From Penicillus capitatus (Eukaryota; Plantae; Chlorophyta): a stretch of DNA of 64,000 bases. Shown here piece by piece: positions 1 through 64,000 of this stretch. The stretch spans positions 310,001-374,000 of the forward strand of contig OZ287697.1 in assembly GCA_965649825.1 (NCBI GenBank), given 5' to 3'. Each line of letters starts with the position of its first letter. Position 1 is the stretch's first letter. A program made the translations under genes and the position numbers. The notes under the pieces are model-generated. The model was not told where the DNA came from, searched no databases, and saw nothing but the letters and a program-made list of their open reading frames with translations.

Positions 1-937
1 GTTGGACGTCAAGATGAACCATCATCTAAAACTCAATCGCCGGAAGAAAGGCCGCTCCATCGCCGCAGGCGTACAATGGACGAAACCCGTTTCGCTGCAA
101 CCGGATCCTCGCTACGCAGATCTGAGAAATCTGAGAGAGTTTCAGGAACAGTCCGATCGGATAACGAAGCAGTTTTTGGGCAACACGACTGGCGAAACAC
201 ACCAAACCGCACTCATCTATACAGAAGAACGTGCATCTGCGACGCAGAACGTTTTGCAGGATGTCTACGAAGTCGCCGTTCATGTGGATAAAATGGCAGA
301 CTGCATTCAAGGACTGATCAATCTTTTACAAACAACGAAGCCTGACAACGGCCTCCGTTCCGCTCCGATGTTCCGATTCACTGGTAAAGAGGAAGGCTTG
401 CTTTCCGCCTCCAGCGAGAAACCTGTCCTCTGGATCGAACTGATCGACAAAGTCTATTACAATCAGGGGTACGGTTACAGTGGGGACGATGCCTTCTGAT
501 CTGCTCTGTCTGTTATGCAGGGTCAGGTCTGTCAATGTCCCGTTTAAGAAACTCATGGAGTATCTCGTGACGAGTCATCAGTGCACACCTGCCCGACTGC
601 ATTGGGGCAAGGCGGGATGGCCAGATCGCGGTTGTTGGAATGGAGCCGAGCGCTTCATCCATACATGGTGCGATTTCGGCTGCGCTGTCCGCGACCTGGA
701 CCCCGATGGTAAATTCGTTGGATCGGCCCCCGACAGGTAACGGAGTGCCTTCTTTTCGGTGCCCGATGTGAATGTCGTTCATCGTGTGGATCTAGGTGGA
801 ATTGGAAGGGCGCGAATTTCGATGAGTGTTGTAGCGATTTCGGCTACGATTACATCCGCCAAGGCTGCGGATGTAACGTCAATCTGATTCGTGTCCCATC
901 GGAGTGTCCAGAGGCTCCGTTTTACAGCAACCCCTAG
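1..937 (+). CDS. FAD-linked oxidase (GULO/ALO-like), copy F0, 3' part only (runs off the window start)
   Basis: ORFs 2..499 and 480..740 join through GT-AG introns 469-520 and 737-795. The spliced product has the HWGK motif and the WCDFGCAV..LDP..KF and CC..GC.C tail shared with F1-F3. TAG stop at 935-937. Confidence 0.85.
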
Positions 938-1603
938 ATGTCGTCAATTCATGACATGTTGTTTTTTTCTAGCTACCCTTTGGCATAACTTCTCGCTGCG
1001 TCTATGCATTGCCGAGGGGAAATGATCGCGCGAGCATAAAGCGATCTTACTGTTGCGATTTCTCATTCGCATTTTGTCTGCATAAACTGAGGGTGGGTGG
1101 GTCATTGTTGGAGGCATCAAGGGTCTATGTCTTCTGCCGTTGGTGCCCAATGAAATCAGCACTGTCCGAGGTCACTCACTCTATCAACTGGTTTTGCACA
1201 TATCGTATCATGTGAGCACATCTCGCATCGTTTTGACGTCCCGTCGCCTTTAACTCGCTGGTTGGAACATAACGACACGATCTCAAGTTGATCACTCCTT
1301 TGTTAAAGGGTCATCAAAACCTGGTTGCTCGAACTGTATGGACAATAAGTGCGTTGCTCTATGAAAGATGTCGATGAACATGCAAGCATTCCATGAGACG
1401 GTGATGTATAAGTCTCCTGGAAAGATACCGTGAATTCTGTTGTGATGTGACGTGTGACGATGAATATTTGTCACATCCGTTCGCTTCGGACGCCACGGCA
1501 GTCAAGGGACTGACTGTCCCGTTTGGCGCCTGGAGATGGTCTATCCCGTCCTCATCGATGCCGTGATGACGTCGCATCGTCATCTCATCCCCTGAACGAC
1601 GTC

Positions 1604-3145
1604 ATGGATGCGAAATCATCCCGACGCCTTCCGATCATCCACATCGATCGACGCCGTGCATCGCGACCCGAACATCGCGTCATTCGGATGCCGAACAGAG
1701 GTTGCCTATCGACGATACGTTTCGCGTCGTGACGCGTGTGACGTTTGCAGGTGAAGGACACACCGAGTCCGCTGAAGACCACCAATGTGTCCTCACTCAA
1801 GACACCGGCACGTGTGGCGTCTTCGAAGTGCCATTGCCTTTGATGTCCTCCCAACTCAGTCGATGCCAATACTATTAGGTCAAACTGAAGAACGTGCGAA
1901 CGGCAGCAAGGACCTCGTTCACTGTATTCGCCAAACCGCGTTTCTCTTGTGTTTATCGAGAATGGTCGACACCTAAACGCGCGATCACATCTGCAGGGAG
2001 GTTGCCGCATGTAGGATGCTGAAGATCAACGTCCGTAATACCTCTATGATGGAGAGTTTGGGACTGAGGAAGTGGCAGACATACCTCGAGCGTCGACTGA
2101 AGGCGATCTTCGAGCATTTCTTTGAGCCGTGTTTGCCGAATGCCGTTTGCAAATACCTGGAATGGCAAGCAAAGGAAGACAAAGAGATCACTCAATGGAT
2201 AAATGCATCGTTCTATTCCGCTGCGGCGTGGATCGAAGAACAGAGAGTGCGGTTTGAACAATGGGGTATGACTAAGAGCTGTGTGGACAAGGCATGCGAA
2301 TGGAAACCCTCTTTGTTAATTCTCTGCTGGCCATGTGTCATCTCGGTCATCTTTCTGCTGCAGTGCTTTGCCTATTCATTCTTCGCCGTCATTCATGCAC
2401 TTCTCTTTGTGTTCTATGCCGTCCTTGTCGTGATGTTGCGTGGGCTTATTGGACTTTCTTTATTGTTTTTGCTTCCCTATGTCTTTTGGATGTATGTATT
2501 GCTGATCGTCTTTGGGGTGTCCGTTTTTGTCATTATTCTACTCTGCTGTATAAATCCTGTTGTATGGTGGCTTGAGCAAGAATACAGTGCGCTGACAGCA
2601 AAGGTCAAGATGCTCAGTCAAGAACACCAAAAGATCCGTTGCACGGCAACCCTCGTGCACAATGACTATACCTTTCTTAACAAGTCCCGAAGTGTGACCT
2701 GGTATGGTGGTCACACATCTGTCTCAGACATATGTGACCTCTTAGGCGCAGAGAAGAAACTGAAACGCTGTGAAGAGCTGAGAGTCGAAGGCTTTGCTGA
2801 TTTGCAATCCTTGGTGAAAAAGAACAGTGGCTACGTGAAAGACGACTGGATAACGCTGCGAATTGAGATCGAAGTCGTTAAAGAGAGAAGGTCAAGAAGA
2901 AAGGTGTCGCAAGAACGACCGATGTGTATTCTGTGTCTTAGTGAGGCACAGACGATGGGATTCGCACATGGATCGACGTAAGACCATTGTGTTGCCCAGG
3001 TTGCGTCCTGATCTGGGTGTTCTTTGTTTACAGGGTGCACGTTTGTATGTGCGAGCCGTGTGCTCAGCGTTATCGTCGAGATCGTCCGGAAGCGAACTGC
3101 CCGATATGCAACGAGAAAATCGAACGTGTTTACAGAGTATACTGA
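1604..3145 (+). CDS. Membrane protein with an interrupted MATH/TRAF-like domain and a C-terminal MDM2-type RING (M1)
   Basis: Spliced model. N-half GVFEVKLKN..KPRFSCVYREWMLKI; then a long hydrophobic block; then C-half RCTATLVHN..GFADLQSL..SGYVKDDWITLRIEIEV. After intron 2978-3033: CILCLSEAQTMGFAHGSTVHVCMCEPC..CPIC..IERVYRVY*. Start codon uncertain. Confidence 0.7.
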
Positions 3146-3718
3146 TCGATCTGAACATGAAGAAATTAATGACGAAACGACGAAGTCCGCGATTAGAATG
3201 CTGTGCAGTATGCAGACTCCGTTCTTTACACTCGGTGATTATCATTCTGTTGTATGCGTCGCGGCCGCGGTTCGGGAAAGGACTTCATCGGCAGCCGACA
3301 AAAAATGTTGGCAGTAGATTTGTACGGCAGTTGAAACCGTAGGCGGCGGCTCCGGTTTCTTGGTAGGTAAGAGATCAGGTTAGACAGCAATTCACGATAG
3401 GGTTTCCGAGTCAGTGCGTTTTCCGTAAAAGGCACTCGAATCTGTGCGCATTGCCTGTCGGCTGTCGACGGCAGTTGTCTGCAAGACGTCCAAATCGACA
3501 TTTGAAGGTACTGCCTCGTCAGTACGTTGTAGAATTCTGAAATGACTTGTTCTCTGTATATATTTGGCAGTGAGTCCATCGTCCGTCATTTTGCCGCTGC
3601 TAGGTTTTTCGGTCGCCGCGATTCGAATCAAAAATAATCGGGTACTTCGAAAACCTCAGAGAAGACAGCTTTCGACGCGAACCAGTTCTCTCGCCAACCT
3701 CGGATTTCTCCAGGCGAC

Positions 3719-5763
3719 ATGACCGCGGCCTGCCGGGCAATTGCAGTTTGGCTCACGCTTCTTCACGTCTTCCACTCTGCGAAATGCAGCTTGCCGGAAG
3801 ACCTGAGCAATTATTTAAACGAATACGTATGTGACACCAGAGTCCGCCTCGTTAGGTAAGTAGTCTTCGAGTGAACATCTTTCTTCAGAACACTGACGTT
3901 GCCAATGATGCAGGCCAAAGAAAGTCGGCGACGTGCGAAGAGCGGTGAAACGCCACGACCGCATCTCTCCAGTCGGCGTTGGTCACTCTTACAACAGGGT
4001 GACGCAACTATAACCTGCTATTAACTCCTCTTTCTGACGCGTGTGTGTTTGCACCAGGGTTTCTTTTGCGCCAATGCTGCGTTTGACAAGGGTGAAACGG
4101 CAGCCAACATCGTCATGACCACCATCCGCCGTCCGAAGATCAGAGTCGACGAAGAGGAAATGTCTGTCTGGGTTTCGGCGGGAGTGACCATCTGGGATCT
4201 GATGACCTTTCTCGGAGACTACGTCACAGATGCCGCGCCTAGAGGTGGTTGCACGCCACTCGTCTTTCTCAGAGAACGAGACAGATGCTTTTAGGTTACG
4301 CTCTGGGCAAGGTCCCAATCTATGTCAATCAGACGATCGGAGGGGCCATTGCAACCAATACGCACGGAAGCAGTTTTACATACAGCTCGCTCTCCAACGA
4401 GGTTGTCGGCTTCAGAGTGGTGCTGGCCAACGGAACGCTGACGGAGATCTACCCAGATAGACATCCACTGTACTTCAGGGCCTTCCAGGTCAGCGTCGGA
4501 CGCCGCGGCGTCGTGACCGACGTGAAAATGCGGATCATTCGCGAGACACTCGTCAGAAGGACGATTAAGCAGTCGACTGACCGCGAGGACTTCTTCTCGG
4601 AAATCAAAGAGATTCAGGTAGCTTACGCTTCGGGTGAGCCGATCCCTGAGTGGATCGAAGGAGTCACGTACTTCATCTCGTTCACCACAAACATCACGGT
4701 AAAAAACCCCGGAGTTTGGACAGCGCTAAAGGTCGATCTGCAGTTCTCGCGTTGGACGTTCGAGAATCTGGAAGCTGAAGAACGCGGTGGAGAGATTACA
4801 GGCGATTCTCACAGCGGGGCAAACTTTCAAGCTACTCCTCCACGCGCATACCAAATAATCAGCAGTCCTGCCAATGCCTGCTTCTACAAGTCTCGCTCTG
4901 ACATTGCTGATGGCGTCGACTGGACTGTTCCGGATCCGCGTCCTCCAAATCTGAATCTGAGCAATCCGGATTTGATAGCATCGTTTGTCGAATCTTCTCC
5001 GGCTTTGTTATTGACTCTGTTTGGAAACGTCACCGGAGACACACACGAAGTGGAGTTACTAACTCCTGCAACGGGTGCGAATGAACCGGGAACAACTGAC
5101 GATTACGAGGTGGGTGTACCGTTGGAGAAACTAGCAGAGTGCATGGACGGTTTTCTAAATCTCGCTGAGGAGGTGTCAGCTGAGACATTTTTCCGGCAGT
5201 CTCTGTTTGTCAGATTTGCCGGAAGGGAGAGCGGATTGCTGTCAGCTTCACACGACCGAGCCTACGTCTGGTTTCAATTTGAGGACAACGTTTTCTACAA
5301 CACAGAGTGCGTAATCAGATCGGGTACCGACTCTGACGCTGCTCTGCTCTCTAGACCGAGATCCAGCAATTTGCCATTGAAGCAGCTGATTGCTCACCTC
5401 GTGGCTAACGAATCCTGTTCGCCTAGTCGTCTACACTGGGGCAAGGCAGGATGGCCGGATTTCGGCTGCTGGAACGGCGCCGAACACTACAAGGATACCT
5501 GGTGCGATTTCGGATGCGCCGTGAGAGCGCTCGATCCCACAGACAAGTTCATTGGTTCCGCCCCAGACAGGTACAGCCTTGAAAAAATCTCTCTCAAGCT
5601 GAATGATTGCCTTCTTTGCAGATGGAATTGGAATGGGGCCAATCTGGAGAGGTGCTGCACCGACGAAGGGTATGATACCTCTTTGGATGGTTGTGGCTGC
5701 AATGTCATTCCCATTCGCACCCGCGAGGAATGTCCAGAGGCCCCATTCTACACGAACAGATGA
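3719..5763 (+). CDS. Secreted FAD-linked oxidase (GULO/ALO-like), copy F1
   Basis: Signal-like MTAACRAIAVWLTLLHVFHSAKC, VGVGHSYN (covalent-FAD His motif), TIGGAIATNTHG and HWGK. Six introns: 3856-3913, 3999-4057, 4245-4294, 4699-4743, 5307-5354, 5571-5621. Confidence 0.88.
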
Positions 5764-7055
5764 ACATGTTTGATATGTTCTATTGTTTTTGTGGACGCGT
5801 AAGTTTGTCTTTTGCAGTCAGGCAGTTTGCCTCGGTGTGTAGAAGTGGATTTGATTGATGGGTCAAAAAAGCCTGTTTGCTATGTGCGTTGCTGACTCAA
5901 AAGAGATGTCTACTCAGCGTTCTTGCCGATGTTATTCGGTATTAGCGGTGAAACAGACAATCGGAGTGTTTAGCAAACGATTAATAAATCTGTCTGCATT
6001 GCCTCCATAAACCGGGATAGATATCCTAAACATTCTAGCGGAACATGGTGCTTGTCACACTTCCGGATATTACATAGCAAGCATCACACAATTCCATTCT
6101 CTCTCATTGATGTATTTTTGTAGATCAACGACTCCATTCCAAACACAAGGTATGTCACATTTCCATCCACCATCCACTGCTATACGATCGTTTTCCGCAA
6201 AAACAGACAAATACAAAAACAACATTGGAACACGGTATTGCTCAGTAACAACCTTAATTCCTGTTTCGTATACTAGTAAAATACAGACTACCTAAAGTCT
6301 TGTTCAAGCTTCCATTTTAGAGCAGGTATACAAGAAAGGGTACTAAATCTCCACATCTCGGTCTTTAAAAACACGACTCTGCGTGCAGGCGCTTCTTTCT
6401 AAAACGTACTTGGAGTATGATCGGGAATTTTTCTCTTAACGCAAGTCAGAGTCAAGATGGCATGGGCGAGAAAAAAGGTAACATTACAACAACAAGACAA
6501 AAATCAAACCTCAGTCAAGGTGTTCCTATTTGCATCATTCGGTCCCATCAGACATAACACAATACAACCATTCTCTGCAATTCTTCTCGATTACACTTGA
6601 TGAAAAGATCACACAGGCTTCGAAGACCTTACGCCGGCAGTGGATACGAACGCAGCTGAAAACGTTATCTGCATTCGCGATCCTCGGAACGTTGAGACCA
6701 GAGTCGGCAGCAATACAAGTTAAGGTTCCGCGCAGAGCTCACAAATAGACGGACGGAACTGGAGGCCATATGCGAACCCATCATCAGCTGTCGACGGCAG
6801 CTCTCCACGTGAGGTCCAGATCGACGCTTGAAGGTACTGCAAGTACGTTGTACAATGAACAACTGGTCTGAAATGCCGAGCTGTCTATATGAATTCGTCA
6901 GCGAATTCATCCCCGTCACTTTGTCTCTGAAACGTTCTCCCTTCTTTGCGTTATTCGTTTGCAGCCGACTCCAAGCTCTCAAAAATCCCGAAGACGACCG
7001 ACTTCGACGCGGACCAGTTTGCTCGCCAAACAACGGACGGATTTCTCCAGGCGAG

Positions 7056-9104
7056 ATGGCCGCTGCCTACCGGGCAATTGCAATTTGGCTCACGCTTCTT
7101 CACGTTCTCCACTCGGCGAAATGCAGCGTTCCGGACGACCTGAGCAATTGTTTTAACGAATACGTTTGCGACACCAGAGTCCGCCTCGTCAGGTAAGTCG
7201 TCTACGAGTGAACATGATCCACAGCCAGACTTTGCTACTGACGTAGACCGAAGACAGTCGCCGACGTGAGAAGAGCAGTGAAACGTCACGATCGCGTCGC
7301 TCCAGTCGCCACGGGCTTTTCGTACAACAAGGTGACGCGCCGCCATCCATCACAAGCACGGCCGTATGACATGCGTGTGTTTGCATCAGGGGTTCTTCTG
7401 CGCCGACGCTAAGTTTGACAAGGGTGAAACGGCAGCCAACATCGTCATGACTAGCATCCGCCGTCCGAAGATCAGAGTCGACGAAGAGGAAATGTCAGTC
7501 TGGGTTTCTGCAGGAGTGGTTGTTTGGGATCTGATGACCTTTCTCGGAGACTACGTCACAGATGCTGCGCCTAGAGGTGATTTCCGTCTACACATCTTTT
7601 CTAAAAGGCGACAAAGATACTTCTAGGTTACGCTTTAGGAAGAGCCCCATTCTGGGTCAATCAGACGATCGGAGGGGCCATTGCAACCAATACGCATGGA
7701 ACCAGTTTCGCATACGGCTCGCTTTCCAACCAGGTTATCGGTTTCAGAGTGGTGCTGGCTAACGGAACGCTGACGGAGATCTATCCAGATCGACACCCAC
7801 TGTACTTCAGGGCCTTCCAGGTCAGCGTCGGACGCCTCGGCGTCGTGACCGACGTGAAAATGCGGATCATTCGGGAGACGCTCGTAGAAAGGACCCTCCG
7901 ACAATCGACTGACCGCGAGGACATCCTTTCCGAAATCAGAGAGATTCAAGCAGCTTACTTTTCGGGTGACGAGATCCCTGAGTGGATCGAAGGTGTCACG
8001 TACTTTATCACGTTGTATGAAAATGCGACGGTAAGAAACCCTGTTGTCTGAACACCGCTGAACACGGTTTTGTAGTTTTCGCGTTGGACATTCGAAAACC
8101 TAGGAACTGAAGTGCGTGATGAGGTGAAACTGCACAATTCTCGCAGCTTAGAGAGTTTTCGATCGGCTCCTCAGGGAGCACACCCAGAGCTCCGCAATTC
8201 AACCAATTTCAATTTCTGGAGATTTGGATCCGATGTAGCTGCCGGTGTGGAATGGACTGTTCCAGATCCTCTACCTCCGAATCGTAATCTTAGCGATCCG
8301 GATGTGACAGCATCGTATGTTGTGTCTTACTCTACGGCTGCGATATCGTTTTACTTTGGAAGTATTACTGGAGACGCACATGATGTGGAGTTGATGAATA
8401 TTGAAGATGCTCGGACTGAGCCAGGAACAAACGATGATTACGAAGTGGCCGTGTCATTAGACAAAGCAGTAGGTTGTTTGGACAGCTTACTAGATCTCGC
8501 CGCTGATCTCTCAGCCGAAAGATTTCTGCGAAACCCTATCGTTGTGAGGTTTGGGCCAAACGAGAGCGGACTATTGTCAGGATCGGACGACAAAGGAGTT
8601 ATTTGGTTTCAGTTCGCAGACTACGTATACTACAACAGAGAGTGCGTGAGTTGATCGGGTACAGACTATCTGTGACGCTGCTCTGCTCTCTAGACCGAGA
8701 TCCAGCAATTTGCCTTTCAAGCAGCTGATTGCTCACCTCGTGGCCAACGAATCCTGTTCGCCTAGTCGCCTGCACTGGGGCAAGGCTGGATGGCCGGATT
8801 TCGGCTGCTGGAACGGCGCCGAACACTACAAGGATACCTGGTGCGATTTCGGATGCGCTGTGAGAGCACTCGATCCCACAGACAAGTTCATCGGTTCCGC
8901 CCCAGACAGGTGCACCGTTGATAAAGAACTCTCTTAAGCTGAATGATTGCCTTCTTTGACAGATGGAATTGGAATGGTGCCAATCTGGAGAGGTGCTGTA
9001 CCGACGAAGGGTACGATACCTCTTTGGATGGTTGTGGCTGCAATGTCATTCCCATTCGCACCCGCGAGGAATGTCCAGAGGCCCCATTCTACACGAACAG
9101 ATGA
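7056..9104 (+). CDS. Secreted FAD-linked oxidase, copy F2
   Basis: Same six intron positions as F1; TIGGAIATNTHG, GRLGVV and HWGK motifs; TGA at 9102-9104. Confidence 0.88.
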
Positions 9105-9760
9105 ACCTGTTCGATCTTTTCTTCTTTCTATCGATGATGGCATTCATTTCTGCCTGATTTTTTCTTTGTCATGTGGCTGTCCGGCAGGTGGTCTATTGTT
9201 CTATCTTTCTAATGAGACCTTGTCTGTGCTCTGATGAAGTGATGAGCACTTCTTAAATGGCACTGACTGTCAGAGTCATTTGCCGGTTTTAGACTTAGAA
9301 AGTCCTGTTCTGTCGCGTCTTATTTTTTCACACTTTGATTTATTTGTCCTTCTGCGTTTCAGATTTCCCTTCTGTAGGGAATACAAGGAACCTGTTAAAG
9401 ACAAACACCGAGAAAAAACGGTGGAAGTAGGCCGCAATGGTCTAATCATGTAACGACGAATGTCGTTTTATTAGAAAGACGCATCGAATAGATGCTATCA
9501 CGCATACGTGTCGAGTTCGGAACAAAGCGATACTTCACACGCTTCTAAGGGTAGTCAGGAAAGGTCGTCTTCATAGGCAGCAAGGTGACAAGGATTGAAG
9601 CTTTTTGATTAGATCGCAGCCTGCATAAGTATAGAGTTGTATTCGTTCATCGAACGAGTCTTTACCACTCACGATATCATTGTTTGGTCGTCGGAGTAAG
9701 TGTTGAGACCTTGCGAAAAAGAAATTACAGAAACTGTTTATAAGATTGCGAAAACTCCCT
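8630..9760 (+). repeat. Segmental duplication (3' end of F2 plus downstream DNA), second copy at about 14620-15660
   Basis: Near-identical last two introns, last exons and 3' flank, compared by eye. Confidence 0.8.
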
Positions 9761-11629
9761 TCGGCAGCCTGACCCTACACCTCCCTTACAATGTCCTCGG
9801 CATGGACACGTATTTCTCCCTGGCCTCCCCGGCCAGGGAGACCCGGAGGAAGAGCGTTGGCGCCGGAATCGTCTCCGTGTTGGCTCACATCACAAGCACG
9901 GTGGATGTCTTGAAGCAACATGAGGATGGGCAAGGACACAGGAAGCCAAGCCAAAGTTTCGGTCAGGAGACAGCTTGTTACAGCGACGAAGGACATCAGA
10001 TGTTTTGACAAATAGATTGTATGTGGTTCACAGACACACGTGTATACTCGGACGTCGAGCGATAGATGTTTTATGTGCCCGAACCCTCGCTTGAATACTC
10101 AGTCCGCGATGTGACGACAGGAAAAACCCGTAAACTTCAAGAACGAGTTCCCGATGAGGTTCTAGAAGTTTCTACAGAAAAGAGCGAACTTCATAGGAAC
10201 TCACTCCTGGCCACCAAGACTCACGCCTTTACTCGGCGAAGACGGTTGCCTCCACTGCCAAATGCGCGGGAAAGGCTGAGTGACACAAATGCCACCAATG
10301 TCACGCGGGAGCGCCCGCTTAACGAACAAACGCAGCGGAAGGCTTGTACAGTTCACGGAGCAAGGTTGTCTGTTATTATGTGTCGCTCAGTCGGCGAACG
10401 ATGCGATTACGACGAAGGCTTGTCGGTTACAAAGACTGTCTTAACGATCATTAGTTCGGATCACATACGCGTCAGACGCACACGAACGTCATATCAACGC
10501 GTCTCCGTGGCAGCCGCACGAAGGTGGACGGCTGTTCACTGACATTATGATACGCCTATTTATACACGAAATGTGACAAGACTTCACAGATCAGGTGAGT
10601 CATCCGGCGCTCAGAGCCACAAGAAAGTGCCACGAAAAGGACAGTTACCTTGTACGAGCGCCACTTGGAATTACTAACCCCTCGGAAACGAGGCAGACGA
10701 TGTGACACTCACGCGGGAGCGTGACAGCCAATTACATCGCCGTCTCATCAGAGTGGCGCCATATTTTCACAAAGACGTCGTTTTGTTCACATATGGTCGG
10801 TGCATGGCATTTGTTTCCGGTCTTCAAGTTTCGTACACTTTTTGGATAGTTCGTCTGTGCAACCAAGAAACCAAACTCGCGAAGCTATTGTCCCGTCCAC
10901 CAGGAGCAATTCTCTCGGCAACGCTAGAATAACCGGAAGGACAAGAGGGACTGTTCTCGTCCACGTGCATCCGTGGCCTCCATGTTTCTGTAGTCGGCTT
11001 CTGACTTAAGCGTGTAAGCCGACCGGAAACCGCTCGTCTAGTCGCCTTCCAACAGTGAATTGCCAATCCATGTCGACATGGTTCGCACAGGAAAATTCAG
11101 CGGTCCAATGTCAAGGAGGGAAAAGAATCACATCAATCAACTGCAGGCAAGATAGACCGACGTCTGCGGTTGTGACCATTGGGTGTTATGGCAGGGCAGG
11201 ACGTTGCTGGCGAGGAAGCATTTCACAACGGCAACGCTCTGTCGTCTAATGCGCCTCACAGATTCCTCGCAAGAAATGCATCGGCAGGGCACAACATAAC
11301 ATGGACCGTCGCCGTCGGCTTGGAATCGAACGGCGGACCCTCCAGGGTATCATACAGCGAGGGTGGAGGGCGTGCCACGTTTACGGGGCATCATCGATAG
11401 GGATTGTGGCTACAATAAGGATGAACGTTAACGACAGTTTAGTCCAGGACTCAGATCCGCACGTCTGTCTCGAAAACAATCTACCATCGCTTTCGGGTTT
11501 GGTAGACAACGACGGCAAAACAGAGGGAGGGACACGGGCCCTTCTCGGCGATGTGCCCTTTGGAAACTCCTGCACCCCGGTTCTTTTGGTTCTGCCATGC
11601 AACCCTTTTTTGCGCACCAACTGGGTTTC

Positions 11630-12170
11630 CTAGCATTGGGTGAAACAGTTTACAGTATACTTGCGAAAGGCCTGATCTCGATTTTCTGGTAGCGGCCGTG
11701 CACCGGTGTTTCTCCTGTCGCATGTGTGGGATACATCACGTTGGCTTCCGTGGACCGTTTCCTCTTCAGTGATCGGATTCTCCACGCACTTGACGGTAAC
11801 AAAACGGCCATTGGGACGCGTGCCTTGTACGTCTTGCTTCACCTTAAAGATGCGAACAGCCGTTGCGTCCGTGGCGAGAACCACCGACTGACCAGACGTG
11901 TCAGAAACCTTCAATTCGATGCACCCATCGGTTGTTACAGCGACCTCCGTCGCGCCGTCCTTCGCGTTAGGGGCTACACAAAGTGCAGATGCGCCTGACA
12001 CTGACTCGGTCTCTAATTTCCACAGCAAGACAGATTTCTGGCATTCCTCGCCGTCACGAGTACTTCCTCGAACAGGGAAATCTGGACATTTGTTCTTCTC
12101 AGGAAGGAGGCCCCTCGCGTTCTCTGCTTCGGTTGCCGACGGCGAGCGACCGTCATGTCTTCTGCGCTCT
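11630..12170 (-). CDS. Possible exon of an uncharacterised gene
   Basis: About 180-codon stop-free frame (..GEECQKSVLLWKLETESVSGASALCVAPNAKDG..) with beta-rich, protein-like composition. I could not build a full model or recognise a family. Confidence 0.25.
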
Positions 12171-13034
12171 TATCACACAGATTCGCATCTTCATAGGCTG
12201 CTCCGTGAGCTTCGGAAGGAGCGTGTTTTTGTATTTCATGTGCGAATCCCTGTTCACAGTACCTCCATTCATAATGCTTTGGTCCTTCGCAATCCACGCA
12301 GTATCAGAAAGACTCGCAAGATAGGGATTCCGAGGACCGGCAGACGATCTCCCCAAAACAGGTAGAACACGGTTTAAGTCCTCTTTCGTCATACTGCGTG
12401 GCTTGTTCAAGGGATCTCCTCTGAGTGTCAGCTTCCCGACGAACCCGATTATCGAAGTCCAGATCGAGGTATCAGACAGGCGCGGCAGTTCTCCTCGCTT
12501 GCGGATGAGAGACACTGGCTCTGTGCAGATTTCGTCGTTTTTGTTCAGTGACTGTCATTCTGCTGTCTTCCCTCCGGTCTCATTTCATTGAGAGATTTAA
12601 CAGGCGTCGACAGCCTAGTGTCGACAGTAGCTTAACACGGCAGCTTAAATCATTATGTGGATTCGTGTGCCTCGACACGAAGAAGATACACCTAGACAGC
12701 TACAAACAGCTTTCCGAGTCGAGAAGTATCCCACAGACTGAATTAGAACCTGTGCGCATTGCCCGTCGGCTGTCGACGGACAGTTCTCTGGATGACGTCC
12801 AGGTCGACATTTGAAGGTACTGACCGCATTGACAGTACGTTGTAGAGTTCTGAAGTGACTTGCTGTTTACATATATCGCCTGTCAGTTTAACACCGTCAT
12901 TTTGCCTTTGCAAGGTATTTCCGTCGCTGCGATTCAGATTCAAAAAAATCGGGCACATCGAAAACCACAGAGGCGACAGCTTTCGACACGGCTCAGTTCT
13001 CTTGCATCCCAACGAACGGATTACTCCAGGGGAG

Positions 13035-15080
13035 ATGGCCGCGGCCTGCCGGACAATTGCATTTTGGCTCACGCTTCTTCACGTTCTCCACTCGGTGAAA
13101 TGCAGTGTGCCGGAAGACCTGAGCAATTATTTAAACGAATACGTATGTGACACCAGAGTCCGCCTCGTCAGGTAGGTCGTCTTCGAGCGAGCATCTTTCT
13201 TCAGAACACTGACGTTGCCACTGATGCAGGCCAAAGAAAGTCGGCGACGTGCGAAGAGCGGTGAAACGCCACGATCGCATCTCTCCAGTCGGCGTTGGTC
13301 ACTCTTACAACAGGGTGGCGCAACTATCGCCCACACTGACTCGTCTGACGCGCGTGTGTTTGCACCAGGGTTTCTTCTGCGCCGACGCTGCATTTGATGA
13401 TGGTGAAACGGCAGTCAACATCGTCATGACCAGTATCCGCCGTCCGAAGATCAGAGTCGACGAAGAGGAAATGTCTGTCTGGGTTTCGGCAGGAGTGAGC
13501 ATCTGGAATCTGATGACCTTTCTCGGAGACTACGTCACAGATGCCGCGCCTAGAGGTGATTGCATGTCACTCGTCTTTCTCAGAGAACGAGACAGATGCT
13601 TCCAGGTTACGCTCTGGGCAAGGTCTCAATCTATGTCAATCAGACGATCGGAGGGGCCATTGCAACCAATACGCACGGAAGCAGTTTTACATACAGCTCG
13701 CTCTCCAACGAGGTTATCGGCTTCAAAGTGGTGCTGGCCAACGGAACGCTGACGGAGATCTATCCAGATAGACATCCACTGTACTTCAGGGCCTTTCAGG
13801 TCAGCGTCGGACGCCTCGGCGTCGTGACCGACGTGAAAATGCGGATCATTCGCGAGACACTCGTCAAGAGGACGATCAAGCAGTCGACAGATCGCGAGGA
13901 CTTCTTCTCGGAAATCAGAGAGATCCAATCAGTATACGCTTCGGGTGAGCCGATCCCTGAGTGGATCGAAGGAGTCACGTACTTCATCGCGTTCGCCAAA
14001 AACATCACGGTAAGAAACCCCGGAGTTTGGACAGCGCTAAAGGTCGATCTGCAGTTCTCGCGTTGGACGTTCGAGAATCTGGGAGCTGAAGAACGCGGCG
14101 TAGAGCGAACACGCGATTCTCACAGCTTGGCGAATTCTCAAGCTGCTCCTCCACGCGCATACCAAATGTTCAGCAGCCCTGCCAATGCCCGCTTCTACAA
14201 GTCTCGCTCTGCTATCGCTAATGGCGTCGACTGGACCGTTCCGGATCCGCGTCCTCCAAATCTGAATCTGAGCAATCCGGATTTGACAGCATCGTTTGTC
14301 GAATCTTCATCGGCTGGGTTATCGATTTTGTTTGGAAACGTCACCGGAGACACACACGAAGTGGAGTTACTAACTCCTGCAGCGGTTTTTAACAGTACGG
14401 ATAGCATTGACATTTACGAAGTGGGTGTGCCGTTGGAGAAAGTAGTAGAGTGCATGGACAGCTTTCTAACTCTTGCCGAGGGTCTGTCAGCAGGGACATT
14501 TTTGCAACGGCCTCTCCTAATCAGATTCGCCGGAAAGGAGAGCGGATTGTTGTCGGTTTCACACGACCGAGCCCATGTCTGGTTTCAAACTGTCGACACC
14601 GTTTTCTACAACCGAGAGTGCGTGATCTGATCGCGTAGCGACTCTCTGTGACGCTGCTCTGCTCTCTAGACCGAGATCCAGCAATTTGCCGTTCAAGCAG
14701 CTGATTGCTCACCTCGTGGCCAACGAATCCTGTTCGCCTAGTCGTCTGCACTGGGGCAAGGCAGGATGGCCGGATTTCGGCTGCTGGAACGGCGCCGAAC
14801 ACTACAAGGATACCTGGTGCGATTTCGGATGCGCCGTGAGAGCGCTCGATCCCACAGACAAGTTCATTGGTTCCGCCCCAGACAGGTGCACCGTTGATAA
14901 AGAACTCTCTTAAGCTGAATGATTGCCTTCTTTGACAGATGGAATTGGAATGGTGCCAATCTGGAGAGGTGCTGTACCGACGAAGGGTACGATACCTCTT
15001 TGGATGGTTGTGGCTGCAATGTCATTCCCATTCGCACCCGCGAGGAATGTCCAGAGGCCCCATTCTACACGAACAGATGA
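13035..15080 (+). CDS. Secreted FAD-linked oxidase, copy F3
   Basis: Same exon-intron structure and motifs as F1/F2; TGA at 15078-15080. Confidence 0.88.
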
Positions 15081-17668
15081 ACCTGTTCGATCTTTTCTTC
15101 AGTCTATCGACGATAGCACTCATTTCTGCCTGATTTTTTCTTTGCCATGTGGCTGTCCGGGGGATCTTTTTTTACCCGTCTGATGAGGCTTCTTTCTGTG
15201 CTCTACTGCAGCGATGAGCACTCCTTAAGTTGACATCGACTCTCGGGGTTATTTGCTCGTTCCAAACCTGCAAAAAACATGTTCTATGACGCCCATTTTT
15301 TTGCACGTTGATTCATTTGTTCTCCTGAGTTTCAGATTTATTTCCCTTTCGTAAGGAAATGCAAGGTACATGTTAAGAAACACGCCGAGAGAAACGGCCG
15401 AAGTAGGTTCTTGTGGTCTGATCATGTAACAACGAAAGTCGTCGTACTAGAAAGAAGCATCGAATAGATGCTATCACGCTCTCGTAGGCATCAGGGTGAC
15501 GAAAACTGAAGGTTTGATGAACTTACAGTCTGCACAAGTTTTGACTCGTATCTATATTTCGAACGAGCTTCACCACTCCCGATATCAAAGTTTTGTCGCC
15601 GGTGTAAATGTTAAGACCTCGTTCAACAGAAAGAACCGAAATTGTCAATAAGACGTCGTTCTTTTCTCAGATGATCAGTGTTTGGCATTTATTCCGGTGT
15701 TTTTAAGTCTCGTGCACCTTCTGGATGGTTCTTCTGTGCAGCCACTTAAACAAATTCACAAAGCTATTGTTCCGTCCACTAAAAGAAATCCTTGTGCTAA
15801 GAAGACCAGAATTACCGAGAAAAGAAAGGAGACAGATTGTGAGTTACGACGATTATTTAAACTTGCGAGATACGTCGATTGATGTTCTTTTTTCTGTTTT
15901 CTAATGCAACAATGATTAACATGTTACTCGATAAGTGGTCTTGAGAGCTTTGCCATGCAAATATGCCGAGGCGTTACAGGTGAAGAACAGAAGATCTAGT
16001 AGTGATGTTTGGTAAACGTACCGACACGATTGTATTCGCAGATTCGACTTTTCTTAACAAGTTCTGCAGCGGAACGGTCCGTACAGCGAAAAAAATGTTT
16101 GAAAATATAAACAGCATCTAAACAACTCGCGTTCAACCCAATTCCCCTGATCCAGCCGAGGTGTACCCCGAGCTCAACAGAGGCCTGCTCTCTCGGTGCA
16201 ACCATACCCACTTTTCATCCCAAACTCAGAAGAGGATAAACGTGTTTAAGATGCAAAAACCGAGATCGAGATGTGTAAGTAAGAAGGATTCGAATGAAAT
16301 GTTACATTCTCCAAATCGTCGATTTAGTTTTCAAAATGTCCTTTCACATTGAAAAAACTACGAAATGGATTTCGAAGATGGTTAATGGATTTCCAATCCG
16401 ACGAGTCTGTTTTCAAAGTGTTAAAACGTTAGATGAAAACTGTCAAGGGAGGATAGTTGTTACCTTCGCTGCCGAACTCTCCGGACAGCTGTACCGTTCC
16501 GGGTCACATCAGCATCTGGATACTTAAACGCGTCCCCTGTGTGAACTCTGCCTCGTTTGTAATCCATCAGTCTTCGTAGCATCCACCTCGACGGAAACCA
16601 TATCAGTTTTAGCTGTTTCTTTTTCAAACAAGGCCAAATCGTTCTTGTACATATGGACAGGTTCAACTCAATATGCTAATTTGTTCTCCGGGCGAGTTGC
16701 AACTGCTTTTGGTGATTACGTCAAACAAGGCCGAAAAAAATTGTCTAGACGACAAGATAGAAGCCGGATCGGCAATCAATAGATGCACGGATGAATTGCT
16801 TCGCAGACGAGTTTGTGTCAACGACAATAATTTGACATCGCTCAAATAAAATGACAGAAATTGAGATTGACCTTATTCACAGTCTCGACACTTGTACTTT
16901 CTGAAAGCGGACACGTTTAATTCAAAATCGATGTAGCTTCTTTCGAAATCGTTCCTACGACGTTCTTACGTAGGGATAACATGGTTAGCAAATTGGATGA
17001 TTGAATGCGTAATGAGAAGACCTTTTTCGAAATCGATGCTACACAACTCGCTCAATTTCAGAACTTTGAGTATGCCTCAACGTTTTTAACCTTGAGGAAA
17101 AATAGCATAGCAGATGTGGTAGGAAGTCGATTTTTAATCATGCATATACTCTATGTCACGCTCTTGCATGGAAGTCACATCATCTTCCTTGATTCTGAGG
17201 GGCTAATGATTTCAAGAGGCACTTACTTAACGTCTCTTCAGGGGAACTTTCCTATGGCTCTGAGCGTTGGATGACTCAACTGATCTGTGAGGTCTTGTCG
17301 CATCCTACATATAGATGGGCGCATTCTGCAGACAAACAGTCTTGCTCTGTAAACTCGAGAAGGCTTTTTCTGCTTTTGCTCGTTTAGCGCACCGCCTCCC
17401 GCGTGACATTCTAAAAACTTCATCGAGTATGCAGTCCCACCACGCCAACCAGTGTTTAGATGCAAGTTGTGAACGAAGGACCCTCAACGTTGCTGTCAGT
17501 TTTTGTCGTAAAAGTTGCGGGAACTCGCGCTCGCGGGAAACAGTGCGTTTGAGAATTTGCCGATCTTAAGTACAATCTTTGCGCTTGTGAACGTCCCTTT
17601 TGATTGTTCATCTGTCTGATCATACACGCATCAGAAAACGGTTTCCCACAAAAACGCATTTCTCCGAA

Positions 17669-18754
17669 ATGTCCGCGACAAGAGCTCACAGCAGCGCTAC
17701 GAACGAAGATGTCTGCTCCAGCGAACCTGGCGTTTACAAAGTTTGTACCTCTTCGCTTCTCTTTCGATTCAAGCGGTGCCGACGTTAGGTCAAACTAAAA
17801 ATCCCACAAAGTGCCATCGTGAACTCCACCGTCTTTACAAAACCTCATTTCTACTCCATCCATCGGGAATGGTCGAATCCTGAATCCACCAGCGCATCTT
17901 CGATGCGTCATCGATCGTAGGAAGCTGGACATCTGTATCGAAGACGTCTCTGGAGTAGCGTTTCTGGGACGGGTGGACTGGTTCTCGTTCTCCGTGCATC
18001 AACGGGACGCTCTCTTGGATTTCATAACACAGCCGTGTACGTCGGAAGCGATCGACAAACATTTTGAATGGGAAAACAAGATATACAAAAAAGTACATTC
18101 GAGGATAATGAAGTTCGTTGCCCCTATCGAAAACTGGTTAGAGACAACGAAAGAAAACCTGCTCACAAGATCAGACATTGCCAACTGTTGGTTTAATACA
18201 GCAAAGAACTGGAACCGTCATCTGTTCTTGCTGTGCTGGCCTGTTGTCCTTTCGGCCATCTTTCTAACACAATGCCCCATCCTTGTCTTCTATCCAGTGG
18301 TTGTTTCTCTTTTTACTGTATTCACTGCATTCCTTCTTCTGCTGTTTCATAGTCTGATTGTGCTCTACCGTCTAATCATATTGTCCAGCTGCATTTTTCG
18401 GTACATTGTATTTGTTGTCTGTGGAGTTCTCTTACACTCTTGCTGGTTTGAACGAGAGTACCTTGCCTTGTCAGCAAAGATAACACTCTTAAGCGAAGAA
18501 AAAATACCCATCCGTTGTACGGTGACTGCTTTGCACAATGACTTCTTCTTTCTCAACAAGTCCCGAAGTGCGTCGTTCGTTGTGACGCGTCAATCTCAGA
18601 GATCTTTTGATTCATAGGCGCCGAAAAGACACTCGAATGCAATAAGGAACTGGAGATCAAAGGCTTCACAGACTTGGAATCTGTGGAGAAGACGAGCAGT
18701 GGCTATGTCAAAAACAATTGGATCACTGTGCAGGTTAAGGTGCAGAGACTTTGA
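17669..18754 (+). CDS. MATH-like membrane protein M2, paralog of M1 lacking the RING
   Basis: Spliced GVYK|VKLK..HFYSIHREW|KLDI.., hydrophobic block, IRCTVTALHN..SRS|AEK..GFTDLES..SGYVKNNWITVQVKVQRL*. Intron positions match M1. Confidence 0.7.
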
Positions 18755-18785
18755 AAACATAAGCCCAAAAACGACATCGGCTCAG

Positions 18786-19509
18786 ATGAACGTTGTTCTT
18801 GCAGTAATGAGAGCGTATCGCCTTCTCGGTGTTAAAGATAGCGCTCGACGTTTTTTGTCCGAATGGCCAGGCGTGACGCGCTGCACGCGGCTCTTTTCGG
18901 AAACCGCTGCCGACAAAGATCCGAAGACCACGGCTGTCAAAACCGACACTCCAGACGACCGCCTCAAACGCGTGCGACCGAATCGACCCATCGACCGACG
19001 GCCGATTCGATATCTCCTGTCCACAGCAGGTTAACAGACTGAGATGGAGGAGTCATCAGCGCGGCCTTCTCGAAATGGACATCCTTCTCGTGTTGTGTCC
19101 TTGCCAAGACCGCCGCCTCTAATCCGAAGTGATTTAGGGGAAATGGTCTGATACGCGTCTGGACGAAATGCAGCCTGACATGCTCCAAGCCTTCGAGCAG
19201 TTCCTTGACGAAGTCATCTCCTCTACCATGACCCATACATGACAACGGACCCATCTCTCTGCAGGAGACACCGTCGCTGTACAAATGGGTGACAGGACAG
19301 GAGGCCTATCCCGAACGCCTTCAGCATAATCCCGCCTTCATGGTAAGACGCCTGTCACTTCAGCCGACGGTCCCCATTGAACTCTCGCGTTTCAGGACTT
19401 CTACCGTTTTGTCCAGAAGAGAGTGGAGGAGAATAGTGTGAAGTCTTCGAGGAATCGTGCTCACGCCGAATGGATTCGAGGATGGCATGATAGAGGCAAC
19501 CAGTCATGA
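18786..19509 (+). CDS. SDHAF2: Succinate dehydrogenase assembly factor 2 (flavinator of SDH), mitochondrial
   Basis: Not visible in the ORF track. Four introns give ..VNRLRWRSHQRGLLEMDILL|GKWSD..FEQFLDE|ETPSLYKWVTGQE.., the Sdh5 signature, behind an Arg-rich transit-peptide-like N-terminus. Confidence 0.85.
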
Positions 19510-19735
19510 CGTGACGTCTGTAACGAATGGTTCTTACGTTGCCGCGTCCGCTCTATTCGTTCACGCTAAATGGAGGAAATGCCTCGTCTCCTGCTGCAAA
19601 GGAACGGCTTGCAACCATTAATCGTCGTTTCTAGAAGTACAAAGCCGGCAATTCTACCTCGAGTGTAGCTAATATCCTAGCCAGTTTGTTTACTGAAAAG
19701 AGTAATCGAAAGGCAATAAAGTAGCAAGGGTCACT

Positions 19736-20677
19736 ATGAACCGTTTTCCGTGTATCCTGCTTTTGGCCTTGCTCATCGCTGCTGTTCCAGGAAGAGCTAA
19801 AAGTAAACACCCCGAACATCACCAAGACACGAGATGCTACGACTATCCGGCAGATTATTATTCAAGAAGTGGTGGCGCTGCGAGTGGAGGGTACCAGACT
19901 TACGAACACGAATCGGGATCCAATTCTAGTACCGTTCGTGTCAGGGCAAAAATCGCAGGGAAGGCATACTCGCAGTCATCTTCTGCGACAGAGACGAGCC
20001 CAGAGACCTCTATAGAGCCAAAGAAGAGTCCTCAACCTTCTGCCGAGCCCAATAAGAGCCCTAAGCACTCAACGGAGCCTAAGACGAGCCCTAAGCACTC
20101 TACAGAACCCAAGAAAAGTCCAGAGCCCTCTGTAGAAGTCCATAAGAGTCCAGAGCCGTCTGCAGTGCCCAAGCAGACTCCAGAGCCATCTACAGAACCC
20201 AAGCAAAGTCCAGAGCCATCTGCAGTGCCTCAGAAGAGTCCCGAGCCGTTGCCAGTGCCTCAGAAGAGCCCCGAGCCGTCGTCAGTGCCTCAGAAGAGCC
20301 CCGAGCCATCCACAGAACCCAAGCAAAGTCCAGAGCCGTCTGCAGTGCCTCAGAAGAGTCTTGCGCCCTCTCCAGATACCAAGACTTCTCCGTTTCCAAT
20401 CGATTTCAGCACGACGGCATCATCATTGCGTACCCGGGTTTTTCAAGGCGATGTCGAGGGTGCCGCAAATGTTCTCCAGTCTTCACGTGTGATCAGTCTT
20501 GCAGCCGGAATGACGTATCCGTATGAACTGAAACATCTGGTTCAACCAAGCGAGAATCGTAATGCAGATCCCGATGTCACTGCCCTCAAGGCAAGATCAT
20601 CACACGAGTACGCACTCACTCATACCATCAGGTGTGGTGCTTTAGGCTATGGCAATGTCCGCGCTCCAGACAAGTGA
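19736..20677 (+). CDS. Secreted Pro/Ser/Lys-rich repeat protein (wall or matrix glycoprotein-like)
   Basis: Signal peptide MNRFPCILLLALLIAAVPGRA followed by 13 decapeptide repeats. The 3' end may be spliced further, to about 20790. Confidence 0.7.
   Translation: MNRFPCILLLALLIAAVPGRAKSKHPEHHQDTRCYDYPADYYSRSGGAASGGYQTYEHESGSNSSTVRVRAKIAGKAYSQSSSATETSPETSIEPKKSPQPSAEPNKSPKHSTEPKTSPKHSTEPKKSPEPSVEVHKSPEPSAVPKQTPEPSTEPKQSPEPSAVPQKSPEPLPVPQKSPEPSSVPQKSPEPSTEPKQSPEPSAVPQKSLAPSPDTKTSPFPIDFSTTASSLRTRVFQGDVEGAANVLQSSRVISLAAGMTYPYELKHLVQPSENRNADPDVTALKARSSHEYALTHTIRCGALGYGNVRAPDK
19994..20383 (+). repeat. 13 x 30-nt coding tandem repeat (consensus KSPEPSxxPx)
   Basis: Units TSPETSIEPK, KSPQPSAEPN, KSPKHSTEPK ... 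KSLAPSPDTK read directly from the translation. Confidence 0.9.
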
Positions 20678-21657
20678 TGCCAAGAAACTTGCAGATGTCG
20701 CTGTGCTCTCTTTCCAGTCTGACTGTCAATGTTCTGGTACGTACCTCACCTCATTGACACATTACATTCTTCTTGGCCAAGCGACGGATAAATAAATGTG
20801 TATCGTTTCTGTAGTACTGACGCCGGAAGAAGCGGACGATTACCGAGAACACTTCGCCGCCATTTTCACAGACAGAAATCACATGTTTGAAATTGTTACT
20901 GCTGATGCTAATAAAGTGAGCCAGCCTGCTATTCGACACGTGCAAACAAGGATCTCTGGATGCAGGATCTGCTGACGCACCGTCGAAAACTTCAAAGCGG
21001 CGTCGGAAAAAGCCCCGTGACCTCTTTGGTGTGCGCCTCCTGTTGGCCGATAAAAATCTGCGAAGTATGTTTCTGGTGCGAAAAAGGACAAGGAAGAAAA
21101 GTAGAAAGAAAAAGAAGAGGAAGACGCTTGTGACTCGCCTATTTGTTTTCTACACTTCTGTCGATGGAGGCGGTCACGCTGTTTGTCTATTCTTTCCCGT
21201 TTCTCTTCATCATCTGCCATGTCAAGAGCTATGGCATGTTCGAAAGATGCGAGAGTGTATGTGTGTCGTGATATCGTTCTTTCAACGTTCTGTTGTAAAG
21301 AGACGTTCGGCGACGCTTAGCATCATCTCCTGAGCAGTGCGTGAGTGATCTTCGGATCGTGCACCGACGACGACTGCCGAAACGGCGGCTCGTTTTGACA
21401 GACCACAACGCCGAGCACAGCGAAGAGATCGCATTCGCAAGAAGGCAACGCATTTCAGCCGACCGATACATACCGTGCAACAAAGCGCCGTCGCCTGGAC
21501 GCCAGAAATCTCAACTTCATCTTGTTCGCTAGAAAGGACCCTTTGCTTTCTCATAGAAGTGGACTCAGCTGCATAAAGTGTTCTGAGAATATTTTTTATC
21601 GAGTATCCTTGGCATTGCTAGAGATGTCCCTCGAGCCATGACGGCTCAATACATTCG

Positions 21658-22117
21658 CTACTCTTGTGCTAGACAGTGATCGACTTTTTCGAGAAGGGCG
21701 TCCATTGCGCTGTGCATCCAGGCTACGGTTTCGTCCATCGAGCTCTCCGCGACGTATTCCTGCAGTCGATTGGCGTTGCTTCTGGATCGACGGTTCGTTT
21801 CTTGTACCTTAAGGTCCTCCATCTGGGCAAGATGTTGCAAACTTTGATCGATTTCTGCAATGCTGTCTTTCAAAACGTCCTCGGCGTCACGTTCTTCTCC
21901 GTCTATGACGACGGAGCCGACCTCCATGAGCTTCTACAGAGACACGCGCTATCGTTTACGGCGTTTTCGGCAGACGAATGCAGCAGACGTAATAACTTGC
22001 GCCGTATGGAAGGCTGCACTGTTCCGCCTGTTTCAGCAAACGGAGCAGAGGCGTCGGCGATGTGGCACGTTGACGCTTCGACACTCCGTCTATCTGTTCT
22101 GCTTTTCGCTTTTCCAT
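21658..22117 (-). CDS. Hypothetical small coiled-coil protein
   Basis: ORFs 21956..22162 and 21658..21927 can be joined by a phase-0 intron ending ctctgtag. Helical, acidic C-terminal half; family not recognised. Confidence 0.4.
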
Positions 22118-22287
22118 GGCCCCAACGACGCGACAGCGACGCACGAACACACGTATGATCATCCTATTCCTTCATAAGATTCAAAACTAGCGTTCCATTG
22201 ACCGCGCCTAGAGCGGCTGTGTATCAAGATAGAGAGCCGCTTGAGGCAAACTATCGCCGAGGCATGGCTAAGGCACTGCCCTTGGCG

Positions 22288-25200
22288 TCATCCGGTGTTC
22301 TGCATGCCGGCGGCGATGCCTTTGATGGTGATGATTAAGGCGTCATCCATATCTTGTAATTCGTCCTTTCCTCTGGTCGAGTCTGGATTCTCCTCTGCAT
22401 CTCTCAGAGCTTTCAGACATTCGATCTGCAGCAGGTTGAGCGGCGTGACGTACGGCGCTCGGAGTTTGATCTTCTGCGAGAGCAATGGATTGGCCGACGA
22501 CGCAGCCAGACCCAATGTCCCGTGACCTGTCACTTCAGAAAGGAGCTTCTTCGTCTGGGCAAAGCGCTGACGGAGATCGTCGCCAAACGACGCGAGAGAT
22601 GGATCCACCAGATGGGTATCGTACATCTTGACGACGCGGGGATCGGCCTTGTGCAGGACCATCTCGACGAGATCCAGGGTCACGTGAAAAAACGTCCACG
22701 AATGATACATCTCGATGAGGGTATCGCGATGCCCTGCTGCGAAGGCGCTCTCAATGGCTGCGTCCATTCCCAGCCAGACGGGCAGCAAAAAACGCGTCTG
22801 CGTCCAGGCGAAGATCCAGGGAATGGCGCGAAGTGTCTCGATGCCTCCTGTCTTTTTTCGTGCCGATGGACGACTGCCGATGTTGAGCTTGGCCAACTCG
22901 GCCACCGGTGTCATGCGACGGAAGTAATTCACGAAAAGCGGTTCCTCGAAGACGACATTGCGGTAGGCGGCGCAAGAGTGCTTTGCCATCTCTGACAGCA
23001 GCGTCGTCCATTCCTTCTTTGGCTCCGTGTCTTGTCGAGCGAGTGTTGCCTCCAAGACGGCGGAGGTGTAGATATCTAATGTCCGATGACACACACGGCG
23101 CTCGCCGAACTGCTGCGCGATGATTTCGCCCTGAATGGTCACACGCATCTTTCCCTGCAAAACGACGCTCGTGATGTGACCCGTAGTACATAAGGTGCTG
23201 GCTGTACTTTAATCGTACCGGGCGGTTGTGATTTGACAGCGACGTGTGCTGGACCACCGCCACGACCAACTGTCCCACCGCGTCCATGAAACAACGTCAT
23301 CTCAATGCCGAACTCCTCGGCGACGGCGACGAGTTCCTGCTGAACTTGATAGAGGGCCCATGCCGCCGCCAGGCGACCGGCGTCTTTGCCTGGATGCACA
23401 GAATGTTGCGGCACGAGAGGCAGTGGTGATGTGACGTCGACCTGAATCCGAGTAGCCGATCATACATTCCTGCTTTCCTTCGATCGTCTCGTGGTACCAA
23501 GAATCGGACAGAAGCTGACGCATAGACTTCGGTGCGTTGTCGAGATCGGCAAGCGTCTCAAAAAGCGGCACGACACGGAGGTATGGCTTGACCCCACATT
23601 CACGCTGCAAGAGCATCACGGCCAAGACATCGGACGCCGCTTTGGCCATACTGATGACGTAGGCGCCCATCGAATCAGAAGGGAGACAAGAGATGACGCG
23701 AAACGTATCGACGACTTCCTGAGCGTCTTCGGACATAGGCATCCCAGGGGGCAACAGAGGACGACGTCCTCGAAGCTCCTTCAACAAAAACGCCAAGCGC
23801 GTTTCTTCATCCCACTGAGCATAGCTCCCCATCTCCAGGAATTCTGTGATCGTGTTCAGGACGTCGGTATGACGCGCAGACTCTTGACGGATGTCGAGTC
23901 GGACGACGCTCAGGCCAAAGGCATTCACCTAAGCAACGGACATTGCATATCTCTCTTTCCAAAATCGAGCAAAACTTGTCGAATCAGATCGAGTAGATGA
24001 CCATTGGCCACGTGCTCATCTCCCGTCTCCATCAACGAACGATGCATCAGGAGCAAAGGCTCGGCCAAATCGCAAAGATTGCTCAGGCAGTCTTCGTCGT
24101 CCAACGCCTCTTTGACACTGACCGTCGGTTGGGGCAGCAGTCCGTGCAGGATCTCCATTGAAAAGCGTCAGATAGAGGGATCGTCGTACGTGTGTGGTAC
24201 GACTCACTTCACGGGTTCGGTAGAGTTTGTCTCGCAGATCGGAGAGAACGACACGGAATGGCTCGCGTTTGGTAAACGGCGCCCAGAAATCTGCATAGTT
24301 ACGACGTTTTCTTTCGGCGGCGACGGCTGCGTGATCCATGGCATCCACAATGCGATCTGCCGTTTCTCTGAGCTCTGCGTTCACGCGCCAGAGCGACATC
24401 TCGAACATCAACTGCTCGATTTCTTTGAAGTAGAGATCACAAGCAGTCAGGCGTGCAATGATGCAGACATCTCTCGTGGTATCATGCCTCACATTGGGAT
24501 TACCATCGCGATCCCCACCCATCCACGATCCAAACCTGCCATGACTTCTCACTCTTTATCACACTTTTTAAAGCGACTACTTGAAAGGCGCATGCGTCAG
24601 CGGAATGCGTCCTTGTCCGATATTCTTGAGACAGGTATCGAGACGGCGCAAAAAAATGGGCAGCGTTGGGAAGATGACGTCCACAAAGGATGCCAAGCCG
24701 GCACGCATCTCATCCTAATCCAGACACATGTGTGGCCGATGAGTGAGATAGAGTGAGAACTTGTGGTGTGGGTTTGGTTCGATGAATCTCGTCTGTTCGC
24801 CAAGCCGATTGCACCTGGACTTTGAGCTCGGACAGACACTCGACCTTCTCATAGGATGTCATCTTCGTGCTGTGGAGCTTCATCACGGCGAGCTGCATGT
24901 TACGGTAGCTTCGCACTAGCTCCCGTCTGAGCGCCTGAGTCGGATGCGCTGTGAAGACCAATTCCACACTCTGTCCGCATAGCGCCTGTCACATCACACG
25001 GATGTATCGGGTGATCTGGGTATGTGTTGGGAGACGTGGTAGATGTCCTGGGCGCTGATGTCTGGCAGCTTTTCCAACGAAGCGATTGAACTTCCCGTCA
25101 AACGCAATGGCATCTCACTCTACACCTCACACATGTCACACCATGACCCCGACCCCCTATCCACCACACCGCTGCGCTCTGCTCCTTCTCGGACAGCACG

Positions 25201-25535
25201 CCTGCCACCTCTTCTGTAAGATTGTGTAGATTCAGTGTGTGCGAAAAGGCGCTTGCCACCTAATGCATGCCATGACGGCGACCTCCCTGGCCCATGGGGC
25301 ATACCATGACGCGCTCAGCAGGCTCCAATTCGGCAATGACTCGCGCTAGCATTTCAAAGTCTTTCGAGGCGCCATCGTCACACCACGATTTCGACAGTCC
25401 ATAAATCACGTCGACGCGATTCGCGAGTTTGGGATGGTGACGTTGGAGGACTTTGAAAAATAACGAACGGAGAAGACTGTCATCTTCGCGAAGGATGTCC
25501 TGCGACGAAGCCAAGAGACGCGCTTCAACGTCCAT
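22288..25535 (-). CDS. PPC: Phosphoenolpyruvate carboxylase (green-algal Ppc1-like)
   Basis: Eight GT-AG introns. Motifs [69 protein letters not shown] and C-terminal MQNTG. Confidence 0.97.
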
Positions 25536-25644
25536 CCCTCTGTCGACAAATAACGTCGTCTGCGCGATTCACGCCGCCACCGTCGCCGTCGGACACTTAA
25601 GGACGTTTCGCTGTCCGAGGGGCAAATGAAAAAGGGGACGATTC

Positions 25645-26632
25645 ATGTCGTTGGGGCCGTTGGTAAGAGCGCGTCCATGGCGACTGCACTGTACAAACGA
25701 GACGTGTTGGATCCAACCGACCGACGCAGCGCTGCTGGATCGTTTCTGGAAATCGCGTGGCGTGTGCAACGCCGATCAGCGCCGCGCCCTAATCCGTGCC
25801 GCGCAACGACGACCACAGGGAGCACCCTTGCCGAAGGTCGACGTCCATTCCGGCGTCTCTTACGCATGGAACGTCAAGAAACGCCAACAGGAGGTCTGGT
25901 CGCAGCAATGGGGAGCAGGACAGGCAGAGTTGTGTCGTGCAGATCTACCACATCTCAAAGGCAGTCGTGGAGCTCGATGCTGCGCTTGGCGGTGCAGCTG
26001 ATGTCGTATGGATGTGCTGTCGTGAACCCGAGATCCTCAACCTCTCATCCAAGGACGTCCTGCGTCGGTTGTTGGATATGAAGCTCTCGACCAGTGGAGA
26101 CGTGACGAACATCGTGCACCTCATCGAGCAACAACCGCGTCTGCTTTTCGATTCGGAAACGACGATCGATCGAAGCGAGACGCCTCGAGATCAGATTCCG
26201 GCTTGGGAACACGGTCTGCTCTCCGATAGCGACGTCCAGTGGAGGCAGCGCTTCGCCGAGATGCAGCGATTCTATGCGCAGCATGGACATAGTCATATTG
26301 GATGGGTGCCGCGCCACGATGATCCGGAGCTCGCGGCATGGGCAGCGAAGCAACGGCGCGATTTTGATCACGGTGTTCTGTCGAGCGATCGTCAGCGGCA
26401 GCTCGAATCGATCGAATTCGTTTTCGATGCGATCGAGGCCGAATGGCTACGATGGTTTCACGAATGGCGCATCGCGACGAACGCCAGTCCTTCCTCAACC
26501 GACGCCCTGTACTTAACGCACTGGTGCAGTGTCCAGCGCATTGCCCAGAGAACGGGACGTCTGTCGGTCGAACGAAAACGACTGCTCGATGCCTATGCCT
26601 TCGATTGGAACATTCCGGATCCATTATCTTAA
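25645..26632 (+). CDS. Helicase-associated (HA) domain protein, possibly organelle-targeted
   Basis: One 46-nt intron joins ORFs 25645 and 25796. Two HA repeats (W..RF.E...F..QHGH....L..W...QR.......L...R...L..I.F.F). Transit-peptide-like N-terminus. Confidence 0.75.
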
Positions 26633-26689
26633 CGCGGTGTCCATCTTGATTCGAACCTCTCTCTGCGAATACGTGCCAGTCAGTCAGCC

Positions 26690-27939
26690 ATGTCGAGAGT
26701 GTCCAGTATTCGCGACCGGACACAAGAATTCCTCAACATTGCGGAACGCGTCCAGGTCGAACGTCGCTCACAGAGTGCGGGGGTCACTCATGTCGCTTTG
26801 CTTAGAAAAGTGCTGTTGGTGTGTCGTCGACCTCCGAGAGCGGAAGTGCGTGCCGAACGTACATACACCTTTGCCGAGATGCGATGATGCGTCGCGTTAG
26901 GTCTGCCGTCGACGAAAGCGGCCATTCAGCACAAATCCCAGTTCAATCAGAGAGCGTCGGAAATCGGCTTGGGTATTCACAAAACGTCCACTAAACTGCA
27001 GAAACTCGCGCAATTGGCCAAAAGGACATCGATGTTCGATGACCCCGTCGACGAGATCAACGAAATCACTGGCATCGTCCGACAAGTGCATCGCATCCCA
27101 TACCATTCCACGCTGAGCGATGTGACCCACCACCTTTAGGATATCCAATCCCTACACGGAGCCATTGCCGAGCTGCAGTCCATGACACACAAGGGAGGCA
27201 GTCATCAAGGACAGCATCACTCGCATACGGTTGTGGACGATCTGCGTCATCAGCTCAAATCGACGACGAAAGAATTCAAAGATGTGTTGACGTTGCGATC
27301 GCAGCATCTTAAGGATCAAACGGAGCGCCGGCAGATGTTTTCTGCCGTCCCTGAAAACGGCTTCCACGAATCGGCGCCGCTGTTGGAGGGCTCCGCTGCA
27401 TCCTCGTCCAAACCGTTGCTGCAACAGAAGTAAGAAATTCGGTGTGGAAAGAGGTGATCGGCGTTTGGTCTTTCAGTGGATCTTCTTCCGTTTTGCACCG
27501 ATCTTTCGATCCCTATCCCGCGACGTCCCTTCGTGCGCGCACCACGAAATCGCAGTACTTTAACCCGAATGCTCTTCACGTGTGCATTTAACGCATTCAT
27601 AAAATGTGTTTTAGTGGAGAAGAGCAATTCCAGCAGCAGCAACTGATGCAGCCGCAGGACACGTATCTGACCAATCGAGCCGAGGCGATGCAGAGCGTCG
27701 AGAATACGATCGTGGAACTGGGCGGCATCTTTCAGCAGCTGGCCCATATGGTGAAGGAACAAGGCGAAATGGCCGTCCGTATCGACGAGAACATTTCGGA
27801 GACGTTTGGCAATGTCGATGCCGCTCAGGGGCAACTGCTGAAATATCTGAACAGCATCTCATCCAATCGATGGCTCGTGATGAAGATATTCCTCGTCCTG
27901 ATGTTCTTTCTCGTCATCTTTGCCGTCTTCCTGGTGTAA
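26690..27939 (+). CDS. Syntaxin-5 / SYP3-family Qa-SNARE
   Basis: N-peptide RDRTQEF; spliced SQFNQRASEIGLGIHKTSTKLQKLAQLAKRTSMFDDP; SNARE helix IENTIVELGGIFQQLAHMVKEQGE; C-terminal TM. Confidence 0.93.
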
Positions 27940-28023
27940 TACACGTTTCTCTGTCTCCTTTGGCGACGCGTCTACGAAATCTGTTACAAGAGATATCGTC
28001 TAATAATATGCATCATCCGTTTT

Positions 28024-29153
28024 CTAAGGGGATTGGTATCTGGCCGTCATTTCGCGTTGCAGTTCTTTGAGTTTTTGCGGCGAGAGCGCCATCGCTGGGT
28101 CGATGATGAGCGGTTCGACCACCAAACCCTGGAGAACAGAATTCTCACTTTTTCTCACTCTTTTCGTCATACCTGTGACGCTTGTGGGTCTGTCTGAAGT
28201 CCAAGGAAAAATGTGCTCGTCGGGGCGACATCTGGCGACTTCAATGGCGGCAATGGCGGAGCTGAGGGCTGTATGACATCACTCGGTGGTAACTTAGTAG
28301 ATCGTAACGGAGGGCGAAACTGCTGAGAAGGTAAAGGCGCCGCCGCCGCCGCCGGTCGCTTCACAAACTCAATACAATTCGACCAGACCTTCTTCATTTC
28401 TTTTCGGCTGGCACGACATATATCCATCACTTCTGAAAACTTCAGCGGGGGCATATGGGCCATATAATGTGGCCGTTCTTTTGGAAACATGCTCAGCGCC
28501 TCGCGAATGCAGCATATGACCTTGAGTGCCATCTCGGCGTCATGTCTCGGATCGCTGTCGGGCATCATAAGCAGCTTGGCGAGTGTTGTTCCCAGTCCCT
28601 TCGCCTTGTCTACGATCTGAGGGAACGATAAGGAATGATTGCGGAGTATCTCTGCGATAGAAAGTGGACTCCACGGTTTCGTATATTTTCCCACGAGGTG
28701 GTCCATGCATTCGCCGAAGTCTCCATGGAGATAGTATTCAAGGACGGGCGTCAGACCGCGTTGCAAAAGGCCTTCGGCTTCGGCTCGAAAATGCGCGAGA
28801 GTGAACGACCGACCTTGGTCCATGACACGGTGGACATCGGAAATCAAGGCGTGGGTGGCGGCATCGTACTGAAAGGCGGACTCCGGACGTCGCGGCTGAT
28901 AGCCGTAGTTTGAAGAAGATCCAAAAGCGATGGAGTCGTAACGCGCAGACCTTCCACGTCCGCGTACACGTGTACGTTCGCCCATAGAGATGCAATGGGT
29001 TAGGACTGAGGGTGTCGCCGAAGGGTCGGAGCGCGTTGAGGCCGGAAGACGATAGGAATCAGACGGGTATTCTTCAGGATCATCGATACGTCGTTTATAA
29101 GGTAACGTCACGTCAATCAATAGCGACGTCTTATGATCTAACAAATCCGACAA
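28024..29153 (-). CDS. Hypothetical protein
   Basis: 328-codon ORF extended by a GT-AG intron after ..QASQ to a last exon ending TAG at 28024-28026. No family recognised; start uncertain. Confidence 0.55.
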
Positions 29154-30822
29154 CGATGTGGCTGAATGACCATAAAACGGTGCGCAAGTCGATTGAGACG
29201 AGGGACAACTCGGCGGCGCGGTAGCAGAAAGCTGTTGGCCTCAGATGATCATTGAAAATGGCGGGCGTCTGAAGCCTGCTCTGTTCCTGGCGCTTGTGCC
29301 TAGACAGGCGAACGGTCTTTTGGCGCTTTCCTCGCATCGGAAGCGCGAATGAACATTTTTTATCGACGATGTCATGAAAGCAGTGCTTTTTCATCGCAGG
29401 CCAGTTTTCCTATCAAGCGCTCGTATGAAGCGCGGCGTCGCGCGTTTGTTAAGGTGGGTGTAAAATGAACGGACCTCTGTAAGGTAGTGTTGCGTATCTG
29501 GCGACTTCGATAAATGCGTACGTCTTTTCTCTTAAGCGCATCGAAATGCGATGCATTGAGCGCGTCTTCACAAACTTACGGCGGAAAAGACTGCCTCTTT
29601 CGTTTATCCAGACACGGGGACAGAACTCAAGCGCCGTCAAGAAACCTAACACCGCATTTCCTTGAATGCTTCTTTGTTTTCGGCACGGCGAATTGAGATA
29701 GATGCTCGTGCGTGACACGTGGCGGCATCAAAAGATGCAGCCAAGCAGAAGGTACCAACAACCCATTTCGCAGTTCCACATCACAGTTATGCCACACAGA
29801 TCAGCTACCACACAATTGAGGAAGGCCATAGAAACGCACACACAACAGCTGCAGCGAAAACATACAGACAGACATGCAAGGTATGGAAAAAACAGAGATG
29901 CTGCCGAAATGCACTGCCACTGCTCGATCGGGCAAACATCGATCATAATACTCGACACCGATACCATTCGGCCTCGACAGGTAGATCTCAGTCTGGGACA
30001 GGTGGTGGTGATGACGACCCTTAGCCCACACTTGCCAACTGACGCTATGGGGGACAGGCGTGCGATGTTGCCGATGATGACATATCGCCGAGTCGACAGA
30101 CGGACAAGACTGGTCGACGTGCATCTCTGCATCGTCCTTGCAACGAAGAGGGACTGCCTCTATCTTCTGAGATAGCGCATGGCTTGCCCTCCTGCGCCAT
30201 CACACACCACCGTTTATCCATCTCATCCTTCATGACACGACAGCTGTCACATCAGATGCAAACGTCCGCTGCCGAGAAGGACAGGGTTGTTACGACGAGC
30301 GTAGCCAGCTAGGCCGCTCCTGTGATGAAGTCGCCACGCCACTTCTATTTTCTCTTGTACATTAAGCTCGAATCGTCCGCTCACACGTTAATGCCTGCAC
30401 GACCCAAACGGCGACGAGCAGCGACACGTGTCACGAGTGGATATTTCGCAGCCGCTGAATCTAAAAGCGTTCTGATAAAAGCGAGTACAGACAATGGGTC
30501 GAGGAAGGTTCAGGTTACGGCGATATCCTTAATGGCTGATGATTCGATCATAACTGAGGGACAGTTGTTTTTCGTGTCCCTATTCTTGGACGGGCGTTCA
30601 TCAGCGACAGCTTCGCGCGTCCGTCCTCATCCGCGAGATGACGTGAAGGGAAGTTCATATGGAATCCCTATGCGCCATCCGTCTGCCAAACAGATTCGCC
30701 GCTTCGGAGAAGTCACGCCTGTTCGGATATAAGACAGGCCGGACTGCCTTGCGTTATGTTTCTTAAAAATCTCACCTTGTCGACGAGACCACGTCAGCGA
30801 ATTCGTAGACCCTTAGACGAAC

Positions 30823-31534
30823 ATGTCTTCGACGGTGCTTCTCACGGTCGTCCTTCTCGTCGCCATCAGCATCGGTGCGTATGTTCGCCTGTAAAGCGAA
30901 AGATTCGAGGATTTTGCTGCAGTCGATGCAGCGCCTTGTGAGACGGCGTTGTGTAACAGCGTTTCCGCGGGACAGTCCAGCCCTCTTCGTAACGCCGCCA
31001 ACGCCAATCTCTGCTCGTGCACCTGTGGCGGTAACGGCGAGCGTCTGGTCCATCTGGCCGCACGATCTGCGTGCAAATCCTGCATTGAGACACTGATTGA
31101 TGATAACGGCTGTTCGGCGAACGCCCGAGACAGCAACGAGGCCAGGCCATTGCATGTCTCCGCTGCACAGTGCAATGGACAGATCACCACGGTTACCTGA
31201 CTCCTATCTGATCAACTCACTGTATTAACGCGATCATTGCAGGCTCTGTTGGATCGTGGGGCAAATGTCAATGCTAAAGATAATCAGGGGAATGCGCCTG
31301 TCTGTGCTGCGGTGCAGGGTGGATCGACGACCTGTGGGGATGTCGTGGCGGATCTTATCGGACGTGGGGCATCTCCATGTACGAGATGCAGTGGAAATGT
31401 GCTGCTCTATGAGGCAGCTGGTCTATCAAGTGTGAGAGACGTAAGTACATCATGCAATGCTATTCGTTCGCAACGGTGGTCTTGGATGGAAGAGGATCGG
31501 AGCACTTAACGGCGCTCCGGAAGACTGTTTGTAA
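30823..31534 (+). CDS. Secreted Cys-rich ankyrin-repeat protein A1
   Basis: Signal exon plus 3 introns; LVHLAA, RPLHVSAA, GANVNAKDNQGNAPV; 14 Cys in the predicted mature chain. Last acceptor slightly uncertain. Confidence 0.8.
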
Positions 31535-32914
31535 CCGTAGCACGGTTCCACTTGTCAAACCAATTGAACGCAGATGCATCCAAGCTGTCTTCGTTGTCTG
31601 TTCAAACATGCAGTCCTCACCATTCTTATCGTGTATAATAGGCAGACGATAACAAAATACGATCCCTGTTTGACCACACAACGATTTAAGAATCTCATGC
31701 AGTAGTTGATGTTCATTGCAAGAGAATGTCGAAAAGCTGACCCGTTTGACATTGTTACCTGTACACTGAGCGGTATTGCCAGATGATCTGAGCTGATAGA
31801 GGTGGACGCAGAATTGAGGTGAGGTGACCGGTCTGTTCTAGATCCGCCCTCTGTCTAGACACTATGGACATCCGTTGACTGGGACGACTGGATGTGGCAT
31901 CCAGTGATATCGTTCGTCGAAATCTGGAGACGGATTGGACCTTCCCGTGTAAAGGCTCGATGCTAAAGAACAGTAGAGAGGACAGACGTCACTCTTTTCA
32001 ATCTATGCCACTCTCTCACACAATTCTGACCCATCCGATATTGCCGAACAGTTTTTGAACACTACAGCACCTGCCTCATGCAATCGTCGTTGCAACGGTT
32101 TTTTTAGACATTTGAAAAAAGAGGGGATCCATTTCGATCACGTCCGGTTTCGTGCAGATGCGTCTATGTAGATAGATTTCAAGGAGATCGGCTTCGTCTT
32201 AGGATCGATACCCATATCGACATCGCTCTAGGCCATCGAAAGCATCCGGCTTCGGAGGTAGGAATAGAAAACGAGCGACCGGATCGCTCCTAGACATTTT
32301 TTTTCCAACAATGTGCATCTCGACGTGTTCCGCACAAACAAACGCGCTGCGTTTCAGATTCGAAATCGGTAGCCGCTTTCCTTCGAAGAACGCAAACGAT
32401 GAGACGGTCACGGGCAGACGCGGTCACAACTTCCGTCTTGCTTCCAAAGCAGACGACCTCATGGAAACTCGATTTGTAAAAGCACGATCTTTGTAAATTC
32501 GTAAACTAGCTATTATATAGATACTTACGACACGCGGCCCGTTTGCCTCTAGTAAGGCACATAATGCCACATATTGAGGAGATATGGACCCCTTAAGTCG
32601 TTTGAGACCACAAACAGCTGGCACAGACACCACCTGTCCAATTCGCCAAAAAACAGACGGACGCTCCGACTCCAACCGTTACGGGGAAGCTACCCACACG
32701 GCTCGGTTTTCCCTCTGCGTAGCGAGGAACGGTCCAAATGACAACATTCAACGCGGCGGCTTCCCTACTGCCCCCATCACCGCTTCGCAGAAACGATGCC
32801 TCGTAGAATAAAAAGCAGAAACGATCTTTGCGGCAACCCTTTGCACTTGACAGCTACACTTGGGTATCTCCACAGTAGGGTTGGTCTGTTGACAAGGAAG
32901 GGTCTGCCACGGTG

Positions 32915-33642
32915 ATGTCTGCATCGACTATCCTCGCTCTTCTTTCCTTTCTGACAACCGTCGGTGTTGGTACGTACATGCTCTCCAGCGCTTCTGACCA
33001 AACGTTCCTCTACAGTCCACGCAGCTTCCTGCGGAAGAAACATATGTAACAGCGTTTCTGAGGGAAGATCCAACGTCATCAAGGATTCGACGAGAAGCCT
33101 CTGTTCGTGTACCTGCGGCAGTAACGGCCAACGTCTGCTCCACATTGCTGCACGGTCTCCGTGCCTCTCCTGCATTAAAATACTGACCGACAAAGGATGT
33201 CCTATCGACCCCACAGACAACAATGGAAACACGCCAATATTCATAGCCGCCGAAAACTGCAATGTGGAGATCGCGAGGGTTTGTGATTTATTTCTCTCTT
33301 GTCTTTGTATGAAGATGTCGTACGGTAGGCCCTTCTCTCCCGTGGGGCGAATGCAAATGCCGTGAACAATGTCAACGAGACTCCTTTTTGTGTCGTGGCC
33401 CGGGGTGCGTCGAGTACGTGTGTACCAGTTGTGACGGCTCTTGCTGAGGCAAACGCGAATCCTTGTCCTTTCTGCGGTAACGGTGTTTTCAGTGTGCCTT
33501 ATACACTTGCCAATCTGCAAATCGTTCGTGAGGTAAGTAAACCATTAGCTCTCCTTTCTCTTATGTATGGGATGAATTTTAGGAAATTGGGAGGAATGGA
33601 GGAGCTGTCGGTGAAGCGAATCCTGACTGCCCTCCTGTTTAG
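32915..33642 (+). CDS. Secreted Cys-rich ankyrin-repeat protein A2
   Basis: 3 introns at the A1 positions; LLHIAA, GNTPIFIAA, GANANAVNNVNETP; 14 Cys. Confidence 0.8.
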
Positions 33643-35606
33643 TACTGTCGCATCTGTTGTTCAAAGCGAAAAGGGCGAATGAGATATATCCAATGCACAG
33701 ATGTTTTTTTCTACTTCTCAGTGAAGCACAAACACCCACTTCAAGGCGTCATCCACGGCCACTTTTTTGCTATGAGTGCATCATTTGCCTATAGAAACGA
33801 TTCGGTTCATTTAAGGAACCAGATTCAGGAGATCAACGCAAGAATACGATCGGAGAGAAAACACGCGGTTGTGGATTCAAATGGGGTTTGAGAGGGGGGG
33901 ACTCTTTTCTCAATTGTGTAGATGGAGACATCGATGGGACGATGCTCTGTAAACAAACCACAGTGCAGAAAACGGCGATGCACTCGAACAAACAAACAGT
34001 CATCATGTTTCTGATTAAAACGTGTACGGTAAGAAGTGCTGCACACAATCCATTCAGCGCATTCTCGTTCAGATCCCTTTCGGATGGAGATGCCCGAATG
34101 CATTCTTGTACCGCAGAGTATGTCACTCTTTTGGCAAACACTCTCACACATTCGTCCGGAGCGTCAACAAGTCGATTAGAGAATGGCGGCGCTTCTGCGA
34201 TCGGAGCAGCAAGCAACCTTTCCCCACCCACATTTGATGAACCGCATCGTCTGCCTGCTATCACATTTCTCCTGCTGGCCCGAGACCTGGTCGGCATTCA
34301 AACAAGACCTCAACAGGTAGGAATCCATTAGAACAAAAGCTTCTCTGTCGTGCGTCTCTCCACCGTTGACAGGAGTGCCGATGTACCGCCCATCGGATGT
34401 ACGACTTCAGGTAAGGACACTTCCGCCAAACACGCATCGACTGAACACGTTGCCGAACAGCACCAGAAATACAGCGACAGCATTGCCCGCCAGAGTGCCT
34501 TTCGCGCACGGTTGCCGTCAGCGAACGGATAGTTCTTATCTGAAGCTTCTTTAGTAGGTGACAGGACAGCGATTCAGACCATAACGCATGCGATGAACGT
34601 GACGCGACAGCGAGACGTGTCTATCACTCTGCTGGTCCACTGTCTCAACTCCGGTAAGTCTGTCCACTTCGGACGCATAGCCAAAACCTACATTGCTCGA
34701 ACCGTGCCGTCTAAAAAAGACGACGAACACACGTACGCTGCATGTTCACCTCCTATTCTCATGCCACAGAAGTCACATCAAATTGGTGCTGTGATGCGCG
34801 AAGGACGCGTTTGGCACTCAAGAACAAAAACACGTCGCCATAGAAACAAAAGCGACTTCCGTTTTTCACAGAAAGGTAACGTCGGCACCCGCCAACTGAA
34901 ACGATGACCGTCTTCTTTCGCCGGAGGACGGGCAAACGCCTTGTTAGGTCATGATAGAACGGTAAGTCGATAATGGGCCGCGGCATGCATGCGCTCCCGA
35001 GGCAACTCTAAATTCGCGACTCGTCCACTTCTCCAATAGGATCTTCGCTTGTTCGTTTCTTGTCGCGTCCGTCGAGCGACAGACTTGAGACTGCGCAGAC
35101 GGCCGGACCGAGGGCAAATTTCTGACTGTGACGCTGCCCACCATCCTACCAACGACTCCACTCCTTCGCACAAGTCAGCCAAAATTTGGCGAGGCAGACG
35201 TATCCTCCTCTTAAGCCAACAGTACAGTTACATGTTCGCCCGGCAGAAGATAGCGACACTGCGACACTTCTGGCGGAGCAGAAATTTGGAACCCGTAGAC
35301 GGGAATGAAAGGTAATTCGAAAAGAAAGCGCGGCAAAAAACTGCATTGCGCATAGAGTCCGCGTTTAGCGAAAAACTGACAGCACGTGTTTGTGCAGGGC
35401 TGCAGGAAAAGCGGAGGAAAATAGCAAAGTGCGCTGAGGGCAACGCGGCAACGTCTGTGGACATCCGACCTGCCTCGAGCGCAAACCTCCTACGGATGCC
35501 GCCAGCTGTCGCTAGCGCACAACGACGAAACTACGTTTACCCATTATGCCACGAACTTTTCGCGAATTAACAAGACGTGCTGTGGCAGACCGTCGATGCG
35601 CTCGTC

Positions 35607-35755
35607 TGAGGACTTGATTGATCATGTCATCGATGACGCGGACGCGGGCTCTCTTGCTGCTTGCAGCCACAGAAAAAACATGAGGACTTGATTAGTCATC
35701 GTCATCGATGACGCGAACGCGGGCTCTCCTGCTGCTTGCATCCATAGAAAATAAC
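35607..35755. repeat. Two about 74-nt direct repeats, followed by two about 53-nt direct repeats (35762-35858)
   Basis: tgaggacttgatt..gtcatcgatgacgcg.acgcgggctctc at 35607 and 35681; acagaaga..agtgaa.agtagg..tcgtgaagctg at 35762 and 35815. Confidence 0.75.
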
Positions 35756-35902
35756 GTTAGTACAGAAGAACATAGTGAAAAGTAGGTGTCGTGAAGCTGA
35801 GACACGTGTCTAGGACAGAAGATCGCAGTGAAGAGTAGGCATCGTGAAGCTGGAAAACATTTTCATCCCCCGCTAGCTAGATGGCAGCTGCGGTCGCTGG
35901 CC

Positions 35903-35909
35903 TATAAAA
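35903..35909 (+). promoter_or_regulatory. TATA box upstream of A3
   Basis: TATAAAA 89 nt before the ATG, same spacing as in the paralogs. Confidence 0.6.
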
Positions 35910-35991
35910 GCGAAGCGCCTGAGCAAAATCCATTCGAACTCTGACATCTCGTCGAGTAAAGCCGATATTCAGCTTGCGTTCTCTGTCCATC

Positions 35992-36823
35992 ATGTCTCCG
36001 TCTCTGCTCGCCGTTTTCGTTTGCCTTGCGGCTGCATCCAGCGTCGGTACGTATGGTCGATTTACCTGTGTCTGCTGCATGGTGGTGTGTTTGGCGTAGT
36101 TTACGCGGTTCCTTGCCCGGAAGGTGCTTGCAAAAGTGTCGCCATCAGGGACCCAAACACCCTTAAAACATTCTTCGTGGATCCCGTGTTGTGTACTTGC
36201 ACCTGCGACGACGAAGGAAATACTCTTTTCCATGAATCCGTTCCAGCCATATGCACTCAATGTATCGAGTTTCTACTAAACTCCCCCGACGAAGGCGGCA
36301 ACGGCTGCACCGACGTCGACGTTATGGACGACGCAGGAAACACGGCGTTGCATGATGCCGCCGCGCAGTGCATCGATCCGGTGTTGAACGTGAGCCATGA
36401 CGCTGACCTTCCTATTGGGAAAACGTTTTCTCGTAGACTTTGATCGACGCGGGTGCCGACCGCTCAAAGACCAACTTGGCAGGAGAAATCCCTCTCTGCG
36501 TCGTGGGCACGGATAGTCCTCCTAACCCAGGCGAATGTGGCGGCACTGCTGCCGATATCATCGGCATTAATGTCTTTCTTCCTACGACAGAGGAGTGCTT
36601 TTTAGACAGCACAACGTTCGAATTCTGTCCTTGCACTTTGTGCGTGGGCGGCAAGCTACCGTTCGATGTAGCAAAGGAAAATAAGTTGACAGGAGTCGCA
36701 GACGTACCTTCTCCCGCTTTCACCCTTCGCCTTCCTCTAACGCATCCTTGGTCTTAGGTCATCGGTCAGGACTGCGGGTTGCCTGATCTATGCAATGCTG
36801 CTGTGCCTCCATGCACGCCATGA
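35992..36823 (+). CDS. Secreted Cys-rich ankyrin-repeat protein A3
   Basis: 3 introns; GNTLFHES, GNTALHDAA, GADRSK; 18 Cys owing to a C-terminal insertion. Confidence 0.8.
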
Positions 36824-38193
36824 ATGCATCATCTCAGAATGATCGAAGCCAATCAAGCCATGTCAATGTTAGAATGGCGATGAATTTTTTCTTTAGGCAC
36901 ATTTCATGAGTGCCCTTCTCAGCAATCTTCCATTGCTCCCTCTCTCCGTGTTTGTTTTTTTTTCGTGAATGTGGGTCTGTGTTGCTCACATATGCCTCTA
37001 TGGACTTTCTTCTACAATGTTTAAGAAATCCATGAGATCCCAAAACACCGTTTGAGTCCAAACGTTTGCGCCTCGATACACGCAACCCACCAAACACTGT
37101 TCCTCTAAAGCTCATCCCCATCGCTGAAGTAAGTGTAAAATAGCGTATCCATTCGATGGACAGGTCTATCTCCCACGTGCTGCGACACATATCCACTTCA
37201 TCCCTCCGCTGCATCCTTCAAAACGCAATCTGTTGCGCGCACCAGAAGCGCTCGTAGACGTCTGTCGTTTTTCTTTCATGCCCTTGTAAACAGAGTAAGT
37301 ACCTCGCCGGCTGAAATCGGTTTTAGGTAAGTACTGCTGCAGATGTCTGTAGACCTTCCTCGGCTTCTCCACCCAACTAGTCTTTGACTTCGGACGACGT
37401 CGCTGTCTTTAGCCGTTCTTCTGGCTCTTTGCTGGAGGCCGGGCGGACGGACATGGGCCCACTCCGAATGCTAGACAGCATGTGAAATCTCACACGCCGT
37501 TTGCGTTGGGAGCTACTCCTCTGTTTTCATCGTTTGTGTTCCGCTGACGTGTCCTTTTTGTGGTACATCCGTCTCCACTCTGTTCCCTCCCGTCGCTCTG
37601 AGCGATATCCGACTTGGAAGGCGAGACGTTTCCACGTCTTGTCGGCGGCGCAGCGAAGGCCGGCGAATTGTTCGCCGGCTCGTCATGCGACAAGCGAACA
37701 CGGCTTTCGTCTCTCCCTGGACACCCCCATCCGCACGTTCGAACGAACGAACATCCGCGAAGGTTCGGCAGCGGAGGAACGTTTTCGTCGACTTCGGAAT
37801 CCGACCAGCGGCACGGGGACCGCCTCTGGGGATGTTCGGTGTCAGGCCACGTCGCTGTCTGCGATGTGTCTGCGACGACGACGGCGATTTTGTTACAGCT
37901 TCCTTCCAGCTTCATCCCCCTAGAGACCAAGCAATGGAGCCAGCATCATCGCCTGAGACTCCGGATTCCCGGAGTCTCGGCATCTCATTACATTACATTT
38001 GCAAGTTGCACGGACAACGCCCTCACCGTGCCCGATTAATAGAATCTATGGGGAGAAAGCAGAAAAGAGACACGACACTTGTGCTTTGACCTTCAGTAGT
38101 TACGGTCTTTCGAATCGACAGGCCACCGAAAACGCTCCATCGATTCCAGCAGTCGCAACGGGATGACTAGGAGAAGACGCGTGAAAAGGGTGC

Positions 38194-39074
38194 TCATTCG
38201 CACGGAGGGCAGAACTCCTCGCAGGTGCCGTCCCCCGAAGTGATCAGCAGCGAGCTGCCTTGGGACGCCGAACACGGAATGCAACAGGCGTAACCCGGGC
38301 AGCAGGGCGCGTCTTGACCCCACGAATCTGAGAAGGCGTCGAGGAACGCGTTGCACCTCTCACTCTACATCCACGATGAGTTACGATCTGCAGGGATCGA
38401 TCTTGTGAGGGAGGTCACACTTCGCGTCGGCAATCGGCGAGTTCCGATGGAGACGGCGCAGAGGGCTCTGCCCGTCGGCTCGCATCCGAAAAGAGCGAGA
38501 ACTCTCCGGAGGACGCATCGCAGTCGACCGCCGTCCCGTTCCAGATGAACAAGGCTTCGCACTGTCCGCAGCGGGAAGCGTAGCACTGCGCTTCCGGATA
38601 GGCGGGACAGAGGGCACGTCTGCACGGATTCGTGCAGCGAGCGATGTTCGCAGTGCAGTTGCCTACAGGGACAGCCGTCGTCATCTCTGCTGCGAGATCT
38701 GGTGCAGCGCACAGGGACACATGCCGCTGCAGGCCACCTCCGTTCCTGCACACCGAGCGTAGCACGGATTTCCGTAGGTGTTTCCGTCCTCTCCGCAGAC
38801 CAAGCTCGCCCGATTCGTGCACCGACACCCATCTTCGCACGGACACCGAGTCAGGCACGAAAGGTCGACGTCTTCACAGTCGGCGCACACGCCGTCCGAC
38901 GGATCGTTCCCCTCTCCACAGATCTCCCTGTGCCCGATGCACGTGCAGGAATCCGTTTCTACAGCGGAACAGACGTCCATCCATCCCGCGTCTTCCAAGC
39001 TGGAGCGTACGGGCAGCAGCGAGGCGGATGAAAGCGGCAAGGAGCAATGCGGTCGATAGAAGTCGCGTGCCCAT
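38194..39074 (-). CDS. Secreted modular Cys-rich protein with Kazal domain(s)
   Basis: Signal MGTRLLSTALLLAAFIRLAAA; 3 introns; Kazal CRCTNRASLVCGEDGNTYGNPCYARCAG..C; then a C..NPC....CP..P.A.C....CG.C module and a CC-containing tail ending GTCEEFCPPCE*. Confidence 0.75.
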
Positions 39075-39285
39075 TGAACGGAGAGTCTTCATTGGAGTGC
39101 ACGGTTTGTTGAAGGACGCGCGTTGCAGTTTTTCTTGGAACAGTGGCCTTCTGGCTACAAGGAAGAACGCGGTGCGATCTCAGTAGGGAAGTCGACATTT
39201 TGTTTCACGCGAAGTTCGTGAGCATCTGGAAGCTAGATGGCTAGCGGCATGCGTTTCACTTCGTACCGTCCGCGGATCCACGAGG

Positions 39286-39674
39286 ATGGCAACGTACCTG
39301 TTGACAGCGACGCGCCGTCGTCTGCGTCGATCGATGTCGATTGAAAAATCCTCGCTGCGCGTTTAAGGGCGCGTCTGCTGCTGTCCATCGGTGCTCTGTT
39401 TTTAAGCGGCAGTCCGCTCTGCACGAGCTTTACTCTTGACGGTCGGGTCGACAGCGGTGTGCACGTGCCGCCTCTTTCTGTTATGTACAAGAGAGCGAAC
39501 ACGCCAGTCCTCGATGGGATCTGCAAGAGATTCGAGGAAACGAGTTGTAGCGGGGATGGGAGATTCAGAAGGCTAACGGGGCCAGTCATTGGAAACCGCT
39601 TTGAGGATGCGTTCGGTTCCTTTTACAAACGAGATGCAGTTGCAGTTTTTGATCCCAGCTCTAACTGCTACTAG
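39286..39674 (+). CDS. Possible small secreted protein
   Basis: ATG GCA AC plus intron 39294-39367 gives MATARLLLSIGALFLSGSPLCTS.., in frame with ORF 39459..39674. No family recognised. Confidence 0.3.
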
Positions 39675-41744
39675 GATGACGATATCAGGCTCCTTTGGCG
39701 ACGCAAGGGGGAGATCGTTTGGAGAAGACTTGAAAGAACGGTGATCGGGACCATTTTTGATCCAGCGGCCGACGAGGGCTTATGGATGACAAGACAACAC
39801 AGGATAAAATCAGTCGAAATTTTTTGCATGGCGGCCTTTTCGCGTGATGTCCAAGCGCTAACGCATTGGATTCGAAAACAGCAAAGTCAAACACAATGAG
39901 GCGTTAAATGTCATAATACAATTTTCGATGCACATCCATCCTTTAGCAGATGTATCTTACTTGGAAGACAAGTGACTTTGGCTTAGTGAGTCCGTGTTTA
40001 CTAATAGCGATCCTTTGCGGAGTTGGTTTCTTCTATGTTATGTAAACCACGTCTATTACATCATGTAGCATGAGTCAACGAAAATGATGCTAGCAACTGT
40101 GAAGAATGCCTGGTGCTACCGAGGTGGAGGTTGCATGCCTCGTACGAAGCAAGATGCCATGCGTACTGTCGGGTGGCGAAGGGAGCCATAGACGCTATGA
40201 CGCGCGCAGCGAATGTGCGATTTTAATCGATAACAAAACGTCTCGACAGCCGGAAACGTTTTGTGGATTTCAATTGACGAACAGTTTCGAAGTGTTAGCC
40301 AACACCGATTCATCACAATGATTTCTAGGAGGCATTTGATCTTGTGTTTTGTGGGATGCAGGCAGCTTTCTTATCCATCGGGTAGTGACGAGTCGGTCGT
40401 TGTTTGCCGATGGAGATATTCGTACTAATGCTGTGAACGAAACAACATGCTGTCGACTGCGTTCGTAACAGAATCACCCGTGATGAATTGTGGCCTAACT
40501 CTGTTTCCAGAGAGCTCTCTACGTCATAGACTCTAAAAACGATTGTGTGCCGGAACTGAAGACGAACTCACTTGCAGTCATCAATGCTACAAGGTTCTCT
40601 CCACTTTTGCTCAAAAAATATGTATGTAAGTAAGAAACAATGAATTCTTATCGTTGTATATATAGAATGACTGTATCCGCACTCTTTCTCTTAGCAATGA
40701 CGATCTCTTTTGCCGTATCCTAGAGTTGAGACCTATTCGATAGATTTTTCATCTCTTTGGAACCCACCCAAGGTATCGATGACTTGCAGAATGATCTTTT
40801 GAATAACCTGTCAGATGCCCTTGGAGGATAAATAATTGTAGAACACGTAGATTCTCCATTCAAACATATAAGTGCTCTTACGTTTTTTGAAGAGAAAAGC
40901 TGACGCATGATCAAAAACGAAGATTAACTTTCTTAAAATCTCGAAACAGGTCACGTCTGTCTAACGAAAACAACTTACTCTCGAATTCAATCCTGTCCTT
41001 TTGATCCACATGGAACAACTTTAACGCCACAGACAAATGTGACAATAGAAAGAGTTGATGTCCATAGCTCTGTGTGTAAGTAGGGCAAGGCGAGGTTTAC
41101 CTGGCGGTGACAATATGCATGTAGAGGCGTCGCACGTGCCGTCCCATTTCCTTCTGAAAACGTCAGCTGACAACACATTTCAGTGCTATAACAACGAAGG
41201 GCTGCATGCCAAGTTGTTTCCATAGCAACACCGCAGCATAACAAACAGAAACCGCTATTTCAGGATTGACAGCATTTGATGAAACACTTTCCCATCAGTC
41301 CACAAATCTCGACGGATGCAAAAAGTGCAACAACTGGCCTCAGGTATCTGTCCATCGTCATCGAGTTAAAGCTTCCCATTTTCCAAGCGATGTCACATCT
41401 TCGTACACTCTTGACCACAGAGATACTGCCAACGACGTCGCTTTCGAAAGCACACCGAGCATTATTAAAGGGACAGTTGTGAAACCGCTAAGCTTCCGTG
41501 AGTCGAGACAGGCGGAGGCCGTTCAGAAGTTGCAGCACAGATGGCAGACGGACGGTTGGCCTGCTAACATGCCTACGGTCATCGCGGATTCAAAGTGACG
41601 GTCAACAGCAAACAAATGCAGACAGACCACTGGACTCAGTTCGCCCAGCCGAGGAGGCAGTGGTCGGGCATTTTTCGACCGCCAAAATCGAAAGTTAGCA
41701 AACTTCGTACACCAAATGCTGTACGAAGAATTATCCTCCAGAGC

Positions 41745-41751
41745 TATTTAA
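41745..41751 (+). promoter_or_regulatory. TATTTAA TATA variant upstream of A4 (also 43959-43965 for A5 and 46239-46245 for A6)
   Basis: Same heptamer 101-109 nt before three paralogous ATGs, each followed by a ..ccg.tgcgga motif. Confidence 0.6.
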
Positions 41752-41847
41752 ACCATTGCTCCGCTGCGGAAATCCGTCGCGCATTTCTATACTCCTACCA
41801 GTGGCCTTTCGCCGAAGTTTTGGGTTTTATCTGCAACTCAGGATAAA

Positions 41848-42609
41848 ATGTCGCGCGCCTTATCAATCGTCGTTGCTCTGCTGGTTGCTCTGAGTTCGAC
41901 ATCCGAAGTCGTTGCTAGCAAAATTTCTGCGTCGTGTCCAGAGGAGTGGTGCAACGCGGCAGAATCAAGAGACGACAGCGTTATTCGAGCGGCGATTCAA
42001 AACGGGCAGACCGATATGTGCTACTGCTATTGCGAACCGTACCCCAACGGGAATAAGCTTCTGCATGTGACCGCGTGCTCAGAAGCCGTCGCGTTCGCGG
42101 ACTTGATGATTTCGAAGCCGCCAAACTGTTACGTTGATACTTGGGACTCCAACGGCAACACTCCTTTGCACGACGCGGCCGAATGCTGCAACACACCGAT
42201 GGCATACGTACGTCCTAGTGTCGCAGCGTTTGGCATCATCGATTTTGCGTAACCGTAGGTATTTTTGTCGGCTGGAGACGACCCTTTGATCGCAAACAGA
42301 GCTGACCCAGAGAGTGAGAACTGGGATGGCGAGACGCCGATGTGCGTCGCCGCGCTTCAGGACGACCCGGACTGCGCCGGCATTGTGAATCATCTGCTCG
42401 AATTTGGTGCAGATATTTGCACCAAATGTCCCGTTAAGGGCGTTAAAGGCGGCAAACTCCCATACGACGTTGCCGTCAACAAAATCGTCAAAGACGTAAG
42501 TGCATTTCGGTTCGAGTGACACAATCACTGCGTTTCCTAATTGGTGTAGATTATTGAACAGAATGGTGGTCGGACTATGGAAGACGGTGGCATTTGCCCA
42601 GATTACTAG
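41848..42609 (+). CDS. Secreted Cys-rich ankyrin-repeat protein A4
   Basis: 2 introns (no signal-peptide intron); LLHVTAC, GNTPLHDAAECC, FGADIC; 14 Cys. Confidence 0.85.
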
Positions 42610-42877
42610 TTGACGAAAACGGTGCCGATTCATCCATTATCATGCATCAACGCACAGTTTTAAACGAATCACGAGAGCCAGAAACACATACACATATTCA
42701 TTGTTCCTCGTTTTATGTCTTTTGACAATTACTAGGCGCTACAAAGGCGCAATGGGATGAACCAGCATGGATTGTCTACGAAACCGAACTAACAGTGTGT
42801 TGTCATGTTGTTTGCTTGCCAAAACCTGCTGCTCTCACTCGCTCCCTTCTACAGAACAAGACTCCGAAGGCTCGAGA

Positions 42878-43215
42878 ATGATCCCAAGAGCGAGGACGCC
42901 GTGTTGCCTGCTGTATTCTATCGAAAAGATGGCACCGGATATAAACGTCAAATCGCTCCGTCCAGTCAGTCCGTGTGGTACATTCGCGGATGTGACCTGC
43001 GTCCACGAGACAGCTCAGCGTCAGAGATTCGCCGAAGGTCTCTCGCCACTCCAAGCAGCAACCCAGAAATGGCTGTCTTGCATCGAAGACGACGCCGCTG
43101 ATCTGCTCGGCGTAAAGAGATGACGGTTTCGCTTTGTCGACTGGCGTCGGGCTGATATCCGGCACAGGATACACCCATTTGGAGATTCGCCTGTGGCTAT
43201 TTTAAGTTTGCTCCG
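42878..43215. repeat. Duplicated intergenic segment downstream of A4; second copy at about 45150-45480 downstream of A5
   Basis: Core 42922-43008 vs 45196-45282 differs at 1 of 87 nt; flanks are more diverged. Confidence 0.8.
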
Positions 43216-44067
43216 CCCTGTTTAGCTGAACAAGTGGCAAAACTGGATTATTGTTCCCAAGTAAGTGACTGTATTACCTTCGAGGGCACAGTGAATGTTT
43301 GCAATTAGACCCGGGTGGCTACCATCTCGACTTCCGCGTCCTGTAGCGGTCAACGCTTGTCCTTCTTGGGCTCTACGTCGACAAAAGCAAGTCGCTCGTC
43401 GGAGTGCGTGAGCTTCCCGAAGAAAAATTCCCATCTCAAAAAAATCCCATCTCATGGCCTGCCAGCGAAAACAACCTCCTTACAGGTAAGTCAAAGTCGC
43501 GGTTGCACTTTTGACGAAATTCCGCAAATAGAAACCCGCACGACGAACCATTATTCTTAGTACAGTAACATGGAAGGCCTCCCATTTGATAGGCCAGTGG
43601 AGAATGCGTAAATGGTATGCACATAAGCAAATAACGCATGCATCAACCATCATGTTTTCGTACATTCCCAGACAGACCTAAAAACGGTTGTTCAGAAACG
43701 AGCTGCCCTTACCGACAACGAACGAGAACCCCAAACTCTGCATTGTCTCCTAAGGAACCGTTCTTTTCAATAACAACCTCCTATCCAAGAAGCAAACTGT
43801 GCCACACGACGATACGATTGACGTGACCTTTGAACGCCGACCGCTCTTCGCCACAAGTATTGTGAGGTGGCACCGAGGTGGCCTGAACTCGTGTGGAGAA
43901 TGGAAGATCAGACGGTTGGTAGTCTGAACTCGACTGTGAAGTCCATATCCTCCATCACTATTTAACCGACTGGGCCGGGTGCGGACAACGAAGTCGACCG
44001 CTCATTTTGATTTCTAGTCTGTCTGCCTTGTCGAGTCTCTCCGTTCGGCCACCGACTGAAGCATACG

Positions 44068-44809
44068 ATGTCTCGCGCTTTACTGATTTTTGCGCTGCTC
44101 TCGGTGGCGTTGCTAAAGGAGGCGGTTGCCGGGTGGCCACCGGTTTGTCCAGAGAAGTGGTGTAAAGCTGCCGAAAAACGCGACGATGCTGTGATTCGCA
44201 AAGCTATACAAAACAGAGAAGACCAAGCGTGCTACTGCGCATGCAACCCGATGTTTCACCAGAAGAGACTGCTGCACTTGACGGCGTGTGCAGAGTCTGT
44301 GACCTTCGCGGATTTGATGATTTCTAAAGAGCCCAACTGCTACGTTGACGTCAGAGACCGCTACGGACATACACCTCTACACGATGCAGCTGAATGCTGC
44401 AATACGCCAATGGCATATGTAAGTCTGCCGACTTTATTGAATTTCGTTTCCTACAGCGGCATTGTTAGGTGTTCTTGTCTGCTGGTGACGATTCCACAAG
44501 TTTGAACAGCGCCGATCCCGAGAAGAGGAACTGGAATGACGAGACGCCGCTATGTGTGGCGGCGCTTCAGGACAACCCGGACTGCGCCGGCATTGTGAAT
44601 CACCTACTTGAATTTGGTGCAGACATCTGCACCAAATGCCCCGTTAAAGGCGTTAAAGGCGGCAGACTCCCATACGACGTTGCCGTCAACAAAATCGTTA
44701 AAGATGTAAGTGGATTTCTCTTTGAGGAGAAGCAGATGTGAATTGAGGAATGGTGTAGATTATTGAGCAAAATGATGGTCGACTTAAAAAACATGGTGGC
44801 AAATGCTGA
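44068..44809 (+). CDS. Secreted Cys-rich ankyrin-repeat protein A5
   Basis: 2 introns; GHTPLHDAAECC; 14 Cys; closest paralog of A4. Confidence 0.85.
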
Positions 44810-46339
44810 AACGACTGATTGACGAAACTAAGGAGAACAATATCATCATGCAGTGACAGTTATACTCGACCACACAACAAAGACAAAACAGACAACACAA
44901 CACATAACTATCCATTGTGTGTTCCCCACCTTCATTTTTACTTGTTGCGAGCGCTTCCAAAGCGCATTAGAATCGACTGACGTGGTATTGAAAGATGTCT
45001 AACATCGGATGATTTGTTATGTTGCGAGCTTGCGAGATTCTTCTTCTTCTTCGTCGCCAGGATCATCTGGCGGCTCGAACGCGACTCGTGATCGTCTCTG
45101 TCACCGTCTCTCTCGCTCGCTTCTACATAATGAGACCTCTGGGGAACGAAAATGATTCCAAGAGGAAGGACGCCGTGTTGCTTGTGTTATTCTTTCGAAA
45201 AGATGGCACCGGATATAGACGTCAAATCGCTCCGTCCAGTCAGTCCGTGTGGTACATTCGCGGATGTGACCTGCGTCCACGACGCCGTTTAACACCAGAG
45301 ATTCGCCGAAGGTCTCTCGCCACTCGAAGCAACAACTAAGTCATCACTGGCTCTCTTGCTTCATAGACGACGCCGCTGCTGTGCTCGGCGTAGAGAGATG
45401 ACGGTTTCGCTTTGTCGACTGTCGTCGGCTGCTATCCGGCTCAGAACACGTCCATTCGGAGATTCGCCTTCGGCTATTCTCTCCCTTAGTTTCGGTCTGT
45501 GTAGCTGAACAGTCGAAGCGTTTTGAGTCTTGCACCTCTGTGCTTGTGCCTTTCTTGAAATTCCGTACATTACTTGGAGTACGCACACACTCCGTTCGTT
45601 CGTTGCAGTCGCCTGCAGCGTACCGCGTCGGAGCGCTCCACTCTCTGAGCAGTTCGACTGTTGCCACCGACGCTCGTTCCACATCCCAGTCATTGAAATA
45701 GCAGAGAAACGTTGGCCCTTGCAATGTCGACGTTCAGCGCTGGTAACAGCCTCGTAGGGAACTGCCTCGCAACACGGCGTCGTCTCGGCGTCTTGTTCTC
45801 TGAAGAGAACTGCATCCTCAAGCAAAAGAGGGAGATGTTCCCATGCCCTTTTGAGTTCCGTGTCGGAATGGAAGTCGTATTGGACGCCCTATGTCTTTGT
45901 ACGAATACTGAATGATAAAGCTGCGTCGGTAATACTTTCTGCCGTCGTCCACCTCACAAAGAGGACAAATCACGACAGCCTCTTCTTGAGACGATGTCAA
46001 GCAACTGGCCGTCAGCCGTCACACGACACGCAAGTGAAGAGCCGATTCCTTTCTGCCATGTTTTTACACGTGGTCGATGCAGGATAGAGTCAACGGTTGA
46101 TGTGACTTTCTAATATCGTCCATCCAGTCTAAGACGGACGCTGAGGTGGCACAGAGAAAGGATGAAGTTCCCACAGCGGTGACCGATAAACAAGGACCGC
46201 AGTGCGAACTGAACCGTGAAGAGACTAACCACCAATAGTATTTAAGGAACTGCTCCGGTGCGGAGATTCATTCAACATTTCGCCCGGTCTTCTTTTTCCT
46301 GTGTCGAGTGTTTACGTTTCAATATCCACCAGAATCAAA

Positions 46340-47108
46340 ATGTTGCGTTCCTATTTGCTCTTGGTCGCTTTATTGGCATTGACGAGTTCCAAGGCAGCCG
46401 CTTATCCGTATCCGCCTCAATGTGAGCCTGCCTGGTGCACTGCCGCCAAAAAGAAAGACGAATCGGTCATTCGCGAGGCAATTCAGAACGGCAACAGCAA
46501 CAGCAAGATTTGCTCCTGTATTTGTGAACCGCCGGAGGATGAATGGAAGAGACTTCTTCACGTGACGGCATGTTCGGAAGCCGTGGCCTTTGCAGACCTG
46601 ATGATAACGAATCCACCCGACTGCTGGGTTGATATCTATGATGTCAATGGCAACACGCCTCTGCACGAAGCGGCTGGATGCTGTAACACGCCGATGGCAT
46701 ACGTACGTTACGTGCTCATGCGTTTATTGTCGGAATTTGGCGCTTTCTAGGTGTTTTTGTCGGCGGGAGACGACCCTTTGAGCTCAAACAAACCTGCCCC
46801 TTCGAGCTCAAACAAAGCTGACCCAGAGCGTGAGAACTGGGATGACGAGACGCCGATGTGTGTCGCCGCTCGTCAAAAGAATCCGAACTGTGCCGGCATT
46901 GTGAAGCATCTGGTCGAGTTCGGAGCTGACGTCTGCACGCCATGCCCGCCTGACCCCAAGTACCCATACATTCCAGTTTATCCATACGACGTCGCGGTGA
47001 AAGTGGGGAACAAAATAGTTGCCGACGTAAGCTCCTGATTCTATTAACGTCCGCGCAAAATGTTATTTGCTACAGACCATTGAGCAACTCGGCGGCAATG
47101 TTTGTTGA
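46340..47108 (+). CDS. Secreted Cys-rich ankyrin-repeat protein A6
   Basis: 2 introns; GNTPLHEAAGCC; 14 Cys; small in-frame loop duplication SSNKPAPSSSNKAD. Confidence 0.85.
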
Positions 47109-47725
47109 GAATTGAAGATTGAAGCGAGAAGGCTTTGCCGATTCTCGCCTAAGACGCCGCATTCGGCGCAAAGACCATTTCCACCACAGCTATCCTTTCG
47201 TCTCTTTCACTCGCGTCTATACTTTGTCAAAACGCTTTTTTATTGCGCTGTCACAAAGCGCTTGGGGATACTGATGAGATTGGCAAACGTGTGTGGGTAT
47301 GCTATGCATGTAATGAAACGAATCTAACACAAAAAGAATCTCTCCCGACCGTAGCCGATAAGCAGACGCACGCATCGACGACAGCGTCGCCTGTGACGCA
47401 TTCCATTCCCCACAACGCTGGGCGAAATGACGAGCTGTTACTTAGCGAGCAACGGCGACGGTAACGTCGTTTCGTTCAGGAGAGGATGGGCTGCGTGTCC
47501 TGTCGTCTAGATACAGACGTCAGCTATCATGCATCTCGTCACGGATGATGAATTGTCTGCGATTTGTGGCCAGCGGTCGTTCGCATCTCGCGTCATCCGA
47601 ATCCGCTATCCGGCCTCGCATTTTCAACGATAAGTCTTCCCGCTCCCCACGGGCAACGATTACGAAAATTTTGCATACCGGTCAGCGCGGAGTCTGCCTC
47701 ATACACGCCGTAAACGCACCCGAGA

Positions 47726-48501
47726 ATGTCGGTTACCGTGTTTCTGTTTTTTGTTCTTCTTATTGCTGACATCGGAGAAGGTAAACGCTATTTTGCGGTG
47801 CGCGCACTGACGGTGTGCATGTTCAGTCGTTTCTCCCTCACCCAAGAAAGCACCATCATTTTCGACCACCAAATGCCCTTCCGAGCTCTGCAAAGCTGTC
47901 AGAAAAAGAGATGAGAGTGTTGTACGGGAGTATATACACAGTGGATACCCCTATCTCTGCAGCTGCAGCTGCGACAGACGTGGAAACAAGCTTCTGCATA
48001 TGACAGCGCGAACAGAATCCATTGTTTTTGCCCATTTGATGCTAGAAGACCCGCCTGGATGCGAAATCGACGTACAAGATAAGAAGAGGAACTCACCTCT
48101 TCACAAAGCTGCAGAAGTGTGCAACGGTCCCATGACCAACGTCCGTTATCCTATCGCTCAATACTCACCTTTACGTTCTCCTTGCTGTGTAGTTGTTCCT
48201 GGACAAGAATGGAACACTCGCGTCGCTACGTAATCGATCGAAACTGACCCCCCTTTGTTTAGCAGCTCAGCGTAACAATGCAGACTGTGGAGGCGTCGTG
48301 AAGGATTTAGTGGGTAAAGGAGCAAATATCTGCCAGAAGTGCAAAGGAAAGCTGCCGTATGATCTCGCTGTGCATAAAGTGACAAGAGATGTGCGTATCG
48401 CAGCGCTCTATCGATATCGCTCATCCCTCTGTGCTGCGGCATTGCTGTAGATCTTCGAGCAACTCGGAGGCCGGAGTGTTGAAGATGGCGGCAATTGTTG
48501 A
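47726..48501 (+). CDS. Secreted Cys-rich ankyrin-repeat protein A7
   Basis: 3 introns; GNKLLHMTA, NSPLHKAA, GANIC; 12 Cys. Confidence 0.8.
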
Positions 48502-51090
48502 GTGATCACGGCGGTCCGGACAACTGGCCCGACACCAAGGGGTATCCGATGATTGTTGCGATTTGTGTCTGCTCGTTTACTATTGTTGTCGTGTTGCAAT
48601 CCTTCGTCCGACCCTTATCCACGCACACAATTCTGTGTGTGACGTGGGTTACCGGAGGTATCCTCTGTTTTTTCTCTGTAAACACCGTGTAGACGTCAAT
48701 CGATGCATTCATTGTGTTTCTGACAGACTTGCGCAACACATTCAATCGCTATTCGTTACTGTGTACGGGTTTGGGATTTTAACAAAATGTTGAACTCTCG
48801 CCGTCTGTGTGAAGGGTAGTGTAAGTAAGCACTGAACTGCAAACGCAGAGCTAAAAATGCTGTCTGTGTGCAAGATCGACTGTAAGCTGGATAACATTTA
48901 AGAGGGGGGGCATTGGATATCGTAAGATCGATAAGGAGGACATTAACGATTGATTGGGGGGCAGTCATGGGAGGAGCCGTTGATGATCAGATAAATGCAT
49001 TTCTATTGTAAGATGCATGCTTAGAGGGAAGAGGCGTCGTCTCAGACGGATCTCCTTCGAAGCGATGTTGATGTTGTAGAATGCCTCGGTCGGGTGCTTC
49101 GCCGCGACGGTGAGGATTCGTCGTTGCGATCAACCGTCGACGATCGTCCCCGCGGCTATCGCAACGATGCGACGGAACTCTGAAGGTGCCGTCGCCGAGA
49201 CGCCCGCGTCGCAGTGGCACAGCACGTCTTTTCTTTCGTTCCTTCGTCGTCTATCGATCGCGCACGAGCGTTGTTGTCCTCACGTCCTAGTACAACTTAG
49301 CTTTCGGCTGTGTATAACTAACAATCTACATGGTGATGTGACCTTCGCTCAGGATCAAGCCTGTTGATGCATTGTGAGGCTATTGGCTATCAGTTCAGCG
49401 AGTAGGTCGTGTGTTAACGCATTGGGAGATGGCTCTTCAATCCATCTTTGTATTTACCTTCAGGGAGATGCACTAATGCTGTTCGTTGAGAGGAGTCTCC
49501 CCCTAGACGAGATGATTTTAGCTATGTATTCACTCGATAAAGACATAAATGCCAGCTTTGGTGTCAGTCTGGACGCTGGTCACGGATAACGTGGCTCGAT
49601 CGGCACGTAAGTAAGTGTGGGTGATTTATCCTGCGGTATCGACGCACCTTGAAAGCAGATTTGACTGAAGCATGCAGAAACGGCACTAGACAGACATGAG
49701 AGATAGAGCATCCGCTGTTACTTACCACGAGCATCTCCTAAAAGGCTCAGTCTATGACCCGTGGGTCACGCATAAGACGTTGATTGATTGGCCTAGACTA
49801 AAGTCGAACGAAATCTTCAGTGGGGAATCCAGTCATAGACTCCTTCTCTATTACGCATCTATTAAATGGCACAGCACAAATGGTTGGATCAGACTTCGTC
49901 TAATGTGGCATTGCTGAACGGTGCTGTGCACCGACATTCCTCATCATGGCTGTTGGCTGTGGTGAAGTTTCGGGTGTCTTGTCGACAGCACGTTCAGCTC
50001 AACGTACCAATCTCGTCGAAGAATACAGAGAATGCATCCCGTTAACTATGGATGCTGGGTTAACCAGTTCAAGCATGATTGATTTGGGATTTTGTCATTC
50101 TAATAGATTTTACGCATCGACGGAAAAATGATCCCGTAGAATCATGCACGTCTCGGATAGCGATCTTACACCACAGGATCCGAAGCAAATCAAGATACGT
50201 TACACCTGAACCACTCGATTGTTCGGTATCGCATTCGCATATTCGACGCAAACGATGCAGTTTTTTCATCGTCGCAGAAAGCGCCCGTGTCGTTACAAAG
50301 AGTACCACTAGCCGTAGGCAAACTCGCTGAACATCTGCTGTCGTTTTATCGTCCGTCCGCGCAAAACCGTGGCCGGTGGATGATGCCCATGGTGGATGCT
50401 TACAGATGGGCTAGCCGATTTGAGCAGCAGAGAACGAGCTGCTTCGTGGACGGACGGTCGAGACGGTGAGAAATTTGCCAGTCGACGTTGTGCATCTTGC
50501 TGTCGACAGCTCGCGCGTTCGTTCCGAATGCAAACACGTGTCCACAAGTTGACTGTACCTTCCTTTCGGCAGGAACGACAGTGGGAATTGGACAGCGAAC
50601 AATTCGACAGGATATTACCGAGCTCTGAATGTCTAGCTCTGTCGCGATGTCGCCGCAGCAAAAGGAATCCAAACACGAGCTACGGTCGATGCAGCTGCCG
50701 TCTGCTCTGTCGACGTTGACATGCAGCACGTTGAAAGAGAGATGAACGGGGAGTGCTTTTTCGTAGGCCGAATATGACAAGAGATGAGGAGGTGGGATAT
50801 GAGTCTCTAGCTCAGTGGGGGGTTGATCATGATTGTATACAGGTAGGTAGGTAGGTCATTGGTCGAAACGGTCGGTTGTGTTTGACCACGATGTCTTGGA
50901 TGGTGTGTTCGTGCTAGGGGCAGTTTCCCATTAGCTGCCAACAATAAGTGTTCTATAATAGCTCCCAGGAAGTTGGAAAAGAAGAAATAGCCAATCAGCT
51001 GCCTCGAAAATACGAGAACCAATGGTTTTGTCCATACATGGAAGCTGACAGTACTGCTGCCATCTGCATGGCACCTTCTTGACCACCGGC

Positions 51091-51097
51091 TATAAAA
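51091..51097 (+). promoter_or_regulatory. TATA box upstream of A8 (also 53452-53458 for A9)
   Basis: TATAAAA 101 nt (A8) and 84 nt (A9) before the ATG. Confidence 0.6.
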
Positions 51098-51191
51098 GTC
51101 GCGTCGTGGTGGACGGAGCATTGGACCATATTCGCGTTTGGAGTTTTTGTTGTCTCCTGACGAAACTCTCTCTTCAGTTGTGTTTTGTCAG

Positions 51192-52533
51192 ATGGTTTCA
51201 TCGGGATCCATATCGACGGCATTTGTCTTTATCCTGCTGTCGGTGGGAAGTGAGGTCTTTCGTGCGTAATCGCTGTGCTGAAGTGAGTGCACTAGGCAAT
51301 GCTGCGTCGACGCGGCGTTTGAAACAAGAGGTGTCGCCCTCGCCGCCAACGGCGTCAGCCGGCGTCAGTGTATCCTTCGTGGAGTCAAGCCCTACACCGC
51401 CGAGTATCAGCATCTCGCTAAGTGCAGTAACCTCGCCTGTAGATCCGCCTGCCGACACCACTCCGCCACCGGCAAGCCCGGCGGACCCCGTGACATCTCC
51501 AGCGGACCCGCCTGCCGACGCAACGCCGCCGCCGGCAAGCCCGGCGGACCCCGTGACATCTCCAGCGGACCCGCCTGCCGACGCAACGCCGCCACCGGCA
51601 AGCCCGGCGGACCCCGTGACATCTCCAGCGGACCCGCCTGCCGACGCAACGCCGCCACCGGCAAGCCCGGCGGACCCCGTGACATCTCCAGCGGACCCGC
51701 CTGCCGACGCAACGCCGCCACCGGCAAGCCCGGCGGACCCCGTGACATCTCCAGCGGACCCGCCTGCCGACGCAACGCCGCCACCTGCAAGCCCGGAGGA
51801 CCCCGTGACATCTCCAGCGGACCCGCCTGCCGACGCAACGCCGCCACCTGCAAGCCCGGAGGACCCCGTGACATCTCCAGCGGACCCCGTTACCTCGCCC
51901 CTAATGTGCCGCCCAGAACTCTGCTCAGCAGCACAGCGTCGTGACGAATCAGTCGTTCGAAGTGCTATTGAAGATGGAGAGGCCGGTCTTTGCGATTGCG
52001 TTTGCGACCCTACTACTGGAGACACACTTCTTCATGTGAGCGCATGCTCTGAGGCCGTGGCATTCGCTATACTGTTACTCGAACCTCCGCCGATGTGTGA
52101 CGCGGATGTCATGGACGCCGATGGGGGTTCTCCTCTCCACGAAGCAGCAGGCTGCTGTAATGCACCCATGGCATTCGTAAGTTCAACCATCCCTCTTTGC
52201 CTGTCACATCAACTGCTTTTCAGAACTTTCTGCGCTTTGGAGCCGACACCGAAAAGCTCAATGCCGCCGGGATGACGCCTCTGTGCGTTGCCGCCATGCA
52301 AAACTCAGAGACTTGCGCCCCAGTCGTCGTGCAACTGGTCAGCGACTTCGGTGCCGATGTCTGCTCGCCATGTCCAACAGACACTGGCCCAATGTTGCCT
52401 GTCGATGTCGCCGTCAACCCTGTCGTCAAGAATGTAAGACATCGATTGCTGTCCCGTCTAAAGCTTGATCTGCATGGCATAGATTATCATCCAAAACGGC
52501 GGAAACCCAGTCGATCTTGGAGGCACGTGTTAG
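51192..52533 (+). CDS. Secreted Cys-rich ankyrin-repeat protein A8 with a Pro/Ala/Asp/Thr/Ser-rich stalk
   Basis: Signal exon, 3 introns, 7 x 21-aa repeat, then the same 14-Cys ankyrin module (GDTLLHVSAC, GGSPLHEAAGCC, GMTPLC). Confidence 0.85.
51442..51882 (+). repeat. 7 x 63-nt near-perfect coding tandem repeat (DPPADATPPPASPADPVTSPA)
   Basis: Exactly 441 nt; units differ at only a few positions. Confidence 0.95.
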
Positions 52534-53535
52534 ATCAACCCCCTCGATGCAAAGCTCCAGTAATGAGAAGTAGTCCTTCAAGATGCGTCTATTCCACAAC
52601 CGGAACAAGTCGAATGTCGTATCATTTTCAGCCAGATGTTCTTTTTTCTTTCGGATTTATGCGCTCAGATGAAGCGTTTAGACTCCACGAGATCGTCAAG
52701 TTTGCCGGGAAACGATTCGGTGTAACGTTTTCGTGCGATTGATGGAACTTACCTCTCTCCTCGCGCGTTATCATCCGCCTGTCACCGACAATGCTGAAAA
52801 AGAAGGTCATCTATGCGGCCTCGATAGATATTGTCTCGAATGACCGTTGTTCGATCGCTGCCCGATTCGCTGTTCATCGGTGACGTGACGTGCGCGGCAT
52901 TGAGTGCAGAGCCTTATTCCTAATCACAATCTACATCTATGACCGTCGTACTGCCAAAGGATGCATCGAAATGCTTGAAATGCATTCAGCGCCGCCCTTA
53001 CGCTTTCGTGCGTGTGTAAATGAATGAAGGTCGAAGAAACGCGACGCTGAAAGTTCTATAAACACACCAACGCAGCATTCCATCAATTACAAAGACATGC
53101 TCACTAGCTGCGAACCCTCTTGCTGTCTCTTTTAAGCTCACAAGGGAGCGAGGTCTGTCATTTACGTCTTTTCCAATACAGCCTAGAGCGCTGACAATGA
53201 ACCCTTCAACCCATCTTGCTGCAACAGTCCAAAGACTCCGTCAAACTTGGCACCGTCGCTGAAAGCATTCCGCGTCGTTTCCAGACAGACGACGAACTTC
53301 ACCGTCGATTTCCCGCTGGTTCACGAACAGCGTCGTATTCCATTGGATGGGGTCTGCCACGCAAGCCACCCTTGGACGCGTTCTCATTGGAACTCGATGA
53401 CGACAAGACGCATCGACCAGCGAAATTCAAGACGAACTTGACCGTCTCGACTATAAAAGCGCCATTCCTTTCTCTCTCGCCGTCTTTGCGGCTTCTCCTT
53501 TTCTCATCTCACGAATCTGCTCTTCTCGACGCGCC

Positions 53536-54456
53536 ATGAAGTCATCCTTGGTCTTCGTCCTGCTCGTCTGTCTCTTCGCCAGTCTGACAGGCAGACACTG
53601 CTACACGGATTTACCGCTTTGCTGACGGACTTTGTGTCTTGGCTCAGTTTCCGACGCGCAAGGCGTTGCGACACAGGTATCTACTGCCTTGCGTTCCGTG
53701 ACGGGATGCTCGACGACGGTTCTCTTCGTGACTAGGCGTGCAGTCAAGCGTGCGAAGCTGCCCGAAAGAAGGACCCCGAAGTCATTCGGGCACTGCTCGC
53801 TAGTGGCGCTGACCTGTGTCACTGCCGCTGTACCTGCAACGGCGAGACGCCGCTTCACCTCTCCGCGGCGACAGAGTGCACTTTGTGCGCCGAAGTGCGA
53901 TACCAACAGCGCTGTCGTGGCAAAACAACGCATAACGCGATATGGCTGTAGCTTTTGACCCAGGAGCCGTCGAGTTGCTATGTGGACCGCCTGAACTTTG
54001 ATGGGGACTCTGGACTGCTGATGGCGGCGAATATCTGCCAAAGTCCAATGACCAACGTACGCGCCGCGCCTAACCGACGGTGATGTGACCTTTGCGTATG
54101 TGCCGACTGTTTAGACTTACCTGAACGCCGGAGCGAATCCCAACGCAGTGAACTACTACGGCAAGACGGCACTCTGTTTGGCAGCTGCTCTCGAAAGCGA
54201 CCGCTGCGGTGGTGTTATTAACGTACAGACAGCATTCCTTCATACTTCTCGTGCTCAATCTTTGATCCATCTCTACAGGACTTGGTCACCGGAGGAGCAG
54301 ACATCTGCCAGAGATGCAACGGCCAGACGCCGTTCGAAATTGCCACGTATCCGAACAACAAGAATGTAAGACGCATAGACTCCTGTGGACGGTGGCACCA
54401 AGCACGTCTTGTTTTCCTAGATTATCATCCAGAATGGCGGAGATAACTGTCCTTGA
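53536..54456 (+). CDS. Secreted Cys-rich ankyrin-repeat protein A9
   Basis: Almost invisible in the ORF track; six introns (the first probably GC-AG, 53591-53647); GETPLHLSAA, GANPNAVNYYGKTALC; 15 Cys. Confidence 0.75.
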
Positions 54457-54766
54457 ACAGACAGAGATTCTGCCGCTCTCACACAAAACACCACACACCG
54501 AAGCCCGGTTTCATTTTGATGATACCCTCGCTCGCCTAGAACCTATCCGTTGCGTCCACATAGCTTGTATCCGCATTCAGACGATAGAGAACGATGTTTT
54601 TAAGAACGTCTTCCACGCATCGGTCTGTTCGTCTCCCGTCGTCCGTCATCGTCAAGCAGCACGGCAGAGATTCCACGCGCATCATCGGCGCTATGGCATC
54701 TATGTCGTTCCTATCGATGCCCCTAGTCTCTTAAACCATTCAAGCGCTTGTTTGATTTGAAACGTC

Positions 54767-56383
54767 ATGAGTTGTCACGAAGCGCCTTCCCTTCATACGT
54801 CACGTGTTCGATTCTCAGACTTCAGTGCTCTTCAAAAAATCGGATCCGGGAGGTAAGCCACGGGATACTCCTCGTCTGATCATCGCAGATTTCAGGGATT
54901 GCGTCGTCTACCGTGCACTATGGTCGAATCGTTCCAACCCAAGAACCGTCGTCCTGAAAGCATACGACCGCAAGAGCACGTCGACTGCCAAAGTCCGAGC
55001 CATAAAGCGCGAGGCCCGTATGATGGATCTCGTCAATCGCGAAGGGTAACTAAGCCACGTCCATCTCGCATTCAAAACGACACCCTCTGATTCAGAGTGC
55101 CGCGCGTTGTTGGCTACTATGGGTGTTTTCAGGACACCGAGTGTTACTACCTTATTATGGAGTTCTGTGGACAAGGGGATCTTCTGGAAAAGATTCTGTT
55201 GGAGGGACGGGCGATGGAGGAGCGCCGTGTCGTCAACGAAGTGGCCGTGCCTCTGCTGATGTCTCTTGTCGCGATACACAATCTCGCGCTGATTCATCGG
55301 GATATCAAACTCGAAAACGTCTTCGTCGACGACAGGGGCTACGTCAAATTTGGCGATTTCGGTCTCGCCATGAGTACAGAAGAGGAACGCGGTATTTCAC
55401 CTGTGGGCACCGTACGCATCTTCGCTGTCGGTGGCGGCTGTTTGGAACGTCTGGCAGGTCGAGTACATGGCTCCAGAAGTGAGACAAGCGGAATAGGTCA
55501 CCTCCGAAACGACGCGCATCCACGTAGATCTGTATGCTTCCGGCTGCCGAGTGCATTGCGTCGGGTAAGATGCATCCACGCGACATCGAGCCTGTCGACG
55601 AGAAAGTGGATATCTGGGCACTCGGTGTCACTTTCTACGAGCTGCTGACGGGTACATAACGAAATCCGCCGCCATCAACGGATGCCGATATGGAAACTAG
55701 GAAAATCGCCGTTTGAGGGAGAAAACAAACTGGCGCTGAGAAGAAACATTATCGACTACAATATCCGGCGTCTTCCACGCTATATAAGTCCACAATGCAG
55801 CGATTTTCTGCGACAGGTTATGCTAGAATCGAATCTCGGTCGCGAGAGGACTTGATGTGACAGATGCTGCGCTATCGGGCTGGAGAGAGGGCAAGTGCTC
55901 GTGTACTCTTACAGCATCCGTGGATTGAACAGTACGGCATCAACGGAAAGAGAGTCAGCATCGAGACTGGTACATGTCGCGGAACATCTAACGCCATTCG
56001 TATGTCGAGAACAGCCTCGGACAGTTCAAAGCCAAACGCGCATCACGTATGGACGATGTCGGATGCGACGTCCCTGTGCACGTGCATTGCAGGAAGAAGC
56101 GCTGGCGAGCAAACCGAAGCGCATACCGTCTGAGAATTCACCTGCGCCGCCTCGCGTGTCGCCGGAATCGTTGGTGCTCGTAACAGAACGACGCAGAGAG
56201 AAATTCCACAAGAAGCTGGCACGTCTCTTGCCCATCTACAAAGCACCTCATGTCGACACACCTCTTCAGCGCCCTCTGCTGACACGAATGCATCTCCAGG
56301 AGAAAGGAATCTGTATGCGAGATCTGTGGAGCCTCGACATGAGCGACGACGAGGACGGCGACGAAGAGGATGACATCATGTAG
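54767..56383 (+). CDS. Aurora-like Ser/Thr protein kinase
   Basis: Spliced KIGSGR|DCVVY, VVLKAY, HRDIKLEN, DFG, GT|VEYMAPE, DIWALGV..ELLTG|KSPF; acidic C-terminus. Confidence 0.88.
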
Positions 56384-56432
56384 GTGGGGAGTGACGTCAG
56401 TTAGACGTCGTGTCTAAAGCACGTCGTGGCGT

Positions 56433-57604
56433 CTATTCGACAACAAGAGTGTTTTTCTTTTCGAGATCTATATCTCCCATCCCTTCTTCAAACGATTCCT
56501 CACTGTCTTCGTCGCCCGACACTTCGCGATTCGCTTCTTCCATTTCGTTCATCTTCAGTTCCCAGATGCGATCTTCACGTTCGCTCACGACACGCGGTTC
56601 ATGAACCATGACAAACTTCCCTTTGGCTCCTTCGATCGATGCCTGACAGGCTTCGCAAGCGAGTCTCAGTGTGTCGACGCCTGCCTGCTTCTCCAATGTC
56701 TGAGTGGTCAGGACGTAAACGGGTGGTGCCACGAGCTTTGCCTTGATGGGACAGTTTTCTGTCGAAACGGCCTCGGCTGCACGCATAGCATCCTGTATAT
56801 GTACAATCCCTCCGTACTGAAAGCACGTCATCTCGATGTCGGAACGAATCTTTAGCGGCTGCGGTGTCATGCGCCGACGGATATTCATCATCAGCGTCTC
56901 CTGTATCGCACTCGATGACGTACAGAAATGTCATCGTGCTCAAAACAGGACCAGTGTTTTGGGAGTGAAGTCAGGAATGGTGCCGCTGTGGAAATCTTCG
57001 AGTTTCTTCACCGTGGCCGTTTCGTCCGTAATCATAAGCTTGAATGCCTCGAAGGCGTGGCCGTAGAGGCGGTACAATGGCCAGCCGATCGATTTGTACA
57101 GTCTCTCCAACTCGATTTCCAGCGTCTCTGCCGTGTGCCGCATAATGGAGTGGACCTGTAAGAGTCACACGACCTTTACTCCCCTCCTTTCGACAGATCT
57201 CACCAGTTTCGACTTGGTAAACCGTTCATCACACGCAGCAATGTCCTCAGGGGACACACGCCTCTTTGACAGGTCGATGTATCCTGTAACCCAGTGACAA
57301 AGAGTGACGCACTGCACGAACATACCTTTCTCTTCGTCCACTCTGAGGACCAGAACAGGCTCACGGCGTCCGACTTTGATGATCTTTGTGATGGAACGAA
57401 TGCGCTTGCGAGATAACTCGGAAAGGAGTACGAGACCTGAAAAGACATTAGGGCAGTAGGAAGGGAGGAATGGGAGTTGCCTTCGATGTTGTTGTATTCG
57501 AGCAGTTGTACGTAAGCGCCCATTTCGGCGATGGAGGTAACTTGCACCATCACGACACTGTCAACCTCCGGGAATTTGTTCTCATACATGCGACAGTCCT
57601 GCAT
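56433..57604 (-). CDS. eIF2A/SUI2: Eukaryotic translation initiation factor 2 alpha
   Basis: [29 protein letters not shown]|[18 protein letters not shown]|[25 protein letters not shown]; four introns. Confidence 0.96.
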
Positions 57605-57930
57605 GATGCGCAAGGAACCAAAGTCAGATGACGAAGCGAGAAAGACGTTCGATGAAAATCGTTAAGAAAATTAAACCGAAATACGCAATGTCCCCTCGCG
57701 CTGCATCCCATCTCTCAGCACGTCCCTTTGCGCTCTATATCATCGACAGAATCGAATAGCGACATGTCGGCTGTGTCCGAACGCAATCAATTCGCATCAA
57801 GCCTTTCGCACGAACAAAAGAAATACGAGAGCCATTTGTTGGATTGATCGTCAAAGGCAGAAATTGAGCATTTAGGAAATGGATATCGATTCAAAAGAAA
57901 CGCGTTTCTTTCTCTATTTGCAACTTGGAC

Positions 57931-59553
57931 ATGTTTTATCTGCTGACCTGTCTACTGCTCTTTGTATTGGCTCGTGTGGCCTGGGCGCGTTGGAAATATG
58001 ACGTTCACAAGATACCTTCTCCTCGCGGATGGCCGCTGGTCGGACACGGACTCTACTTCGTGAACGGAAAAGTGAAAAACGAATATACGAGGGTCAAAGC
58101 ACGATTCTTTAAAGAACTTGGCTATCCCAAGATTATGAAAGCAAGTTTCGGATAGTTTACAGGAGGAAACGTTACGCGGTCGGTCTCTGTGCCAGTTGAA
58201 TTTGTTTGGGAAAATCCACGTCTTTGTTGCCGACGGTCACACTGCCAAGGAATTGATTTTGAAGCCTAATGATATACCGAGGACGAGTTTCCTTCAATGC
58301 CTTTCGATAGTATCTCTTTACTTTGGCTCGTTCTCTGCTTGACTTCTACGCATGCAGCTGCTCGGAAACGATTTGACAGCAAAAATGCTGGCAGGAACTC
58401 GAAGTCTCACTCCCCATGTCAAGAAGATCCGACGCGTCTACGCCTCTGCTTTCCTCAGCAGCCATCTCAAGCGTATGGTCCCCAAACTGCACAGCGCCTT
58501 GGACAGGATGCTGGAGATCATGGAGTCTCATCGCAAGACAGACCCCATCGACATGCAGCAGCTCTGCATTCGGATGACGCTGGATATTATTGGCATCGTG
58601 GCTTTCGAGACGAATCTCGGCGGATTGGATGAAAGCAGTAACCTCTGTCAATTGCTACACAAGACAAGTTGCATTGCGATTGATCGTCTCACGAATCCGT
58701 TCAAAAAACTCAAATGCAGGCTTTTCCCAGAATGCGCTGAAGCTCAGAGGGATAACGCAATCATTGACGCCTTGACAGCTGAGTGGGTACGCTTGACACG
58801 AGATATCCTCTCCCGAGACGACCCTCGCGATGGGGAGACGCCCTTGTGGTTTGGGTTGAAACAGTTGGCGGATCCGAGTGCGGCAGAACCACTGGAGTTT
58901 AACAGTCTAAAGGGCGAAGTTGCAGCAGCGGTATTGAGTGGGATGGATACGACAGGACATCAACTCTGTTGGACATTAGCTCTTCTCGCCTCTTATCCCG
59001 ATGTGACGCAGACACTCTTAGAGGAGTTCGAAGGTCGCGGACTGTATGGAGAGGATGCAAAGAGGGTGTCTTATGAAGATCTTGGAGACATGCCCTATCT
59101 AGCGGCAGTCATCAAAGAGAGTATGAGAATGGCGTCTGTCGTCTCTGGTGCCATGCGTGAAGCTCCATGCGTGAAGCTCCATGCGACATGAAAATTCTGG
59201 GTTATAGGATTCCTAAAGGGACGTCTCTATCCTGTCCTGGCAACAGATGGTTGGATTCCAAAGACGAATGGGGCGATCCGGAAGTTTTCCGTCCGGAAAG
59301 GTGGCTGGAAGAGAAAGACATCTCGCAGCGTTACTATCTTGGCTTCTCATACGGACCGCGAGACTGTGCAGGGCAGAAGCTGGCGATGCTGGAGATGAGA
59401 GTGGTTCTCATCCGTCTGCTGGGCGCGTATCACTTTTTTTTGACAGTTTCATTTGATGAGCTGATGGACGACAGTCGAGATGGAATAACGATTCGAGCGG
59501 AGAATGGAATGTGGTTTCGCATTACTCCGAGAAATCAAGTGACCGCGGATTAG
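57931..59553 (+). pseudogene. Cytochrome P450 (copy 1) with a frameshifting 14-nt tandem duplication
   Basis: N-terminal anchor, PxPxxWP, I-helix SGMDTTG, KESMR, FRPERW and heme motif FSYGPRDCAG. The frame breaks at the 59153-59180 duplication. Could instead be an assembly error. Confidence 0.75.
59153..59180 (+). repeat. Perfect 14-nt tandem duplication atgcgtgaagctcc x2
   Basis: Read directly; removing one unit restores AMREAPCDMKILGYRIPKGT. Confidence 0.9.
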
Positions 59554-62500
59554 AGTGAACATGGGAGGGTCCTCCATCTAAAAATCTCTGTACACTCACA
59601 TTTTTCGCTTATTTCATTAATCATCGATCGGGATGGATTTGTTTTTGTCCGTCGAGAAAACGGAACAACGTGTGGAGTTTTTACTTTTGTATCATTGAAC
59701 AAGGATGCAGTGTCGAATGTGCTATGCGGAAACCTTTAAACACAGGTTGGGTTCAACTACGGCAAGCCTATACGACTGCGACGGCCCATCAGCCCGAACT
59801 TCTAACCTCAAAGCGTTAGCAGTGTCGTCAGAACGTATGTTGAGGAAATGACGCCCAACATTTGGAGAGAGTTCATCTCTCTGATTCTGGCCAAGATACC
59901 TAATGAGCGATCAATTCGATTATGCAACAGGAAGCTTAAGTAGATTCTTTGATTTCAGTGCTTTACCGATCTTATGCTTCCGCACAATAACAGGTTTCGG
60001 GGCGATAAACGAGGTCTGATATCTCCTGAAGATGCAACCCTAAATCGAGGTTGACTGGTGCGAAGACAGATCTACCAGCCTACGAATCGATCTCATGTTA
60101 GTAGTGCCATACGAATGGACGAGGGAACAATGGACAAGACGAACACAATTCATCATATTTTACTCGTTTATTAATAATAGAATAAAGGGAGGAAAGTTAG
60201 GTACGGTCCTATTTCGTTTATTCCGCCAGGTCATCGGCAATTCCAGTTGGCAAGTTGACGTTCGTTATTCCCGGCGAATAGAAGGTCGCCCTACGCTACC
60301 GACGGGCAGACACGAACAGTTTCCGGCTTGCGTACCGGACACGTTGCAGCTTCGTGACGTGACGTCCGCCCGCGGGGGCGACCAAGGGTACAAATAACGG
60401 TGCGTGCACCGCCCTGTAGTCTTTGCATTGACTCAGTGTTGTTTCCTCCGACCGTCGATTCGCGTGTGCGCGACCGCGGCGTACGAGTCTCTAAAGATTC
60501 CCGTCAGCTACCGACTCCATGGCCCGTGCCAAGGAGCGTGCCCTCTTATATTCGAAAGGTCGCCAGCTAAAGAATTTTGGCCATTCTTGGAAAGGTCCTA
60601 TTGACATAATCAACCCCGTCTTCGCGCCTGCGTCCGCCTCAAGCTTTGATAGCAGTTGTGCCAGTTCTCCTTCGGCTTGTTTTGTTCAGTATAACTGGTC
60701 TATGCATAGTTGTCACATTTGACGCCATGTAAACATAACCTGATTAGCTCCGTAGCTGCAAGCCCCCTGTGCATTGAAACCGTGATATCGTGCCAAGCTC
60801 GTCTTGTTTCGGCCGCGTTTGTTCGTTCTGTTGATGGCTCGCCAAGTCGGAGAGGAGGGAGTTTGAGCCTTTGAGCGCGTTCCACAAGCGCCTTTTACAG
60901 ATCAGCGTCGACTCTGTGGCAACTGTGTTTGAGCGCAACTGCTCCACGTCCCCGCTGCAACTGGCACAAGTACCTCATAATCTCGTCCATTGACGCGTTC
61001 AAGCCCGACTGCGAAGGCTGCGATAGACATGCACCTCTTCTCTGATTGACTCCTCCTACACGTAACCCTAGTTTTGTCGAATAACGACGCGCTACACACG
61101 AACACCAACCAAAAAAGGCTCCTTGTGAAGAGCACGGTGGAATGAATCCAATGAAATTGGGTCACAACACATTAGTTACATCAAAAGGCCGATTTTCAAA
61201 ATTTGTATGCTCGAACTTCGAGTAAGCAAATTATCCCGTTGCCCTACAGCGCCTCACGTCACCGAAATGGAGGATGCTGTGAAACCCGACTCGTGATCAG
61301 AACGAATAAAAAGGGGAATGAGAGAGACGATTGGCGGCAAGAGAATAAAGGAGGAAGCCGAACATTCGTATTGTATTTCCAGCGTTTACCTTTTGTCGAA
61401 CGTTGACCATTTTGTAAGTGAGCGTTTTTGTCTGGGCGTCGAAGCGTGTCCTTCGTCATGGGCGCGAGACGCGATTTTACAGATGCATGCCTCGAACGAG
61501 GCACGACGTGATGATTACAAAAAGACGAAAAGAGGCATAATGCCACGGAGACTTCTGAGAATTTAAACTAGACGATTATGTTGTATGCGTCTCAGTTCAA
61601 GTTATTGCCACGCATTTAGTTCTCTGCAAGAACACGCATCGGACGAGGGGCTACCTTTGGGTTAGGTTCACACTTCTTTTGTCTATGACGACCGCACCAT
61701 GTTAAATATCCGATAACGCGTGTATCGACTTCTTCGACAATCGAAATTTCAAAATATGTTCGGAAGTTTAATAATGGCGAATTCCAGCCACAGAACGATT
61801 ATTATTTGCGGTCCATCAGCGCTAGTAGACGCGCAGGCTCGTGCAAGGTGCAATGGAAGCACAAGATGCGGCGAAAACGGTCGGATCAGTGTTACAATAG
61901 CTCATACACACAGTCTGACAACATCTTGAATGTCTTACTTCGACGAACGTAAAAGTGCAGAACGTACGCAGCTGCAGGAAGACCTCAAACAAGACGTCAC
62001 GAACATAAGCTGCCCTTAGCGCCAGACAATGCAAACAGTCGCTTCAACTGTATGACTCGCTGCATCGTCTTGTTAAACACATTGTGAACCTGACAATCAG
62101 TCACATCATGGATGTCGAGCCTTCACATTCCGCGTAGAAGAATGCCTGTTTGGTATGCGCAGCCGTGTCTCGGCGGGACAATGCCTTGTGTAACTTCCAA
62201 TAGTGTTCTCGAGTGGGTAATGGGAAAAACCTTTTATGATAGTGAAGCCAAGGGTTGCCTAAGGAGGGTAAACAAAATTTGCAGCAGCTTTGCCGCATAT
62301 TTATGGCATCTGGTCGTGCAGGCTGTTATGAAGAAAATTGCATCCATTCGTACAGACTGTTATGAACAAAACGTAGTGGTCACTGCACCGAAAACGATAC
62401 CAAAGCATTGTTGCTTAAACAACGCCGGTCGTGCAGGGATGCGGAACATGAACAATCCTGATTGCGTGCGGGTGTCGGACCCCTTCGCAAACAAAGGCGC

Positions 62501-63424
62501 TATCCCTACCTCCTTCGAAGCAGGGTCGTACTAGTGGAATCTCCGTCGGTTTTGGGACCTAGATAAATCTTATCACGAGCTTCATTGGGCAATGCTATAT
62601 ATACTGTACTGAATGACCGTCAACAAATGAAGGTTCGAAGGACGGATCGACATAGCACCTCGACGGCGTTGTTGTTCTGACGTTGTTTAGGGAATGGATA
62701 TCATAGAAGTGCCGAATTAGAGCAGTAGCGGTGTGCATGCTAACTTACCTGGCTGGACAGCATGACCGATCTACATAACGACGAGTTGCAGAAATCTCGT
62801 TTTGCAGCATCTAGTTCTGCCAATACAGACGATTCTGCTTCTGTTGGTGCAACCAGACGAACAACAGTCTTGTATCAAGGTCCTTGTCAAAGCTTTCGGA
62901 ATTTTCTCAGACGTGGAATTACATGTAAATAGCCGTCTCATGTCTGAGTTGTAAGGACATTAGTGGCAATATCCCATTTCTTACCTTAGACGCGCATGCT
63001 TCAGCAAATAAATAAAGGTTATCATACATACATCGCTTTCTAAACGGGCAATACCTTTGCCAGTCCAATCACGTCACTGCCGCAAAACATCATCATGAAG
63101 GATAAGAATCCTTCTTATATTCAACATATACGATACCAAAAAACGGAAATCTTGTGCTATGTGTGACGGGCCAATTTAGCCGGTCATTATTATTCTCCTG
63201 CCCTCACGTCTCCGGACTTGTCTCTTCGCGCTCTATCCTGTCGACAGAATCGAATGGCGACATGTCGGGCTGTGTCAGAACGCAATCAAATCGTATCAGA
63301 GATTCGCCGGAACAAAAAGAGCTGCTGACTGGATTGATCGGCAAAGGCAGAAATTGAGCATTTAGGAAATGAATATCGATTCAAAAGAAACGCATTTCAT
63401 TAATTCTCTATTTGCAAAATAGAC

Positions 63425-64000
63425 ATGCTGGTTTATCTGCTGAGCTGTTTACTGCTCTTTGTATTGGCTCGTGTGGCCTGGGCGCGTTGGAAATATGACA
63501 TGCACAAGATACCTTCTATGCCCGAATGGCCGCTGGTCGGACACGGACTTCACTTCGTGAACGGAAAGACGAAAAACGAAATTACGAGGGTCAGAGCACG
63601 TTTCTTTAAAGAACTTGGCTATCCCAAGATCATGAAAGCAAGTTATGCATCTTCGACGGGAAAAACGCGATGCGATCCCTGTTCTACAGTTGAATTTGTT
63701 CGGAAAAATCTACCTCGAAATTGTTGATGTTCACACAGCTAAGTCCTTGATTTTAAAGTCTAGCGACATACCAAGGACGGATTTACTTCCGCTTTTTTCG
63801 ATAGTAAGTTCTTTACCCCAGTTTGTTCTCTTCTTGATCTCATTGCATGTAGTTATTAGGAAATGATCTGACGACGAAGGTGATGCTCGTAACCCAGAAC
63901 CTCACCCCCTATGTCAAGAAGATTCGACGCATCTACGCCTCGGCTTTCCTCGGCAGCCATCTCAAGCGCATGGTCCCCAAACTGAACAGCGCCTTGGACA
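63425..64000 (+). CDS. Cytochrome P450 (copy 2), 5' part, runs off the window end
   Basis: Close paralog of copy 1 with the same two intron positions; the upstream about 200 nt (63200-63424 vs 57720-57930) is also duplicated. Confidence 0.88.

Follow-up and report, generated by a model that had tools for sequence, protein, structure and literature searches.

The stretch of DNA analysed here (64 kb, hereafter the window) contains an array of nine paralogous genes, designated A1-A9 (Table 1). As stated in the original prediction, all of them lie on the same strand, which is the plus strand. The gene models were built by hand and all reading frames are intact after splicing. Pairwise identity of the encoded proteins ranges from 27 to 74%. 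No tenth copy was found by tblastn within the window.

Table 1. Coordinates of the A1-A9 array, its gene models and other features of the window.
Feature	Position	Strand	Protein (aa)	Cys	Exons or remarks
PEP carboxylase	22288..23160	-			
Array A1-A9	30823..54456	+			ATG of A1 to stop of A9
A1	30823..31534	+	186	14	30823-30874, 30923-31191, 31243-31440, 31493-31534
A2	32915..33642	+	193	14	32915-32969, 33016-33278, 33329-33532, 33583-33642
A3	35992..36823	+	225	19 (mature: 18)	35992-36046, 36100-36389, 36437-36703, 36758-36823
A4	41848..42609	+	218	14	41848-42207, 42259-42495, 42550-42609
A5	44068..44809	+	212	14	44068-44418, 44469-44705, 44759-44809
A6	46340..47108	+	223	14	46340-46702, 46751-47026, 47076-47108
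A7	47726..48501	+	205	12	47726-47780, 47827-48140, 48193-48390, 48451-48501
A8	51192..52533	+	399	14	51192-51249, 51296-52176, 52224-52433, 52483-52533
A8 internal tandem repeat	51445..51887	+			63-nt unit, 7 copies, 98% matches; 21-aa units (PPADATPPPASPADPVTSPAD)
A9	53536..54456	+	189	16 (mature: 15, odd count)	53536-53581, 53648-53676, 53736-53894, 53952-54056, 54115-54222, 54279-54365, 54421-54456

The nine genes are interrupted by 27 introns, all of the GT-AG type and 46-66 nt in length (mean 52), each of which breaks the frame by a stop codon or a frameshift. Two phase-0 introns had been proposed to be shared by the whole array. Both are indeed present in all nine genes, one after the ..CCNTPMAY motif and the other before the tail exon encoding IIEQNGG..C. 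The proposal was nevertheless incomplete: a phase-1 intron is located just past the hydrophobic core of the putative signal peptide in A1-A3 and A7-A9, and A9 contains three more introns besides. Introns 1 and 2 of A9 are the least certain part of the gene models. The array is hidden from ORF-based annotation, as had been suspected, and public ORF calls correspond to unannotated exon fragments (exon 1 of A5 is public ORF P0003).

Several members have features of their own. A3 possesses an additional Cys-bearing loop and a tail with three cysteines. A7 is the sole basic member (pI 8.8). In A8, a Pro/Thr/Ala/Asp-rich stretch of about 200 aa separates the predicted signal peptide from the ankyrin domain; the tandem repeat of this protein has the character of a mucin- or extensin-like stalk.

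The array encloses another gene for a Cys-rich protein, located on the opposite strand and likewise predicted to be secreted. A Kazal motif read by eye in the neighbouring minus-strand gene was not confirmed by Pfam and was dropped. No rRNA, tRNA or Rfam matches were detected within the 64-kb window. Close relatives of the PEP carboxylase encoded in the window occur only on metagenome contigs. Its best named match is that of the green alga Enallax costatus (EukProt, 53% identity); sequences from land plants, bacteria and Leptophrys, a vampyrellid, reach 42-49%.

A1-A9 are true ankyrin-repeat proteins. Pfam Ank and/or Ank_2 (PF00023, PF12796) score above gathering thresholds in every one of them, for example in A1 (Ank_2, 4e-16), A2 (Ank_2, 7e-14, along with Ank_4, 3.5e-14) and A9 (Ank, 1e-11). 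A3 passes narrowly, with 21.3 bits for Ank against a cut-off of 21.1 and Ank_2 slightly below its cut-off. Most members carry GNTPLH or GETPLH in their repeat 3. The histidine of repeat 2 is invariant, while the same position in TPLH of repeat 4 is occupied by an invariant cysteine. Ankyrin proteins were the only matches in a profile search of PDB sequences, and no LRR or Sel1 profile matched A1-A9 in Pfam. Non-ankyrin Pfam matches were all weak and sub-threshold (HTH_upst_double_PIN in A7, E 0.22; Sha_B_N in several members). The Sha_B_N match covers the C-x4-C..CxCxC region (E 0.05-0.09) and was disregarded, since its 14 bits fall short of the cut-off of 24.

Structure prediction returned the ankyrin fold as well. 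AF2 models were calculated for two divergent members, A1 (pLDDT 94.3, pTM 0.89) and A4 (pLDDT 92.4, pTM 0.88), from an input alignment of eight sequences only. Both models agree in architecture and consist of four full helix pairs followed by a short fifth one. Best Foldseek matches of the A4 model are DARPins and designed ankyrins (probability 1.00, target TM-scores 0.77-0.83). The original prediction was thus right in recognising ankyrin repeats and in calling their fold DARPin-like.

Cysteines make up 7-9% of the mature proteins. Twelve of them are invariant across the array at about 30% pairwise identity, in agreement with the fixed scaffold noticed at the outset, and one variable pair, missing in A7, is found in addition. 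The invariant cysteines comprise the N-terminal C-x3/4-C and CxCxC motifs, single residues in the loop that joins repeats 2 and 3 and in the turn of repeat 3, the latter replacing the consensus Gly of the inter-helix turn, two in repeat 4 (at the TPLH His position and at the start of helix 2), the C-terminal CxxC and a last one at the C-terminus. In the models, DSSP connects residue 3, adjoining C4, to the CxCxC strand by a beta bridge and assigns the terminal cysteine to a bridge near the CxxC hairpin. Of the 15 family members, 13 have an even mature Cys count, the exceptions being A9 and the ortholog of A6. Additional cysteines are gained or lost together: TAC and CCN are both present in A4-A6 and A8, and neither occurs in A1-A3, A7 and A9. 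A3 and its ortholog reach an equal count from different positions within the stretch that can be compared. Invariance, parity and correlated gain and loss would fit disulfide formation and pairing, and each solenoid is probably cross-linked by six conserved disulfides and one variable one.

Each of the nine proteins begins with a hydrophobic segment that resembles a signal peptide, as judged by a hydrophobicity heuristic. Its core spans 11-20 residues (best 9-residue Kyte-Doolittle window 2.5-3.7) and is followed by an AxA-like putative cleavage site (VDA-AP, VHA-AS, AVA-GW, ADA-LP, ATA-YP). Elsewhere in the sequences, the best 19-residue hydrophobic window reaches only 0.7-1.5 in 14 of 15 family members and 1.86 in A8. 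A sequence scan of the family proteins detected no second membrane-like segment, no KDEL/HDEL and no hydrophobic C-terminal tail. N-glycosylation sequons are almost absent and most mature proteins are acidic (pI 4-5). The signal-peptide-like N-termini noticed originally are supported at the level of this heuristic, and signal-peptide cleavage and secretion would be expected. Plastid targeting was considered on account of an aromatic residue or Leu directly after the putative site in some members (A-YPYP, A-GWPP, A-LPWP). It was rejected because a transit peptide would not fit into the roughly six residues, at most, that precede the Cys-rich domain. Explanations by GPI anchoring, prenylation or ER retention were likewise rejected for the C-terminal cysteine, since a hydrophobic tail, a CaaX-like aliphatic pattern (in most members) and KDEL/HDEL are all missing.

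A syntenic array is present in a related species (locus L002), where A3-A9 have one-to-one orthologs arranged in the same order and no change in copy number is seen between the two arrays. Two further loci, L003 and L004, contain one A6-like gene each. Exons are 77-90% identical between the two arrays and most introns 60-81%; reading frames and splice structure are kept at dS of 0.4-0.8. The dN/dS ratios of A4, A5, A6 and A7 are 0.24, 0.10, 0.27 and 0.11, respectively (dS 0.42-0.77). A3, which was compared with a partial ortholog (53% identity), gives 0.71. Purifying selection is thus clear in four of the five orthologs tested (A4-A7), and A3 alone evolves fast. In the A8 ortholog, the repeat block is both longer and different. 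Differences between orthologs concentrate in the fingers, the tail and the helix of the N-terminal cap (0.16-0.28 per site), as opposed to 0-0.08 per site in helices of repeats 2-4. Since loops outpace helices in most proteins, the variable fingers are weak evidence for a binding face.

Relatives of the family were sought in several collections. Word-indexed profile searches of 5.8 billion proteins, in which only candidates sharing words with the query are scored, yielded family-level matches solely as ORF fragments, all from a small number of ENA metagenome contigs. The same few contigs were the only ones retrieved when the search was repeated with a profile devoid of the generic GNTPLH repeat. 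These searches found no family-level match in a named organism; named matches were generic ankyrin proteins, with E no better than 1e-15. An exhaustive profile search covering 1.84 billion representative proteins gave 341,906 matches dominated by giant multi-ankyrin proteins. The top ones are 1,000-6,500 aa long, with 10-48 matched stretches, and hold no family-specific information. Pattern scan of JGI metagenome contigs (LH[DE]AA[EG]CC, NTPMA[YF]VF) revealed no family relative, and the sole locus with the pattern (L005) proved on reading to encode an ordinary ankyrin protein. As neither database nor literature searches returned a named or described match, the opinion that this is not a described family still holds. 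Prokaryote-style ORF calling on eukaryotic metagenomic contigs thus hides whole families; public data contain the genes of the array as unannotated exon fragments only.

Taken together, we consider it probable that the array represents a tandem gene family confined to one lineage, the products of which are secreted ankyrin binders braced by disulfides and capped by Cys modules. The ankyrin fold itself is known; its Cys-capped form bearing a predicted signal peptide would be a new variant. A mature protein of about 165-200 aa would enter the secretory pathway and fold into four ankyrin helix pairs and a shorter fifth one, stacked as a short solenoid. The N-terminal cap would be formed by the C-x3/4-C motif and the CxCxC finger, and the C-terminal cap by the CxxC loop and the terminal cysteine on a tail that folds back. 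Inter-repeat cysteines would take the places of consensus residues, i.e. the turn Gly of repeat 3 and the TPLH His of repeat 4. Such proteins would most likely function as binding modules resistant to proteases and denaturation, either extracellularly or within the lumen of some secretory compartment. We infer binding function and partners: each paralog would probably recognise its own conserved partner by the loop ("finger") face and the caps, to which most differences between orthologs map. In A8, the same module would be carried on a Pro/Thr-rich and probably glycosylated stalk, which suggests attachment to a surface or matrix. That these proteins constitute the first natural class of disulfide-cross-linked, Cys-capped extracellular ankyrin solenoids, eukaryotic hyperstable secreted binders each with its own target, is advanced more tentatively, at slightly short of an even chance.

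The same molecule could instead be secreted to act on a host, prey, symbiont or competitor. Such an effector role, modelled on plasmodiophorid signal-peptide ankyrin proteins and on small Cys-rich apoplastic effectors of fungi and oomycetes, is possible, though rather unlikely. The array proteins are small, Cys-rich, tandemly duplicated and lineage-specific, the array encloses the opposite-strand gene for another predicted secreted Cys-rich protein, and A3 is fast (dN/dS 0.71). However, four of five tested orthologs are stable, one-to-one and under strong to moderate purifying selection, no sequence kinship to named effectors or Plasmodiophora proteins was found in the word-indexed searches, and the plasmodiophorid ankyrin candidates are not reported to be Cys-rich. 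Stable one-to-one orthology also argues against a fast-turnover recognition repertoire. The original prediction spoke of an "expanded, diversified repertoire", and the array might accordingly serve in fast-diversifying extracellular sensing of microbes, self/non-self or wounds. Nine divergent paralogs (27-74% identity) on one scaffold, with variation in the fingers, caps and tail, and the high ratio of A3 agree with this idea. It is quite unlikely, however, and as a description of a fast-evolving system the term was not supported by the comparison with the second species: the order of A3-A9 and their one-to-one orthology are kept at dS of about 0.5, dN/dS of A4-A7 is 0.10-0.27, the two arrays show no difference in copy number, and L003 and L004 have single A6-like genes only.

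Residence inside the cell would account for the cysteines by the oxidising lumen of a compartment such as the ER, the Golgi, a vacuole, an extrusome or a scale- or wall-forming vesicle, of which the proteins could be residents or cargo. This shares all the evidence for entry into the secretory pathway, and the acidity of the mature proteins (pI 4-5 in most) and the stalk-like repeat of A8 fit it as well. We regard it as unlikely; neither a recognisable retention signal (KDEL/HDEL or other) nor a transmembrane or GPI-type tail was found, and N-glycosylation sequons are almost absent, though none of these points is decisive. It is very unlikely that the cysteines bind metal (zinc or iron-sulfur-like clusters) in place of forming disulfides, with the N-terminus perhaps acting as an anchor. 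CxCxC and CxxC are common metal-ligand motifs and one histidine is invariant, but that residue belongs to the usual ankyrin TPLH motif, in repeat 2. Even Cys counts and paired gain and loss suit disulfides better, the hydrophobic cores of 11-20 residues have signal-peptide length and are followed by small-residue sites, and AF2 gives a confident plain ankyrin stack without ligands. Finally, the public ORF calls, being unannotated fragments, might suggest decayed pseudogenes or chance ORFs resembling ankyrin repeats. Such an artefact is effectively refuted by the frame-breaking introns, by exons that are more conserved than introns in the second species and by dN/dS well below 1; splicing yields nine intact frames, conservation extends to the splice sites, and the predicted folds of A1 and A4 are confident.

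If the array does encode disulfide-braced secreted binders, it employs an unusual scaffold for the purpose. Ankyrin repeats are among the commonest protein-binding scaffolds and are regarded as an intracellular, disulfide-free fold; engineered DARPins are valued partly for having no cysteines. Nearly all natural ankyrin proteins reside in the cytosol or the nucleus, or associate with membranes from the cytosolic side, and they have few cysteines and no signal peptide. The array proteins, like canonical ankyrins and DARPins, are built of a 33-residue helix-turn-helix-loop repeat that stacks into a solenoid, and DARPins are also similar in size (4-5 repeats). The array proteins differ by a predicted signal peptide, 7-9% Cys, Cys-rich caps at both ends and cysteines at consensus sites (the turn Gly of repeat 3 and the TPLH His of repeat 4). 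Latrotoxins, which matched the family profile by their ankyrin region in the PDB-sequence search, are pore-forming venom proteins that exceed 1000 aa and contain about 20 repeats. They would be comparable in that ankyrin repeats work outside the producing cell, but the likeness is confined to generic ankyrin repeats.

Secretomes of Plasmodiophora and Spongospora are enriched in signal-peptide ankyrin proteins, which are treated as effector candidates; introns in plasmodiophorid genomes measure about 60 nt, and protease inhibitors are present in the secretomes as well (PMC4471660, PMC7317818). The three ankyrin candidates are outside the four proteins listed as Cys-rich, and their presumed site of action is inside the host cell (PMC7317818). 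These candidates resemble the array proteins in small size, N-terminal signal peptide (predicted in our case) and few ankyrin repeats. In contrast, a conserved Cys scaffold is not known from them, and word-indexed profile searches found no specific homology to PBRA or Spongospora ankyrin proteins.

Parallels in design come from other folds and are analogies only. The Helicobacter Hcp family consists of secreted, disulfide-braced paralogs with alpha-helical Sel1-like repeats, and the array would likewise be a paralogous secreted helical-repeat family with bracing disulfides. Hcp proteins are, however, bacterial and Sel1/TPR-like with one disulfide per repeat, whereas the array consists of spliced eukaryotic genes for ankyrin proteins, with cysteines concentrated in caps and inter-repeat links. 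Lamprey VLRs, Slit and Toll ectodomains are extracellular LRR solenoids with LRRNT/LRRCT disulfide caps which read ligands by their variable face. The design logic proposed here is the same, an extracellular solenoid closed by disulfide caps, although the repeat and fold are those of ankyrin and Pfam finds no LRR. Should the proposal be true, the family would be the ankyrin counterpart of LRRNT/LRRCT-capped proteins, could provide templates for hyperstable binders and would also mark a secretome island. Provided that its members are in the secretory pathway, they would exemplify in nature how a cytosolic repeat fold adapts to extracellular life, apparently by Cys caps and inter-repeat links, much as in extracellular LRR proteins.

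The region is eukaryotic, its ORFs being short and interrupted, with homologous peptide blocks resuming about 50 nt further on in other frames. Gene models were built by hand, every GT..AG pair near each frame break being tried. The resulting nine paralogs (A1-A9) all lie on the plus strand and span 30823 (A1 start codon) to 54456 (A9 stop codon), in exact agreement with the ends that had been proposed from inspection of the sequence. With all nine proteins as queries, tblastn detected no extra copy in the 64-kb window. The two phase-0 introns of the original prediction are shared by all nine genes, one directly after ..CCNTPMAY and the other directly before the short tail exon IIEQNGG...C. 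The predicted intron set was nevertheless incomplete, since six genes (A1-A3 and A7-A9) carry an unlisted phase-1 intron just past the hydrophobic core of the signal peptide and A9 contains three additional introns. The 27 introns measure 46-66 nt (mean 52) and are without exception GT-AG, with donors mainly GTAAGT or GTACGT and acceptors TAG (18), CAG (8) or AAG (1); retention of any of them leads to a stop or frame shift. Introns 1 and 2 of A9 are the least secure part of the models.

Several results establish A1-A9 as ankyrin-repeat proteins. All nine exceed curated gathering scores of Pfam Ank_2 and/or Ank (A3 by a narrow margin), in agreement with the repeats recognised originally, and the family profile matches only ankyrin proteins among PDB sequences. 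AlphaFold2, given an alignment of eight paralogs only, yielded confident ankyrin folds for A4 (pLDDT 92.4, pTM 0.88) and for A1, a paralog sharing 31% identity with it (pLDDT 94.3, pTM 0.89). The two models agree in layout: after four helix pairs come a small beta hairpin, a fifth and shorter helix pair, and a back-folding tail. Among solved structures, Foldseek ranks DARPins and other designed ankyrins highest (probability 1.00; target TM-scores 0.77-0.83), so the earlier description as "DARPin-like" is apt for structure.

The fixed Cys scaffold is borne out by 12 positions invariant among paralogs of 27-74% identity. The first helix opens with C-x3/4-C, and the first loop ("finger") carries CxCxC. 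Single cysteines occur in the loop linking repeats 2 and 3, in the inter-helix turn of repeat 3 in place of the consensus glycine, in repeat 4 where TPLH has its His, and at the start of helix 2 of repeat 4. CxxC lies in the loop after that helix, and a last Cys no more than a few residues from the C-terminus. A4-A6 and A8 have a further, variable pair, one Cys lying in TAC of repeat 2 and the other being the leading Cys of CCN in repeat 3. Numbered as in DARPins, the two occupy positions 13 and 14 of adjacent repeats, presumably neighbours on the concave face of an ankyrin fold. A1-A3 and A9 possess CxxC in its stead, and A7 has neither. In the A1 model this CxxC coincides with the N-terminal end of helix 2, the geometry that permits a disulfide in thioredoxin-like proteins. 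According to DSSP, residue 3, which adjoins C4, forms a beta bridge to the CxCxC strand, and the terminal Cys takes part in a bridge close to the CxxC hairpin. Cysteine pattern and modelled bridges thus fit intramolecular disulfides that would cap both ends and tie the repeats together.

The nine array proteins, together with six relatives modelled from other contigs, begin with 11-20 residues that form a hydrophobic core (best 9-residue Kyte-Doolittle window 2.5-3.7), followed by small-residue cleavage-type sites such as VDA|AP, VHA|AS, AVA|GW, ADA|LP and ATA|YP. The signal-peptide-like start noted before is hence found in every array protein. Outside the N-terminus, the best 19-residue hydrophobic window reaches 0.7-1.5 in all members but A8 (1.86). 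Mature proteins are mostly acidic (pI 4-5), A7 being basic. Judged by this hydrophobicity and cleavage-site heuristic, entry into the secretory pathway is likely.

The window sequence lies within a 1.46-Mb contig (41x, ENA analysis ERZ25074695). A syntenic array is present in a related species on a 4.08-Mb contig (180x, ERZ26696514; locus L002), on which orthologs of A3-A8, followed by the beginning of A9, keep gene order and strand. When window exon coordinates are projected on L002, frames stay open over splice junctions for A4, A5 and A7; projection of A6 and A8 is upset by indels and the A8 repeat block. Identity between the two loci is 77-90% in exons and 60-81% in most introns. Differences between orthologs cluster in the N-cap helix, fingers and tail (0.16-0.28 per site per pair), as opposed to 0-0.08 in the helices of repeats 2-4. 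Such one-to-one orthology, together with dN/dS of 0.10-0.27 for A4-A7, does not suit the "expanded, diversified" recognition repertoire envisaged at first. The stable orthology and low dN/dS argue instead that most members, A3 excepted, have fixed partners and do not form a rapidly diversifying repertoire.

Features of the window and of related contigs. Locations refer to the window unless a contig locus is named; dN/dS and dS (Nei-Gojobori) compare window and L002 orthologs.
Feature	Location	Strand	dN/dS	dS
A1	30823-31534	+		
A2	32915-33642	+		
A3 (partial ortholog)	35992-36823; L002 1-560	+	0.71	0.57
A4	41848-42609	+	0.24	0.56
A5	44068-44809	+	0.10	0.59
A6	46340-47108	+	0.27	0.77
A7	47726-48501	+	0.11	0.42
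A8	51192-52533	+		
A9	53536-54456	+		
Tandem repeat upstream of A3	35607-35751			
A8 repeat block	51445-51887; L002 17426-19114			
~320-nt element	42833-43150; 45107-45428			
~320-nt element, other copies	L002 11236-11512, 9059-9375; L003 8901-9164; L004 8865-9127			
Second Cys-rich gene	~38400-39100; L002 2192-2853	-		
365-aa ORF	L002 5692-6789	-		
Three large intron-free ORFs	L003 4930-8664; L004 4063-8628			
Upstream tandem duplication	2016-18617			
FAD_binding_4 oxidase-like ORFs	4249-5763; 8112-8654; 13560-14630			
Multi-pass membrane ORFs	2016-2981; 17973-18617			
ORF with KSPEPS/KQSPEPS-type repeats	19736-20677	+		
PEP carboxylase gene	22288 to ~25000	-		
PF03457 ORF	25796-26632	+		

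Two members are unusual. A3 stands apart from the rest of the array, with a partial ortholog only 53% identical to it; its dS resembles that of other members despite the high dN/dS. It has an additional Cys-bearing loop and a three-Cys tail, and one extra Cys is shifted in position relative to the ortholog, the count being equal within the compared stretch. If any member engages in an antagonistic interaction, A3 is the strongest candidate. About 250 nt upstream of its start codon lies a tandem repeat with a 75-nt unit (1.9 copies, 90% matches). In A8, a stretch of about 200 aa, rich in Pro, Thr, Ala and Asp and encoded by seven copies of a 63-nt unit (98% matches), precedes the ankyrin module. 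The repeat block of the A8 ortholog is much longer and of different composition, so the stalk appears to evolve fast in length while the ankyrin domain is retained. Since length variation between species is also a property of mucin- or extensin-like stalks, this region points to surface or matrix association, at least for A8.

Protein searches recovered the family only from a few ENA metagenome contigs, as ORFs of exon size that lack annotation. A collection of 5.8 billion proteins, queried with the full profile and with a profile lacking the generic GNTPLH repeat, gave family-level matches on those contigs only; named proteins retrieved were generic ankyrins with much weaker scores. Pattern scan of JGI metagenome contigs revealed no genuine member, and exhaustive HMM search was dominated by giant ankyrin proteins and carried no family-specific information. 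Literature searches turned up no account of an ankyrin family that is extracellular and rich in disulfides. This agrees with the original prediction that the family is not a described one. As far as accessible data show, it seems confined to one eukaryotic lineage. Two lower-coverage contigs from the window's sample (L003 and L004) bear one A6-like gene each, with both shared introns kept. On both, three large intron-free ORFs (~370-650 aa) without Pfam match lie directly upstream of this gene.

Other elements were observed around the array. An element of about 320 nt occurs 0.9-1.2 kb upstream of A5 and A6. Its copies in the array units are 84-90% identical, with one 50-nt stretch at 100%, which exceeds coding-exon conservation, and three further contigs have it, at 70-73% identity, in front of A5/A6-like genes. 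Its mismatches display no clear codon periodicity (11/14/19) and Rfam gives no match; it could be a shared regulatory element, ncRNA or small unannotated gene. Between A3 and A4, a second Cys-rich gene with signal-peptide-like start MKTLRSMGTRLLSTALLLAAF is encoded on the minus strand, syntenic in L002. A Kazal-like motif, LVCGEDGNTYGNPCYARC, is visible by eye, and no Pfam family is reported. Between this gene and the A4 ortholog, L002 contains a 365-aa ORF with a weak sub-threshold match to zf-RVT (retroelement). The corresponding window interval (39.1-41.8 kb) is shorter, with no similarly long ORF in the ORF listing, so a retroelement insertion in the L002 species is possible.

Upstream of the array, a separate tandem duplication comprises three FAD_binding_4 oxidase-like ORFs and two related multi-pass membrane ORFs without Pfam match. 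It is followed by an ORF with signal-peptide-like start MNRFPCILLLALLIAAVPG and many KSPEPS/KQSPEPS-type repeats, whose sole Pfam match is weak, sub-threshold and PARP-like; this is probably another secreted repeat protein. The PEP carboxylase gene adjoining the array is also array-linked on the 4.08-Mb contig and on a 64.9-kb contig. Its best named match, from a green alga in EukProt, is 53% identical, as compared with 73-95% for metagenomic contigs and 42-49% for plants, bacteria and a vampyrellid. In another ORF the helicase-associated HA domain (PF03457, E 7e-20) occurs twice. This domain is abundant in stramenopile algae and may serve as a taxonomic hint. No rRNA, tRNA or Rfam match was detected in the 64-kb window.

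We propose that small ankyrin solenoids would pass into the secretory pathway, strengthened by six conserved disulfides and one variable, with Cys caps at both ends. Partners would be bound via the finger face and caps, and A8 would display its ankyrin module on the Pro/Thr/Ala/Asp-rich stalk. Cysteines, which make up 7-9% of the mature proteins, might ligate metal instead of pairing. This main chemical rival is unlikely; 13 of the 15 family members have an even number of cysteines when mature. The proteins may also be kept in an internal lumen and not released from the cell. Sequence inspection revealed neither KDEL/HDEL nor a hydrophobic C-terminal tail in family proteins, and N-glycosylation sequons are nearly absent.

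Partners may belong to the organism's own wall, matrix or gametes, or else to another organism, in which case the proteins would be effectors. Signal-peptide ankyrin proteins are effector candidates in plasmodiophorid secretomes (PMC4471660, PMC7317818). The very short introns and the secreted ankyrin and Cys-rich proteins of this region recall plasmodiophorids, with no sequence link in support.

The proposed secreted, Cys-braced solenoid would be of surprise value for the repeat-protein field and is directly testable by simple biochemistry. The array as first noticed is confirmed in sharper detail, and its original interpretation is partly supported. The family is best read as a new variation on a known fold, ankyrin repeats fitted to the secretory pathway by a conserved Cys framework. 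Similar solutions are found in other repeat proteins, by analogy and not by homology: extracellular LRR proteins are capped by LRRNT and LRRCT, the same capping solution as proposed for A1-A9, and Helicobacter Hcp proteins comprise Sel1-like repeats braced by disulfides in a comparable manner.
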